63,906 nt of DNA from a virus (lineage: Duplodnaviria > Caudoviricetes). A program made the position numbers and the translations under genes. Where the stretch lies: IMG/VR virus record IMGVR_UViG_3300010371_000004, positions 1-63,906 of that record; one strand, given 5' to 3'. Numbering within the stretch: position 1 is the stretch's first letter; each line of letters opens with the position of its first letter. The notes beneath the pieces were generated by a model. It was not told the origin of the DNA, made no database searches, and saw only the letters and a program-made list of their open reading frames with translations. Positions 1 to 63,906 of the stretch are shown here, in pieces.

Positions 1-123
1 GAGATTCTATCGACACTGAGGATATTTTACGCGATGTTGTCTAAACGTAAAAAGAGCCGGACCTTTTGAGGGGTTCAGCTTCCGAGATCTCATGCAAGCT
101 CGCATCCGTCCACAGGCTGATGA
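1..123. repeat. Terminal direct repeat, identical to 63784-63906 (circular assembly overlap)
   Basis: Bases 1-123 (GAGATTCTATCG...CAGGCTGATGA) recur exactly at the window end; the terL start codon lies inside the repeat. Confidence 0.95.
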
Positions 124-197
124 GGGAATCTCTTAATGCGGCGAGCACTGACGGATGTTTTACTCCCGTCGCATCTAAGATCATTTTACCTAAGATT

Positions 198-273
198 TGG
201 CGAGCGTGACAGGACTTGAACCTGCGACCTTCTCCGTGACAGGGAGATAATCTAACCGCTGAAATACACGCCC
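198..273 (-). tRNA. tRNA-Asp (anticodon GTC)
   Basis: 76 nt cloverleaf: acceptor GGGCGTG/CACGCTC, anticodon arm TCTCC-CTGTCAC-GGAGA, T arm GCAGG-TTCAAGT-CCTGT, encoded CCA. Confidence 0.95.
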
Positions 274-445
274 GTCTGTTGAGGCTGTACCCGGATTTCT
301 CCGGGCCTTGACCCTTGGCCGCGCGATCTCTAATCTCTCCCCCGATTTACACGGGGTTCGCGGATCTCTTGCGCCTTTCGGCAAACTTGGGTGCAAAACC
401 TGGCGATAATATACTTGACTCAGAGAAACATGCTATAATAGATGC

Positions 446-1393
446 ATGAGCAGCGGAATCAAGTTCCCGAAAACACTTCTTGAAGCAGTCAGCATGTTCG
501 CTGACAAAGAAGTCGCTTGGCAGTTCGCCGTAAGCCTACGATGGCCGAACGGTGTGACCTGTCCGTTCTGCGGCGGCGTGGAGCATTCCTTCCTTTCGAC
601 TCGAAAGACTTGGCAGTGCAAGGCATGCAGCAAGCAGTTCAGCGTAAAGAAGGGCTCAATCTTCGAAGATTCTCCGCTCGGTTTCGACAAGTGGCTTACC
701 GCTATGTGGCTCATTGCCAACGCAAAGAACGGCATCAGTTCCTATGAACTACATCGCTCGCTTGGGATCACTCAGAAGAGCGCATGGTTCGTCCTTCACC
801 GGATTCGCCTTGCGATGCAGAACGGCACAATGGAGAAGTTGGTTGACGACGTAGAAGCAGACGAGACGGGTATCGGCGGTCTTTCGAAGAACATGCACAA
901 GCATGTTCGAGAGCGACGCGGCATCCGACAAGGCAACGCCAACAAAGCCATCGTTATGGGCATGTTGGAGCGCGGTGGAGAAATCCGAGCCGTCATCGTT
1001 CCGAGCGTGGATAAAACCAACCTTCAAGGTTTGGTGAAGACTCACGTCGCGAAGGGCTGTAACCTTTACACCGACGCTTGGAAAGGTTACAGCGGCCTTG
1101 ATGCGTGGTACGCCCATCGAATCGTTGACCATTCGATCACCTACGTTATCGACAACGTTCATACAAACGGTCTAGAGAACTTCTGGAGTCTGCTAAAGAG
1201 AACGATGCGCGGAACATACGTAAGCGTGGAACCGTTCCACCTATTCCGCTATCTTGACGAGTATTCATTCCGGTTTAACAATCGGAAGGAGAATGACGGA
1301 AGCCGATTTACAACCGTCGCTTCCCAAGCCGCTGGCAAGCGACTCACATACAAGGAGTTGATCGGCAAGGAGTCGGTTCCTGCCACGATCTAG
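446..1393 (+). CDS. IS1595-family (ISXO2-like) DDE transposase
   Basis: RWPNGVTCPFCG...WQCKAC zinc ribbon; VEADET, LYTD, VDH, HTNGLENFWSLLKR and YLDEYSFRFN motifs. Confidence 0.93.
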   Translation: MSSGIKFPKTLLEAVSMFADKEVAWQFAVSLRWPNGVTCPFCGGVEHSFLSTRKTWQCKACSKQFSVKKGSIFEDSPLGFDKWLTAMWLIANAKNGISSYELHRSLGITQKSAWFVLHRIRLAMQNGTMEKLVDDVEADETGIGGLSKNMHKHVRERRGIRQGNANKAIVMGMLERGGEIRAVIVPSVDKTNLQGLVKTHVAKGCNLYTDAWKGYSGLDAWYAHRIVDHSITYVIDNVHTNGLENFWSLLKRTMRGTYVSVEPFHLFRYLDEYSFRFNNRKENDGSRFTTVASQAAGKRLTYKELIGKESVPATI

Positions 1394-1413
1394 GCAGGAA
1401 CGAAGGAGAATAT

Positions 1414-1578
1414 ATGGCCCGGAAGAGAAAAGACAAGGACGAGGGAAGCGAAAAAAGTGAAGAGTTCAAGGCATTCGAGGACCTTGCAAAGAAGGTCCTC
1501 GGAGTGTCCAAGAGCGAGTTAGATAAACGGGAAGCAGTTAACCTGGTCGCCAGAACTCAGCGACGTAATAACGATTAG
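1414..1578 (+). CDS. Small IS1595-associated protein (54 aa; not in ORF track)
   Basis: AAGGAG RBS; MARKRKDKDEG...FKAFEDLAKKVLGVSKSELDKRE resembles the short ORFs that often follow IS1595 transposases. Confidence 0.65.
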   Translation: MARKRKDKDEGSEKSEEFKAFEDLAKKVLGVSKSELDKREAVNLVARTQRRNND

Positions 1579-1976
1579 GCTCTTCTCGTCCAAAGAATAA
1601 ACATGTCATCAATGTGGTAACCATTGATGGTATTCGAAGTGGCACGTATTCCCGCTCCGGACGCAATAGGCGTTCCTGCTGGAGGTTTTGGCGTGGAAAT
1701 TAGCATTTGGATCAATTGAATTTCGGTTGCATTCGGTGCCAGTGCTCGAATATCGTCTAGGTCCACTATAGACCCGGCCAAATGCGCATCAATGGCTCTG
1801 TATACGAACGTAGAGCCCTTTAGGGATACCTTTCGAATACCTAGCGTCAGCCTCCAGCGGTCATGTTCCCGCTCATATAGCCAGATGGCGCAATCTACCG
1901 GAAAGTCATTTTCGTCCAACTGCATCGCTAGGTGCCATCCGAAGTCGATGACCTCCGTGTTCAAATTCTTCACCAT
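1575..1976 (-). CDS. HEPN-associated partner protein (putative antitoxin)
   Basis: MVKNLN...LDENDFPVDCAIWLYEREHDRWRLTL; its start overlaps the HEPN stop (ATGGTGA). Confidence 0.6.
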   Translation of the reverse strand: MVKNLNTEVIDFGWHLAMQLDENDFPVDCAIWLYEREHDRWRLTLGIRKVSLKGSTFVYRAIDAHLAGSIVDLDDIRALAPNATEIQLIQMLISTPKPPAGTPIASGAGIRATSNTINGYHIDDMFILWTRRA

Positions 1977-2272
1977 TGAGTCACGACCCAGTGAAGAAAT
2001 GAGTCCACACCAAGACTCACTGCGGTAATCAATGCCGTAGCGTCTTGCTTGGAATTCTGCTTGTAACGTGTTAATTCTTTCCAATCTCGGATCGTGCTCC
2101 AATTCGCACGGAATGCTGGATTTCTTCGGCATTCAGCCTCATGGGCAGGCTTCAGTCCGGAAAGTTTCAGTAAATTCTCTAGGTCATGGCTATAGATATC
2201 GAATACAAAACTTTTATCTGGAAGGGCATGCCTCTGGAATTGTTTGCAAATAGCCGCCTTTAGCGAGCACTC
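1970..2272 (-). pseudogene. 5'-truncated HEPN-domain gene (not in ORF track)
   Basis: Open frame ECSLKAAICKQFQRHALPDKSFVFDIYSHDLENLLKLSGL...NWSTIRDWKELTRY...FLHWVVTQW*. It has no N-terminal start codon and an in-frame TGA four codons upstream. Confidence 0.72.
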
Positions 2273-2659
2273 GGGCCGTCTTCATTTTACCCCCTGGCCC
2301 CACTGGGGGTTGTGTTTCCTTGCGCATCCCTCCGCAATTTTCTTTGAACCCTCTTGTGGACTCAAACAGCATCAAAAACGGCCATTTAGACTCAAAACTA
2401 GGGTGTAAACTAAAACCCTCGCGCGCGCTCTCTGGGTATTTCCCTTTAGAGCTACTTGGCTCTACAAGTTTAGTCTTGTGGTTACGGTCCTGTAGAGCGC
2501 CAACTCCAACGTACATTTGCTTTCGCCGGAACCGCTGCGCGTAGGACAGGTCGCGCGGTTACTTTCCGATCGCCGCAAACAAAGTAGCCAGCCGCTAGGA
2601 CTGGCTTTGCAGTGTCAAGCACTGGGAGAGTTCAAGTCTACTCTTTTGGTTACGCCGGA

Positions 2660-2884
2660 TCACATGAACGGAGCCACGCCGTAACAACCGTGATAGCCGA
2701 TCCCGCAAAGATGACAGAAGACCCGATGGCAGCGAACGCAACTCCACGAGTAGTCAAGTTCTTCGAGGTCATCGCCGCAGTACGAACAAACCTCTGGATT
2801 TGGGAAACCCTCCGCATGAGTTACGGCCAATTCCTCACCCTGATAAGTGAATGTCATTCCTGGCTTAATATCCGTTGGATTCAT
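2660..2884 (-). CDS. Hypothetical Cys-rich protein
   Basis: CxxC clusters; coupled to the upstream gene. Confidence 0.6.
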   Translation of the reverse strand: MNPTDIKPGMTFTYQGEELAVTHAEGFPNPEVCSYCGDDLEELDYSWSCVRCHRVFCHLCGIGYHGCYGVAPFM

Positions 2885-3066
2885 CAGTTTTCCGTCCATT
2901 CTGAGTTCTGCGGTTGCTTCCTGAGAGAGTCAAGGAAGGCATGAAGTTCTCGATGTTCGGCAGGGGTAGCTGAGTAAGTTTCTGACACTCTCTTGGCACC
3001 AGAAGGATCTTTCACCTTTGGCCCTGAACCTGGTCTAGGTCCTCCGTGTGGTTTGTGCTTACTCAT
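2884..3066 (-). CDS. Small DNA-binding protein (GGxRxGSGPK plus ribbon-helix-like)
   Basis: HGGPRPGSGPK motif typical of small phage regulators; ATGA-coupled. Confidence 0.6.
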   Translation of the reverse strand: MSKHKPHGGPRPGSGPKVKDPSGAKRVSETYSATPAEHRELHAFLDSLRKQPQNSEWTEN

Positions 3067-3663
3067 ACTGGCGACACTTCGCCTTTTGGAAGGTTGATTT
3101 GAGTTGCGCCAGGATCTTCGACTTCGACCATCGCAGCAAGGCAGTAGTCAGCATGGGCACGGGAATCGCCCCATGCTTTGTATCGCTCGCGACCGTCAGG
3201 ACCGTAAACGATGTGGCAATGAAGATTCCCGTAAATGGGATGTGGCGAAAGTGTTTCGATGTAAATCGTCACGGCTTAACCGCCTCCTGATACTGCTCAA
3301 AGGTAATTTCCTTTGTTCGAAGTCGCAGGACCGCAGAGAAGTAGCGGATGCCCATTGCGTAGTTCTTGGTGATCGCGTCGGCAACGTCGTCAACAGCTAC
3401 GCGGATGCTCCTGTCGTAGTCAGGGCCACACTCGCAAAACTTGCGGTATGGCTCCAATGCCTCAATGGAAGCGAACGGGATCATATCGTGACCCCGTTCT
3501 TGGTGGAGGTAACGATTACTCGCTTTCTCCAAGAGCACCATTCCGCTCTACCGATCCAGCCATCGCCGGAATCGAACGTCTGCACTTTGCCAGTCTTCTT
3601 GGCAAGCGTCTTAGCTTCGGCATAACTCCCTGCCGAGAAGGTCGAGGTGGAAGAAGATTCCAT
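3063..3663 (-). other. Three coupled small hypothetical CDS (3481-3663, 3269-3484, 3063-3272)
   Basis: Overlapping stop/start codons; TATAAT 6 nt before the first ATG. Confidence 0.6.
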
Positions 3664-3680
3664 GTCTCGATTATACAATA

Positions 3681-4133
3681 CTATTCAAGCGAACCTAATA
3701 CTTTTATTCGCAAGTCGGATAAAAACTTGGTGAGTTGCTCAAATTCTTTCTCGGTAATCGAAAAGGTATGTGACTTTCTCTTTGCGCCGGAGGGATCTTT
3801 CACCTTGGGTCCAGATCCTGCGCGCGATCCACCGCGAGGTTTTGGCGAACCAAGTGGCGTGCGTCTTTTTTGCCTTGGGATACGCAAGCCCTCTGGTATC
3901 AGAACATCAGCTTTCCCGGCATTGCATTCGTGGCAGGATGTGATTAAATTATCTGACGCCGTAGTGCCTCCTGCGCTAAAAGGAACTACATGGTCAATGA
4001 CCAACTTAACCTCTGGTGGAACTCTGCCGCAGTATTGGCACGTGAATAAATCTCGCGTGAATAACTCAAACCTCATGCTTGGGGACAGTTTCCGAGAACG
4101 GCGAGCCTGTAAAGGTACACTTAGATCAGACAT
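3681..4133 (-). CDS. HNH endonuclease with a C-terminal DNA-binding tail
   Basis: RDLFTCQYCG...IDHVVPFSAGG...NLITSCHECNAGK. Confidence 0.88.
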   Translation of the reverse strand: MSDLSVPLQARRSRKLSPSMRFELFTRDLFTCQYCGRVPPEVKLVIDHVVPFSAGGTTASDNLITSCHECNAGKADVLIPEGLRIPRQKRRTPLGSPKPRGGSRAGSGPKVKDPSGAKRKSHTFSITEKEFEQLTKFLSDLRIKVLGSLE

Positions 4134-4267
4134 TTCGAACCTCCGAGTTCGTTATGGATAGGCTCGGAGTTCGCTCAAACGAACGTTCGGGCCGTCTTTA
4201 TTTTACCTCGTTAGACCTACTGTCATGAATTCTAATTATTTTCCATATAGGCCCAAACCTGGTAATT

Positions 4268-4645
4268 CTACTCCGCTTTCTCAGCCAGCTTTGCAGCTTT
4301 CACATCCGCTGCGATACGCTCCAGGACTGTAGTTAAGCCTGTCATGCACTGCTCATCTGTCCAGGTGGTGTCTTTGGTTTCGACTACCTGCGTTAATGGT
4401 CCATCGACTCTTGCCCAGGCTTCTTTGAGGTTCGCTGAGTTGCCTTCTTGGATAGATTTCTTGACGCCTTGAATGAGGATCTCGACCGTTGCGGGGTCAT
4501 TGAACTCCTGCTCCATTCGAGTCTGAAAGAGGGATTTCTTGGGCCTACCGTTGGGATTCCCAGACTGTCCAGGCATGAATCCCTTGCCGGTTATGCCGCC
4601 AAGCGTTGTTTCTTCGTTGTTACCAACGTGAATATCATCGCTCAT
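4268..4645 (-). CDS. Terminase small subunit-like protein (DUF5681-type)
   Basis: FMPGQSGNPNGRPK motif; upstream of terL on the same strand in the circular map. Confidence 0.7.
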   Translation of the reverse strand: MSDDIHVGNNEETTLGGITGKGFMPGQSGNPNGRPKKSLFQTRMEQEFNDPATVEILIQGVKKSIQEGNSANLKEAWARVDGPLTQVVETKDTTWTDEQCMTGLTTVLERIAADVKAAKLAEKAE

Positions 4646-4691
4646 AACTCTTCAATCCTACACCATGTCAAGATCTTGGCACCCATCTATT

Positions 4692-6582
4692 TTATCCTTC
4701 CGATTCAAAACACACGGCCATTTCCTGATAGGCCATGAAATCGAATCCAGCGGCATCGTCTTGAGCCCAGATTCGCTCCATAGATGACATAAACTCTTGA
4801 GGGTGCCAGATATACCAGGCAGCACGAAATGCCAGCCAAGCATTGTGAGTTTTTGCGAACGCTTCTTTTGGTTGCGATTTAAATGCTTTTCGACAATTGG
4901 CCTCGTTCTTATCCATCCTGTTTAGCCTTCCTCTGTACTTGGTTTGGGGGATGCTTCCCGTTCGACTACCCATTTCTGGCTTATCTGCTCAAGTTGCTTG
5001 TTTCTTTGGCCGGATCTGATTTGAGCCAACACAATCGGGACATTGACAGCTTCCATCCACGCTTTAGCATCCTCACCGGAGAGCGACGTTATTAGTCCGC
5101 TCTCATATTCAAGCGTCACCTTCGCAAGCTTGTATTCTTCTCTCATGTCTTCCTCAGGATGCAGCCAGTCTTGCTCAAAATCATTGTCTTGCCGCATAAA
5201 AGGCATGTTCCATGCGTCCAATTATCCCAAATCGGTTTCTCCACCACTTCCTTACTCTCTTGGTGTTCTGGGGTCACCGCAATTCACCTTTGTCGCCAAA
5301 CAAAACGATGCTCATATTGTGCTCGATGATCGCTTTCATTTCATCCGACGATTGGCCGCAGTCGTAACAGATCCGTTTGCCGCCAGGGCCGTAGGGCCTT
5401 GTTTCTGCGATCTTGCCGCACATTTGACAGCCGTCTTTGATCTCATCGGCGATAACCGTAACCTTGCACGATCCGACCTCAATTAGCCTACTCACCCTTC
5501 CCCCTTTACTATTTGGCCGTCGCGATCTTCAATCTTAATGCTTTTAAGCATCGAATGGGATTCGCCCACTTGGGATTCGATCATCGAAATATCCCACTGA
5601 ATTAATTCGTTCGAAATGGCGCAAAGAGCATCGTAGGGCACTTCACCTTTTTCTAGTTCGACTTCAAAAACTACGATGCAGGTCATTGGTCAGTACCTCC
5701 CGTGTGGATCGCATTAGCTTTTTCTCTGCGGCTTGCAGCTATGCCAAGACTGCAATTCAAGGCTCCGAATACCAGCGCGATCAACTGGAAAATCGTAAAT
5801 CCGAATGCTGCCGACGCTCTGCTTATGGCCGTGGTCGTTCCGAATATGGAATTACTTACCGCCATCGTTGCGGCGACGATCAGAACAATGAGCACGAAAA
5901 ACAGAAGACACGCGAGGTAGGCGAACGCGAAATAAAGCACGGCCCTGACTCCCAGGGATAGGTTTTCAATGCTCGATTGTGATTTGCTCATCCCTCTACC
6001 TCTTTAGAAGTGCCACCGTGCAATCTCAAAACGCCGTTCTCGATCATCTTGCCGATCCCTCGCAACAAGCATTCGCCGCACTCAAACCGTTCTGCCTCTG
6101 GCAACTCAAGGCTCTTGAAAGGATACGATGTGACGATCTTGCCGTCTTGCTTGGCATAGAATCCCCACTCTTCCGAATCGGGACGCGGCAAATCGCCCTC
6201 AGACGCCAAAGCATAGCCAAATTCGTACCCGTAGTAAAACTCTAGGGCGCTGGTGTCCAGATATGCGTAATCGCTCGAAACTCCTGTCTTCATTTTTGGT
6301 TCCTCTCACGCTCTATAAGGGAGCGGATGTTAAAATCCCTATCCATCGTTGCGGTGCTCAATGCGTCACGAACCTATACTCCTGATCGTACAGCAAAGGC
6401 AACATTTCCGCGTAAGCATTCTGAATGGCCGAATCTCCGTCAGCATGTCCGCGATCCCATGCAAGATCGAACAGATAATGGCTGGCTGGCCCTGTTTGCA
6501 CTCCGTAAACAGATTCGAGACGGGCCTTCGTTGCCCGCTGATCGTCACTCAAGCGCGAAAGGTAAATTGCTTGGTCGTTCAT
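4692..6582 (-). other. Operon of small hypothetical CDS (6358-6582, 5988-6293, 5683-5991 membrane, 5492-5686, 5274-5495, 4922-5221, 4692-4916)
   Basis: Co-directional ORFs, several coupled, with purine-rich RBS. Confidence 0.6.
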
Positions 6583-6734
6583 CGCTTCCGATCCTCTTCT
6601 ACCATCCGTCGAATGTAAGGACTCGCACCTTCTGGTTGGTTGTTGACGTGTGCCCATTGAGCCGCAGTCAGATGTACCGATCCGCGCTTGAGCTTCTTTT
6701 CATCGGCTAGTGCCGGTCTTCCCTTGCTTGCCAT
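6579..6734 (-). CDS. Ribbon-helix-helix (Arc-like) regulator
   Basis: MASKGRPALADEKKLKRGSVHLT...SPYIRRMVEEDR; first gene of a divergent module. Confidence 0.55.
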   Translation of the reverse strand: MASKGRPALADEKKLKRGSVHLTAAQWAHVNNQPEGASPYIRRMVEEDRKR

Positions 6735-6858
6735 ATCCATATTATGCACACTTTTCAGGATATTTAGCGATATTTTTCGTGGGCCAATAAAATGCTTGCA
6801 TTCCTGATATATGCGGTGTATCATATATCCAGCAAGCCCAAGAGGGCAAGGAAACGAA

Positions 6859-7035
6859 ATGGACAGATTCGACACACTCACCACCTACCAGCAAGAAGAT
6901 CGAGCACGACGATTCGAAGTCAAGACCATGCGAGGAACGCGGATGGGAGTTTATCGAACTCGGAAAGCAGCAGAAGCCAAGCAAACCAAGACGGTACACC
7001 AGACGTACATCGTTGAATTTTTGCAGTACGCCTAA
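6859..7035 (+). CDS. Hypothetical protein
   Basis: AAGGA RBS; divergent from the RHH gene. Confidence 0.55.
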   Translation: MDRFDTLTTYQQEDRARRFEVKTMRGTRMGVYRTRKAAEAKQTKTVHQTYIVEFLQYA

Positions 7036-7653
7036 CCACCATCCCCGACCAACCACAAGGACAAAACGACGGAATTATCCCCTTCGCAAACCATAAACGG
7101 TTTGCTGAACTAACGGTTCAGGGGTTCGTTCCACTCCCACAGTGAAACAGAATGAACTTAAACGAAAACGAAACTACTCTTGAGGCCGAACTTTCGGCTT
7201 CCGGCCCGCACCCGGCTTGTGCGGTTCTTTCTCAGGCACAGGAGCGGCAAGAGCCCGCTTTAGTGCCTGTTCTAGCGTCAGGGGATACAGAGTCAGGCGC
7301 GGTAGGCGCTCCGTGTATTCAGTGTCTTGATTCTGGTTCTTCATGTGAATTGCGCCTACGTGAATCTATTCATGGGCTTCGGGCGTGCTTGAAGGATCTG
7401 GAGTTTTTACTGGATTCTCTGGAACGGCATGGGCTTGAGCCGCTAAGCGCTTGGCCGTTTTCTGACGCCCTTTGAACTCAGCTAGTCCGGAGTCACCTGC
7501 CTTGAAGCGATCACCGAACTTTGCCGCGCCAGCGAGTACCGAGCTTCGAAAATGTGGGGCGCATCCTTTGCCGATATCTGCAAGCAAAACGCATCCGTCA
7601 CCGCTTGATTTAACACCACTCCCTCCGGTTAGAGGGGAAGGAAACTGAACGAA

Positions 7654-8070
7654 ATGGGAACTAATTACTACTTGAGACAGAACACTTGCCCGCATTGCGG
7701 ACGAGGTGACGAACAGATCCACATCGGTAAATCATCCGCTGGTTGGTGCTTCTCTTTGCAGGTCTTCGAGCCTTACGAAGATTGGACGCTTGACCGTTGG
7801 ATCGAGCGATTCAACGAACCAGGCGCGAAGATCTTTGACGAGTACGGCGACGAAACGCCCGTCGAAGACATGATCGAAAGAATAACCAAACGAGGTTCGG
7901 ATGATCGGTGCGATGATTGGTGGAGTGGTATCTATTCTAGCGCGGCTGACTTCTACGCCAAGAATCACGCGGAACCGGGACCGAACAACCTATACCGCCA
8001 TCAGATCGGGCCTTATTGCGTCGGCCATGGCGAAGGAACCTATGACTACATCCCAGGAGATTTTAGCTAA
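7654..8070 (+). CDS. Phage hypothetical protein (MGTNYY...HIGKSSAGWCF)
   Basis: Motif pattern common in phage proteins; GAAGGA RBS. Confidence 0.75.
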   Translation: MGTNYYLRQNTCPHCGRGDEQIHIGKSSAGWCFSLQVFEPYEDWTLDRWIERFNEPGAKIFDEYGDETPVEDMIERITKRGSDDRCDDWWSGIYSSAADFYAKNHAEPGPNNLYRHQIGPYCVGHGEGTYDYIPGDFS

Positions 8071-8261
8071 CATGCCTCCATTAACACCAGACTAGGCAAA
8101 GGATTTGATAATCAACGAACTGAGAGCCTGTATCGCCAAGGAGGATCAGAAATTACACTTGAGCGTAAGTCGGTTTTTGATGGCACCGAATACGTTAGCC
8201 TTCGGTCGCTCGTTCTCATAGCCCAACCAAGACCAACACGAGGAGAAGTCGTGGAACTGAA

Positions 8262-8707
8262 ATGAAACAATCCCTATTCAACCTAAGCATAACGTTTTGC
8301 GCCGTCTGTCTTGTTGTGATCGCCCTTTTTGCGATCTTCATTCCCAAGACAGCGCCAAAATGCCACGACTGGACAAAACTGCGCTCGATCCGAGAAGATG
8401 CAACCGGCCAACTGATCATCGACGCGCCTCTTATTGCATGTCCCTCAGATAATTGGGTCCACGGCAAAGAGGTTCCTGTTTCTAATCTGAGGCCGAAATG
8501 ATCCACGAAGCATTCATGCGCCAAGGAACCGCGCACATTATCGGAAATCGTCCCGGCGTTTCCTGGTGCGGACTTCAAAACCCACAGCCAGATAAGACGA
8601 TGGTCGTGTCAGATCCTGTGTTCTCAAACGTGCCCGACCCGCGATGCAAGCAATGCCTTGCGGCCATGAATTCCGCGAAAATCCAAAGGCTCGAGCCGGT
8701 CAAATAA
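8262..8707 (+). other. Two coupled hypothetical CDS (8262-8501 membrane-anchored, 8498-8707)
   Basis: ATGA overlap; hydrophobic N-terminus in the first. Confidence 0.55.
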
Positions 8708-8835
8708 GGACCGGCTTTCCTTTTGGCTGAAATTTGCCTCTACAGCGCGATTTAAGCCGTGCAGGTCTCGGAAGTCGTCCGAATGCGACAGAACGCCGCA
8801 AATCAAGAATTTGATGGCAAGAATCATCAAAAGAG

Positions 8836-9207
8836 CTAGACATCCTGCGCCGTCAAAAGTAATTGGCCTTTGGGATTGGCTTTTATAAGCGTGTAGGATC
8901 GTCGAAACTCTGCCACCGAATGCCGGTAAATCTGTGTCGGTCCGCCATATCCCCGAAGTTCGAGGATTCCTTTCGAGAGGTCCCAAGCAAATGGACCCGC
9001 GTCTAATCCTCTGCGGCTGAATGTGTCGCCCGCTCGAACGATTCCCGCATGGAGAACTGGACTATTACCAGCATTCTCTTTTAGTTTTTCCTCACTAATC
9101 CAGCGAGCGATTGTAGGTTCAGGAATGCCGTGCTTTTCGGAAATCTCTCTGGCCGACATTCTAGATCGGTCTAGCATTGCCGCTTTTCGATCCTCAGGGC
9201 TGTGCAT
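8836..9207 (-). CDS. HTH-domain protein
   Basis: MSAREISEKHGIPEPTIARWI helix-turn-helix. Confidence 0.6.
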   Translation of the reverse strand: MHSPEDRKAAMLDRSRMSAREISEKHGIPEPTIARWISEEKLKENAGNSPVLHAGIVRAGDTFSRRGLDAGPFAWDLSKGILELRGYGGPTQIYRHSVAEFRRSYTLIKANPKGQLLLTAQDV

Positions 9208-9968
9208 TCTCAACCTCCGACACGCTGAACCCGTTCGCAACAAATAGCGCCTTTAATTTTTCCGCTGGTTTTTGGTTTGAATTGGTGACCGATATTTCAA
9301 CCGTTGCCCCGTCGATCTGAAATGGGCTCTTGACGTGCCATGTCGTTTTTCCTGCGCGGATCTCTAACCCGTTGGGAAAGTCGATTCTGTGGTCAAAACC
9401 GAACGTCCATCCGCTTGGCACAATTACGTCTTGGCCTACGTGGACGATAACGCCTCCGCTGCACTGGATTCTGCCTGAGAGGGTTATTGTCATGGGGTCA
9501 CCGGCTCTTTTGCAGCGTGGATATAGTCTAGAGTTTCATCCCACATTAGATCGCCGTCGAGAAAGTCTATAGCCTCATCTAGCGACAGGAACAGCCGCTC
9601 CGTAGGCAGCAGCGAACCGACGCCATCGACATTCGCGCCACTGTCTGAATAGTTGAACGCGGTTATCTTCCCGACCTGGATCTGCCATTCCTGGATTCCT
9701 TTTGGCGCATACCAAACGGTGTCACCTACTCGTAAATCGGTCACTTGCTCACCATCTCCTCTACCTGTTCCCGTGTCTCAAAAAGCCAGGGGATAGGTAC
9801 CGTTTCTTCACCTGGATTTGGCCCAATATCTCGGGTCATTACCGCGTGTGTTTTGTCAGTGTTCAATTCCTTGAACGTTCCGCTACGGATCTCGGGGTTG
9901 CTCCGAGTCCGAAAGAAATAAGAAATACCTTCCTGTAAATCCAGTTTTGTCATGTCGCCTATCTCCAA
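9194..9968 (-). other. Three coupled hypothetical CDS (9741-9968, 9490-9744, 9194-9493)
   Basis: 4-nt stop/start overlaps. Confidence 0.55.
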
Positions 9969-10052
9969 ATCCGGGAATCAAAACGGTTCCGGTTCGCCGG
10001 AACAATATCTCCCCCTACCCCCTCTTCCTCTAAGAAGCGGGGGCTATTTCCG

Positions 10053-10140
10053 AAGACTGCAAGACTGCAAGGATGCAAACGAGTCCTAAGACTGCAAGCA
10101 CACCCCGTAATCATGCAAAGCAATTTGCAGTCTTTGCAGT
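10053..10140. repeat. AAGACTGC iteron-like repeats; candidate replication origin
   Basis: AAGACTGC at 10053, 10061 and 10088, inverted TTGCAGT copies at 10125-10140; downstream of the primase-helicase. Confidence 0.55.
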
Positions 10141-10181
10141 GTTAGATTCATTCTACACTTAACCGTATGGTATATTGTCTT

Positions 10182-10844
10182 ATGCCGACAATTAAGCGAA
10201 GAAAACGACGCAAGATCGAACAGGTTCACCCATCGTCTAGGCGTCGAAAATGTTGGAAGGACCCAATTTACATCGAAAGTTCCGTGGCGCTTGTAGTCCT
10301 TACGAAAGGCGCTTTCGCCTTGGTGGACGCCGAGGATGCGGAGCGATTGAATCAGCATCCCTGGCATGTCGACAGCGGGCTCTATGCTCATAACGACAAC
10401 TTGGGAGGTATGCACCGTTTTGTCATGGGTCTTGCTAAAACCGATCCGCGCATCGTTGACCATTTGAACGGCTTGCGGTACGACAATCGAAAGAAAAACC
10501 TGTCTATTTGTAATCAGCAGCAAAACATGGCTTCGGCATCGTTGGCTAAAAAGCGGCCGGGCGATCTTCCGGTAGGAGTAGGATGTAACGGAAAACGCTT
10601 TTCGGCTCAAGGTCCGTGCGGATACCTCGGAACGTTCGATAGTCCACGAGAAGCCGTCATTGCTCGAATCATCGCGTATGAGGTCTACAAACGCGAGAAG
10701 AGAAGCGTAAGATGGTCCGCGTGTTTCAGTGGAAATATCGAAGGTCCGCTGCATCCTGCGTGGCTCGAATACCTGGGCGTTACTACTCATCAAATGGATC
10801 AACTTGCATCATCCATACTCCATCAGGCCGCTTCACCGTCATAA
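10182..10844 (+). CDS. HNH homing endonuclease (HNH/AP2-like)
   Basis: LTKGAFALVDAED...MHRFVMG...VDHLNGLRYDNRKKNL...YLGTFDSPREA. Confidence 0.85.
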   Translation: MPTIKRRKRRKIEQVHPSSRRRKCWKDPIYIESSVALVVLTKGAFALVDAEDAERLNQHPWHVDSGLYAHNDNLGGMHRFVMGLAKTDPRIVDHLNGLRYDNRKKNLSICNQQQNMASASLAKKRPGDLPVGVGCNGKRFSAQGPCGYLGTFDSPREAVIARIIAYEVYKREKRSVRWSACFSGNIEGPLHPAWLEYLGVTTHQMDQLASSILHQAASPS

Positions 10845-12573
10845 CCTTTAGTTCGTCCCGTGCGGTTGACACCGTGCGGGAACTTATACCAGCCGCGCCG
10901 CACTTCTCATAAACGATCTTGCTTTCGACGTATACGCCAGTGCATATCTCCCGAATGAGGGCCTTCGCTGCCGTGACCTTCGATCTTCCCCCGGCGTCTC
11001 TTGTCGCTCCCGCCTCATCCGAGGGATCAAACGGGTTGCCAGCGTTCTTGATGTACTGGACTTCCAAATCCACACGGCGGTAAATAAAGTGATCGGCTTT
11101 CGGAACAAGCAAACTGCCTTTTTCGCAGGTCACTACTACGGCCCCGTGGTTCGTCGGGTGCTTGCGGCAAACCATTTGCCCACGGTGGGAATTTCTGAAC
11201 TGCACCGATCCGATGCCGACCTGTGAAGCATCTTCGATCTTGCCCTTTTTGAAATGGCGCAGGTCCCAAAACGTGCAGCCGGTTTTCGATGCTACGACGT
11301 TCAAGATCTCCATGACCCGCAATACGTCTAACGCTGTGTTGGCGTCCTTGACGATGTTCTGGCAGAAGTACATGAACGCATCGACAATGCAAAGCTTGAT
11401 ACCGTTGTCTTCGATAGTCTCTTCAACGAGTCGCAACCCATCACGATCAAACACAATATCGTCTCCCGCGAAAAGGATCATGCCAGGTACGCCACCGTTC
11501 GCCAGGTAGACCGTCATCAACTCTTCGTCGGTGTCTTCCCGCTTGTGCATGTACAGCGTCTTTACAGGGCCTTCCGGTAGTGGTTGGAAGTCCAGCGGAT
11601 GTAGCCCTCGTGACATTGCCGCTGCCCATGCCAGCGCCAAACTCGTTTTGCCTACGCCACCGTCGCCGTCAAGCAAAATGCACTTGCCTTTCGGTAGATA
11701 TGGCTCTGCTAGATATTCTGGGTTTGACCATCCTTGCGCCATGTCCGGCTGACGGACAGTAAGGCCCCGCTTGGGCATCAGGTCAAGACGTTTGACGAAC
11801 TGTGTCTCAGTGAATCCGGCCTCGAAGTGATCGAACCCATCATCGTGATCGCCGGTCGTTGCTGACTGGACAACCTCCACATAAGCAGCGACACCTTTAA
11901 GTTGAGAGGCGATGTAAGCCGCGTAAGCTTCCCCGGTTTCGTCTCGGTCGGCAATGATAACGACCTTCGCAGATTTGAAAAACTTGGTGTGCTCGGGAAG
12001 CCATTTCGAGCCGGGGTTATCCTTGTGCGCTCCCCCCGGTTGGCACGTTGCGGTTAGGCCCTTGGTTCGCAGTCGGTCTACCGCTTTTTCGCCTTCGCAG
12101 ATATAGACCGTCTTGCCGCTTCGCATGGCTTGCAGTAGGTCCGCGACACGGTACAGGATCTTTGATTTACCATTGAGACTCGAAAGGTCTTTGTCATATG
12201 CTCCGAGTCCAAGTTCTATGCGCTGAAAGAAGTTCTTTTTGCCATCCTTCCCTAGAAACCGTACCTTCTCAAAAACGTACTTGCCTTCAAGGTCGTAATA
12301 CTTGTAGACCGTTTGGGTGCCGTTGGTTAGCGTCCTTTCAATGGCTGAAATGCGCCGGTCGTCTTCTTCCATGTTCAGCGCGGACAGTATTGCGGACTCA
12401 CTGCAACCGGCTTGGCATTTGACGTGTAGCCATCCGTCCTTTTCCCAAACCGCAAACGATGGGGAATCATCTTCGTGCGCGGGGCATTTTGCCGAAACCA
12501 TCCGGCATCCGTCCTTTGTTCTGACCTTGCGCTTATCCGGGTCTAAGCGGCCCGCGAACTCGTCAAGCGTCAT
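10783..12573 (-). CDS. DNA primase-helicase (zinc finger, TOPRIM, RecA-like AAA)
   Basis: CPAHEDDSPS...CQAGC; ICEGEK and IADRDETG TOPRIM motifs; Walker A GDGGVGKT; Walker B CIVD. Confidence 0.9.
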   Translation of the reverse strand: MTLDEFAGRLDPDKRKVRTKDGCRMVSAKCPAHEDDSPSFAVWEKDGWLHVKCQAGCSESAILSALNMEEDDRRISAIERTLTNGTQTVYKYYDLEGKYVFEKVRFLGKDGKKNFFQRIELGLGAYDKDLSSLNGKSKILYRVADLLQAMRSGKTVYICEGEKAVDRLRTKGLTATCQPGGAHKDNPGSKWLPEHTKFFKSAKVVIIADRDETGEAYAAYIASQLKGVAAYVEVVQSATTGDHDDGFDHFEAGFTETQFVKRLDLMPKRGLTVRQPDMAQGWSNPEYLAEPYLPKGKCILLDGDGGVGKTSLALAWAAAMSRGLHPLDFQPLPEGPVKTLYMHKREDTDEELMTVYLANGGVPGMILFAGDDIVFDRDGLRLVEETIEDNGIKLCIVDAFMYFCQNIVKDANTALDVLRVMEILNVVASKTGCTFWDLRHFKKGKIEDASQVGIGSVQFRNSHRGQMVCRKHPTNHGAVVVTCEKGSLLVPKADHFIYRRVDLEVQYIKNAGNPFDPSDEAGATRDAGGRSKVTAAKALIREICTGVYVESKIVYEKCGAAGISSRTVSTARDELKVMTVKRPDGVWMMQVDPFDE

Positions 12574-13130
12574 GACCTAGGCTTCCATTGACCAGCGTTC
12601 TTGCAGTCATTCCAGATTGTTTGAAAGTTGACAACGCCCGGTATGGATCGTTCTCGAAAATGCGGGCTTGCACCCTTCACGATATCTACCGTCGTGCCGT
12701 CTCGATCTCTCCACCATGCGAGCGAGGATTCCCAGCCTTTGGTGCCGCTCACGAATTCCAGCAATACAGTCTCGCTGAATCCGGTGCTATTGAGATACAC
12801 GCCAAGAGTGTCTTGAGGATGCCAGGAGCCCCAAAGTCTAGGACCGAGCGCCAATATGCACTCTCCGGAACACCTGGCAGCACGGATAATCTCGGGATCT
12901 CTGAAAAGATACTCAAAGGCATCAACTGCTTTGACTTCCACATAAAGCGGCGGTAGCCCAATGGAGGTTAAGCGGAAATCTGGAATCCAACCGGACCACG
13001 CAACAAACGGCTCGTACTCCCATTTCCATCCCAACGCATCGAAGCAACGCGCCCAATGAGCCTCAAGCATAGACCGGAATTGTACGCCTTTATATTCCGT
13101 GGGCTTGGGTGGTATCGAACGGTCAGGCAT
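12570..13130 (-). CDS. PD-(D/E)XK-like nuclease-domain protein
   Basis: YKGVQFRSMLEAHWA...WEYEP...WIPDF...YVEVK. Confidence 0.75.
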   Translation of the reverse strand: MPDRSIPPKPTEYKGVQFRSMLEAHWARCFDALGWKWEYEPFVAWSGWIPDFRLTSIGLPPLYVEVKAVDAFEYLFRDPEIIRAARCSGECILALGPRLWGSWHPQDTLGVYLNSTGFSETVLLEFVSGTKGWESSLAWWRDRDGTTVDIVKGASPHFRERSIPGVVNFQTIWNDCKNAGQWKPRS

Positions 13131-13141
13131 TAGCGCCGACC

Positions 13142-13246
13142 CCGAATATTAGAAAGCCCTGCGGGGGTCCGGTGGGTCGCGTGGCAGAAAGAGGCTTGCC
13201 GCCACCGAGACACACCCCGTAGAGCGTTGCAAAGACTAATATTCGG
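13142..13246 (-). ncRNA. Structured RNA upstream of the replication genes (C4/CI antisense-like)
   Basis: 11-bp closing stem CCGAATATTAG/CTAATATTCGG with nested stems; internal ACGCGAC is complementary to the upstream leader. Confidence 0.5.
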
Positions 13247-13366
13247 TTGTAATGGTTCCATTTTTCCTCAATCAACGGACGCGACTCCGTGGCGTACTCG
13301 CCTTTTTTAGTTTACCTTCTCTTCCAATTCAACACAAGTCTAGTTTTTCTTTGTCTCTACTGGGGG

Positions 13367-14089
13367 TTATTCGATTGGTGAGAGGGATTCAAAGTCTAGC
13401 GGTATGTCTTTTGGCTTTGGTGGATCTATTGGGCCGAAGTCCATGATTTCCTGACTCAACCTTAATGCCGATAGCTCGCAAAACTGCTCTTCCTTCTCAA
13501 TTCCGATAGCCTTTCGTCCGTGTCTTTTAGCCGCCATCAAAGTCGTACCGCTGCCCAAGAACGGATCAATGATTAGCTCCTGCTCTGTGAAGAACCGCAA
13601 CATTATCCGCTCCCATGATGGCAAATCCTTTGGGCATGGGTGAGGTATGGGACCCGCACCCGCACCCGCACCCGCACCCGTCCTTTGCGCCGTGCTTATG
13701 TAGTCCTGCCAAGCATCGTGTCCGACTCGCTGTTTTGGCTTTCCGTAGACCAGGATGGGCTCCCATACATTAAATCCGCCGATAGAAGACGGTGAGCACT
13801 GATTCGGCTTGAACCACGCACATACCCACGTAGGCAATTCGATTGCGAGCCACATTGAAAGATTGACGGTACCGGGTGAGAACACAATCGGCCGAGGACA
13901 AAGTTCAAACCACGTTCGACACCATTCGCTGTAATCTTTCCGCTTGTCGCCCTCGCAATAAGCCAGACCGACGTTGTAAGGAGGATCGGTCAAAACAGAG
14001 GCGTCACGCGGCAACTCTGGCAGGATCTCGCGACAATCGCCGTGGTAAATGACAATGCCATCTTTCTCGTAATAAGGCTTTATAGGCAC
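13367..14089 (-). CDS. Site-specific DNA methyltransferase (N6A/N4C, beta class)
   Basis: IYHGDC, TDPPY, HPCPK, IDPFLGSGTT and IGIE motifs. Confidence 0.92.
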   Translation of the reverse strand: MPIKPYYEKDGIVIYHGDCREILPELPRDASVLTDPPYNVGLAYCEGDKRKDYSEWCRTWFELCPRPIVFSPGTVNLSMWLAIELPTWVCAWFKPNQCSPSSIGGFNVWEPILVYGKPKQRVGHDAWQDYISTAQRTGAGAGAGAGPIPHPCPKDLPSWERIMLRFFTEQELIIDPFLGSGTTLMAAKRHGRKAIGIEKEEQFCELSALRLSQEIMDFGPIDPPKPKDIPLDFESLSPIE

Positions 14090-14129
14090 GTCTCATCCTC
14101 CCAGATCCAAAACCCATCAACGTCTATAG

Positions 14130-15613
14130 TCATGGCGTCTCATCCCGTCGTTGCATTAGCTTTACCGGCAACGGTCCAAACGACCACGAAGCCTCACGGA
14201 CGGAATGATAAACGGGTCCGACAGGCTCCCCGCTTGATAGCCGCCATTGCCAAGTGTGCTGCGTCCCGTTCCATTCGTCCATCAGGTGATATTCTCGATG
14301 ATTGAAGAACTGGCTATTGACGGCTTTCGGCTTTTTGGACGGATAGAAGATGCGATCTATCCAGGTCATGATTTTTGCTCACCGTCTGTCGTAACCCTCC
14401 CAACCCATCGAACCGCAAGGCAGATAAACGCATAGAGCGCCCCGCAGAGCGAACCGGATATCAGAGCTATTGCCAGCAGTATGTAGATCGTTGTCATTGG
14501 TTCCTCTCTTTGATCGCGTCTCGGATCTCGTCTAGCACAGAGCAGATCGCGGCCAATGCAATAAACACCGAGGCCACGACGAGACATGACCCAAAATTGT
14601 GACCGTCAAGAACTAAACCAATCCCGATTGAACCGGCTAAGCATCCAATGTAGAGGTAAATGAGCCAGATCCTCATTTCCGGTTCTCCTGCGCCAACACC
14701 CCAAGCAGTTTCGTTACCGATTCGGCCCACTTTTGGAGCGATACCGGTACCTGCAAATCATCGTGGAGATAGCCGTAGTTTGTTCGGATCTCGTCGAGTA
14801 AGTCGTAAATAGCTCCCTGTCCAGTTTGTACGTTCATCGGTTCCCCTCTCCACTTAGCCAAGCCTTTAACTTGCGCGAAACCTCGATCTCGGATTTGATG
14901 TACGGATGGACCAAGACGCCCACCGCACCAGGACCGTTAAGCAGTTTTTCTCCCTCGGCAATATGGTCGTCGCAAGCGTCGATTAAGATGCTCATGGAGT
15001 TCGGTTCTGTGGGTTGCTTCTCTTTGTCTGCTAGGGCTTGGAGTTCGGACCAATTATCGCCGCCGTTCGACGCGCAAGCGTGGTTAGTACAGAAAATCGC
15101 GTACAGATCCTCGTCCGGAACTTTGTCACGCTGCATGTCTGACTCACCGCAAATCGGACACTTAACCCAACCGTCTCGCACCATTCCGTTACTATTCTCT
15201 ACCTGAGACTCAGGGGTGAAGGGTTTGGCGAACCTCAATAGCGGTAAATTATTTGGTGTTTGCCCGATATGCTGCCGTGATACGCGATACCAGCGATTAG
15301 CCCGACTGCTGACTGACTTCTCAGCGCAATCCTCGTCAATAATTTGATCCGACTCAACCAATACAAACGGATCCCCGTCTATCTCGAATGGTTGCGGCTC
15401 TTGCTTGGTTGCGGGTTGGATCTTGCGGCAGAACCGAGCATCGACAAGGATCATGCCTTCAATCATCGAGTCAGACAAAGGGAATGTACTAAGCCATTCG
15501 CCATCGCGCGGGCTCCAGAAAAAAGAGTCGTCGGTTAGATCGGTCGATAGTTTGACGTCCGGTATCTCGTAGCCATCGAATGGAGTCGGGTTTGTTGGTG
15601 GTTGGTTGTTCAT
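14130..15613 (-). other. Coupled hypothetical CDS, including 14834-15613 (259 aa, zinc ribbon) and small membrane proteins
   Basis: Overlapping co-directional ORFs; CPICG...CTNHAC. Confidence 0.6.
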
Positions 15614-15710
15614 GTTTATTTTCCAAAGCAGCCGTAAATCTCAACGGCAAAGAATATCAGGACGATAACGAATATCGGCCAACGGTCAAAGCGTGGTAGT
15701 GGAGGGAGGT

Positions 15711-16013
15711 TCATGATTTCCACTCTCCGATGTGCAGTTGCGAATGATGACGAAGGCACAAAATTTTGAGGTTGTCGTGCGAATGACGCAGTTCAGGATG
15801 CGCCGCTTTCGTGCGGGTGTGATGGACTTCGATAGGACCCGCGCATTCTCCCTGTCCGGCCATCTCGCAAACGTTTCCTCTCTCAGCGATCAGAGCGGCC
15901 TTCGTTACGGCATCTTCGCGCTTGTTCTTCTTGCCGCGTTTCCCGATCTTGGATAAACCCGCAAGGGTCTTCCATGAACCGTCTGGATTCTTGCGGATGT
16001 CGGTTCGCTTCAT
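15711..16013 (-). CDS. HNH endonuclease
   Basis: CEM...C...EVHH...NLKILCLRHHSQLH. Confidence 0.8.
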   Translation of the reverse strand: MKRTDIRKNPDGSWKTLAGLSKIGKRGKKNKREDAVTKAALIAERGNVCEMAGQGECAGPIEVHHTRTKAAHPELRHSHDNLKILCLRHHSQLHIGEWKS

Positions 16014-16417
16014 CTCTTCACCGTTGAGTAGCGTGTCCCGAGATTCCGAATATCAGCCGCCAAAGCAAGATAACCGGCTCCAATGTCCTCGCGCTTGATG
16101 ATCGTGACCGGGTGTCCATTTGCTGCCATCATCTTTGCCTTGACCCTGAATACCGCCGTGACCATCCCCTTGACGTCCTCGCGAACCGTTTGAAGATCGG
16201 GACCCGGTAGCGTGTACTCAAAGTCCAGAACCAACTTGACCGCCCGCCGCTTAACTGACTTCTCCAAAAGCGTGTACGGCACTTGACATTGCAGCAACTT
16301 GATAAGGCCCTTGCGCTCCCGATCTTTCAATTCAAGATAGCGAGCGGCCTCGGCAGTAGAGTCGAACTTGCGCTGGTCGATAGTGACTTTTTGCGCCCTG
16401 TACTTATTGGGCTTCAT
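16010..16417 (-). CDS. DUF1064-family nuclease-like protein
   Basis: NKYRAQKVTIDQRKFDSTAEAARYLELK...LDFEY...EDVKG. Confidence 0.85.
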   Translation of the reverse strand: MKPNKYRAQKVTIDQRKFDSTAEAARYLELKDRERKGLIKLLQCQVPYTLLEKSVKRRAVKLVLDFEYTLPGPDLQTVREDVKGMVTAVFRVKAKMMAANGHPVTIIKREDIGAGYLALAADIRNLGTRYSTVKR

Positions 16418-17735
16418 GCCACCACCCATTTACGCGCCTCTGCAACCTCACCGGCTTCCCATCCGTCAACCGACTCTTTGAGAAACGCCTTACCCGCGTC
16501 AGTTTCTAGGAAGTCATGGCAAGCCGTACAAAGCGAGTAGAACCCTGCGTCACCCTCGTTGACGCAGAAGCAGGACCAATATAAGTCGCCTATCTGGATC
16601 GGATTCGTTTCCGTCTTGTACCAGCACCCCTCGCACCGCCGAACCTTTTGGGATTTGTGTCTCGACTCACTGTAAACGTCGCTCACGTCTTATCTCCCGT
16701 AGCCGCTGACTCTCTCAAAGCTGTTAAAGCGTTTTCTAAACATGATTCGCAAATTCCATAGGATCGGTCGTCATCGTCGCCGGACCAAATGGCCATGACA
16801 GGGCCGGGAGTTCTGCACTCGTCGCAATAGCCGCGAATGGTGATTGACGTCACGGCTTAGAACCTCCTGCGGCAACAATTTCAGCGTGACGAGCAAACTT
16901 GTTCATTTCCGAGGGTCCGATAACGCGGGTTCGCCACCCGTCCTTGACTACCAAAAATTGATTGATCTTGCCGCAAACGATAAGGGAGCGACGACGGTCA
17001 GCGTCGTAGATTCGCTCACCCATGTCAACGGACAACCAAGAAAGCAAAGTCACTTAGAACCTCCTGCGGCTTTCGCTTCCAAATACGCTATGTACGAAGA
17101 TAGGATGATCGTTTTGCCCGCTTCTGAACCGAGTTCAGAACCATCGGCTTTCATGGCAGGTTTTAGCGCCTCATATTGTTCCCTGACTCCTGGCATTGGT
17201 GTACCGCCGTTAACGAATCCTGTCGTGAATTCGTCCCACGTTTCGGCCATCTGAGATAGCATCCAGTGGTACATAGCCAAAGGCAAAGGATGCCATGTTT
17301 CTGCTGGCGTACCGTCCACGTCATACCGCGCAACCGTATATCCATGTTGCTTGTCGGCTGTTCCTTCGTGAGATAGCAAAAGATTATTGCCGCCTGTTTG
17401 ATCTATCCAAAAATGCTTAGGATCTAGTTCAGCGAGCCGTTTTGCTTGCTCCAGTGTTAAAGCTACTTCACTAGGGTTCATGGCTTTTCAATCTCCTGTT
17501 CTACAAGATGCTTTAGATAGTCAGCAACGAAGAAATCAGGCATATCCAGACGGTCCGGGTCGAAGTCGCGTCCCTCGCTGTTCCAGTCCTCCATTGCTTT
17601 GCAGAAGTTGAACTGATCCTCTTTTGACTCGAAGAATCCGGCGAACTCTTCAAAGTCGTTACAGCCAGCGTTGCCCATCCTGTCGCTTGCGTATTCGAGA
17701 AAATGAGCGATCAACTTAAGCGTGGTTTTGTTCAT
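16414..17735 (-). other. Hypothetical CDS (17478-17735, 17050-17481, 16850-17053, 16414-16686)
   Basis: Co-directional ORFs, mostly coupled. Confidence 0.6.
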
Positions 17736-17751
17736 TCCCCACCTTCCTTAC

Positions 17752-18920
17752 TGTAATCCATGAGGTATACTATACTGTATGCCAGTAAGAATTGTGACGT
17801 GTAAATTACGTACAACAGAAGAAAATCGCGCAATTCTCGCGGATACGATGGCTACCTATGCCAGGGTGTCCAATTTAATATCTGGTATCGCTTGGCATTC
17901 GCGGGCATTCGGTCTATTTGGACTGCATCGCCTGTCGTATCATCAAGCGCGAAAGGCTGAACCGTCCCTACCTTCCACTAGCGTAGTCGCAGCGATGCGG
18001 GGAGTGGTTCATTCCTACAAAAAGGATCGGCAGCACTATCATAATTTCAAAGAATCAGGGGCCGTAACTCTCAATAAATGGGCATACAAATTGGTCGGAG
18101 TGTCGTCAGTCAAGATCACGACAACACAAGGACGATTGACGCTCTCTCTCGCTCATGGCGGTAAACAGCGGGAAATTCTCGCCGCCGGGAAGATCGGGGA
18201 AGCGGATCTCATTTATCGGGATGGTGAATTCTATCTGGCAATATCGGTGACTATTCCCGATGTTCCCACGAAACCCACGAATGGCGTCATTGGCATTGAT
18301 TTGGGTGTCTCGCAAGTTACGACTGACTCAGACGGGGAATCAGTCGCCGGGGAGCCAATAAAGGCCATGCGGCGAAAAATGAGGCGGGTTCGCGGACTGC
18401 TCCAAAAGAAGGGGACCAAGAGCGCCAAGCGTCACCTAAAGCGGGTCGGTAAAAAGGAAAGCCGGTACCGAAAGAACGCGAACCATGTGATTTCTAAACA
18501 GATCGTCGCCAAGGCGGTCAACACGGCGAAGGCACTCGCGCTAGAGGATTTGAAGAAAATCCGAGAGCGCAGTAACGGTTTCGGTCGTGAGATGAGATGG
18601 CTCTTAGGTGGTTGGTCTTTTGCGGACCTCCGCGCCAAGATCACGTACAAGGCACAAGATGCGGGCATTCCCTGCGTCTTCGTGGACCCACGCAATACGT
18701 CTCGGACCTGCTCAAAATGCGGGCACTGTGATAAAGCGAATCGTAAAAGCCAATCTCGATTTGAATGCAATTTGTGTGGCTTCGTTGCCAACGCTGATGT
18801 AAATGCAGCGGTCAACATCGGAGTACGGGGTCAACTGTCCAAGACCCTAATGATGTCCGCTGCCTAGAACGGTCTAGGCAGAATTGGAACGTCAAGAGCC
18901 AATTGGCTCATAGGATTTAC
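17752..18920 (+). mobile_element. Solo TnpB (IS200/IS605-related, IS1341-like) element
   Basis: TTACTGT at both junctions; subterminal hairpin GAGCC-AATT-GGCTC; removing the element restores an ATGA-coupled gene junction. Confidence 0.8.
17779..18867 (+). CDS. tnpB: RNA-guided endonuclease TnpB
   Basis: RuvC motifs GIDLG, ALEDL and NADVNAAVNI; zinc finger CSKCG...CNLCG; all three catalytic acidic residues present. Confidence 0.95.
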   Translation: MPVRIVTCKLRTTEENRAILADTMATYARVSNLISGIAWHSRAFGLFGLHRLSYHQARKAEPSLPSTSVVAAMRGVVHSYKKDRQHYHNFKESGAVTLNKWAYKLVGVSSVKITTTQGRLTLSLAHGGKQREILAAGKIGEADLIYRDGEFYLAISVTIPDVPTKPTNGVIGIDLGVSQVTTDSDGESVAGEPIKAMRRKMRRVRGLLQKKGTKSAKRHLKRVGKKESRYRKNANHVISKQIVAKAVNTAKALALEDLKKIRERSNGFGREMRWLLGGWSFADLRAKITYKAQDAGIPCVFVDPRNTSRTCSKCGHCDKANRKSQSRFECNLCGFVANADVNAAVNIGVRGQLSKTLMMSAA

Positions 18921-18940
18921 TGTTCTCTTGGGATGCGGCA
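18820..18940 (+). ncRNA. Predicted omega/reRNA scaffold plus guide; 5' end uncertain
   Basis: Overlaps the tnpB 3' end; hairpins CTGCCTAGA-ACGG-TCTAGGCAG and GAGCC/GGCTC; right end TTAC at 18920. Confidence 0.6.
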
Positions 18941-19242
18941 ATCAAATCGTCTTTTGCGTATGATCCTAACCAGTCGCGATCCACGTTGCAAATTGACAGC
19001 GGATGCCCTGCGCTGACTCCATCCGAATGACCTTCACGGTATGCCGATTCAACCTTTTCGGCAAGTCGATATTCTGCTTGCTTGGCATGGGCGAGCCATC
19101 CCAAAGATGCGCCCTGAATGATGAGGCAGGAATAGTCGCCATTGGTTTTTGTATCGAAGTCGCCGCGCTCGAATCCTTGGCCCTCTAGTGCCATCATTGC
19201 CGTCTCAAACTCCGCTCTTTCCCGATCTTCGAAGGTGCTCAT
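18892..19242 (-). CDS. Hypothetical protein; C-terminus altered by the TnpB insertion
   Basis: Coupled to the HTH gene; last codons derive from the element's right end. Confidence 0.65.
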   Translation of the reverse strand: MSTFEDRERAEFETAMMALEGQGFERGDFDTKTNGDYSCLIIQGASLGWLAHAKQAEYRLAEKVESAYREGHSDGVSAGHPLSICNVDRDWLGSYAKDDLIAASQENSKSYEPIGS

Positions 19243-19442
19243 GCTCCCGCCTCGCTTGCGTCCTGGGTGGCTTTCCACTCAGGGTATCGCGGGTCGGCTT
19301 TGACTAGATACATGACCGTACCGGGCTTTACTCCGAGCGCGGTAGCTATCTCTCGGATCTTCAACACGCCGCCCGTGTAGTAGTCAAACGCTTTGCCGAT
19401 CTCATCGCCGAATCTTGGGACAGGCCCTCTTTTTCTTGGCAT
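19239..19442 (-). CDS. HTH regulator
   Basis: LKIREIATALGVKPGTVMYLV. Confidence 0.65.
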   Translation of the reverse strand: MPRKRGPVPRFGDEIGKAFDYYTGGVLKIREIATALGVKPGTVMYLVKADPRYPEWKATQDASEAGA

Positions 19443-19530
19443 GGATAGACTTTACCATGATTCTCTACAATTTCCTAGATATTTTTACGAAACTCTACAC
19501 AATCGTACAAGAACGCGCTATAATCAACCC

Positions 19531-21111
19531 ATGCCTACCAGCGCAACACTCGAAACGCCGACAACGGAACAGACCGCAAGACCTATTCACTGCGTCGAAT
19601 GCGGCGAACCGATCAGCTACAACTACGGATTCGACGTTCCCGAAAGACTCGCAACGTTCGGACTCTGTTACCACTGCGACTACTGGGTAGAAGTTCTGAG
19701 TTCAAAGCATCTTGGCGTTGTGTTCGAGAAGTTAGGCGGTAGACGATGCCACTGCCAGCCGATCCTAACGACACGAGGACAGGAAAGCATCTTCGATAAG
19801 TTCTACCGATTGACAGACGGGACCATTCTCCGATGCTCTAAGGTTTGGCATCAGGACGAGATCCCCATGAACTTTTTTGACCGGTTCCCCGTAAGCGGAA
19901 TCGAGATCAGCAAGGCAGATTTTGATAAGGAGTTGGAGGTTTAGACATGAAGATCAGAACACGCGAAGAAGCAGTAGCCGAAGTGATGGATTCGTTGAAG
20001 CCCATCGAGGACGGACAGTTCAATATCAGCCGGAGCATGTTGATCACATCGTTGGAATTGGCTTACTCGAAAGGCTGCACTGACGAGATTTGGAGAGGCA
20101 TGGATCGACAGTTTTCGCCCAAGGCCGAGGCTCAGGAGTCCAAGGAAGTGACCGTATGAGCAAAGAGAACATGAACAAGACGTATTGGTTCCATAACGGG
20201 AAGCATCAAGCCAAGGCGAATGTTCTCGACAAGCTTGTACCTACCGAAGGCCCGTGTTCGGATTCGACGCCGCAGCTTGAAAACTTTCGGGTCGCATCGA
20301 ACTACTACTACGACATCTACAACAATGGCGGCTGTAACTACGCCAAGCATATTCGAAACTTCTTTGGACTGCCGGTCCCTGACTTCGATCTTGAGGACTT
20401 GGACGAAGAAGATTGCTCGGATATTGCCGAGTTTTCTGAGTCGCAAACCAAGTTAGTCGAAGCGGCAATGGATCGAATCGTTTTGGCCGCTTTCAAGGAA
20501 TACGAACGATCAAAGGTGCTCGCATGAACCCAGACCACGACATCGACATGAACCCCGAAACGGCAACCAACGTTCCAATGTACGCGAGAAATACGCGACT
20601 ACTTCAAACGACTTCGAAGCCCGCGAGACTGTATCCGATCTGGGTTCTGGTTCTCGCTGTGACCTTACCGCCGACCGTGATTTACTTCGCGTTCGCTCTC
20701 TTCTCCCACTAAACAGACAAACAACATGAACACCGAACTGACTAAAATAACCAAAGAACTTTCCGACGCCATGTTTGAGCGAGGACGTACAACCGGCTTA
20801 GTGCAAGCGTCGATCTACCTTTTGACCTGCGGCAAGATCGACCCGAAAACCGCCGTGGATCTGTCCAACATCATTCCGCGACTACCTGACGATTCGAAGG
20901 TGAACCCATGAGAACCGCATGTGACGACTCAGCTTTCCCTGTTGCTGGAGTTTGCGGCGGACTTTCCACACGGGAGATTTTCGCAATGGCTGCAATGCAG
21001 GGTCTATGTGCCCGATCCGACACTTGCTGGACATCACAAGACATCGCGGCGAAGGCAGTAATTCACGCTGATGCTTTGATCGAAGCACTAAACAAAAAGG
21101 ATGCGGCATGA
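19531..21111 (+). other. Early operon of small hypothetical CDS (19531-19944, 19947-20159, 20156-20527, 20524-20712, 20726-20911, 20908-21111)
   Basis: Chained ORFs; 20908-21111 has the common phage motif GLSTREIFAMAAMQG...ADALI. Confidence 0.65.
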
Positions 21112-22016
21112 GTTCTATAGGAGTGAGAGAGGAAGATGTAAGAGCCGAATGGCTGAGAGTTCGCAATGATCCAATCGAGGGATATTTGGGAGCTTCTGAG
21201 ATCGCTGCCGTTTGCGGCATGTCGAAGTGGAGTACGCCAAGGCACGTATTCATGGTGAAAAAGGGACTCGTGACGGTCGAAGACAACCTGCCAATGAAGG
21301 TCGGTCGAATGCTTGAACCGTTGGTTGCTCAAGAGTTTGCCGACTATGTGGGCATCCCGTTCTCGGATCTTCGAAAGGGCGAATTGACCCGGCACCATAA
21401 GTACGGCTTCCTGGGCTGTAACCCGGACTACCTCTGGGATTCTCCCGAAGGATTGGCGAATATCCAATGTAAAACTTGCGGACAGTACGCAAGTGGTGAT
21501 TTTGGACAGTCAGGTACCGATGAAGTTAAAGAAGAGTACTTAATTCAATCTCTTTATGAAATGAGCCTCGTCGGCGCTAAGGTCGGATACCTTCCCGTAC
21601 TGATCGGCAACTCGGAATTCAAGGTTTTCAAATTCACTTGGACGGACACTGCTAGAGCGATTGCTACCCGTGCTTTTGAGGATGCGCGGTCATTCTGGTT
21701 CGATCACTTTTTGGCCGATGTTCCACCGCCATTGATGGGCGCGGACATTGACCGACAGATCGTTACCGACATGTACCGATCCCCTGACGACGTTCTCGTG
21801 AACTCCAACGCTGACATCGAAAAAGAGGTTGAAGGATTCGCGGAACTGCAAGCCCAAGCCGAACAGTTGGAAGCGGAAATCAACCGGCGAAAGAACGTTT
21901 TCCGCGAGTTCATCGGGAAAGCGTCAGGCGTTCATACCACGGCAGGAATCGTGACCTGGCGCGAAAACAAGAACGGTCAACGATCACTAAGACTGCCTTT
22001 TAAGAAAGGAATTTGA
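21108..22016 (+). CDS. YqaJ-like viral recombinase exonuclease
   Basis: EWLRVR...LGASEIAAVCGMSKW...GRMLEP...GCNPD...QCKT. Confidence 0.88.
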   Translation: MSSIGVREEDVRAEWLRVRNDPIEGYLGASEIAAVCGMSKWSTPRHVFMVKKGLVTVEDNLPMKVGRMLEPLVAQEFADYVGIPFSDLRKGELTRHHKYGFLGCNPDYLWDSPEGLANIQCKTCGQYASGDFGQSGTDEVKEEYLIQSLYEMSLVGAKVGYLPVLIGNSEFKVFKFTWTDTARAIATRAFEDARSFWFDHFLADVPPPLMGADIDRQIVTDMYRSPDDVLVNSNADIEKEVEGFAELQAQAEQLEAEINRRKNVFREFIGKASGVHTTAGIVTWRENKNGQRSLRLPFKKGI

Positions 22017-22017
22017 C

Positions 22018-23028
22018 ATGGCAAACGAAGAACAAACAGAACAACCAACCGAAGACAAATCAAAGTGGCTACTAAACGGGCTCAAGCAGAACATGCCGAC
22101 CATCAGGGCTGTAGCTGGCAACCTCATTGATCCCGACCGACTTCAACGCATGGCTATGGTGTGCGTGGATCGCAACCCGCTGTTAAAGCAATGTGCTTGG
22201 CAGAGTTTCGCGCGGGCCGTCGTTATGTCGGCAGAGATCAACCTGGAAGTAGGCTCAAGCCTGAATCATGCCTACTTGGTCCCTCGCAACAATAAAGGCG
22301 TGTGGGAATGCGAGTTGCAGGTTTCGGCCTACGGATTCGCGGAACTTGCTTACCGTTCCTCTTTGGTCAAGTCTCTGAACTGGCACCCTGTTTACAAGGC
22401 TGATAAGTTCAAATACCGTTACGGCTTGCATCCAATTTTGGATCATGAGCCGCTTGACGAAACGGAACTTGACAAGGACGTGACCCATGTCTACGCGGTC
22501 GCTGAACTGGTAACCGGTGGAAAAATCTTTCTTGTTTTCACTCGGAACAAAATCGACCGACTCAAGAACATGAATCCAGCGGTCAAAGCCGGAAAGTTCT
22601 CGCCGTGGTCGGAAAACTACGCAGAGATGGGATGCGTCAAGGTCGTTAAGGCACTTTGCAAAAGGCTTCCCAAGTCGAAGGAACTCGCAAAGGGTATGAG
22701 TTACGACGACGCCAACGATACCGGCGATCAGAAGTTAGCCGATACTGAATCAATCCCGGCAGAGTGGACAGACCTAGACAAGCCCACAGAGACGCGAACC
22801 GAGCGTGTAGCTCGCAAGATGGGCGTAGAGACGCCAAAGAACGGCAAAGGGGACGAGATTCCGTTCCTGACTTTGTTGGGCATGACCGACGATGAACAGA
22901 AGGACTGGTTTATCTGGTGCGACTCGGAAGGCTACGACCGCGCCAAGATCGAAGCAGACGCCAAAGCAAGCGGCGCTAAATCGAAAGAGGACCTGTATGC
23001 TGTGGCTGAAAAGAGGTTGTCAGTATGA
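22018..23028 (+). CDS. recT: RecT-family ssDNA annealing protein
   Basis: NPLLKQC...AYLVP...GFAELAYRS...SPWSENYAEMGCVKVVKALCKRLPKS; adjacent to YqaJ. Confidence 0.9.
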   Translation: MANEEQTEQPTEDKSKWLLNGLKQNMPTIRAVAGNLIDPDRLQRMAMVCVDRNPLLKQCAWQSFARAVVMSAEINLEVGSSLNHAYLVPRNNKGVWECELQVSAYGFAELAYRSSLVKSLNWHPVYKADKFKYRYGLHPILDHEPLDETELDKDVTHVYAVAELVTGGKIFLVFTRNKIDRLKNMNPAVKAGKFSPWSENYAEMGCVKVVKALCKRLPKSKELAKGMSYDDANDTGDQKLADTESIPAEWTDLDKPTETRTERVARKMGVETPKNGKGDEIPFLTLLGMTDDEQKDWFIWCDSEGYDRAKIEADAKASGAKSKEDLYAVAEKRLSV

Positions 23029-23780
23029 GAATCGCCTACGTCTCACCATCAGATCTTGCCTACCTATCCGACGTTTGCGGTCGTTGTTGGTGGCGCAAGA
23101 TTAACAAGATACAGAGCCCAAAGCAAGCCTATCCGAAGATCTTTGGCGAGATCGACCGGGCCATGAAGCGCACGGTAAACGTCGATGTTTTGCGGTCATT
23201 CGACTTGCCGGTTTCGCGGGTGGTTCGTCCCGACATGCAGACGATAACGTTCATTGATGAAGTGAAAGACGACATCTGGCAAGAATTGAGGATCATGAGT
23301 GCCCCAATCGTTTATGACGATCTTGGCGCAACCCTCATTATCAGCGGCTACCTAGATCAAATGGCAGTCTTGGAAGATGACACGATCTTGGTTACCGACT
23401 TCAAGGCGTCCGAGCAGAACGAAGATAAGATGCGCAAGTTTGAGCGCCAGGTCCACGGCTATCAATACTGCTTGGAGAATCCGGCCAAAGGCGAACCGAA
23501 AGAAGTAACCATGCTCGGAATCTGCTGGTACACGCCAAAGAAGTTCGACATTCAAGGCCATCAAGCCTCTCTGACGGGCCAACTGACTTACACCCCTATC
23601 GAAGTCGATAGAGTGAAGTTTCAAGGCTATCTGAGGAAATTAGCGGCTATGGTTGGCATGACAGAAGCACCGCCAGCGGGAACGACTTGCGAGTATTGCG
23701 AATGCGTTCGACATGCGGCAAGTTTCGACCGTTCGCGTCAAGCGTTGGCAGACAAGCAAAGGGAGAACGTACCCGCATGA
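23025..23780 (+). CDS. PD-(D/E)XK nuclease (Cas4/AddB-like Cys pattern)
   Basis: SPSDL...CGRCWW; GYLD...TDFK; QVHGY; CEYC. Confidence 0.8.
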   Translation: MRIAYVSPSDLAYLSDVCGRCWWRKINKIQSPKQAYPKIFGEIDRAMKRTVNVDVLRSFDLPVSRVVRPDMQTITFIDEVKDDIWQELRIMSAPIVYDDLGATLIISGYLDQMAVLEDDTILVTDFKASEQNEDKMRKFERQVHGYQYCLENPAKGEPKEVTMLGICWYTPKKFDIQGHQASLTGQLTYTPIEVDRVKFQGYLRKLAAMVGMTEAPPAGTTCEYCECVRHAASFDRSRQALADKQRENVPA

Positions 23781-24223
23781 GCAAAGTTCCGCAACCCAAA
23801 ATCACCTACGTCAACCCCGAGGATATCAAAAAGATCAGCGGTTGGGAATGGCCTCTTGACGAGGTTGCTTGGTGTCGAGTTTGCCTGATTGATCGGTATA
23901 CGTGCGATGCAGCGCCCCGAGGTCCGCATATCGCCGGTTATTGCCCGCGTTGTGGTTCGTTCTTGCGGTTCCTGACTCGAAACGAGAAGCCTAAAGAGCA
24001 ACCCAAGCCCAAGGCAAAAGAGCAACCTGCGGCAAAGAAAACGACCGACTACGGGTACATCGTCAGCGCAACCGTTGGGAACGGCCTTGGCTTGGTCACA
24101 ACTGTCCTAGGCGTCGTTGAGGTTGCGCACGACATGAGATTGAGAGACGCGGCGATCAAAAAGGCACCAACCGCAAAGATCCGCTATGACTATTTGGAAG
24201 TTGTTCCGAAGGTCGAACGATGA
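23777..24223 (+). CDS. Hypothetical zinc-ribbon protein
   Basis: CRVC...GPH...CPRCGSFLRFL. Confidence 0.6.
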   Translation: MSKVPQPKITYVNPEDIKKISGWEWPLDEVAWCRVCLIDRYTCDAAPRGPHIAGYCPRCGSFLRFLTRNEKPKEQPKPKAKEQPAAKKTTDYGYIVSATVGNGLGLVTTVLGVVEVAHDMRLRDAAIKKAPTAKIRYDYLEVVPKVER

Positions 24224-24597
24224 CGACGACGCGAATTCCAACGGAACCGGGCCAGTATTGGGTGAGAAATGCAATCGGGTCCTGGCTTATCGCTGACCTC
24301 GTTTCACCGTCACGGAGACTCGTTTTGTTGCAAGGGGCTTCCGGCTTTTGTTCGGCACCTGACGAGTGGATATGGAATCCCGAGCGCATCAAGTCACCCG
24401 ACGAGATTCAAGCGGTTAAGATCGAGGTTTTGGGGCTCAGAACACTCACAACGAACCGGCTCAAGTCGAAAGGGCTTGCTACTGTCGAAGCCGTTCGAAG
24501 TGCCGACCGGCTTACGTTGTCCTCAATCCCTGGCATCGGTCGAAAGGGAGTCAAGGACATTCAGGATGCAGTGAGGCTTTATGATGCTTTGTCCTAA
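24220..24597 (+). CDS. Protein with an RNAP alpha-CTD-like HhH domain
   Basis: IEVLGLRTLTTNRLKSKGLATVE...LSSIPGIGRKGVKDI. Confidence 0.7.
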   Translation: MTTTRIPTEPGQYWVRNAIGSWLIADLVSPSRRLVLLQGASGFCSAPDEWIWNPERIKSPDEIQAVKIEVLGLRTLTTNRLKSKGLATVEAVRSADRLTLSSIPGIGRKGVKDIQDAVRLYDALS

Positions 24598-24869
24598 TCG
24601 TCCAATCAATCGGCAAGATCGTCGAATGACACGCTCGTTTTTCCGTGGCCTTCGAATCTGAATTGTTTGGTGAATAACATGGCTAGAGTTGGATATTGTA
24701 GGCACGGTACCCACACGGGATACGGAGACACCTTTCGCCCATGTGACCAGTGCATAACCGAAGCTGCGGCAGCACAGCGCAAAGAAGAGGCACGTATCGA
24801 AGAGATTCGCCGTATCGTGAACGAAGAGTTGGACAAGCGTGCTCCCAAACTCTCTACCGTGCTGTTCGA

Positions 24870-25370
24870 TCAGACCCGTGATACGACGTAAATCTGCATT
24901 AGGCTCATCCACTTAGGCTCTGACATCCACCGACGCGATCCTGGCCCGTGATGGGCGTGGCTCTCGAACGTGAACCCTTTGAAAATCAATAGGACGTGAC
25001 CGATCCCGCCGCCGTCCTTTGGATCTAAAAAGGCAATCCGAAATATCCCGTCTTTGTTCAAAGCATCGGCGGGAGTGCTTCTTTTGAAGCCGTGCGATTC
25101 AAAGTATTCATGCTGCTGAACCGATCCGTCAGGTAGGTCAAAATCCGCAGGCCGTCCAAGCGTTCGATAGAGGCAGTCCCGAACGAAGCCCGAGCAGTCG
25201 ATTTTTTCTATATCCACCAAATCGCAGCCGAGGTGCGGAACCTTTGATCCGAGTCCATAAACTACACCGGCTTTTTCGAGTTCCTTCGTGTACGCCTCTG
25301 GTTTGGTCACATCGAACGGATGGAACAGAGGCCAAGGATATTCAGAGGTCGACGGGATGATGCACTTCAC
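24870..25370 (-). CDS. NlpC/P60-like peptidoglycan peptidase (endolysin)
   Basis: YGLGSK...IDCSGFVR...GHV...ESH catalytic Cys/His pattern. Confidence 0.8.
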   Translation of the reverse strand: MKCIIPSTSEYPWPLFHPFDVTKPEAYTKELEKAGVVYGLGSKVPHLGCDLVDIEKIDCSGFVRDCLYRTLGRPADFDLPDGSVQQHEYFESHGFKRSTPADALNKDGIFRIAFLDPKDGGGIGHVLLIFKGFTFESHAHHGPGSRRWMSEPKWMSLMQIYVVSRV

Positions 25371-25529
25371 CCGCAAAGATTACCAAAAGGTCTGCTTAAA
25401 TCGTCCCTCACGCGCGTTTCTCTCAATGTGGAACGATCAACCGGACAATGCCCGTCTTGCCTCTACACGGTCCCCGTAGCCGTCATTATTGCCTTTGCCA
25501 GCGCCGTGGTAGATGTTCCATTCGGGAGA

Positions 25530-25679
25530 ATGAGCCAAGCTAAAAAGAAGTTACTTGCTAGGATCGCCGCCGATAGGTTCGCCTGTGAACTCTACTTGGA
25601 AGAAACCGCCGCACTGAAAGGCAAGATCCTCTTCTATGTTTGCGACGGCATCCCGATTGAGCCTCCACCGGTTGAGTAA
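25530..25679 (+). CDS. Small hypothetical protein (49 aa)
   Basis: MSQAKKKLL...PPPVE; its stop lies at the cassette-1 boundary. Confidence 0.4.
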   Translation: MSQAKKKLLARIAADRFACELYLEETAALKGKILFYVCDGIPIEPPPVE

Positions 25680-25758
25680 TCTCGCTTCGCTCGGTCGCTG
25701 CTGTCCGTCGTTGGTTGCCGAAACCGGAGTTTCGGTACGGTGGGTGGTCCTCGATTAC
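25673..25758. repeat. Conserved structured element A, copy 1
   Basis: Shares CTCGCTTCGCTCG, TGCCGAAACCGGAGTTTCGGT, GGGTGGTC and GATT, in order, with 42390-42479. Confidence 0.85.
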
Positions 25759-26033
25759 GAAAACAGGCTATCATAATCGTGGTTATACAAAAGCACGACC
25801 ATCTTTCGCATAACCAGCTTTTTATGAAGCCCTTTCGCCTCAACCGGAGTTTCGTTGAATTCGGAACCGGAATAAATGCTCCTTCGAAGAAAGGTTCACA
25901 GCGCGGCGACTCGGGCAAGCCGAGCACGCCTTGCACGGGGAGCGGGTAGTTCCCTTCGGACCTGGGACAGGGTTGAGGTGAACAGGGAGAGGGCGGCGAC
26001 TACAAGGCCGCACTTCTATTCGGGCCCCGAAAG

Positions 26034-26702
26034 TTACTTCGATTTAGTCGACGCTTCGTACATTGACGCAATTAATAGGGCAGCGAGCGCGGCTGGATTG
26101 CCTTTGCTCGCATCGCTCATAGCCTGACAGTACACGTCATTCGGTGTTGGTCGAGCGTAGCTTGGCATTCTCGTATGTATCCCGAATCGAGCACAGTAAG
26201 CCTTAAGTATTAGTCTTCCCATCCGTCCGTTTCCATTCAAAAAAGGATGGATGGTGTTAAATCTTCCGACAGTTTGGGCCGTTATTAGAGCGAGAGTCCT
26301 GACCTTCTGGTCCGGGTTCATTTTCGGATATGCCTTTTGGTAGTCAGAGATCTTCTTCGTACCTTCTTCAAGAACCGATCGAAGGTTCGACGGGACCTTT
26401 TGGAAATGAAGTCCTTGCATGAGAGTAATCGGGACGCTGCCGCTCCAAACCCGCACTGCAACGTTTTGCATTAGGCATGGCCGAGAAGCATCGTCCTGTC
26501 TTGTGTTGCCTGCGTAGTACGGCACCGGGACGCATGGTTTAAATGCTATTCCGTGCCACTCCGTCACTGCCGACGGAGTGACGGACTTTGAACTATCTAC
26601 TTCTATAACGCGCTTGTATAAGCGCATAAAGACCAATTTTTCCTCGCTTGTGCGAGTCTGATCATGCCACTCGGGGCAACTAACCGGGAGTGAACTCATC
26701 AT
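26034..26702 (-). CDS. Fic-domain protein
   Basis: Canonical motif HPFLNGNGRMGR. Confidence 0.9.
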   Translation of the reverse strand: MMSSLPVSCPEWHDQTRTSEEKLVFMRLYKRVIEVDSSKSVTPSAVTEWHGIAFKPCVPVPYYAGNTRQDDASRPCLMQNVAVRVWSGSVPITLMQGLHFQKVPSNLRSVLEEGTKKISDYQKAYPKMNPDQKVRTLALITAQTVGRFNTIHPFLNGNGRMGRLILKAYCARFGIHTRMPSYARPTPNDVYCQAMSDASKGNPAALAALLIASMYEASTKSK

Positions 26703-27135
26703 CCTCTGCGACGGAAGCTTCTAATTCTGACTCATTCAGCACCAATCCCCCAAGACTGTCTGCATTCTTTGGGAATAATTCGGCAACGCTTGCAATCATG
26801 TCCCCGATATTCCAATCAGCATTCACAGCAAAAGCATCAACTTGCTGAAACATGCCTTCAAACTCGCTAAGAATCGATTGCAGAGCAATGTCCGCCAAAT
26901 CTTCGGACGAGACATCAGCTGCTCGCGGCTTTGAGATATAGGCGGTTGAGGCCTTCTTAACTATCCGCTGAACTTCTGGATTAACAAAGTTGCCTGGAAC
27001 GTACTGAACTTCAAGTAGCTTTGCCACCTTAGTGGGACGCCACGGGCCCTCGTAACTCGAGATGCACTTCCCTCCGAGTTTTCTCCTGTCGCTCCAATCC
27101 CTTGATACTGCATCAACCGGCAAACTTAAAATCAT
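26680..27135 (-). CDS. Hypothetical protein upstream of Fic
   Basis: Middle gene of a tight three-gene operon. Confidence 0.6.
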   Translation of the reverse strand: MILSLPVDAVSRDWSDRRKLGGKCISSYEGPWRPTKVAKLLEVQYVPGNFVNPEVQRIVKKASTAYISKPRAADVSSEDLADIALQSILSEFEGMFQQVDAFAVNADWNIGDMIASVAELFPKNADSLGGLVLNESELEASVAEDDEFTPG

Positions 27136-27141
27136 GCGGGG

Positions 27142-27849
27142 TCAACTCACCTCGAATTCGGTCAAGTTCTTTTCTTTCAACAGCTTCTTTAGAGTACTAC
27201 TTTTTGCCCTTGCTCGGTCAAGCACCTCACCAAGTCCCTCAATATCGGCGGAGTCCATGGCGAAGAAGCTTTCCTTTGTTGCTCCGTCTTGCTGAAACAC
27301 GATTTTCAGCATATGAATCAATACGAACTGAGATGGGTCTTCGTCGGGACTTCCTGTGAAAACAGGGCGAATGTCCGTGAGTATTCTTGAGTCTCGGTAT
27401 ATTCGATCATGGTCTGCGTAGACACTGTAGACCTTAGAGACCATTCCAACTCCACTTTTAAGCGACAACAGCGATGGCAGACGACTCCAAACTACCTTGA
27501 TCTCTTGGGCGGTTAGCTGGCCGTCTTCAGTATCGGCCATACCATTCAAGATACTTTCCACAAACTGCTCCGGGCCAAGGTTGCGCAGCTGCATAACGCT
27601 AGTCATCGAGACAGTCGCAGAAAGAAGAGAATAAATATCCTCCGGTTTAAAGTCCTGCATTAGGGCCAATAGCCGATTCACAGACGGACCAAAAGAAGAA
27701 GATGGAGGACTGTCTCGAACTTCAGTCAAGAAGGTAGCAAACTGCTTTTCACTCATCGTGGCAATGAGTCTGATCGCGCCACGATCCTCAGGAGGCGGCG
27801 TCAGAGACGACATGACAAGACTTCGGTCAACATCTGATGCAGACGACAC
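27142..27849 (-). CDS. Conserved hypothetical protein, possibly COMM-domain-like
   Basis: Helical N-terminus; C-terminal RILTDIRPVF...IHMLKIVF...FFAMDSADIEGL. Confidence 0.6.
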   Translation of the reverse strand: MSSASDVDRSLVMSSLTPPPEDRGAIRLIATMSEKQFATFLTEVRDSPPSSSFGPSVNRLLALMQDFKPEDIYSLLSATVSMTSVMQLRNLGPEQFVESILNGMADTEDGQLTAQEIKVVWSRLPSLLSLKSGVGMVSKVYSVYADHDRIYRDSRILTDIRPVFTGSPDEDPSQFVLIHMLKIVFQQDGATKESFFAMDSADIEGLGEVLDRARAKSSTLKKLLKEKNLTEFEVS

Positions 27850-28460
27850 GACGCAAGCTTACCCACCGCGTCTAGTGAAATCTGATGCGCCGATGCACTA
27901 ATCCATCGCTACTAGAGCGTGATCATAGGCGGAATACTAAGTAACTGACCGCGCTACGCCACGAACAACGCTACCTGTAGCTCTAAGGACTTCCCTCGCA
28001 CCTGCTCGTATTCATGCTTGAGCACGGTCACCAAAACGTCCTCAGATCGGGTCAGATCCTGCTCATCGCGCCAAGGACCGAGCTTTGCGTCCGCTTTCGC
28101 TAGACGTAGTCGCCATTCTGGGTATTGGCCCAGGAGATCGCAGAGTGCGCGGTAGGCATCGGTGTCCACCGAATAACGCTACCTCGCCAAAGCCACATGA
28201 AACGCTATACAAGATTTGGCGGATACGTAGACAGAAGGATTCCAGTAAACCGGTAAACCTGTCGTATACTGAGGATGCCTAAAAGCACGAAGACCCAGTG
28301 TATCTAGCACTGAGTCTCCACCAAGGCAAAAACTTGAACGGATCGCGAGCCCCTTCAAACATCAGGGGGGTTACCCCTTCGGCATGTTCATTATAGCCGA
28401 ACAAGGTTGGACTCGCAAGACCTTTCTCGTTATTGTCCCTGGCACTAGGCAGGACAAGCA

Positions 28461-29471
28461 AATGAAGAAAGACAAAATACCACCTCATCATTCGGAAGAA
28501 ATACGATCCCTTGCGTCCCATGTGCTCTCTAACGATAAGTCGAGTGCCATCTCAAAGAAACTCGCTGCTTCCATTCTTGGTGGATCTAGCCATGAAGAGC
28601 ATCCAACGCCAAAGCGCAAGGGGGACAAGTGAACGGCGGCTTACCTCCTTATCGTAGGGTGGAGCCCATTGGATTCAAGGCATTCGGACCCGGCGCTACG
28701 GCTGGTTCAATTATGCGAGCCCTTGGACTAGATCCAGGACCATCTATCGGTCCGTACCCATCAATCAACATGATTACGAAGCCTCCCGACTCGACTGATC
28801 TCAAGGACATGGACAAAGTTGGAGATCAGATGGCAAGTGCCGCCACACAATACATGCGCACTCTGATGAACAACAATCAGTGCGAAGCGCACAAGGATCA
28901 AACGATCCCGAAGGCGGGATCGGTAGTAATAGGCATCGGCAATGGCGTTCGCATGGTGGCATTCTTGTTTTGCTGCGAATCCTACCGACCGATGGCAGAA
29001 CGCCACTGGAACACAGTCAGTAGCCTAATGCTTCGCGAATACGGTCGGGGCCTACTTCACGAATAGAGTAATGGACATCCCCTTTTGCGGCAAGTGACCG
29101 GGGATGCAAGTGGCTTCCCCGCCTAACGCCAATCAGAACGGGGAGAGCCGGAGGTTAGAAAAATGAACAGAGACGCAGCACTTCAAAAAATGGCCGCAAT
29201 CGGAAGGAAAGATCCAGTCTTATTCAAGACACCATACAAGGCGTACTTTTACGACCTGAACGACATCGACAGCAGTTCCGTATCACTCGTTCCGCTTGCC
29301 GTTAAACAACTAGATACGCTGCCACCGGAGGGGATCATTTTTGAATTCTCGGGTCAGACCTACCAAGTACAGGAGTGGTACATAAGCGGAGATACCGGAG
29401 ATCTTGTAATCATTCTCAATGAGGTGTCCCAGAGAATTAAGGTAACGGCATTGTCTGGTAACCCTGATTGA
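28461..29471 (+). other. Three cargo CDS (about 28461-28632, 28629-29066, 29163-29471)
   Basis: RBS-preceded ORFs of unknown function. Confidence 0.55.
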
Positions 29472-29817
29472 GATCGCGTTTAATTTGTGCTTTCATTTCG
29501 GGGGTCATCCAAGAGAACGGGACATATGGACCCTCGATCTGCTCTACGATGTGGCGGGCCTTGTATAAGGCCACCGCCTCATCCAAAGACTCAGGCGCAG
29601 GAATCTGGGATAAACCGCTAACCGCCCCGGCACCTTCGGTCCCGTCTTGTAGGCTCAGGCAACTACGAGGCCGGTCTTCATAAATTGATCTTATCGGCCC
29701 GTCTTTCTCGCTTAGGCTCGGAAGGGTCCCGCACGAAACGTCATCCTGACTCCATCGGGACAAACTCATCGTGAGTCTCCGATAAGACGAAATTATGAAA
29801 ACCTTGAGTAGCCCCAT
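29437..29817 (-). CDS. Hypothetical protein, apparently expressed from a TATAAT at the edge of element B
   Basis: TATAAT-6 nt-ATG. Confidence 0.4.
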   Translation of the reverse strand: MGLLKVFIISSYRRLTMSLSRWSQDDVSCGTLPSLSEKDGPIRSIYEDRPRSCLSLQDGTEGAGAVSGLSQIPAPESLDEAVALYKARHIVEQIEGPYVPFSWMTPEMKAQIKRDLNQGYQTMPLP

Positions 29818-29824
29818 ACTCCAA

Positions 29825-29929
29825 TTATACGCCTCTTCGCAGAAAGCGGTAGGCAACTACCAGATGCGGGTCCGCTGACTCCCGTGATTACAAGATGTCG
29901 AAGGGTACACGCGGACCCTGGAAACAAGA
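29825..29929. repeat. Conserved structured element B, copy 1
   Basis: 26-nt identity CTACCAGATGCGGGTCCGCTGACTCC plus CTTCGCAGAAA and TACACGCGGACCC shared with 44159-44262. Confidence 0.88.
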
Positions 29930-30145
29930 CGCACCGGTTGAGTAGGGAACATACGAATAACGCCGCCTAATGATCCGGGATCTGGAGCTTCAACGCGGCG
30001 ATGTAGTCGGCCAATAGTTGAAGATCGCTCAGCCCATCAGGATCAACGCCATCGAAGTCGCTTTGAACTGATGTTTGCGAATGATTGTTGGTTCCTGATT
30101 GAGTGTTCAGGCACCCGGCGATGTAGGCAGCAAGCGTGTTCCCCA

Positions 30146-30940
30146 TTATTTCCGCAGGGTACCCAACTTCACTAGCACGTCATGGTTAAACTTAACCTCA
30201 GTGTCGGTGAATTTAACAATCATAGCGTGATCGGCTTCAAACCGCGCATGATCCTGATTCGAACGCTCTTTAAGCACCTTAACCTCGTCGTCAACCTTCT
30301 GACGAAGAGCCGATTCGAGCGCCGCCATTTGTTGCGCACTCGCTGGAGGTGGCATATTTACAGCCACGTTGACACCATAGGCGCAGATAGCCGTGAACGA
30401 CAAAGCAACCACCAGAATGGCGATTAAGAGGCCCTTGATCGAGGGATCTTCTCTGTCTGTCCTAGACATGCTTTGACTCCGATATACCGGCTTCTCGGCC
30501 TCTTTGGAAGTTCTTCTCATCAATCAGAGACATTACAAGCGCTTTCAAGTCGGCCACCTCTTTATCTCGAATCTTGTCGAGTTCCTGATCTGCGAACTGA
30601 TGCTTAATGACGGCTGAGATATCGTTCAGACCCTTGACGCCGATCCCGACCAACGCACCGACGACCAGAAGGATTGACCCTTGCAGAAGTTGTGAGAAGT
30701 TCAGGTTCATTGATGTACCGGGCCATCCCTAGCGACGACTTTAAGCAACTGTTCGGTCATTAGTTTAGCCGCTTTAATCTCTTCAAGTCGCGAAGCTTTT
30801 GCTTCTGTAATGTGACGTTGCCGGTACTTGATCCTTTTCAGTCCAATGTGACAAAGGGCAGATAACGTAAAAGCAGCACCAATGAGCCCCGAAAGGAAGA
30901 TAAAGTAGAGGATCTGTGAAGGACTCATAGCTTCGTTCAT
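30146..30940 (-). other. Three membrane-protein CDS (30707-30940, 30462-30710, 30146-about 30523); candidate holin/lysis accessories
   Basis: One hydrophobic segment each; late strand, upstream of the endolysin. Confidence 0.5.
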
Positions 30941-31047
30941 CTATCTTAGCGGATTGGCAAAGAAAGAACCAAGTTCACTCAGTCCCAAATTCTGCTGTAA
31001 TTGACATCGACGCGGTATTGGGTGTCAGTGGTTACTGTTCATAGCTT

Positions 31048-31079
31048 AGGGCCGTTCTGAGAAATCGGAGCGGTCTTTT
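31048..31079 (+). terminator. Intrinsic terminator
   Basis: GGGCCGTTCTGA-GAAA-TCGGAGCGGTCT followed by a T run. Confidence 0.6.
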
Positions 31080-31336
31080 GCTGTATGATGTAACCGCAAG
31101 TCAGTAAATCTTTTTCCAATCTTGGGCCGCGCTTCCCCCGGAGTTGCGGCCTCTTTTGTAAATCACCATGAGTCAGAACCTAAGTGATGATGCAGTAGAC
31201 CATTGGGAGGTGTTCACGATCTGGCTTTGTTGGTTTGCAGCGGTTGCGTTGATTGGGTTCTATCTGTTGCGGTAACCTGTACTTGCGGTTCAGTGTTGGG
31301 TCACTCCAGCATTGTTCCGCATAGGAGTGACATATC

Positions 31337-31807
31337 ATGCCCATCGTCATCAAGAAAAGCGAAACCGCCGATACTAGATCGTGCGACTTTGCGAACGTCT
31401 CAAAGAACACCCTTTTAGCGAGTTCTGTTCAACATATCGGGGACGTTCAGCAAGCCCTACAGTTCTTCTCCAACAAGATCGCAGAGGAACAGCGTGTCCA
31501 TGACTTCGATAAGATCACGGATATCGACGGCTTCCATCACGACTTTGTGACCGGGTTCAAAGAAACCACTTGGTGGGAAGCGCATCGCCAACTCAACCGA
31601 CACCACCTTGGAATGGCTGACGGTGTTCGTGACGACGTAAATCTGATCGACGTTCTAGCGTTCATTGCTGACTGCGTGATGGCGGGCATGGCGCGAACCG
31701 GCGAAGTCTATCAGTTGGAACTGTCGCCCGATCTGTTGAAGCGAGCATTCGAGAATACTGTAGCCATGCTCAAGTCAGAAGTCATTGTTACAGTTCGGGA
31801 AGCATAG
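31337..31807 (+). CDS. Phage hypothetical protein (HD-like His/Asp motifs)
   Basis: HIGDV...HDFDK...HRQLNRHH...DCVMA; AGGAG RBS. Confidence 0.7.
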   Translation: MPIVIKKSETADTRSCDFANVSKNTLLASSVQHIGDVQQALQFFSNKIAEEQRVHDFDKITDIDGFHHDFVTGFKETTWWEAHRQLNRHHLGMADGVRDDVNLIDVLAFIADCVMAGMARTGEVYQLELSPDLLKRAFENTVAMLKSEVIVTVREA

Positions 31808-31924
31808 CTTAAGCGACAGCCCATAATCAGAACGCCGCCAAACTCAACAGGAAGAGGAAGCGGCGTTCCTATTCGGTAAACTCCCAATCACTTCGGGACG
31901 CCGAGGTAAGGAAGCAAACAATTC

Positions 31925-32200
31925 ATGAGTTGGGTTAGCGTAATCGTATCAGCACTTGGAGCAGACGCAATTCTGCCGGTCCTCGAAACCATCGAAATCA
32001 CGGAACTCGAAGGAAAGGGCCACGACTTCATTGCGAACCACGTCGTCATCTCCGAGGCGAATCTCGAAGCACTCGTAAAGCACACGGGCGCGGATCTTGC
32101 TCCGGCACAAGCGGCAAACAAAGCATTTGGACAGGCGTTCGCGGATCTGGTTCTTGCGGTGAGTCCAAAAGCGCCACATACCGGCGTTCCTGCCGTCTGA
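31925..32200 (+). CDS. Hypothetical protein
   Basis: AAGGA RBS; followed by a terminator. Confidence 0.6.
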   Translation: MSWVSVIVSALGADAILPVLETIEITELEGKGHDFIANHVVISEANLEALVKHTGADLAPAQAANKAFGQAFADLVLAVSPKAPHTGVPAV

Positions 32201-32227
32201 GGTTCGTTTCTAGCCTCTGAAATGGTT

Positions 32228-32257
32228 AAGCCCCTGATTGTTACGTCAGGGGCTTTT
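32228..32257. terminator. Terminator hairpin between convergent genes
   Basis: AAGCCCCTGA...TCAGGGGCTTTT. Confidence 0.7.
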
Positions 32258-32274
32258 CTGTTGGTGAGAGAGAC

Positions 32275-34217
32275 TTATTTCTCGCTGAAGGTAATGACTT
32301 CAAGCGGAACCGACCGCTTTGCCTGATTGCAGATTTGCAACTGGACTTTGACGGTTCGAAGGATTTCGCGGGCTTGGCTTGCAATCGCGTCACCGCTCGC
32401 AGCCTGTACTGTCCCGTCTTTAATCCCGTTCAATGTCTCCCAAAGGGCGTTCTTCAATGTCGTAGCTGTTAATTCGTTCATAATCCCGTCGTCTTTCCTG
32501 TTTCTTGTTGAATGTCCCGTTGAGTAGCCGGATTTCGTGATTGGTCATTCGGCTATCAATCTCAGTTTCGAGGTTCAGCAGGGCTAGAAACGCTGGCGCG
32601 AATTCTGGCCCGTACATTCGTTCGGCTCGGTATTGTTGGTCGTAGGTCTTCTTTTTCTCCTTGTATTCAGGTTTTGCGCAGTATTCAATATGTAGGTGCA
32701 TTCGGGCCTTGCGCTTGGCCTTACCCGCGTCGGACTTCCAAAAGGCTTTGGTGGCTTCAAGGTGTTTCTTGGCTATCTCCGGTTGCTTTCGGTACACGCG
32801 GTCGTATTCGGCCTTTTCCGCTTTCCGTTGTTCGGCGGTCTTTCCGTTCTTGCGAGCATCAGCCGAGCATTGCAAAGAGCACATAACGCGCATAGTTACG
32901 CCGTTCTTGTCGCGGTAATCCTGCTCTGCCTTCCTTCTCTCAAAAGATTTCCCGCACTGCTCGCAAACGAGGGTAATCATAGTGCGCATAGTTAGTCCTC
33001 ATCGGGAAATTCGCAGAATTTCATCATCAGTCCGTCACTGATTTCGACTCTCTGCCACTCCCGATCCGAACGGTGCCAAAGTTCTTTGATGTCCACGATG
33101 TAGGTCGTCATGGTCGTACCCGCGCACTGATTGTCATCATCGTGCCAAGGCGCGTCACCCCAAGCCATGAACCGCTCCATCATGGCGTTGGCGTCGTCTC
33201 GTAAAGCAAATCCATCTTCGAGTTCTTCCTTAGAGGATCGAAGAATCCAGGAGATATCGCCGGTCAAGTCGTAGCCAGTTGCGCAATCGAACTGACGGCG
33301 GCAAGCCTGACATTGAACAACGAACAGACATGCCCAAGTGTCATAAATCCCTAGTAGATCCGGCTCAAATGGCGCGTAACGAGGCACGCCGTTCTGATCG
33401 TGCCAAAGCGGTTCGCCCAGCCTTTCGCGCAAGTCTTGGTAAAGTGGATACATTTATTCCTTCCCAATCTCCTCAGTACGTGAAGCCCGTGCATCAAACG
33501 CATCTACCGCTTCCATGAGCCCCCTATAAGACGCTGTATGCCTGACAAATGCGGATTCAGTGCTACTCACCGTTTCGGATTCCGATATCTCTTTGGCCGA
33601 TGCCGCCCATTCTTTCGCCGCATCCTCAACCTTCTCTAACTTGTCTAACCTCGCTTGTATAGATTCAGCGTGAGCGAGCCAGCCCCGCCACATAACCCTG
33701 ACGCCATCATAGTAGTATTGGCCGTCTTTTCCGAAGCTGATCCAATGTGGCTCAGGTCCATAGGCAGGAAGCGAAGCTATGTAAGCGTGGAACTCCTTTC
33801 GAGTCGCTTCGATCTGGCTTTCAGTTAGTTGGCTGTTTTGGTCGCTCACTGGGTTACCTCTGATTGGGTTTCCTCGATCATCGCGTCTATTTCGGCAAGT
33901 TCGCGCATGACCTTCTCGGTTGCTTCCCATCGCATCGCTTTGAGCGCATCGAGTTTGGTTGCATACATTTGGCCTTTGCCCTGCGTAGCGCTGACGTAGC
34001 CGCGACCCATCGGAACCGACGCGCATTCGGGGTTATGACTCATACCGTCAGACCAACCAAGAGTAACGCGCCGTGAATAGGAGTTCTGGAACCATCCAGC
34101 GGTCTTTTCTCCGCGAGTCACGGTCCATTCGACCTGCTTTGGTTTCTCGAACGGCGGCAAGTTCAGAGCCGCGCGAAATCTGATTTGCTCGATTGCCCTT
34201 TCCTCTTTTTTAGTCAT
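32275..34217 (-). other. Operon of hypothetical CDS (33846-34217, 33454-33849, 32992-33453, 32420-32989 zinc finger, 32275-32481)
   Basis: Coupled ORFs; CEQCGKSF...CSLQC in 32420-32989. Confidence 0.65.
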
Positions 34218-34393
34218 TCCATCGCTCCTGTCTTAGTAGATGAAGTGGAGGGAGAGGATTTTCCTTTGCGCTGAAGGTAGCACTGGAACATAAACGCCGA
34301 CATGGACACCCCAGCGCGTTCGGCTTCGTAAGCTATTTGGGTTTTTTGCTCGGGCGACACCCTGACCACGATTTCATTATCTCGTCTTGCCAT
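34214..34393 (-). CDS. Ribbon-helix-helix regulator (DUF1778/MobC-like)
   Basis: IVVRVSPEQKTQIAYEAERAGVSMSAFM. Confidence 0.7.
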   Translation of the reverse strand: MARRDNEIVVRVSPEQKTQIAYEAERAGVSMSAFMFQCYLQRKGKSSPSTSSTKTGAME

Positions 34394-34442
34394 GCCAAAA
34401 TAATACCACACATTGCGGCATACCATGTGGTATATTGATCGT

Positions 34443-35294
34443 ATGCCGAAAGATCAAGCATTCACCCCTTCTGCCGGGGAATTCGTTTTTGCTGCCAATG
34501 GTCGCAAGTGCCTATATGTCGCTCCGAGCGCATCGGGCCACTGCGTGAAGTTTGGTGTTTACACCGACGAAGAGGAGGAGCATTTTTACGAACTGTCAGA
34601 AGTAGACCAGGTTTTCGCTCATGCGCCAACGTCGATCTATGATGAAGCGGTTCAGAATAAATTGACTCTACTGAAAGAGCTAACCGACCAATGTCAGGAA
34701 CTCCGAAAGACGATCCGAGATGAGGAAAAGGCATTTGAAAAGCGCAGGACAACGTTTAACCGCTATTCGGCTCTTTCGCATTTAGAGGACTTCTTGGACG
34801 GGAAACTCACCCATGCGGTAAAGCGTAGTCACGGATCTATCACGGTCGAAACTTTTGACGAAGCGTTCAAATCGAAGGACTCATACGAGCGAGACATAAA
34901 ACTCTTGTCGCTATTTGGACGGTCAAAGGGGGATTTGTCTTGGAGGGTGAATCAGTATTACGACGGTTCGGGATCTTCTTGGACGGAGATCATCCCCTGC
35001 GTCTCATTGGAAGAGGCCCAAGAAAAGGCGATTGCTTTATTCAATCAAGACTGCGAGGATGTTCGATCCGGCAAAGAAAATGACTACTGGCTGTCCAACC
35101 TTGCATCATCGGCACCAAAGATCGGAACAACGTTGCCGCCCGACCTCTGTGAGCGATGGAAGGCCAAGATCCTTGAATCTTCCAAGAACTCTGTCGAAGC
35201 CGTCGAAAGGCAGTTAGCTGACGCGAAAGCCAAACGAGATAAGGTTTTGGAAGAAGTCGCGGCAATGCCAATGTTCCAACAGTCGGCTACCTGA
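34443..35294 (+). CDS. Phage hypothetical protein
   Basis: IKLLSLFGRSKGDLSWRVNQYYDGSGS; coiled-coil segments. Confidence 0.75.
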   Translation: MPKDQAFTPSAGEFVFAANGRKCLYVAPSASGHCVKFGVYTDEEEEHFYELSEVDQVFAHAPTSIYDEAVQNKLTLLKELTDQCQELRKTIRDEEKAFEKRRTTFNRYSALSHLEDFLDGKLTHAVKRSHGSITVETFDEAFKSKDSYERDIKLLSLFGRSKGDLSWRVNQYYDGSGSSWTEIIPCVSLEEAQEKAIALFNQDCEDVRSGKENDYWLSNLASSAPKIGTTLPPDLCERWKAKILESSKNSVEAVERQLADAKAKRDKVLEEVAAMPMFQQSAT

Positions 35295-35336
35295 AACCCG
35301 ATAACCCCATCCACTACAAACTAAGGAGAAGAGACC

Positions 35337-37233
35337 ATGAAGATTATCCAAAAGAACGGCGAAATCAAGACGCTTTACGTGGGTCGCAGGTCGGCCAATG
35401 TGCTCTTGATTAAGCATCGGAACACAAGCTATGGCGGCGATCCTGTCAACCTTGCCAAAAAGACAGGTCTTGAATCCATTCGGAAATATGAAGGTGCGCT
35501 AGAAGCCGAGATTGCGGCACAAACCGAGAAATACGAAAGACTCAAGGACCAAAGCAGGGACGCTTACCGCGAACTCGCGGACCTGTTGAATCAGGCTTAT
35601 CAGGATTCGCCTCCCCTGACATACGAAGAACTAGCCGCCGAATCCGAGGGCTAGCCCCTCCCCCCCCCAACACAGTAGAGAGAACCATGAGAATACGATT
35701 AACAGTTGAGATTGAATACGAGACAGATCCCAAGGATTACTTCCTCGGACCAAACCCTACCGCTGAGATCATCGGGCGATACGACATGGAAGGGGACACA
35801 GACTGCTTACTTGATGGCAAGTGGACATTCATCAAAGCCGAAGAGGTCCAAGCATGAACCAGAGACCAGAGTGGGCAAAGGGGTCGGCTTGGGATGGCTG
35901 GGAAAAGAGCCACGGCATAGGCGTATCAATCCAAAGATCTACCGCGAATGGCGTTGAGTTCACGATCTACCCAAGCGGCAGGATGGGTGTACTCGCCAGT
36001 GCCTATATCGTGCTCGAATTCAAGACTCCCGCCGATGCTTTGGCCGTTGCCGAATTTATCGCCAGCAAGTTAGATGGAGGTTGGAGCAAGTGAGCGAGAC
36101 AGACCAACCATTCAACGCCTCCGAGTTCCTAAAGTTTAGAAGGAGTCAAAACACGCCAATGGAAAAGGAATTGACACGAGAAGAGATACAGAAGTTGATA
36201 CGGGATGCGTTTATGGAAGGCTACAACGAAGGTTTGAGCGGTGGGCATCCTATGAGTCGTCCACGACCTGAAGCAGCTTGGGAAGAATCCTATTCCAAAG
36301 ACGCCTATGACGAGATCCGAGCTACAAGAGCATCGGAGCCAAATCCACTCGAAAGACTTGCCGAATTGCACGATCCCAACGTAAGCGACGAAGAATTTGC
36401 AAAGCAGGTAGAGGACTTCAGCAAAGGGCAAAAACCCTCGATCTTTGTCCCCACGCTTTCAGAAGATGGCAAGAGAATTGTGTCTTACACCGTGACGCCC
36501 GGCGAGGGAATTCCACCGGGAACCAAGTGCGGACTTGGTGTTACCTTTGGAGAAAACTCCGAGATGCCTACTGATACTGCAAAGGGGGAAGAGTGAACGA
36601 AAAAGATCCATTTGCCGCATCTAGAACCTGGGCTATCGTTTCTGCAATCTTTGTAGCGGCCACGTTGATTCTATTTGCGATGGCTAAAACCGAGTCAGAA
36701 GAAATGACCCACCTAAAGCGTATCGAGCAGAAGCTAGGGATACAGTAGCCATGAATAAAGCATTTGTTTGGGATTACGGCATGGAAGGTGGCAGCGGGGG
36801 CGGCGGTAAGGTGATTATCGCCGAATCACTGGAACAGGCGGTGCAGATGGCCCGAGATAATTACCATAATCACTTAATAGAATCGTCACAAAGACCATCT
36901 AACGCTAAGTACATGGAACAGAATCCTACTTGGGTTGATGACCAATTATCTAAATGGGACCTCGGTCAACCGAGCAGAATTATTGAAGGCGCTGCGATCA
37001 TAGAAATTGAAGGCGGCTATTCTTGGTGAAGAAGCATGAGAACCTTTAGCGCCATCACCAAGAACCAAATGCTCGTCGCTGTCGATCTAGTCCAAAGTTC
37101 AGGATCTTGTCAGACAGGCAGGCTTGTAATCCACGATACAAACAAGAAAGCACCCGACAGAGCGTTACTGTTTTCAACTCCTCAAGTAGCTGAAAAGATA
37201 GCCCGTCTGATTGTTGAGGATTGGGGAGACTAG
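35337..37233 (+). other. Hypothetical CDS (35337-35654, about 35854-36093, about 36090-36596, 36751-37029, 37036-37233)
   Basis: Co-directional ORFs, some coupled. Confidence 0.6.
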
Positions 37234-37253
37234 CATCAGACTCCCCGTGAAAG

Positions 37254-39836
37254 CTAAATGAGGTATCCGATAATTTCAGATGCCAGTGTTTGAGATGTCC
37301 CAGTTGCACCGACCGTAATGCTCAGGTACACCGTCGAAGCCGCTGCATAGGCTGTAATAGCTCCCGCAACCGTCTCGAATTCGTACCCTGCCGCCGCTGC
37401 CGTAACGCCCGTCAGGAGCGTAGCCGCATAGATTTCCGATCCTCCATTTGTTGTTCCTATACCTGCGGTTGGAGCCACCGTTATCGCGCTTGCAGCCGTA
37501 CACCTGACTATTGCACTTTGGATAATTAGAGATCGTCCGGTAGGAACCGTGTAGATCAAGGTGCCAGCTACCGTCTTACCGTTGACTCCGCTAGCCGTGG
37601 CGAGAACATCCAAACGGAACGGCTGAACCTGGGTATTTACGGTCGAGTTGAACGTGTATGCCTGGACGACCGTCGATCCTATGTTGTTGTTCGCAACAGT
37701 CACGCCCGTTAAGCCTGAATCGACTAGAACACCCACGGCGAACGGATTGACGATGGTGTTCCCGATTGCGCTTGTACCGTTCCCAGCGAGCCATATACCG
37801 TTCGTTGAGCCCGTCGTTCCCGTGATGTGGTTCCCGATCACAAGCGTATTCAAGTTGGCCTTGATGCCAGTGCCGCTTGAATTAGCGTTTGATACGGTGT
37901 TCCCGGAAATTACAGTGCCAGGATTGTTGCCGCCCTGCGCATTGATCGCAATTGACGCGGTGCATCCCAAACAACTATTGTTGCTAAATAGCGTCGTTGT
38001 AGAAGTCTGAATCGAGGCGCTGTTAGAAAACCCGTTGATCGAGTTACCCGAGATCGTGACGTTGGAAGAATTGAAGCAGCCGACGCCCGTTGCGTTTGTC
38101 GCCGCGCCAGTTCCGTGCATCACGTTACCGGTTACGCTGACATTTACAGCGTGGTTCATATAAACGCCGTAGGATTTTGAGTTCGGAGAAATGATGTCGT
38201 TTCCAGATACAACCACATCAGCGGGTCCAGTGCCGCCCGCTGTGTTCTGGATCATAATGCTGGCCTGGTTCTGACCCATGCCGCAGTCTATGAACCTATT
38301 GTTAGCAACCTCAATTTGCACCGGTTCATCGGAGTTATTCCCGGGCTTAATGTCAGCACCGTTAGTTAAACAAAGGTTAAGCGTATTCCCGGTGAGCCGA
38401 ACGTTAGAGTTTGCAGCCGAGTCAATCGAACCAAGTCCAGCAAACGACGTACCGCGCACGTAGCAACTTGACACAAGAGACATTGCGACATTGTTTGACC
38501 AGATGATGCCGCCGTTTGCATGGCCGACCATCGGGTCAAGATTACAATTTATGACCGTACAATCGGTGACCTTACAAGCGCCGTCGCCCTTCGTGCCCAG
38601 CGTCGGGTCGGAGTTCGTGAAGTGGATACCGTTGCCCCAGATGTTTTGAATCCGGGCACCTTTGACGAGGTTATACGAGTTGTAAATGACAACACCCTCG
38701 CCCGGGAAATTCTGGATAGTTATGTTTTGAACCGTACAGTTATTGGCATTGACGCGCACCGCCGAAGTGTTCTGCCACGATCCAATAGTGAAATTTGCAT
38801 AGTTCCCGTCGATAGTGCCGGGACCCTGAAGAAGGTTTCCCGTTCCTTGAAGGTCGAATACATCGGATGCCGAGTAGAAAGAAGATCCAACCGCGAACGT
38901 ACCGGTAAAGGCACCATCCATCGTCACTTGAGTCGATGAATCAACCGAGAGGATATTAGGAGCCGTGCCTGCCTCGTCCACAGTGGCCGCTGAGACACGG
39001 AAATCCGCGTCTTTACCTGTTCCGCCTGTAGCGGTATTCGTAGGCTGAGAGACGATTGTAGATCCATCTCCGCCGACAGTGTAGGAGGTAATGCGGCCAG
39101 AACCAGCCGCGTCGAGAACCGGGGTGATTGTTGCACCGGTTGCACCAGCCGCACACGTTGGAAGTCCGGCTCCTGCAGTGTAGCCCGAGCCATACCCAAG
39201 ACATGACCCGGCAAAAGCGGAGTACGTCATTGTGGCGTCGCCAGTGCCGGTAGCGAATGTTAAAAGCCCGCTTGCCTGTGGATTGCCTAGACCTTGCCCC
39301 GCGCACGTGACGGTTCCTGATTTGGTCGGTGCCGACCCAGTGAGGCTGACCGCCGTAACCGTCCACGTAAAGGTACTGTTAGTCCAAGTCGATCCCACGC
39401 TTGGGGTCGTTGAAACCCCAGACACCGTGAACACTACCGACGCATCGGCCTTGTACCGGGGGAATGCAAAGTTGATTAGACCGGCTTGTCGAAGACTGTA
39501 TGATTGCCCGGCTACCATTCCAGCGGTCGAAGTCAATTGAATGACCGTATCGCCTGGATTCACTTGAGACGTGATTGTGGTGATGATCTGGCTAGCAAGT
39601 TTGACTGTAGCTCCATTGAGATAGATGGATTGACCCGCAGTTGTTGATCGGAGATCTCCGCTTACAATGTACGTCTTGCCAGCCGTAAAATTGACATTTA
39701 GTCCTGTAGCCAAGGCGGTTCGAATCGCTACCGTATCGTCAGTCGTTCCATCGCCTTTCGCGCCCTTTGAATCGACGCTGATAGACAAAAGGAACTTGGT
39801 GTTAAATGGTGCGGTTGATCCTGCTGGTATTGGCAT
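37254..39836 (-). CDS. Tailspike/depolymerase with a right-handed beta-helix
   Basis: GAKGDGTTDDTVAI pectate-lyase-3-like start; many V/I-x-G-N beta-helix repeats. Confidence 0.82.
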   Translation of the reverse strand: MPIPAGSTAPFNTKFLLSISVDSKGAKGDGTTDDTVAIRTALATGLNVNFTAGKTYIVSGDLRSTTAGQSIYLNGATVKLASQIITTITSQVNPGDTVIQLTSTAGMVAGQSYSLRQAGLINFAFPRYKADASVVFTVSGVSTTPSVGSTWTNSTFTWTVTAVSLTGSAPTKSGTVTCAGQGLGNPQASGLLTFATGTGDATMTYSAFAGSCLGYGSGYTAGAGLPTCAAGATGATITPVLDAAGSGRITSYTVGGDGSTIVSQPTNTATGGTGKDADFRVSAATVDEAGTAPNILSVDSSTQVTMDGAFTGTFAVGSSFYSASDVFDLQGTGNLLQGPGTIDGNYANFTIGSWQNTSAVRVNANNCTVQNITIQNFPGEGVVIYNSYNLVKGARIQNIWGNGIHFTNSDPTLGTKGDGACKVTDCTVINCNLDPMVGHANGGIIWSNNVAMSLVSSCYVRGTSFAGLGSIDSAANSNVRLTGNTLNLCLTNGADIKPGNNSDEPVQIEVANNRFIDCGMGQNQASIMIQNTAGGTGPADVVVSGNDIISPNSKSYGVYMNHAVNVSVTGNVMHGTGAATNATGVGCFNSSNVTISGNSINGFSNSASIQTSTTTLFSNNSCLGCTASIAINAQGGNNPGTVISGNTVSNANSSGTGIKANLNTLVIGNHITGTTGSTNGIWLAGNGTSAIGNTIVNPFAVGVLVDSGLTGVTVANNNIGSTVVQAYTFNSTVNTQVQPFRLDVLATASGVNGKTVAGTLIYTVPTGRSLIIQSAIVRCTAASAITVAPTAGIGTTNGGSEIYAATLLTGVTAAAAGYEFETVAGAITAYAAASTVYLSITVGATGTSQTLASEIIGYLI

Positions 39837-40549
39837 TACGACACGCTCACATAAAAGGCGTCACCGGCTACACCATTCGCATAAAGGACATTCGAGTTAG
39901 CGACGGCAAAACCTACGGATTGCCCCGGTTGGAGCGCATATCCATTCCCGGTGCCATCTGTCGCATCCGTGACCGTAGATCCCCCGATAGTTCCACCAAT
40001 GGACCCCGCTGTGCTGGTGAAATTAGAATTACTTGGCCCGGCTGAAACGAGAACACCGTTTACCGCCGCAAGGCTTGGTAATTGGACCCTTGTGCCTGTC
40101 ACTGCGATAACAACCTGGCCGGTTCTCTCTGTACCGAGGGCGTTCGCCACGACTGTCGCATTAACATTAGACCCGCCACCCTTTTCGCCAGGAATGCCGC
40201 TCCCGTTGCCCGTAGAGGCGGTGATCGTTGCGGAACCCGATGTCCACGAAACGAAGTAAACGAAGACTTGGAGAGCCCCGACCGGGCAGGTATAAATTCC
40301 CGTTGCGTTCGCCGCGATTCCCGTTGACCCGTCGTTGGTGTTTGTGATGCTCGAATCCAATACTCGCGTAAAGTTCGTGCCGTCCATCGAAACAGCTACG
40401 CCGATCTGTCCGACATAGCCTGCACTCGCGATACCGAATATAAGACCACCGATACCAGGACCGCCGCCAACCGGCAAATATGATCCAGCCGTCATCGGCA
40501 ATGTGGAATTAGCGTTGGCAAGCGTGATATTGCCTGAGTTCTGACTCAT
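39836..40549 (-). CDS. Virion beta-sandwich protein
   Basis: Gly/Ser/Thr-rich; coupled to the tailspike. Confidence 0.65.
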   Translation of the reverse strand: MSQNSGNITLANANSTLPMTAGSYLPVGGGPGIGGLIFGIASAGYVGQIGVAVSMDGTNFTRVLDSSITNTNDGSTGIAANATGIYTCPVGALQVFVYFVSWTSGSATITASTGNGSGIPGEKGGGSNVNATVVANALGTERTGQVVIAVTGTRVQLPSLAAVNGVLVSAGPSNSNFTSTAGSIGGTIGGSTVTDATDGTGNGYALQPGQSVGFAVANSNVLYANGVAGDAFYVSVS

Positions 40550-40690
40550 TTAAGCCATCTCGCAATAAGAAGGGATGAAATCATCGTGGGACCTCCATAG
40601 CTGTAAACTTATGTCGGCCTCGATACCCTTAATATCTTGGCTATCGGGTCATCTTCGGATGGCCCTTTCTGTTTTTCTATTCTACACCGT

Positions 40691-42358
40691 TTACGCAACC
40701 ATATTTACAGCCACCATTGCATAGGCCGATGCAGGAGCGATACCATAGCCCATCGTTACAGTCGCACCGTTCCCTAGAGCAACAGACATAGCGACGTTAT
40801 CCCCTGAAATTACCCCTGTGGCCTTCGAAGTCTGGGTAGACGTCAAAACACCCGGCGAGAGGATTGCATCGACTACAAGGTCACCCAGCGCAGAAGATAA
40901 GGGCACACTAGCTGACGCGGAACTCGCACTGTTTGCTGTTCCAACTGTTCCGAGTGCTACCGATGCCGGAGCATCCAAAGACACGCCCATCACATACACG
41001 TTCGGGCCTCCCGTGTAGGTGAAAACGACCGCATGAGTGCCTGGAGCGTTCGTTAGGAGATAATACAGAGTCACCGTTAAAGTGCCCTGAGTCACGGTGC
41101 CTAGTGGGACCGGGGTTACTCCGACTCCGTTGTAGTCTTGAACCACGACGGCACCGGGGAGTCCGACAACGCATTCGGCCAGGATGATAGGACCGCCTCC
41201 ACTCGTGAGATTGAATGTGACCGTACCGGCTGAAATCGCCGCGCCACCTGAGTCGATGACTGAGACCGAAGTCGTAGGATCAACTGGGAAAATAACCGGG
41301 GGATATCGAAGGCTTGGAGAACCGCCCCCAACGACCGGAATGGCATCCGCATAATAGCCAGGTTGGATCGCGGCGTAGGTATATGATCCCGTATAGTCCT
41401 TCAACGTGATCGTGTAGCCAGTTGACCCCGCTGCGCCGTTCCAAACCTGAAATGGCATAGGCGGATTTGAGAGCAAAACATCAATATTCGCGGTAGGAGT
41501 GATTCGAACTAATGATGGATCGGTCGGAGTAAGCGCAACCGTTGAGCCCGTGGTATCGGTCGTCGTGGCTGTCCCGATAGCCTGGTATGCGCCGTTCACC
41601 CAAAGAAAAGAGCCTGCTTGCGTGTGCGTGACAAATAGCGTGTCGGTTGACGGAGTATCAACAGGAGCCGCGACATCGTTCGTAAAGCGTTGCCAAAGGT
41701 TCCCGTTTGGTCCCATGACGCCCGAGTAGTCAATCGTGCCAGGTGTAATCACGCCTGCCGCCGTGGTGCAGTTGCCAATGAGAACCGAGTTCATCGCGGG
41801 CGGCGTAATCGTGGTTGAAAAGTCAAGCGTTCCCGCCGAGTTGCCTAGAGCGTTCCATGCGCCTAGCTTTAGCCAAACGTAAACGATAGACGTAGCGTCA
41901 GGAAGGGTTAGGGTATCGCCCGCGAATTCTAGCGAAGAAAAGGCCACGGCAACACCGTTGGTCACGCCAACATTTAGCGCCGTGACTGCCGCTAGAGCGG
42001 TGACTGTCCAGTAAGTCCCGTTGGGAGGCGCATGTCCAACCGTGGTTAGGATGCAAACATAAGTCACGCCACCACTTGAGGCGTATTCCCCCGGCTGATA
42101 GGTTGTTCCTGCATCGTAAGCCGTGTAAAGCTTCAATCCCGACGCAACACCAAACGTCCCCCCAGGATAAGATCCCATCACCGTCACGACCGCTAAAAGT
42201 TGGTTCAGCTTCTCAGTGATATTAGTTGCGAAATCACCTGTCGAAAAGGGAGCGTCTACCGGGTCCGTGGTGGTCGAATCGGTGCAAGTGCTCCGAAGAT
42301 AGGCCACAGTCGGACCTATCGGTATTGGAGTTTGATCGGAAGTTAGTCGGTAAGCCAC
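40691..42358 (-). CDS. Tail fibre-like protein with a CBM5/12-like motif (likely start GTG 42358)
   Basis: YDAGTTYQPGEYASSGGVTYVC...PPNGTYW; the longer start at 42472 runs through element A. Confidence 0.7.
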   Translation of the reverse strand: MAYRLTSDQTPIPIGPTVAYLRSTCTDSTTTDPVDAPFSTGDFATNITEKLNQLLAVVTVMGSYPGGTFGVASGLKLYTAYDAGTTYQPGEYASSGGVTYVCILTTVGHAPPNGTYWTVTALAAVTALNVGVTNGVAVAFSSLEFAGDTLTLPDATSIVYVWLKLGAWNALGNSAGTLDFSTTITPPAMNSVLIGNCTTAAGVITPGTIDYSGVMGPNGNLWQRFTNDVAAPVDTPSTDTLFVTHTQAGSFLWVNGAYQAIGTATTTDTTGSTVALTPTDPSLVRITPTANIDVLLSNPPMPFQVWNGAAGSTGYTITLKDYTGSYTYAAIQPGYYADAIPVVGGGSPSLRYPPVIFPVDPTTSVSVIDSGGAAISAGTVTFNLTSGGGPIILAECVVGLPGAVVVQDYNGVGVTPVPLGTVTQGTLTVTLYYLLTNAPGTHAVVFTYTGGPNVYVMGVSLDAPASVALGTVGTANSASSASASVPLSSALGDLVVDAILSPGVLTSTQTSKATGVISGDNVAMSVALGNGATVTMGYGIAPASAYAMVAVNMVA

Positions 42359-42389
42359 TGAGTGTAAGGATACGACATTTGAAGCCCAC

Positions 42390-42479
42390 TGAGAATTTAC
42401 TCGCTTCGCTCGATGCTTTTCCTCTCCCGCTGGGTCTGCCGAAACCGGAGTTTCGGTTAGGCGGGTGGTCAAGATTCAG
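42390..42479. repeat. Conserved structured element A, copy 2
   Basis: Same ordered blocks as 25673-25758. Confidence 0.85.
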
Positions 42480-42681
42480 CGAGCCATTTTAATATCAGAG
42501 ATTCCACTTGACGGCTCATGTTGATGTTCCTATCCTTGCAATGGGCACTAGCCGCGTCGTAGGATTCCTGAGTCATGCTGAAACTGAACTGTTTCCGCTT
42601 ACGCTGAGATCGTGGAATTGTTTTCTTGATTTGTTCTTTTTCTATTGCGTTTTGTATCTACACCGTGATACTATTATACCA

Positions 42682-42756
42682 GCAGTCGGCTGGCCGATAG
42701 TCAGGCCGAGCCTTATTAGCTCGGAGAGAGAGGGTTAAACTCCTAAGACTGCACCC
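42682..42756 (+). ncRNA. tRNA-like cloverleaf (degenerate; TAT at the anticodon position)
   Basis: GCAGTC/GACTGC acceptor; TGGC/GTCA D stem; CCGAGC-CTTATTA-GCTCGG; weak T arm with loop TTAAACT. Confidence 0.45.
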
Positions 42757-42765
42757 AAGGTTTAT

Positions 42766-43083
42766 ATGGAACAGACATTCTATGCTTGCGACGGGTTAGA
42801 TTCACCCCAGAAGTGGTGGCAGTTTGCGTGGCGCTTTACTGGCCGTCGCCGATCTTGGCGTTTAATCTACGATACGCCCGAGTCGGCAGAAGCGCATAGT
42901 CGGGATTCATCCGGGAAGAGTTGGATTTGGGACGGCAAACCAGCCGCGCCGATCACGCTTGCAGAGTCTCAGGAGAACGCTAAGAAACTCGGTGATAAAG
43001 GAACGGCACTCGTTACCTACCAAAGAAAGAAGTTTGGTGGGCTCATTATCGTTCTGGGACAGTGGCGCGTCGATGAGCAGTAA
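42766..43083 (+). CDS. Hypothetical protein
   Basis: AAGG RBS; overlaps the start of the HNH gene. Confidence 0.55.
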   Translation: MEQTFYACDGLDSPQKWWQFAWRFTGRRRSWRLIYDTPESAEAHSRDSSGKSWIWDGKPAAPITLAESQENAKKLGDKGTALVTYQRKKFGGLIIVLGQWRVDEQ

Positions 43084-44164
43084 ACCGCCTGGACTTTGCG
43101 GCAAATGCAATCTTAGGCAGCGCGACGGCGGACGGTCTTACTGCGATGAGTGCTCTCGTCAGATTAACGCCGAGTACCGTGAGCGAAAGAAATCGGGATT
43201 GCGATTGCGCGGGGCAAAGGGTCCGTCTGGATCGGTATGTATTGGGTGCAATTCAGCGCCCAGATGCAAGCACGGTGGTTGCTATTGCCGCTCATGTTAT
43301 AACCAAAGGCAGCGTGACTTGCGCGCTGAGAAATCCGGGTACACGCAACCCGATCAAACCGCTACATGCATCCTTCGTGATTCGGACATTTCGAACGCAC
43401 CCGAAAAGCGAAGCAAAGGCGTTGTGACAGCTTTCGGTATTGTCCCGAACAGGCAATACCTCCCAGAGTACACCACATGGAAGAACATGCGGTACCGATG
43501 CTATTATGCTCGCTGCGCATCTTTCAAGCATTACGGAGGGCGCGGAATAACTGTTTGCGACCGATGGCGAGACTCTTTTGAGGCCTTTTATCAAGACATG
43601 GGTCCACGTCCCGGTGAGCACTATTCTATTGACAGGATCAACAAGGACGGCAACTATGAGCCGTTAAATTGCCGTTGGGCGACTCAAAGCGAACAGTTGA
43701 GAAACCGGCGATCATGGACATGGGCCGCTGATGATAGGTCGCGCATGAGTCCTGTTGAACGAGCTATGGCCATCCAAAAAGCACGTTCTTTTAAGGGAGA
43801 ACATCTTACCGGTGAAGGATCAAATGGTTCATCATTAGCGCCCGATGCGCTCAGAGAGGATGCCGCAAATCGCGCAATGTCTGTTCTTCGCAAGCGGTAT
43901 GGAAACTATGACCTAAAGGCACCCATCCGCGAATCTCTTCACGAAATGGACCGGTCCACAGAAACGCCTACGGCCAAGGTGTTCGATTGCTACGGGTCCA
44001 ATACCGTAGAAGATCAGGCGAACTTTGCTTGGCTACTGTCTCACCTAACAGAATCCGAAATGGAACTCGTCATGGACAGAATGGACGACGGGAAGATTGG
44101 ATCTTTTGATGATCCTGAGTTGGCAGATATTCGCGCCAAGTTAGCACCCGTCTTAGGTTTATAA
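43073..44164 (+). CDS. HNH homing endonuclease with zinc fingers and an extra C-terminal domain
   Basis: YTTWKNMRYRC...YGGRGITVCDRW...SIDRINKDGNYEPLNCRWAT. Confidence 0.85.
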   Translation: MSSKPPGLCGKCNLRQRDGGRSYCDECSRQINAEYRERKKSGLRLRGAKGPSGSVCIGCNSAPRCKHGGCYCRSCYNQRQRDLRAEKSGYTQPDQTATCILRDSDISNAPEKRSKGVVTAFGIVPNRQYLPEYTTWKNMRYRCYYARCASFKHYGGRGITVCDRWRDSFEAFYQDMGPRPGEHYSIDRINKDGNYEPLNCRWATQSEQLRNRRSWTWAADDRSRMSPVERAMAIQKARSFKGEHLTGEGSNGSSLAPDALREDAANRAMSVLRKRYGNYDLKAPIRESLHEMDRSTETPTAKVFDCYGSNTVEDQANFAWLLSHLTESEMELVMDRMDDGKIGSFDDPELADIRAKLAPVLGL

Positions 44165-44262
44165 CGCACTTCGCAGAAAACGGGAGGCGGCTACCAGATG
44201 CGGGTCCGCTGACTCCATCGAATACAAGAAGTCGGTAACTACACGCGGACCCGGAGACTAGA
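44159..44262. repeat. Conserved structured element B, copy 2
   Basis: Same blocks and core spacing as 29825-29929. Confidence 0.88.
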
Positions 44263-47200
44263 ATCGACTCCACGTCTTGCGGTCAGCGTCTATCGAATAC
44301 CAAAGCGAAGGATCGGTTTCCCCGTTGATCGTTGGGGACCATGTTAGCGGGTTCTGGTTTGTATCGCCGGGCACTACGTTCGACCATCCACCATCGGCAA
44401 CTTGGATAGCCGTGTTAGTCGAATCGACCATCTGATAGGGAGCCGGGAGTGATGTTGGATTGAGCCCTTTCGTGATCCATTGTGTACCGGGTCCCGAAGT
44501 GCCCGCGTTGTATTTGAAGAACGTCACGACAAAATAGCCGTCGTGATCTATAACCGGGGTTGCTCCGAGTGCGTTCGCCATATAAAGTGCCGGGGTGCTC
44601 CAATCCTGACCGTGAGACTGAGAATAACAGACGTAGGTGCTATAAACTCCCGCCGTCAATCTCCCAATGAACAGATAAACGCGCCCATCTATAGGAGCGT
44701 AACACATTCGAGCCGTCTTAACGTCGCCGTAACTCGTCACCTGGTTGTAAAACAGCCACGCAGGGGCAGGGAACGGGAATGATGCGCGGCGATACCAAAC
44801 ATCCCCCGCCGTGACGACAGACTGATGAACTCTTGACCATTCGTCCTGAATATGCCAAGCCTGACCCGCTGCGAGAACAGGATTTGCAAGATAGGCAAGC
44901 CTCAAAGTGGATCTATTTTGCGGAGTAAACGCAATCGTTCCCGAAACGGACTCAACACCCGCTAATACGTCTTTTTGAAGCAAGTTCGTCTTTGCGAAAG
45001 GCGTACCGGTGATAAATCGGCCCTTGGCGTTCGTTGTTCCCGTTCCCGAACTGGTTCCGCTTACCGTTTCCTTTTCAGTCACGAGAGTCGAGGTAATTGG
45101 GTTCTGATTGATGTCGATAGCAACGCCGGTCGTTCTCTGTTTCAGAAACTCGAGCGTGTAATATCGAAACGGTGTACCGAAGCCTCCCGCGTTTACAATG
45201 TCACCGCTCTTTGGCTGGAAATAGACGACTGCCGCCCGTGCCTGGTATTGCAACTGCGTCGGATTCGTTGTCAATGCTCTGTCGATCCAATAAACAGATG
45301 GAGCAGACCCCGTATAAATCGCCCCTGCGCCACATAAGTTTGACAGAAGCCAAGAAGATCCATACCAGCTTGAAAGATCGGGCAGAGAGGCGTTAGGCGT
45401 AGCATGCCACCCGTTTATTTTGTTGATCCGATCCGAGAATGTGTTTACGCCTGCACTGAGTATGGTGGGGTTATTTGATGTCGTCACGTCCCATTGACCG
45501 AAGGACCGTTTCCCGTCCGTGTCCCCTAGCCCAAACTCGTAATAATTGAATCCTCCGTATCCCGGTTGACCCGGTGTTACATTGACTTGCGTCTCGTCGG
45601 ATTGAAGGAACGTAACCCTCGAATCTCCGTCTCGCACCATTCGTATCTGATGGATCTGGTATGTGCCCGAATTTGCCGGGAAATCAAGAAGCATAGACGT
45701 AAAACCGTCAATTCCCCATCCCGGGCCCTCGGAAGGTGTCCCGGTAGATAGCGCCTTGCAATCTCTAACCCCCGATTTGAACAGAGTCGGAATAAATCCC
45801 GTGTTTGTTGCGCTGTATGGGGCCATGAGGTCAAAGCGGATAGTAGTTAAGGCACCGGATGCTCCAAGCGCGTGTTTATACTGAATGAAACCTAGCGTTC
45901 CGCCTTCCCCCCTGATTTCGCAGATGATCTGCCAGATGGATTGATAGGACCACGTAACGGAACCATCCACGATCGCCCCGCCTGTGCCTGTAGGACCGCC
46001 TGACGCCGCCGATGTGCCCGCAACCGTGCATTTGTACAGGTTCCCGCCATTTACTACGAAATCGTTCACCAGATAGCCGGTTAATGCCGTCCAAGCCGTG
46101 CCCGCTGTGTTCGGCTGAATGTCGATTTCGAGGTATCGGTATCCTTCCGTGTTCTTGGGAACGCCTGCCACTGTCCATGTCTTTGTAGCCACTCCCGAGA
46201 GTGACCCTGAGTTCACTTGGAGAAACCCACCGACTAATGTGACATTGGCCGACCACTGAACGACCGAAGCACAAGGATCTAGGACGTAAGAAGCATCCTG
46301 CCATAACGTTAAAGCGTTGAACGGTCGAAGCCGGGCGTTTAGTGCCAAATCCCAAGGCAAAGCGGCCTTTTCGTTGAATGATGCGAGCGATTGCGGGTTA
46401 ATCCGCGCCATGAGCCCGTTTCCGTCTTGGCGCTCGAATGATGTACCGTCGATGTTCGGCGCTGGTGGCGTTGTACTACCACCGAAACCATTATTCCAAC
46501 TGTAACCGGTGATCGTAGCCCGCGCATTTTCTAGGCTAATCGTATCCCCGAAATTGAAAGGCGTCCAGATCGGTAGCCCGGTGGATGGATTTTTAGGACC
46601 GTCCGGCGCGGCCCACTCCGTTACCACCGCAGGAGCGTAAGCCGAATCAAAAGCGTTTATTTGCCCCGTGATAGTTCCTTGCTTCGTCGGTTGCATTTGG
46701 AATCTGACCCCTATTCCGCCGCCTAGTCTTGGCATCCCCGAAATGGAAATCCCTCCGGTAAGATCCACTGTCCCGACCGGTACCGTATAAATCTGAGTGA
46801 AGGGCCATTGAAGCGACTGACCAAGCGCATTGCATGTCAACGACCCTGCGAGAGTTGAGGGAGTCACAACCTGACCGCTTGCGGTGAATGCCAATTCCAT
46901 GAAGCAGGTATGACCGCCTCTTAGTGGTATAGGCGTCGTAAATGACGGGCCGATGATTCCTGAGAAAGAAAATGTATCGCCACCTACATCAAGTGTTCCG
47001 CTCACCGCGCCACCAAGTTTCGGAACGTCGTACAGGTCCCATTCTGCGGTTCTGGTAAGCCCGCTCGTATAGTCCGATGCCTCACCCATCTCTACCGAAA
47101 TCGAATAAGACCCGGTGAACCCCGCTAATGGTATCGGGATATTAGTTCCGTCACTGAGTCCACAGGATCCGACCGATGCAGATTGAAGCCATACCGTAGC

Positions 47201-47374
47201 ATTGCCAAATTGACCTCCAATGACTACGTTGAATCCACCAATGCCCGTTATATTGGCGCTGCAAATATAGCTAAATAGACCGTTAATTACCGGAACTTGC
47301 AACGTCACGTTCGGGATCGTGAAGTTTCCCGAAATTGTAAACACTCGTGACCGGGTTGTGTCTATCAGCGCCAT
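44258..47374 (-). CDS. Large tail protein (1038 aa)
   Basis: Tail-module position; CBM-like AWTALTGYLVNDFVVNGGNLYKCTVAGTS. Confidence 0.7.
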   Translation of the reverse strand: MALIDTTRSRVFTISGNFTIPNVTLQVPVINGLFSYICSANITGIGGFNVVIGGQFGNATVWLQSASVGSCGLSDGTNIPIPLAGFTGSYSISVEMGEASDYTSGLTRTAEWDLYDVPKLGGAVSGTLDVGGDTFSFSGIIGPSFTTPIPLRGGHTCFMELAFTASGQVVTPSTLAGSLTCNALGQSLQWPFTQIYTVPVGTVDLTGGISISGMPRLGGGIGVRFQMQPTKQGTITGQINAFDSAYAPAVVTEWAAPDGPKNPSTGLPIWTPFNFGDTISLENARATITGYSWNNGFGGSTTPPAPNIDGTSFERQDGNGLMARINPQSLASFNEKAALPWDLALNARLRPFNALTLWQDASYVLDPCASVVQWSANVTLVGGFLQVNSGSLSGVATKTWTVAGVPKNTEGYRYLEIDIQPNTAGTAWTALTGYLVNDFVVNGGNLYKCTVAGTSAASGGPTGTGGAIVDGSVTWSYQSIWQIICEIRGEGGTLGFIQYKHALGASGALTTIRFDLMAPYSATNTGFIPTLFKSGVRDCKALSTGTPSEGPGWGIDGFTSMLLDFPANSGTYQIHQIRMVRDGDSRVTFLQSDETQVNVTPGQPGYGGFNYYEFGLGDTDGKRSFGQWDVTTSNNPTILSAGVNTFSDRINKINGWHATPNASLPDLSSWYGSSWLLSNLCGAGAIYTGSAPSVYWIDRALTTNPTQLQYQARAAVVYFQPKSGDIVNAGGFGTPFRYYTLEFLKQRTTGVAIDINQNPITSTLVTEKETVSGTSSGTGTTNAKGRFITGTPFAKTNLLQKDVLAGVESVSGTIAFTPQNRSTLRLAYLANPVLAAGQAWHIQDEWSRVHQSVVTAGDVWYRRASFPFPAPAWLFYNQVTSYGDVKTARMCYAPIDGRVYLFIGRLTAGVYSTYVCYSQSHGQDWSTPALYMANALGATPVIDHDGYFVVTFFKYNAGTSGPGTQWITKGLNPTSLPAPYQMVDSTNTAIQVADGGWSNVVPGDTNQNPLTWSPTINGETDPSLWYSIDADRKTWSRF

Positions 47375-47574
47375 TAGCGATCATATCCGGCCATAAACAG
47401 AAACGTTCCGCTCACGTTCTGGATCGGGTCCGCATCATCGACCGTCATTTGAGAAATCTCGTTATATGACACCTGTCGTTTTTGACTTGCATAAACGTCT
47501 CTCCTTGGGGGTCTCGCATCGGCTTCCGTCTGCCGCCTTAATCTTTGGTCCCGAACAATCCCTAGTCCTCTCAT
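47374..47574 (-). CDS. Small tail-module protein
   Basis: Coupled on both sides. Confidence 0.6.
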   Translation of the reverse strand: MRGLGIVRDQRLRRQTEADARPPRRDVYASQKRQVSYNEISQMTVDDADPIQNVSGTFLFMAGYDR

Positions 47575-50355
47575 TTATGACACCTTCGATGCTATCGCCT
47601 TGTATTGCTCATCCAGTCCTGAATGCGTGTATTCGGCAGTCATGGCAGGGACAGAACGAAGCTCGTACATCGCCTGTTGCTGATTTCCCTTTCCTTCCCA
47701 CCATTTACCGGACGGTGCCGACCAAATAAAGTATGGCTTGCCGTTCAAAAGGACAGGATCGCCAAAAGCTAGAGGCCGTGGACGAATCCATTTCGTATCG
47801 CCCGGTTGCGGCGAAATAAGGACTAACGGAGCTTCTAAAATGACGAACTCTTGAGCATGACAGGAGAAATCAAAGATCCTTCGGCAAATGAAGTTCACCG
47901 CTTCTTGCTTTACTAAGGCAGGATCGGAATAGTAAATCAGTTCCGGTATGCCGTCAGTCCAGTCAGGGTGCGTAGGGTCAGGGTTGGGATGACCGTCTGT
48001 CGCGTGGTTCTGACCAAAGTTTCCAGCAGCCCAGTTATGCGCCTTAGCAACTAGCTGAATGCCGCCACTTGTTGATATAACCCCTCCACCTGCCTGACCA
48101 ACGCCTGAAACCATGACGCAATTCCCCGCAGGGGGAATAATTTGCGTCGAAAAACTGAACTTTCGGCATGGTGCCTGAACCATGTTCGATCCGTCGTGGT
48201 TATACGCAATGATCGGAGGGTAAACGACTCCCGCGCAACCCGTAGGCGGACTTGTTAGGAACTGACAGGCGTAATTGTAACCCGGCAATCCGTCTATGTT
48301 GAGTCCAACCGGCTTAGGCGGCAAAATGACACGCCAACAGCCGTTTTCATCATCTAGCGGCCCTCCGTTCGTATAGTTGGGGTCCCAACGAACGAACGCG
48401 CCGAGCCAATCCCGCGCATATTGGGCGATTATCGGACCAATTGGGCTATAGGACTCGATTTGAAGAGAATTACCGGAGTTTTGGCCCGTAAAAAAGCGAA
48501 TCGCCAGGTCTGGGACCTCAATTTGCGTGTCAAAGTAACCTGCGGCACGGAAAAGCGCCTTTATCGCCTCAGTAACTTTCCAAGGTGGAGATTTTTCCTC
48601 ATTCGAGGCGGCAAAATTGAGAACATAATAGGTCGTTCGCTTGGTTAAGGTGCTCCACTCTCCGACGCCTAACGCCTGATATGTGCCGTAATTGGGTTGA
48701 GGCAGGCTCGCATAGTTGCCCTTTTGGAGACGTTTCGCGCTCATTAAGCGACCGGTTTGTAGGTAGCTGAATTTCGAGGGGTTGTCAGGGTCGTAGAACG
48801 TCTTTAACCGGTATGGCTGGCCTCCTTGTACCGTCAAAATGGGGTCTAGGACGCCTTGAGGGTCCGGCATGATGAATGCCGCCGTCTCATGCGTGAAATC
48901 CCGATCTGAACCACTCATGCTGACCGATGAAAGGATCGGAACATCGATAGGAGTTGGCGTTCCGATCTTCCCGATTGGGTTCCGCGTGAATGTGCAGCGG
49001 TTGACTATCGGGCTATTCTGACCTGTCCCTGAAACCATCTTTAGTATGGCGTAGAACTTGGTTTCCGTTGTCGTCGCATTGAGCGGACAGATAAACGATG
49101 CCCATGTAACGCCGTTGAAATTGTTAGTTGGCCCTGATTGGGTAAGAGGCAAGCCGCTTGTTTGTTCATAGACCTTTATCTCGCATCCGATCTGAGGATA
49201 TGAGCCGTAAAAGGCCACATTTAAGAGCGTCGAAGCAGGAGAACCGAGCGGATCGCGTGGCTCGAATCCTGGCGTACTTTGGACCGCTGTAACGAGGTAT
49301 CCAACCGAGTAATACAGCGACGTTTGAAGATGGCCGTCAACAAAGATATCACGCCGAACGTCCAGTCTGGCCGGTACAAGTTTCGGCTGTGCGGGTGAGA
49401 ACTGCTTTACAACGTAAGTATCGTATTGAGGCTTTAGGATGTCGATAGCCGTAGCGACGATGGTTTGAAGAGCATTAAAGACCGTTGCAAACTGGACCTG
49501 TATAACCGAGCCGGACCAATTCCCATCTGAGTCTATGAACGCATCCTGGTGGACGTGAATCATGTGGGTCGAACCGGTCACATTTTGAGCAGATGACCAA
49601 ATGTAGGAATGACGGAAAACCCACGTAGCCGCGCCCGTGTTTTCCATGAGCCATGCGGTTCCATCAGCCCAAAAGATAAGCGAGTATTGGCCGTTTCCAG
49701 GGGATGCGCCGTCCGACTTCAAAACGGTCGGCATCCCTGAAAAATACAGGATACAAAGGGCTTGAGCCGTCTGGTAAGGAGAACCCTTCGGGACCTTGAA
49801 CCGAAACCAGATATCTTGATCTGGATGATGCGCCGATGACCCGGTGAACACCCTATCCATCGAAACTAACGGGTCATCCAGGCCAGGAGCGCTCACGGAG
49901 GGATAAGAAGATTGATCGCCCGTGTTTCGTTGAGCAATCGTAATACCCGCTAAAACGCTCTTCTTGTTGAACGTGTCATTAGGCCCCGGTGCTGATGTTG
50001 TCGCGCCGATGCCTGGAAGATAAAGCGGCGATATATGAGCTTCAACCCCTAGAAAACCTGATCCCGCACCATCGTTGGCCCAGGTTCCCGCCATGTCCTG
50101 CGCGTCCGTAACCGTCGTCTCATGCGTAAAACTTAGATTGGACTGGTAATCCGCGATCTTCCATCCAATCTGATTGAAGAACTGAACGCGGTAGTTTCCG
50201 TTTGGATGGCCCGAGCCGTCGCCATTCGTGCTTAGTTTCCCTGGCGAAATCTTGGACATAACCAGGTCATTCGACCAAAGTCCCTGCATCGGAATGGTTA
50301 CCGGTGTATTGAGCGTCAGAACCGTAGTTCTGCCCGGCGTTGTTCCTGAACTCAT
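47575..50355 (-). CDS. Tail tip/baseplate hub-like protein (926 aa)
   Basis: Follows the tape measure; beta-rich. Confidence 0.65.
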   Translation of the reverse strand: MSSGTTPGRTTVLTLNTPVTIPMQGLWSNDLVMSKISPGKLSTNGDGSGHPNGNYRVQFFNQIGWKIADYQSNLSFTHETTVTDAQDMAGTWANDGAGSGFLGVEAHISPLYLPGIGATTSAPGPNDTFNKKSVLAGITIAQRNTGDQSSYPSVSAPGLDDPLVSMDRVFTGSSAHHPDQDIWFRFKVPKGSPYQTAQALCILYFSGMPTVLKSDGASPGNGQYSLIFWADGTAWLMENTGAATWVFRHSYIWSSAQNVTGSTHMIHVHQDAFIDSDGNWSGSVIQVQFATVFNALQTIVATAIDILKPQYDTYVVKQFSPAQPKLVPARLDVRRDIFVDGHLQTSLYYSVGYLVTAVQSTPGFEPRDPLGSPASTLLNVAFYGSYPQIGCEIKVYEQTSGLPLTQSGPTNNFNGVTWASFICPLNATTTETKFYAILKMVSGTGQNSPIVNRCTFTRNPIGKIGTPTPIDVPILSSVSMSGSDRDFTHETAAFIMPDPQGVLDPILTVQGGQPYRLKTFYDPDNPSKFSYLQTGRLMSAKRLQKGNYASLPQPNYGTYQALGVGEWSTLTKRTTYYVLNFAASNEEKSPPWKVTEAIKALFRAAGYFDTQIEVPDLAIRFFTGQNSGNSLQIESYSPIGPIIAQYARDWLGAFVRWDPNYTNGGPLDDENGCWRVILPPKPVGLNIDGLPGYNYACQFLTSPPTGCAGVVYPPIIAYNHDGSNMVQAPCRKFSFSTQIIPPAGNCVMVSGVGQAGGGVISTSGGIQLVAKAHNWAAGNFGQNHATDGHPNPDPTHPDWTDGIPELIYYSDPALVKQEAVNFICRRIFDFSCHAQEFVILEAPLVLISPQPGDTKWIRPRPLAFGDPVLLNGKPYFIWSAPSGKWWEGKGNQQQAMYELRSVPAMTAEYTHSGLDEQYKAIASKVS

Positions 50356-51860
50356 TGAGGAGCCGCCGATATACCGCCTAGATTCAGGTTGTCAAAGTTG
50401 AACTGATTGTCAAGCTGTTGAGCGACAATGCCAGGAGGTACCGCGCCCGTTGAACGTGCTGTACCGTTCACCCAGTCGGGGCCGTCTTTAATGACCCTGT
50501 TTCGAACTTGGGGCATGGATGCTCCGGGATTATTCGTGCTCGTTCCTGCCGGATCGGTGCCGCCTCCTCCGACCTTGTTCCCAATCCATGAGGCTATGCC
50601 TTGAATACCTCTAAAAACCAATCCAGGCCCCGACATCCTTGCAAGTTGCATCCCTATCTGACCCAATAGCGGCAAGGGATTGCCGCTTAAAGCCTCACCT
50701 GCCGCGTTCAATGGCGCTTGACTGTTATCTCTCCACCATTTGTCGAACTTATTGCCTGCGATTTGCTTTTCTGCGCGATATTTGATTTCCGCTTGATATC
50801 CGCCTTTGTCATAGTCTCCACGACTCGATTTAAGTCTTTCGTAAGTTTCGGGGTCAAGATCGCTTGTCCATGCATCCTCTTGAAGACCTAGACCCCTTGC
50901 AAGACGCATTTTTTCAATGGGGTCCTTCGTACCGTGGAGTAGGTCCAACGATTTCACATAGTTGGCGGTTTTGTCTGGCGTGAAATAGTCGCCCAAATCC
51001 GTGATCCCGTGAGCGCGAGCGACCGCCGCTGCATATCCTCCGCCCCGAAGTCTTGTGCCTAACGCTTCCGCTTTACTTCCCGCGTTATCACCACCAAGGC
51101 CCAACGCTTGACCGAGTTCAGTAGGACTTCCCCCGCTTTGCCAGTATGCCGCCGACCCGGTAGCGATTCGACCCGCGCCACCCTCAATGAAACCTATACC
51201 CGCCGTGATCGCTGCCGCACCCGCTGCACCCGCAATAATGAAAGGTATCGCCGCAGAAGCCGCCGCAGCCACAAGAAAAGCGGTTTCACCCGCCGCCGCA
51301 GAACCAGCGCCATAACCGAGAGCACTTGAAATACCTTTAGCGATTAGGCCCGTGCCTCCCTGTGCGATTGCCCCCCCTGCCGCTGATGCCAGAAGAGAAC
51401 CGCCAGCGCCGCCAAATCTTGAGACCGGGCCGAATCCCGCCGCCAATGCTTTCCCCATGATCGGAGACAGCGACCCATCTCCAAGAATTCGGGATGTCAT
51501 TATCATTTCCCGAACTCGCTCTTCCTGAGTCTTCGGGACTAACGTCTGCGATGCTCGCTTGTCCCAAAGCGTCATGAACTTTTCGCGCGTTCGCCGTTCC
51601 TCTTGCTCGTCCTGCTTGAGTTGTCTCGCAATCTGTGAAGCCGTGGCTGGTTTAGGTCCAATAAATCCTTTCCCTAGACCTGTATCAGAAACATTTCGAC
51701 CGCCAAGGGTTTTAGCGGAACCGCCCGTGTCCTTGACCGTCCGGTTCAGATCCTTAACGTCGGCATTTAGGCCGCCGACCTGTTCGCGTGTCGCCTTGAC
51801 CGCTGCTAGGAGTTCCTTGAAACCATCAGGACTGATCGGGGTTTGATAGCCTTGTGCCAT
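50352..51860 (-). CDS. Tape measure protein (short, 502 aa)
   Basis: Ala/Gly-rich helical protein immediately after the frameshifting chaperone. Confidence 0.7.
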   Translation of the reverse strand: MAQGYQTPISPDGFKELLAAVKATREQVGGLNADVKDLNRTVKDTGGSAKTLGGRNVSDTGLGKGFIGPKPATASQIARQLKQDEQEERRTREKFMTLWDKRASQTLVPKTQEERVREMIMTSRILGDGSLSPIMGKALAAGFGPVSRFGGAGGSLLASAAGGAIAQGGTGLIAKGISSALGYGAGSAAAGETAFLVAAAASAAIPFIIAGAAGAAAITAGIGFIEGGAGRIATGSAAYWQSGGSPTELGQALGLGGDNAGSKAEALGTRLRGGGYAAAVARAHGITDLGDYFTPDKTANYVKSLDLLHGTKDPIEKMRLARGLGLQEDAWTSDLDPETYERLKSSRGDYDKGGYQAEIKYRAEKQIAGNKFDKWWRDNSQAPLNAAGEALSGNPLPLLGQIGMQLARMSGPGLVFRGIQGIASWIGNKVGGGGTDPAGTSTNNPGASMPQVRNRVIKDGPDWVNGTARSTGAVPPGIVAQQLDNQFNFDNLNLGGISAAPQ

Positions 51861-52639
51861 TTACATACTCACTGGAATCTCAACGCTACTTGGATATTTT
51901 GTCGCACGGCTCACGAGTCCCGCCATAGGATCGGCGTATTCGTCGCTATCTGGTTCTTCACGCTCTATTGTAAGCGCATCATAGGATTCAAGCCACCATG
52001 AAGTATCGAGACGTCTTGGGGGATATCCGGCTTTTCCGCGCGTCATGTGACATAGGCAGGCGCAAATGTACGCCAAACTATCGGCAAAACTCTGAAATAC
52101 TTCGGGGTCAGGAAAGCCGTTCGAGATTAAGAAGTCTCTTGCTTCTCCGAGTTGCCCGTCAATGCGTTTCCCTGGTTTGGTTCACCGCCGCCGCTATGGA
52201 TGATGATTCCCTTACTAACCAGTTCGTCAAACCCATCGGGAGCAACGACCGACATAACTAAAAGTTGGTCCATGTTATATCGTCCCGTTGGCGGCTGCAT
52301 CTCCTGCAACCTTGCGCACCGCATTAGAAGGCCCCAACTAAGCTCCGGCACCTCTGGGGTGACGCCTGACTCGTCGGGCTTGCACAGGTCAACGAAGGGC
52401 ATATAGAGCAATGGTTCCTTAACCAGTTGCTCCAGCGCATCTCTGAATCCGCCCGTAACGTACCGCGCGTAATAGTCGTCAGCCAAAATCCGCGCCCGGT
52501 CTTCTTCGGGGTTGAGCAACCGGCGCAGCTGAAACGCGATAGGGGCCATCTTCCCATCATCGTCAACGATATTTGGATCGGTGACGGTGACAGGCAGGTA
52601 CTTACGGGGCTTTAGACGAACGGAGTTGAAATCGACCAT
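51861..52639 (-). CDS. Tail assembly chaperone G (52127-52639) and its -1 frameshift extension GT (to 51861)
   Basis: In-frame slippery G-GGA-AAC at 52166-52172; the -1 frame is open into ORF 51861-52076. Confidence 0.8.
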
Positions 52640-52643
52640 AGGC

Positions 52644-53213
52644 TTACTGGAACAGAGCAAGAGGCGCGTAATTCAGGTCACAGTTCTTGGGCGAAAGTGT
52701 CATTTCGCAAGCGTTCTTGATGTACGTCACGATTCCGTCTGACGAACTCCGAATCGTGCCAAGCATCACAAACATTTCCGTACCTGCCGGGTACACGAGA
52801 TTGATGGTGGACGTTCCGCTCGTGTAGGAAATCGAGCCACCCGCCGATGCTTGATTGATTCGAATCATTTGCACCATCACGAGGGGTTGAAGCGTGGCCG
52901 CAATGTACGGGATAAGGTTTGCATTGCCCGCGCCTCCTTTCTTGAGGATTTCTCCGACAGTACAATTGAAGTCGATCAAGCCTGCTTCGTAGTTGGCAAA
53001 TAGATCGTCAACCGATGCCACCATATCAAGCTGATGATCGTATCCGAACCGGCAATAGTCCAGTGAGCCCGTCGAGTTCGTGGCGTCGAGATAGCCGAGA
53101 GCCGACCACGTTACAGTAAATGGCGCTGCCGTTCTTTGAACGCCTGTGTAGATCCGAAGGCACTTTAGGTCCTTTCCGACCATGAAGTTTTTAGGAGCCG
53201 TTGAGTTTGCCAT
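52644..53213 (-). CDS. Probable major tail (tube) protein
   Basis: Position between the neck genes and the chaperone. Confidence 0.6.
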   Translation of the reverse strand: MANSTAPKNFMVGKDLKCLRIYTGVQRTAAPFTVTWSALGYLDATNSTGSLDYCRFGYDHQLDMVASVDDLFANYEAGLIDFNCTVGEILKKGGAGNANLIPYIAATLQPLVMVQMIRINQASAGGSISYTSGTSTINLVYPAGTEMFVMLGTIRSSSDGIVTYIKNACEMTLSPKNCDLNYAPLALFQ

Positions 53214-53219
53214 TTTTGA

Positions 53220-53723
53220 TTATCCGAACTGTGTTTGCCAAGCCTTTGAAAACTCTTCCTGGAAGATGCCGGGGCCGATTTCGTTGATGTACTGCGCCAG
53301 TGCAACGTCTAAAGGTCGCTTCACCATTTTATAGGTTCCAGTCTCCAAAAACGACGCATACGGAGCCGTATTCACTACCATGATAGCAGGAGCGCCCTTT
53401 ATGTCCGCTGTCCGCTGAACTATCCACGAGTTATAGAAGCTTCCCGACTGCTTATTAATGACCGCAGGATTGCCGTAGGGAATAGGTCCGCGAGTTACGA
53501 CCGTCCCGAACCTTGAACCCGATGCGATAACCCTCGCAAACCCCTTGCCGTAGGGATGGCCCATCTTTGCTAGTTCCGCGCTCGAATACTGACCACTTGA
53601 AAGATGCTTGGCTAAGATGACCACTTTCATGGCGATTCGCTTGTTTGACTCGTTCGGGACCTTTGTTGCCAACGCTCTTTCAAACGCCTTGAAGTCCCTT
53701 TCTAGCTGTGCAAGGTCTTTCAT
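53220..53723 (-). CDS. HK97 gp10-like tail completion protein
   Basis: NTAPYASFLETGTYKMVKRP. Confidence 0.75.
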   Translation of the reverse strand: MKDLAQLERDFKAFERALATKVPNESNKRIAMKVVILAKHLSSGQYSSAELAKMGHPYGKGFARVIASGSRFGTVVTRGPIPYGNPAVINKQSGSFYNSWIVQRTADIKGAPAIMVVNTAPYASFLETGTYKMVKRPLDVALAQYINEIGPGIFQEEFSKAWQTQFG

Positions 53724-54214
53724 GTGTGGATGATGTGGCAAGCAAAACCAGGGTCCCACCTAGCGCACGCACTATTGATGGGGTTCTTCGATGACGTTAA
53801 AAGCACGTTGATAGGTGAGTCGATATCGCTCATGGTCGTGCCCGCTTCCATGACTTGAAATGTCGTATATCCCGTCCCGTTGTCGAGCGTGTAGCAGAGA
53901 TTTAGGACGCAATCATTGGCGGTGTCTTGGTTCCAGGTTGCGCTTTGCTTGTCGATAACATGAGCCGTGACACTGAACCGCTTGTTATTTGGATCATCTA
54001 CGCCCCAGTCTGGATCAGCGGCAAACGTGCCAATTTCCAAGACGCCGCAAGGGAACACAATATCATCCGCGCGAACTTCTTGCGGGAAGTTTTGCACCGC
54101 ACCCTGAACCGCCGTAAAGAAGTTCATTTTATTAGGGTCAGTCAACACAGCCAAGCCAAAAGCCGTTCTGATGATCGGCTCTAGCTCGTCTATGATGTCT
54201 TGGAGAGCGCCCAT
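53720..54214 (-). CDS. Probable tail terminator
   Basis: Synteny; FPCGVLE pattern. Confidence 0.5.
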   Translation of the reverse strand: MGALQDIIDELEPIIRTAFGLAVLTDPNKMNFFTAVQGAVQNFPQEVRADDIVFPCGVLEIGTFAADPDWGVDDPNNKRFSVTAHVIDKQSATWNQDTANDCVLNLCYTLDNGTGYTTFQVMEAGTTMSDIDSPINVLLTSSKNPINSACARWDPGFACHIIHT

Positions 54215-54392
54215 TTACTCCGGCCTAACAGGACTCCCGCCAGGGCTAGTGATTTCCTCAACGGATTTACCGCCTACCATGTTTGCCGCATTGCTGACTG
54301 ATAGCTTGTAAACCCCCACGAATACCGGCTTAGGATCTTCGGAAGGAGTCACAACTGTTTCTGGTTTTGGATCTTTGTCTGCCATGATTTCC

Positions 54393-54734
54393 TTAGACGA
54401 TGACCACCGCATTGCCGTTGACCGTCGATGCGTCGGTTGTCGTGATCTTGACTGACGTTACGTCCGACGCAAACCACTTAGGCGCTACCGTGTTGTTCGC
54501 GTTGAACAAATCAAGATCCCAGTGCATCGACATACCGTCCGCGAGAACTACCGTTAGCAGCAATGACACGCCATTGTAAAACTTGATGGTCGTTGTCGCA
54601 CCCGTGCCGGTAGCCGCCGAAATGTCGAATGATTCAAGCGTCGTCTTTGAGAACGCCCAAGCGTAAACCGTATCAGTTTGACTGGCCGGGACCAATTGAG
54701 AAAAGGGTACACCTTCATTCCCTGTCAGAGTCAC
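54393..54734 (-). CDS. Hypothetical virion protein; start may be further upstream
   Basis: Lies in the neck module. Confidence 0.55.
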   Translation of the reverse strand: MTLTGNEGVPFSQLVPASQTDTVYAWAFSKTTLESFDISAATGTGATTTIKFYNGVSLLLTVVLADGMSMHWDLDLFNANNTVAPKWFASDVTSVKITTTDASTVNGNAVVIV

Positions 54735-54824
54735 CGAGCCGCTGATAGTCGGGCCGGTTGTTCCGGTCGAAGTCGTTGTGATTGTTCTTGTTAAAAGCTC
54801 GCCAGCGATAATTGCACGTACTCC

Positions 54825-55214
54825 CTATGGAATGATGTCGGGCAAGATGATCGGAACCACCTTGCATGTAGAATAGCCCAGAAGTTGACGGCGCTGCGGT
54901 TCTCCGTCTACGAAACCACTGAAAGTGATTCCTAGCCGAGTAGTCCCACTCAGATAATCGCCCGCCTTAAAGTCTGCGTCATACTGCAACCGCAAAACGT
55001 TCGCTTGGAAGATGTCTTCCATTTTCGTATCACCTGCCGGTGATGTATGCGTGTAGAAGTAAGACGACTCTTGCCAGTTGCACTGATATGGTCCGCTCCG
55101 ATAGGTGACGCCTATGGGGTTCTTATTGGCGTCTTTTACAGGACGGTAGAACGTGACTGTATTCCCGTACATCTGAGCCGCCAATCCAGAACCTTGCCAT
55201 CCTGAAAGTGCCAT
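54825..55214 (-). CDS. Probable head closure protein
   Basis: Synteny after the adaptor; TVTFYRP...FKAGDYL. Confidence 0.55.
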   Translation of the reverse strand: MALSGWQGSGLAAQMYGNTVTFYRPVKDANKNPIGVTYRSGPYQCNWQESSYFYTHTSPAGDTKMEDIFQANVLRLQYDADFKAGDYLSGTTRLGITFSGFVDGEPQRRQLLGYSTCKVVPIILPDIIP

Positions 55215-55876
55215 CAGTTCATCAACCTATATCCCGCGAGTGTCTGGTAAGCCTCAGCCGCGAGCGCCGACCCTAGTTTGTTGTCGAAGTGCTGTGAAAC
55301 TGTTGTGTCGCCGTCCTTGATTGAGTCGGGCCCCGCAATAATGCCTTGCAGCATGGCTGTAAGCACGTAGGATGCGGCTAAAATGAGCACCGCATACCAA
55401 ACGTCATCGGGTACAGATCCCGAGCAGTAGCCCCATACTCCAGTAATGACCACGCTCTGAGGCGGGCCCCATTGAGGAGCAGAAAACTCTATCTTTGTCC
55501 AGGGTTCGCCTTTACTTGCGGCATCGCTTGGCCCTAGAAAATAATTGACGCCCAATGTCTGAAGCGATCCGACCGATCCGTTATAGACGCTCGTGTAGAC
55601 CGATGTAACCGAGATTAAGCCGTTTCTCAAAAGCAGCGTCTCGATACCTCCGCGATTCATCCCCTTCTTGTTTGGTCCTGGCGGGTCGTAAGGTTCCGCG
55701 ACTGGCGTGGCATCCGTCTGGAAAAATGGAAGATATCGAGACCTCCGACTCCAATCCCTAATGGCCGCATTAACCTGGCTCGTGATATCCGCCGATGCGT
55801 TGACAGCAATAGGAGGCGTCAGCGTCGTAAGAAACGCTTTCACCTCCGTAGCTGTGGGCATCGCGGCATGGCTCAT
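55214..55876 (-). CDS. Head-tail adaptor
   Basis: TATEVKAFL...VVITGVWGY...VPDDVWYAVL. Confidence 0.75.
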   Translation of the reverse strand: MSHAAMPTATEVKAFLTTLTPPIAVNASADITSQVNAAIRDWSRRSRYLPFFQTDATPVAEPYDPPGPNKKGMNRGGIETLLLRNGLISVTSVYTSVYNGSVGSLQTLGVNYFLGPSDAASKGEPWTKIEFSAPQWGPPQSVVITGVWGYCSGSVPDDVWYAVLILAASYVLTAMLQGIIAGPDSIKDGDTTVSQHFDNKLGSALAAEAYQTLAGYRLMN

Positions 55877-56146
55877 TTACTTCTTCAAATCGGCTAGAAG
55901 TGCCTTGATATCAGTGATGGCATCTTCTGCCGGTACGTCCTTCGCGGCGAGTGTCAGAGCGTTTAGAGCCTGGTTAAACCGGTACCTTGCAGCACCGCCA
56001 GGGGCTTTAATCTCTTCCCACTCCGCATCCGTGCAGAGTTTCGATACACCCGGCGACATAATGACGACATTCTTACCATCCCGCCGACCATCCACGAATG
56101 GATATTCCTGTGCTACTGGGGGTGAAGCTTCCGCGAGTCCTTGCAT
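55877..56146 (-). CDS. Hypothetical protein
   Basis: Coupled within the head module. Confidence 0.55.
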   Translation of the reverse strand: MQGLAEASPPVAQEYPFVDGRRDGKNVVIMSPGVSKLCTDAEWEEIKAPGGAARYRFNQALNALTLAAKDVPAEDAITDIKALLADLKK

Positions 56147-56329
56147 TACTTAGTGTCCTTTTCGGCTTTGGATGCTCTGGCTGGATTTTGAAGCTTATCA
56201 AGTTCATCGTCCGAGACCTTGCGGGTTTCGCCGTTCTCGAATTGGATGGCCGTTAAGCCGTTATCTTTTCCTATAACTTCGAATTTCATGACATTGGTTG
56301 CGGGGGAATTTCACCCCCGCGAGTTTTCC

Positions 56330-56821
56330 TTAGACTAGGCTTCGCGTCGGGTTCGACGTTAGCTGATAGCCTGCCGCCGCATAACCTGGTGCCACTGCGA
56401 GTTGAGTTGCTGCGCCCGTTTGCGGGTTGTACTGAATGGCAATGACCAACGAAACTACGACGTTTGCCGTAGCTCGTGACCACTGCGCACGAACATACCG
56501 AGACGGAGGCCGATAGATGTCGATGCCTACGAGAGTATTCGAATCTCCCGTAGTGGCGACACCCTGAACCGTCAACCCCGTAATAGGGTGCAGAAGGTTG
56601 TCAATCGTGCCCGACCCGTAGGTGTTGGACACGTCCGAATTCTTCGCCACCAGCGTAAAGACGCCGGTATCGGTCAGAGTTCCGACTGCCGCGATGAACA
56701 TGACGCCCTCGAAGCCAAGCATGTCGATTTGGGTACCAGTGGTGGTATCCGAAGTGCCAGCCGCCTGAGCCGCGTGGTTGATCGTGGCTACCGCTCCTGG
56801 GGAAAGTTGGTGTAGAAACAT
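56330..56821 (-). CDS. Capsid decoration-like protein
   Basis: AAGGAG RBS; IDMLGFEGVMF...RYVR; follows the major capsid gene and precedes a hairpin. Confidence 0.7.
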   Translation of the reverse strand: MFLHQLSPGAVATINHAAQAAGTSDTTTGTQIDMLGFEGVMFIAAVGTLTDTGVFTLVAKNSDVSNTYGSGTIDNLLHPITGLTVQGVATTGDSNTLVGIDIYRPPSRYVRAQWSRATANVVVSLVIAIQYNPQTGAATQLAVAPGYAAAGYQLTSNPTRSLV

Positions 56822-56834
56822 ATCATTTACTCCT

Positions 56835-58262
56835 TTATGCCTGCTTCCCGATGTGAACGGCTCTGTTCTGGACAACCTGACCGCCTGCACGGAATCGGAA
56901 CATCCAGCCGACGCGGTTTTGAGCCAGCATCGACTTGTCCTGATCGCCGTAAGGCATGACTGCGAGTCCGAGCCGTCGAGCAAGAACGTAAGCCTCGAAG
57001 AAGTCACCGAACGCGATTGGATACGCATTCGTTGCAACGTTCGGCATGAACGCTGAGAACACGACCTTATAGCCCATAAGCAGCGGACGCCGCGCATTTG
57101 CCATACCCTCGGGTCCGTCGTTTCGAGCCAAACCGAAGATGTACTGTCCTGACGTGTCTTTGATCTGTGCGAACGTCGAGAACGCCGACATACGGTTCAT
57201 AACCGCAATCGTTCGCTCTTCGTTGTCCGAATACTGCGGAGGCAGTGCGTAGACGAAACCCGTCAACTTGTCAGCCGTGATCGGGTCGGAAAGGTTGGAC
57301 GATGGCGGATAGAGTCCACCGGAGCCGCCAGGGTTGATAAGGAAGCCTGTAGGCTGTCCTGCGCCCGTGCCGTTCACGACAACGTTATCCATTCCCAGAT
57401 TGTATGCACTCGCTGCAAGCTCTTGGATGATCGCGCTTACGTTTACAGCGGAGTCCTCGAGCAAGTTGCGGGACATTTCGATTGGGAACTGCCCCGTGTA
57501 GATCGGGATTTCAACATCACCGAATACCGGGTCGGTGATTGAAGGTGTCGGCCCATTCTCTCCGATCCACTGGATTCGGATTCCAGAGTTGTAGATGTCG
57601 CCGGTATCCGAGTCGTAGTTGACGCGCGGGAAAATGACCTTATCCCGCGAGCAGGTAATCGACTGGATGTAGTTGAGAAGGCTCGTCGGATGCGGCTTGC
57701 GCATGATGACCTTCGCGAACCACTCAGGCGGTACGAGGTAACCGCCGCCAGCATCGGAACCTTCCGAGAGCGACACATAGTCCGCTCGGTCGGCCTTGGC
57801 GCGAAGGAATCGGCCAAACGCTGCACCGTAGGACGGCTCGGAGATCTTCGCGAACTGCGATGACGAAATGGCCCATCCTTCCGCATCCTGAACCACGAAG
57901 CGGCCATCTTCGCCGCGTCGCATAAGGTCGGTACCGGCCCTTTCAACAAACGTCTGCTGAGATACGATTCCGCGAGCGCGGTCTACCTCTTGCTGCATCG
58001 TCTGAATTTGGTCAGCGCCTACCGTGATACCGGCGAGGTTCTGAACACGTCCGCTACCGTTGAGGAACGTGTTTGCCGATGCCGTCGAATCGGCCAGGGA
58101 ATTGGCACTATCGAGTGCCTGTTTAGCCGCTGTGATGTCCGTGGAGATTGAAGCCAGTCGAGCGGACTCTTCTGCTGTATGCTCAGACTTCGCTTGAAGT
58201 CCTTGCGCCTCGGATAGCAGCGCCTGTAGCTTATCCTGACATGCTTTGATGTGTGGATTCAT
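56835..58262 (-). CDS. Major capsid protein, HK97 fold
   Basis: N-terminal delta domain; GGYLVPPEW, NGTGAGQPTG, IAFGDF and FRFRAGG motifs. Confidence 0.92.
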   Translation of the reverse strand: MNPHIKACQDKLQALLSEAQGLQAKSEHTAEESARLASISTDITAAKQALDSANSLADSTASANTFLNGSGRVQNLAGITVGADQIQTMQQEVDRARGIVSQQTFVERAGTDLMRRGEDGRFVVQDAEGWAISSSQFAKISEPSYGAAFGRFLRAKADRADYVSLSEGSDAGGGYLVPPEWFAKVIMRKPHPTSLLNYIQSITCSRDKVIFPRVNYDSDTGDIYNSGIRIQWIGENGPTPSITDPVFGDVEIPIYTGQFPIEMSRNLLEDSAVNVSAIIQELAASAYNLGMDNVVVNGTGAGQPTGFLINPGGSGGLYPPSSNLSDPITADKLTGFVYALPPQYSDNEERTIAVMNRMSAFSTFAQIKDTSGQYIFGLARNDGPEGMANARRPLLMGYKVVFSAFMPNVATNAYPIAFGDFFEAYVLARRLGLAVMPYGDQDKSMLAQNRVGWMFRFRAGGQVVQNRAVHIGKQA

Positions 58263-59496
58263 TGCTTGCTCCTGTCTGTCGTTGCGACAAAGCGAGCGTT
58301 ATTTGAGCATCGAAAATAGCCTTGTCAAGCTCCGTTCTAGTCACGCTAGATGGCTCCTGTAGCAAAGCAAGTTCGGCCTTCAACGCTTCGACTTGTGCGA
58401 GGTTGTCGGAGATATGAGAGAGCGCCTTCGTAGACAATTGGCGTCCCTCTGACGAGCGAGCGGCCCTTATGTCCGCAACCCGTTCTGTCAGTCCCCGAAC
58501 GGCAGCAAGCACCGTTTCGGACTCTTCAGCGAGAGTCATACCGTGCGGTAGATCCTCACTGGAAACCGTTGGCTCCTCTGTTACGAGGGTAAATGTGGCG
58601 ACCTCGGGCAAGTCATGTTCTGACCGCGCTTCGTTGGTCGTCATCATGCGGGTATTCGATACCGAACCGCTTAGGACCTCTTTAGCGGCCTCATCCATCG
58701 AACACACTCGGTCGATAAGCCCCTTTGATAAGGCATCCGAAGCAATCCAAACCTGACCCGTTGCAAGTTCTTTTACTGCGCCCCTAGTCATTGATCGGCC
58801 CTTGGCAACGGCTCCTAAAAAATGGCCGTTCAAATCGTTCACGACCCGCATGAAATCCGTTCGTTGGTCTTCGGTAATTGCAGCACCAGGAACGCCCGCG
58901 CCCTTGAAATCGCCAGTAGACAGTACCAAGACCTCGATACCGTCTGCTTCTGCGGCTTTGCTCATGTCATAGAGCACCATGTACGTGCCGATTGAACCGA
59001 TTAGCGCGGTATCGTTGCTGAAAATCTTCGTACACTGCGAAGCTACCCAATAGGCAGCGGAACATGCCGAATCCTCGATATAGGCATAAACCGGCTTCTT
59101 GATCGCACACTTGCGCACGTCTTGGGCAAGATCCGCAGTGCCGGAAACTGAACCGCCCGGCGAATCAATCCGAATCATCAGGGCTTTAACATCCTCGTCG
59201 TTCTGAGCAGCCCTTACCAATCTTCGAAGGTAGCTGGTAGACGTGCCCGAATCCATGCTTGTGGGTTTCTTGGTCATCGGACCAACGAGGGATAGATACG
59301 CGATACCGTCACGAATCGAGTAATCGCGGTCATCGTCGCTATCGTCTTCACCCGATCTTGCCCTAACATCTTCCGTATGCTGAACAACCGAAGTCGAGCG
59401 CATCATGAAGAGGAACTGACGCGCCGCCGTTTCCTCGATAGCCCAGTGAGGGCCATGAGGAGGGACAAGAGTCATCATGTTCGGGGTGTTTCTCAT
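58231..59496 (-). CDS. S49 (SppA-like) prohead protease
   Basis: IDSPGGSV, ACSAAYWVAS, GSIG and ATGQVW motifs. Confidence 0.92.
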   Translation of the reverse strand: MRNTPNMMTLVPPHGPHWAIEETAARQFLFMMRSTSVVQHTEDVRARSGEDDSDDDRDYSIRDGIAYLSLVGPMTKKPTSMDSGTSTSYLRRLVRAAQNDEDVKALMIRIDSPGGSVSGTADLAQDVRKCAIKKPVYAYIEDSACSAAYWVASQCTKIFSNDTALIGSIGTYMVLYDMSKAAEADGIEVLVLSTGDFKGAGVPGAAITEDQRTDFMRVVNDLNGHFLGAVAKGRSMTRGAVKELATGQVWIASDALSKGLIDRVCSMDEAAKEVLSGSVSNTRMMTTNEARSEHDLPEVATFTLVTEEPTVSSEDLPHGMTLAEESETVLAAVRGLTERVADIRAARSSEGRQLSTKALSHISDNLAQVEALKAELALLQEPSSVTRTELDKAIFDAQITLALSQRQTGASNESTHQSMSG

Positions 59497-59500
59497 GTGT

Positions 59501-60565
59501 TTATTGATAGACCGTCGTCAATCCTGAGTTCGCCGCATCACCCTTAATCGTGATCCCAGCAACGCCCGTATTATTGAACGTGTACGTGGTTCCGACCGTC
59601 GCCGCTGCTGGGATGATGCCCAAAATGATTCCCGATCCAGCAGAAGCATTATCATAAATCGCAGTTGCACCCGCTCCCGATACCGTCACCAGGCACTTAA
59701 CCAACGTACCAGGACTGGCCTTAATCACCTGGTCGCTCGCGCTAACTGGACAATCGACCGCCGTCCCTGTCAATGGCACGAGTTGAGCGGTCGGATTAAC
59801 CGTCGAAGTCGAAACGTACATTGCCACGTCCGCTTCACCTGTGACCGCTCCACCAGATGCTGAAAGCCTGATACCCAAAAGACCTACGACGTTGATTGTG
59901 TAGAAACCTGTTTCGGCAGACGGGATTGTAGAGCTCGGAGCGCCTGTCGTTTGGTTTACAATCGCATTTGCTCCAAGGGTAAACCACACAACGTTGTCAA
60001 CCGTTCCACGAGGCACGAGAGCCTGTGTGTAGGTTCCTGAAACTGAAACGCCGACTTGAGAAGCGCCCGCAGGTAGTTGCGTAATCTGGCAGTACGAACC
60101 TGCTGTCGGAGTCGGTCCCGTTGGGGCCAGGTCCCTTGTAGTGATCGCTCCCGTTGCACTCGCCGAAAGTGTTGGCGTACCTAATGCGGGGTTAACGCCA
60201 GCCGTACTCTCCCAAAGCGAAACCGTAGCCGAGCCGGTTACCGTTCCTTCCGCGTTCAGCCTAACACCACGAAGCCCCGCGACATTGATCGTGAAGAAGG
60301 ATTGAGCAGCCGAGGCGATAGTAGCGGTTACCGCGCCTGTCTGCTGGTTCACAATCGGAAGCGGACCAAGAATAAACCAGTCATTACCATTGACTGTGCC
60401 CCGAGCAGTCAACGCTCCGGTGTAAGTGCCGTAAACAGAGACACCCACCGAACCCGTTCCGGGGTCTAGATCCATCAGCGTAACGGATGACAGATTGGTA
60501 GGAGTACCGCCCGTCAAAACGAGATTCTTAGTCGAGATAGTTCCTGATGCGCCGTTTGGTGTCAT
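59501..60565 (-). CDS. Virion protein with a tandemly duplicated beta domain
   Basis: VGVSV.GTYT.AL..RGTV....WF.LG...IVNQ.TGA occurs twice. Confidence 0.7.
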   Translation of the reverse strand: MTPNGASGTISTKNLVLTGGTPTNLSSVTLMDLDPGTGSVGVSVYGTYTGALTARGTVNGNDWFILGPLPIVNQQTGAVTATIASAAQSFFTINVAGLRGVRLNAEGTVTGSATVSLWESTAGVNPALGTPTLSASATGAITTRDLAPTGPTPTAGSYCQITQLPAGASQVGVSVSGTYTQALVPRGTVDNVVWFTLGANAIVNQTTGAPSSTIPSAETGFYTINVVGLLGIRLSASGGAVTGEADVAMYVSTSTVNPTAQLVPLTGTAVDCPVSASDQVIKASPGTLVKCLVTVSGAGATAIYDNASAGSGIILGIIPAAATVGTTYTFNNTGVAGITIKGDAANSGLTTVYQ

Positions 60566-60568
60566 TGC

Positions 60569-60865
60569 TTATTTTTCCATTATCGGTAGCGGGTCCAAAC
60601 CGTTTTCTTTGCGGTGCCTTTCGGCCATGTCCTGCGCGGAGTGGATCGCGTCCAAAATTGTCACCTCAGCGTTTATGGGGATCTCCACCTTAACCGCACC
60701 TCGGATTGTTTCCAGTGTATTCGATAGGACGCCTAACAGTTCACGGTCCGACCTTTCGCACCTGGCATTGTGAATGGTGCAAGGAACCGTGACCATGCCC
60801 TGCGTGTGTGGAATCTCGATTCTCACCATTGGCATATCCGATTCAATTAGCGGTGTTACGGTCAT
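60569..60865 (-). CDS. Hypothetical protein
   Basis: ATGA-coupled to the portal. Confidence 0.6.
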   Translation of the reverse strand: MTVTPLIESDMPMVRIEIPHTQGMVTVPCTIHNARCERSDRELLGVLSNTLETIRGAVKVEIPINAEVTILDAIHSAQDMAERHRKENGLDPLPIMEK

Positions 60866-62139
60866 TTGTCGCTTGAAACCTTGTTCGTTTCGGCTGTATC
60901 TGGCTTACTCGTTCTTAGTGTATCACCATCCGGCAATGGTTTCATGTTCAACTTAGCCCGTCCTTCGTTTGGAGTTTCGACAGGGCCACCTGTTGCGATC
61001 ATGATTTGCCTTACAAGTCGCTCTTTCAGCGCGGGCACTTTGGACAGATCGTAAAGGAAAACCTGACCCTCCTGACCCAGTTCAGGAATGATGCTCTCGG
61101 TCAGTTGCAACGCCCGGTGAGCAAGGTAGGGCAAGATGAACAGGTCAAAAACTACATCTACCGCAGCCTCAAAGCTCGCCCGATTGTTCGATTTGTCGAG
61201 CCCTGTTCCTAGTCCAAGAATAACCGGGGGAATGTGGAAGACCGAACAAACTCGCTCCTCTGAAAAGTCATGGACGCCGTTCAATGCAAGTTGCGAAGGA
61301 TCGAAGCCCAGTTGCTTAACCTCCAGCGGGACAGTGAACACGATGGCGTTACCGGCACCACCGCCTGAAACCTCCGTCTTGATCTTGTCCTGTATCTGGG
61401 TCGCCTGCGACTCGGTTAATTCCCCGTCAACATTCTCGGGCCACGTCTTGGGAAAGATGGCTTGCGGACTTACTCCCGAGTTAGTAACTAATGCGCCCTC
61501 GAGTTTCGTTGCGTTCTTGTCTGCCACCAATTCAGGCAACGCCGAATCAATCGGGCTCATACCGAGTTGCGGCCACAGAGGGTTAACTGTCATCCATCGC
61601 ATGTGAACAACATCTTTTGGTGGAACCGCGTAGTAACCGCTCGCTGTGGCAATCCTGTATTCTGAAATCCAGTCGCCCGAACCGGGGTAGGTGTACGGGT
61701 AGGTCGTGCCCTGGGGCAACAGTTCTAAAGCGATCAACTTGCCGCCCTTGGATCGGTGTTTGTAGGTGTACGAATTTCCTACCGACCCCTCCATGAAGAC
61801 CGAGCCGGTTGTAAGCAGCGTCCCGTCGTACCAGTCATTTGGCTTGACCAGTATTGCGAGCGCTGGCGAATCGTGAACCGGGGTTACTGTCCCGTTGTCG
61901 TCCACGGTTGCGACCATCAAAGGAACCGAGTTCACCATTTGGGCGGCGAAACTCAGAATCGAGTAGACGATGGAATTGTCCCAACGAAGACCCGCTTCCT
62001 TTTGGAAATCTAAGCCCGACTGGTTGACGATGCCCCACGGAGCGCCAGGACCCCATCCACCACCATAGGTAGCGCCGGTGATTGATTTGACTTGTGACTG
62101 ACGGCCCTTTCTTGCAGAATTTAGAACGCCGCTTATCAT
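60862..62139 (-). CDS. Portal protein (HK97 family)
   Basis: KPND...GNSY...DVVHMR...GMSPI...VCSVFHIPPVILG...TPNEGRAKLNMKP. Confidence 0.92.
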   Translation of the reverse strand: MISGVLNSARKGRQSQVKSITGATYGGGWGPGAPWGIVNQSGLDFQKEAGLRWDNSIVYSILSFAAQMVNSVPLMVATVDDNGTVTPVHDSPALAILVKPNDWYDGTLLTTGSVFMEGSVGNSYTYKHRSKGGKLIALELLPQGTTYPYTYPGSGDWISEYRIATASGYYAVPPKDVVHMRWMTVNPLWPQLGMSPIDSALPELVADKNATKLEGALVTNSGVSPQAIFPKTWPENVDGELTESQATQIQDKIKTEVSGGGAGNAIVFTVPLEVKQLGFDPSQLALNGVHDFSEERVCSVFHIPPVILGLGTGLDKSNNRASFEAAVDVVFDLFILPYLAHRALQLTESIIPELGQEGQVFLYDLSKVPALKERLVRQIMIATGGPVETPNEGRAKLNMKPLPDGDTLRTSKPDTAETNKVSSDK

Positions 62140-62281
62140 TTGTCGTCACTCTTCGGAGGCGTCTTGAGGTAACCGTCTAAGGCAAGGTACGCCACCCAAC
62201 AGATCAATCCTAGCACGAAAGCAACGAATAACCCACAAGCAAGACCCAGAACACAGAAGAAGACGGGCGCGAAAAGTGGCA

Positions 62282-63799
62282 TTAGTAGGCTTTGGCTCCA
62301 GGCTTGAACTTCGCGGCTATGGGTGGTCTCAACTTAACCAGTATGTACCTTCCTGCCGCCAGCAAGTGAAATGGAGCATCGTCGAACTCATCCGTTACAG
62401 TTCCAGTCTTTGCGTCTATCTTACGCAAAAACGCATTCAACATGCTTATAAACTTCGGGCAAGTCTCCCAAACATCAAGCGTTCCCTCTCTAAAAAGATC
62501 ATTCATCACCTGATATTGAATCTTTGGATCGGCAAAAATAGGAGACGGCTCTGCCATCGGAATACCGTGAAGACGGAAAGCCTCGCGCCACCCCTGCTCA
62601 CCTGTTCGGTTACCACCCGCGCCGTCTTTGAACTTAGCGCCTAATGGCAGCAACGCCTTAGTATCGCTTGAAATCTGTGACCAGGGTCTAGAGTGACCCG
62701 GCCAATCTTCCCCGATGATGCTTAGACGGCCTGACTCAATATGTTCTGCGACGCAGATCTCGGCGGTATTGTGCCCTCCAAAATCCCCGCCCACGTAGAA
62801 CCAATACTCGTTAGGATCGAGAGCGCGAGCCGATACGACATTACGCGACTCATCAAAGGCATCAATCATCAAGTGCGCGGGCTTGGCTTCCCAGTCACCT
62901 AGTAACAACCGCTTCATTTCCACGTCGTCCTGAGCTTTCAGGTTGCCGATGTAGCCAGGGTTTGCTTTGAGTAGATCCCGGTTATCGTACACTGTCGCAC
63001 GAATGAAAGTTATCGACTTCTCAGGCCGGAAGCAGTTATCGCACCCATCCTTAAAACATCCCTCACCTTTTGGCCCGAGCGTGCATTTTTCTCGTTCTGG
63101 CTTACTGTCGAGCCATACAATCTGATCGTTCTCGCGGATGAACCAACGAAGTTCGCCAGACTTCGCAGGATTCGGGAAACTTCGGTCCACCCACGGAGCA
63201 AGCAGTCTCTTTACCCATCCTGGGGCCGGGTTCGTGCTGCCGCGTATTCGGACCTTGCGTCCACACGTCGAGCGGTTTCTAGACATCAGATACCAGAACT
63301 GCGACTCTAAGAACTCCGTAAGCTCATCGAACAAGATGTCGCATATCTGAGCACCCTTCCATGTGTATTTATCCGCGTCATTTTCTAATCCTGCAAACTG
63401 GATCGAAGCGCCAGACGGGAAAGACCAAAACCGCTCGGTAAGGTTCGGCTTGCCGCCTGATCTCGTGTAAAGATCCATCGACTGATCCCAAATGCCGCCT
63501 TCGTCCTTAACCTGTTTCATCGTGCGGCGAAAGATGACCGCGTTGAAGTCCTTGCAGTCCAGATCTTTGGACGGCTCAAGCAATTCGCCTATTGTCTTGC
63601 CGCCACCTGCTGACCCACCGATGATTGCGATGTCCGCTTCCGTTTCGATGAACATGCGCTGAGGGTCGGAGTTCGGAGGGAAGATCTGTAGAAGCGTCTT
63701 CTTGCCCCCCATTCTCTCCACCCACATAGCCAACTCCCTTTTATCGGCTTCACTACCGTACTTGGCTATATCTTCAGGGGTGAGAGATTCTATCGACAC
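62282..63799 (-). CDS. terL: Terminase large subunit
   Basis: Walker A GGSAGGGKT, Walker B ILFDE, coupling motif GSTNP, nuclease GGDFG. Confidence 0.93.
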   Translation of the reverse strand: MSIESLTPEDIAKYGSEADKRELAMWVERMGGKKTLLQIFPPNSDPQRMFIETEADIAIIGGSAGGGKTIGELLEPSKDLDCKDFNAVIFRRTMKQVKDEGGIWDQSMDLYTRSGGKPNLTERFWSFPSGASIQFAGLENDADKYTWKGAQICDILFDELTEFLESQFWYLMSRNRSTCGRKVRIRGSTNPAPGWVKRLLAPWVDRSFPNPAKSGELRWFIRENDQIVWLDSKPEREKCTLGPKGEGCFKDGCDNCFRPEKSITFIRATVYDNRDLLKANPGYIGNLKAQDDVEMKRLLLGDWEAKPAHLMIDAFDESRNVVSARALDPNEYWFYVGGDFGGHNTAEICVAEHIESGRLSIIGEDWPGHSRPWSQISSDTKALLPLGAKFKDGAGGNRTGEQGWREAFRLHGIPMAEPSPIFADPKIQYQVMNDLFREGTLDVWETCPKFISMLNAFLRKIDAKTGTVTDEFDDAPFHLLAAGRYILVKLRPPIAAKFKPGAKAY

Positions 63800-63906
63800 T
63801 GAGGATATTTTACGCGATGTTGTCTAAACGTAAAAAGAGCCGGACCTTTTGAGGGGTTCAGCTTCCGAGATCTCATGCAAGCTCGCATCCGTCCACAGGC
63901 TGATGA

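Follow-up and report, generated by a model that had tools for sequence, protein, structure and literature searches.

Phage accessory genes, among them genes for defence, counter-defence and nucleases, turn over fast, and to our knowledge few of the vehicles have been recognised beyond homing endonucleases and recombination at conserved motifs. Cis-mobilizable elements (CIMEs) are att-flanked elements without an integrase, and integrase-type insertion is usually recognised by a short core at a gene's 3' end, the gene being restored. IS200/IS605 elements insert 3' of a short target word and do not duplicate their target, and the core site of integrons is GTTRRRY. For T4-type phages, the accessible parts of two reports (PMC2839356, PMC4122927) describe PeSLs, short conserved motifs around variable genes that mediate indels and mini-circles; a PeSL is one motif made up of a promoter and a terminator stem-loop, which is found on both sides of the cassette and left at empty sites.

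We analysed one stretch of DNA (the window), a complete 63.9-kb soil phage genome of 63,906 nucleotides. Two unrelated cargos in it lie between the same asymmetric pair of ends, and these islands look like a small, unclassified kind of insertion cassette. There are exactly two copies each of element A (about 75-90 nt) and element B (about 105 nt), in constant order and orientation. This arrangement, proposed in a preliminary description of the sequence, was borne out by alignments, a repeat finder, blastn and covariance models. The models, each built from the two copies of its element, were run over the whole window and returned two A and two B, all four on the + strand, and nothing more.

Empty sites in relatives, which the preliminary description expected of a mobile unit, were found in one close relative with flanks 92-98% identical. 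Both island sites are present and uninterrupted there, without either cargo, and neither A nor B was detected by blastn or covariance model in the whole 62-kb contig. The limits of both insertions fall 0-41 nt from the outer edges of A and B, which fits a unit defined by A and B and would otherwise be coincidental. This insertion polymorphism supports the conclusion that the A-cargo-B units behave as insertions. An independent assembly of run X1, possibly the source sample, contains the island junctions as well. With one relative only, two precise losses are indistinguishable from two gains.

Island 1, which carries the Fic cargo, has the following features:
25320..25679, + strand: gene X (119 aa), with island 1 inserted at its stop codon
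25666..25678, + strand: left copy of the 13-bp direct repeat CACCGGTTGAGTA, comprising the last codons and first two stop-codon bases of gene X
25679..29931: island 1, a clean 4,253-bp insertion compared with the relative's contiguous site (three-way junction alignment, blastn, X3 contig joint)
25678..25752, + strand: A1, left end of island 1 (covariance model 92.8 bits, E 1.8e-23; alignment, repeat finder, blastn)
26034..27849, - strand: block of three cargo genes
26034-26702, - strand: Fic-domain protein (PF02661 E 8.8e-8; PADLOC PDC-S04/SoFic)
26680-27135, - strand: 151-aa protein
27142-27849, - strand: 235-aa protein
29825..29933, + strand: B1, right end of island 1 (covariance model 131.2 bits, E 3.6e-46; alignment, repeat finder, blastn)
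29932..29944, + strand: second (right-hand) copy of the 13-bp repeat, with GGGAACAT.CGAA after it, just as in the relative

To the left of the island, window positions 25385-25678 are 98.3% identical to the relative (blastn). The 13-bp repeat, present as a single copy in the relative, is not expected by chance (P 0.0004-0.0005 versus shuffles), and because it overlaps the end and stop codon of gene X, the target gene is intact and its protein unaltered. Read directly off the sequence, the repeat lies within a 14-bp imperfect palindrome, CTCCACCGGTTGAG. The final base of the island is a G. The Fic gene had been named from the letters alone and was recovered by both Pfam and PADLOC. The labels "holin" and "endolysin" given to the neighbours of this island were not confirmed, the flanking ORFs having no family match (gene X itself matches no Pfam or PHROG family). 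Searches with Pfam, PHROGs and PADLOC found no nuclease in the cargo.

Island 2, which carries the HNH cargo, takes the place of a short spacer between two genes of the tail region:
40691..42358, - strand: downstream gene (weak tail-fibre PHROG match), with start codon GTG at 42358-42356, ATG in the relative
42359..44257: island 2, 1,899 nt from the start codon of the downstream gene to the stop codon of the upstream gene; 9 nt in the relative
42397..42473, + strand: A2, left end of island 2 (covariance model 98.9 bits, E 3.4e-25; alignment, repeat finder, blastn)
42766..43083, + strand: 105-aa ORF of the cargo
43073..44164, + strand: HNH endonuclease gene (363 aa; phrog_3377 E 3.7e-36), opposite in strand to the flanking tail genes
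44159..44262 (to 44267 in the covariance model), + strand: B2, right end of island 2 (127.5 bits, E 8.5e-45; alignment, repeat finder, blastn)
44258..47374, - strand: upstream gene (1,038 aa), 97% amino acid identity to the relative

The contig joint connects 42357 to 44270 with 22 letters between them. On the left, 41 nt separate A2 from the target gene; on the right, B2 begins at the stop codon of the HNH gene and ends about 5 nt from that of the upstream tail gene. The repeat flanking this island is not significant (P 0.15). The earlier placement between two tail genes is plausible from the surrounding module (terminase, portal, protease, capsid and beta-helix protein), with the two bordering ORFs themselves giving weak matches (tail fibre phrog E 0.003; CBM_5_12 below cut-off). 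The HNH assignment stood in PHROGs and had no counterpart in Pfam, and the 105-aa ORF has no family match and found only itself in a collection of 5.8 billion proteins. The tRNA-like RNA once suggested for this island was not recovered, the only tRNA found in the window by ARAGORN and Rfam being a tRNA-Asp at 198-273.

Between the islands, blastn aligns B over 105 nt (80%, E 8.8e-21) and A over 73 nt (79%, E 1.3e-9), with every other match at E > 0.5, and tblastx adds nothing beyond these two elements, in agreement with the earlier impression that the cargos share nothing visible. With the repeat finder, B comes out as an ungapped 94-nt match of 81% identity and the core of A as 34 nt at 91%. 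Pairwise alignment of the copies shows runs of identity of 13, 21 and 8-11 nt in A and of 11, 26, 7 and 13 nt in B, with the differences concentrated in the spacers between these blocks. When match and mismatch columns were shuffled 20,000 times, the longest identical run had P 0.002 for A and 0.007 for B; for the three longest taken jointly, P was 0/20000 (A) and 0.0004 (B). This agrees with the pattern of identical blocks and diverged spacers noted before. The copies of A and of B are only about 70-80% identical and thus far more diverged than the two phages, so the islands, in line with the earlier proposal, do not stem from a recent internal copy and are two distinct members of a single kind. 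The two elements do not resemble each other. Aligned locally to B in reverse complement, A scores no higher than shuffled sequence (P 0.46-0.88), which agrees with the earlier statement that the ends are not inverted repeats.

The preliminary description took A and B to be structured and the block pattern to reflect selection on structure. Strong structure was not confirmed, with fold z-scores from +0.56 to -2.46 (both strands counted), and we do not prefer selection on structure over protein-binding blocks, given two sequences per element, a small number of informative pairs and fold energies that are not significant. From two sequences each, the predictions are an invariant 8-bp hairpin for A and a long-range helix of 10 pairs for B. 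These predicted helices contain wobble pairs, which hint at an RNA or single-strand role instead of recombination arms. Neither element matches a known stand-alone Rfam motif; such a match had been named as contrary to a cassette. At gathering score over the window, A and B match no intron, ribozyme or other family, and no intron or ribozyme appears in either island at E up to 5. The 3' portion of A was not found to pair with the 5' portion of B, nor whole A with whole B. Neither a sigma-70-like promoter nor an intrinsic terminator lies inside A or B, sigma-70 being a type that may not be the host's.

Family searches of the cargo proteins found no recombinase, TnpA or reverse transcriptase, as the preliminary description had it. 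Pfam was applied to 40 of 120 ORFs (including all those of at least 180 aa outside the islands except one of 189 aa at 52644-53213), among which there was no integrase, other site-specific recombinase, TnpA or IntI. Searches of viral, metagenome, genome, phage and plasmid collections yielded no third copy of either element, so nothing points to a family, master copy or enzyme beyond these two copies.

We tentatively read A and B as the end regions of non-autonomous insertion cassettes moved in trans, probably via site-specific recombination. Each A-cargo-B unit would have entered the phage genome whole, either where a gene ends or between genes, and the mobilising enzyme would come in trans from the host or from a co-infecting element. 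The chemistry would most likely be that of tyrosine-integrase-type recombination, with crossover between a circular B-core-A form and a short core of matching sequence in the target. This would place the A arm at the left junction and the B arm at the right, with the core on both sides and the conserved blocks, which may be recognition sites, kept. The absence of terminal inverted repeats and of a shared protein argues against an ordinary DDE transposon. Counted against our reading are the wobble pairs in the predicted helices, the lack of a significant repeat at island 2, the unaccounted-for 41 nt beside A2, the negative searches for a third copy and for a recombinase in the cargos and scanned ORFs, and the equal fit of two precise losses in the relative, and the assembled contigs (contigs only, no reads) contain no B-core-A circle joint. 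The proposal in the preliminary description that these are the ends of a non-autonomous gene-capture element is supported in part, by the insertion polymorphism and the 13-bp repeat, and the case for its structure-based component is weak; the evidence speaks neither for nor against its alternative, an RNA/ssDNA device allowing cargo to sit within late operons.

In comparison with known systems, the islands resemble CIMEs and integrase-type 3'-end islands in having cargo between two different end regions, a short direct repeat (island 1), and an insertion that overlaps a gene end and restores the gene. No recombinase lies inside the islands, so movement would depend on one supplied in trans, as in CIMEs. 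Unlike CIMEs, these units of only 1.9-4.3 kb sit in a phage genome, and island 2 has no clear repeat. An att-type identical core, on both sides and once in the empty site, is present for island 1 and not for island 2. The integrase gene of a tyrosine-integrase element is missing from both cargos and from the ORFs scanned, and no integrase is known to match these cassettes. Asymmetric ends without inverted repeats, a predicted hairpin near each end, possible strand specificity and a TnpB gene in the same genome recall the IS200/IS605 family. That family, including its non-autonomous forms, fits poorly since the 13-bp direct repeat of island 1 contradicts its no-duplication rule; TnpA is absent from the 40 proteins scanned, and A and B do not match the ends of the TnpB element (model search of the window; ends read). 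A DDE transposon or MITE was disfavoured for want of terminal inverted repeats; as to the fixed-length target duplication of such elements, island 1 has 13 bp and island 2 nothing significant. The 13-bp repeat contains GTTGAGT, which fits the integron core site, but B has no inverse core (by eye), island 2 has no such site and no IntI was found among the scanned ORFs, so an integron cassette was not accepted. A group II intron was set aside because there is no Rfam domain match and no reverse transcriptase among the cargo proteins.

A farther-reaching reading, which we consider doubtful, is that A-cargo-B represents a new class of recombinase-less gene cassette moving between phage genomes. 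Such a class would have two different strand-specific structured ends, read as + strand ssDNA or RNA, and insertion beside stop codons or between genes would keep host operons intact; the HNH island may be an autonomous form and the Fic island a non-autonomous one. If the ends define a mobile unit, they would offer a means of tracking down such cassettes in viral metagenomes and of asking how late operons take up defence-like genes such as Fic and stay whole, with just these two copies found so far.

The islands could instead have arrived by ordinary phage-phage recombination, A and B being regulatory or transcript-end modules of a donor phage lineage's variable accessory region that travelled as passengers or PeSL-like recombination linkers. 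We give this a rather small chance. Genes for a YqaJ exonuclease and for RecT are present in the phage, the left 37 kb of its genome is a patchwork of conserved and replaced segments when set against the relative, and a Fic defence-like gene and an HNH gene are typical accessory material. PeSLs, as far as their published accounts were available (PMC2839356, PMC4122927), are a documented precedent, likewise consisting of short non-coding motifs around variable genes that mark indels between relatives. However, the relative's sites hold no A or B. The islands therefore could not have come in by homologous exchange at these elements, and one motif would remain after a deletion of the PeSL type. 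A and B are also two dissimilar sequences in fixed order rather than one motif on both sides, and they lack promoter and terminator consensus (with the qualification about the host's promoter type); a PeSL-type cassette was rejected on these grounds. Nor would random breakpoints end near the outer edges of A and B at both insertions, and the 13-bp repeat is left unaccounted for. We judge it unlikely that the HNH enzyme of island 2, or one from co-infecting relatives, cleaves genomes lacking the island close to the site and that repair copies the island in, with A and B as untranslated or regulatory flanks carried along and island 1 as a cassette minus its nuclease. An HNH gene present or absent between close relatives, inserted between conserved genes or at their ends, is indeed typical of free-standing homing endonuclease cassettes and phage group I introns. 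In island 2 the HNH gene shares the strand of A and B and adjoins B; divergence from the relative rises beside the junctions, like co-conversion tracts (read by eye); and of the two free-standing HNH genes in the relative, one lies about 400 nt to the right of where island 1 would be. The accessible part of one study (PMC10448857) reports that the boundaries of phage-phage genetic exchange carry nuclease genes. Homing, however, copies into a homologous site by flanking homology, which does not account for an identical end pair at a second, unrelated locus without a nuclease, nor for the 13-bp duplication, and neither A nor B stands beside the relative's HNH genes.

It is also conceivable, and in our estimate improbable, that both islands are ancestral and were deleted in the relative, A and B being old local sequences rather than ends of a mobile unit. 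A single relative does not polarise gain against loss, and deletion between the two 13-bp repeats would give exactly its island 1 site. This would nevertheless require two independent deletions, each taking A, cargo, B and nothing else, together with a prior 13-bp repeat just outside A1 and B1 (chance P about 0.0004), and A and B common to two loci would stay unaccounted for. Least credible, to the point of being very improbable, is that a self-splicing (group I-like) intron has A as its 5' part and B as its 3' part, with cargo in a loop. The sizes fit (about 90 nt, an HNH ORF, about 105 nt), the unit is precisely absent from the relative, and island 1 ends in G. Yet the Rfam searches described above found no conserved P3-P9 core, no intron and no ribozyme, the A and B parts do not pair, island 2 is antisense to both neighbours, and a 13-bp duplication is foreign to intron homing; a group I intron was rejected accordingly. 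Splicing would also bring no benefit, as both insertions sit at stop codons or behind them.

Elsewhere, the genome carries an IS1595-type transposase and the TnpB gene, both absent from the preliminary description and with no link to A or B. The 235-aa protein of island 1 is unlike any recombinase and falls in a widespread bacterial family of hypothetical proteins, which we note as a lead only.

The preliminary description placed two cargo islands in this phage genome, each between a left-end element (A) and a right-end element (B), and both elements sit where it put them.

25320-25679, plus strand: gene X (119 aa); island 1 is inserted at its stop codon
25678-25752, plus strand: A1, left end of island 1
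29825-29933, plus strand: B1, right end of island 1
25679-29931: island 1, with the Fic cargo
42397-42473, plus strand: A2, left end of island 2
44159-44267, plus strand: B2, right end of island 2
42359-44257: island 2, with the HNH cargo, between two tail-region genes

When the two islands were compared using blastn and tblastx, the sole matches were A (E 1.3e-9) and B (E 8.8e-21), which agrees with the claim that the cargos share nothing visible. Identical blocks of 13, 21, and 8-11 nt are common to A1 and A2, and blocks of 11, 26, 7, and 13 nt are common to B1 and B2. Of 20,000 shuffles of the match and mismatch columns, 0.2% for A and 0.7% for B reached the longest identical run; the summed length of the top three runs was reached by none for A and by 0.04% for B. 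The differences are thus clustered, and the described pattern of identical blocks split by diverged spacers is real for both elements. Covariance models, each built from the two copies in the window, identified exactly two A and two B there, all on the plus strand, with no weaker copies. A third, partial copy of the A hairpin (16 of 18 nt) lies at 25837-25854, 120 nt right of A1, within about 270 nt lacking a convincing ORF. The 22-mer just left of B1 (29807-29828) reappears, matching at 20 of its 22 positions, within a structural gene at 55426-55447, where no B-like sequence follows; by our estimate this recurrence is near chance level for this genome.

We compared the window with a relative, a 62,116-base viral contig (G001) encoding a 1,038-aa tail protein with 97% identity to that of the window; the comparison covered the whole contig, as loci L004, L005, L007, and L008. 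The predicted empty sites were found: both island sites are present in the relative without islands, and neither A nor B was detected in it by blastn (E up to 1) or by the covariance models (E up to 10). Window positions 37209-42357 and 44270-57355 match adjacent parts of the relative with 94% and 92% identity, and the island 2 site between these blocks measures 22 bases in the relative vs. 1,912 in the window. At the island 1 site, 25385-25678 is 98.3% identical to the relative and the next match begins at 30246; right of the short matching stretch at this site the two genomes diverge again. Both joints of the relative also appear in a contig of 62,007 bases from a separate public run. In the run containing the window's sequence, contigs cross all four island junctions without differences, which means that the islands do not stem from an error in a single assembly. 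Among the sequencing runs listed as containing the sequence, none is an RNA run.

The island 1 site is uninterrupted in the relative (...CCTCCACCGGTTGAGTAGGGAACATGCGAA...). The window has the 13 bases CACCGGTTGAGTA twice: one copy (25666-25678) immediately precedes A1, the other (29932-29944) immediately follows B1, and next to this right copy comes GGGAACAT.CGAA, the same continuation that the relative shows. With the site in one piece in the relative and the 13 bp on both sides in the window, island 1 is a clean 4,253-base insertion. Against shuffled flanks, the direct repeat has P ~0.0004. It spans the final codons of gene X together with the stop, leaving the protein unchanged, and, as read directly from the sequence, it lies within an imperfect palindrome, CTCCACCGGTTGAG. 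For island 2, the best candidate for a flanking repeat (ACTGAGAATTTACTC vs. ACT-AGAATCGACTC) was not significant (P 0.15). Read on the coding strand, the two tail genes are separated by stop codon-9 nt-ATG in the relative and by stop codon-1,899 nt-GTG in the window. The GTG start belongs to the tail gene on the downstream side of island 2 (window 42356-42400, minus strand), where the 9-nt spacer of the relative, GAAAAGAGA, is absent. Neither the relative nor the sequence beside A1 has a counterpart to the 41 nt from A2 to the start codon. Similarity upstream of A1 and A2 and downstream of B1 and B2 was not significant (P 0.24-0.99). No circle junction was found in the assembled contigs compared with the window, a result for which the uncovered parts of public runs X2 to X4 are uninformative.

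The A and B islands are a real, non-chance feature. The end pairs A1/A2 and B1/B2 are about 70-80% identical, far more diverged than the two phages, and in both islands the inserted DNA begins and ends near the outer edges of A and B. Taken with the island-less relative, these observations indicate that A-cargo-B came in, or was precisely lost, as a unit on two occasions and from different sources. We weighed against this the possibility that A and B are linkers like the PeSL (promoter-terminator stem-loop) cassettes of T4-type phages, with the islands brought in by homologous exchange. Because the target sites have neither A nor B, exchange through these elements cannot account for how the islands came there, which weighs against a PeSL-like linker role as that system is described in PMC2839356 and PMC4122927. 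Neither a sigma-70-like promoter nor an intrinsic terminator was found within A or B. An intron failed every test made, an ordinary transposon does not fit the missing inverted repeats, and an IS200/IS605 element does not fit the 13-bp repeat.

For island 1, the best fit is a crossover within the 13-bp core at the end of gene X, which resembles the crossovers made by tyrosine integrases. Such a crossover would insert the island, with A and B acting as the two arms of the attachment site of the element and the recombining enzyme being supplied from elsewhere. We consider this reading somewhat less than an even bet because no core shows at island 2, an enzyme of this type was not seen, and the copies number only two. 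A Pfam scan of 40 of the 120 ORFs in the window, covering all those of at least 180 aa outside the islands except one of 189 aa (52644-53213), found no integrase. The most likely reading is that the two islands are insertion cassettes of a kind not yet classified.

The A-cargo-B cassettes are not yet a family. By the routes used, no further copies of A or B were found in viral, metagenome, genome, phage, or plasmid collections; the pattern scans demanded exact conserved blocks, so diverged members could be missed. Neither a 20-mer nor a three-block pattern of B matched any viral contig. The two-block pattern of B matched 12 times each in the metagenome and the genome contigs, but none of these matches (0 of 24) extends past the seeded 16-18 bases, and all are thus taken as chance. 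The single viral match to the 19-mer of the A hairpin lacks the other A blocks and was also set aside as chance. Five viral matches to the A two-block pattern, representing three distinct sequences, were rejected as well: their likeness is limited to the bases that the pattern fixes, one falls within an ORF of 412 aa, their best model score is 16 bits, and none of the five records contains a B. A short blastn search of B against phages and plasmids returned chance-level matches only (E 1-3).

As had been stated, A is not an inverted repeat of B. Base pairing between them was no better than in shuffles on either strand, and the only short word they have in common is CTTCGC. Both are non-coding, judging from 1- and 2-nt indels, from the same block falling in different frames between copies, and from differences that, by reading, lack an every-third-base pattern. 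The description of the ends as structured did not hold up in fold energies, which were not significant on either strand (z +0.56 to -2.46). In consensus folds from two sequences each, A has an invariant 8-bp hairpin within a longer predicted helix rich in G-U pairs (8 of 21 pairs are wobble in at least one copy), and B has a predicted 10-pair long-range helix and a small inner hairpin whose loop is kept and whose stem differs between B1 and B2. Since wobble pairs become mismatches on the minus strand, the plus strand is mildly favored; this is a hint, from two sequences only, that any folds may act on that strand. Rfam searches, of the whole window at gathering scores and of both islands at E up to 5, returned only tRNA-Asp and ylbH, the latter at 18 bits and far under the 50-bit cut-off. 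No known Rfam motif matches A, B, or either island.

The genes of the islands and of the surrounding genome that bear on mobility or on genome organization are as follows.

Island 1, minus strand: three-gene block ending in a Fic-domain protein
27142-27849, minus strand: 235-aa protein of the same block, from what may be a large, widespread family of unnamed bacterial proteins
446-1393, plus strand: IS1595-type DDE transposase with zinc ribbon (PF12762 E 6e-34, PF12760 E 4e-15)
17779-18867, plus strand: TnpB gene (PF07282 E 3e-22)
21108-23028, plus strand: YqaJ-like exonuclease and RecT gene pair
Right end of the window, minus strand: terminase, portal, S49 protease, major capsid protein, and beta-helix tail protein

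Both named cargo genes were recovered. The Fic gene is identified by Pfam (E 8.8e-8) and by the PADLOC models PDC-S04 and SoFic, and the HNH gene by PHROGs (E 3.7e-36), while Pfam does not see it. In structure, the 235-aa protein weakly resembles COMM-domain proteins (TM ~0.43-0.44), which may serve as a lead. The other island 1 ORFs have no family match; one of 145 aa had no usable match in an Atlas search and gave a poor structure model, and thus may not be a gene. Island 2 carries a 105-aa ORF, for which a protein collection search returned only itself, and the 363-aa HNH endonuclease, both on the plus strand. The tRNA-like RNA claimed for island 2 was not recovered, as ARAGORN reported none and neither island holds a tRNA-like gene or Rfam family. 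Neither the HNH nor the 235-aa protein has close relatives in viral contigs.

The relative has two free-standing HNH genes related to that of island 2 (L007 ~15015-15645 and 11801-12142; domain identity 49% and 35%, respectively), one of them some 400 nt to the right of the site of island 1. There is no A or B near these genes, nor are there analogous repeat pairs around them. Run X2, from a second study, contains two 200-nt HNH-gene contigs identical to window 43302-43501 and 43954-44152, and several of its tail-gene contigs differ from the window by 2-10%. This pattern reflects either the same phage at low depth beside a relative or an island common to diverged phages.

The window is a complete virus record of 63,906 bases with a 123-base direct terminal repeat. 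A comparison of its left 37 kb, the accessory and replication region, with 50,697 phage records gave no DNA match. Both islands with their flanks likewise had zero blastn matches to the phage records. Nothing ties the IS1595-type transposase, TnpB, or the YqaJ/RecT pair to A or B. The DNA surrounding the transposase (~81-2572) had no blastn match in loci of two relatives, and DNA matching the YqaJ/RecT pair was not found in the relative. The TnpB copy of the relative (L007 18509-19640, 72.6% identical) lies elsewhere in the genome in reversed orientation, which indicates that TnpB elements move within this phage group. We also observed a perfect 22-nt inverted match between 18104-18125, inside the tnpB ORF, and 54436-54457, in a structural-module ORF, which is far beyond chance in a 64-kb genome; positions 39414-39447 are 71% complementary to the same place. 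In the early region, 2965-3054 and 3753-3842 form a 90-nt direct repeat with 71% identity.
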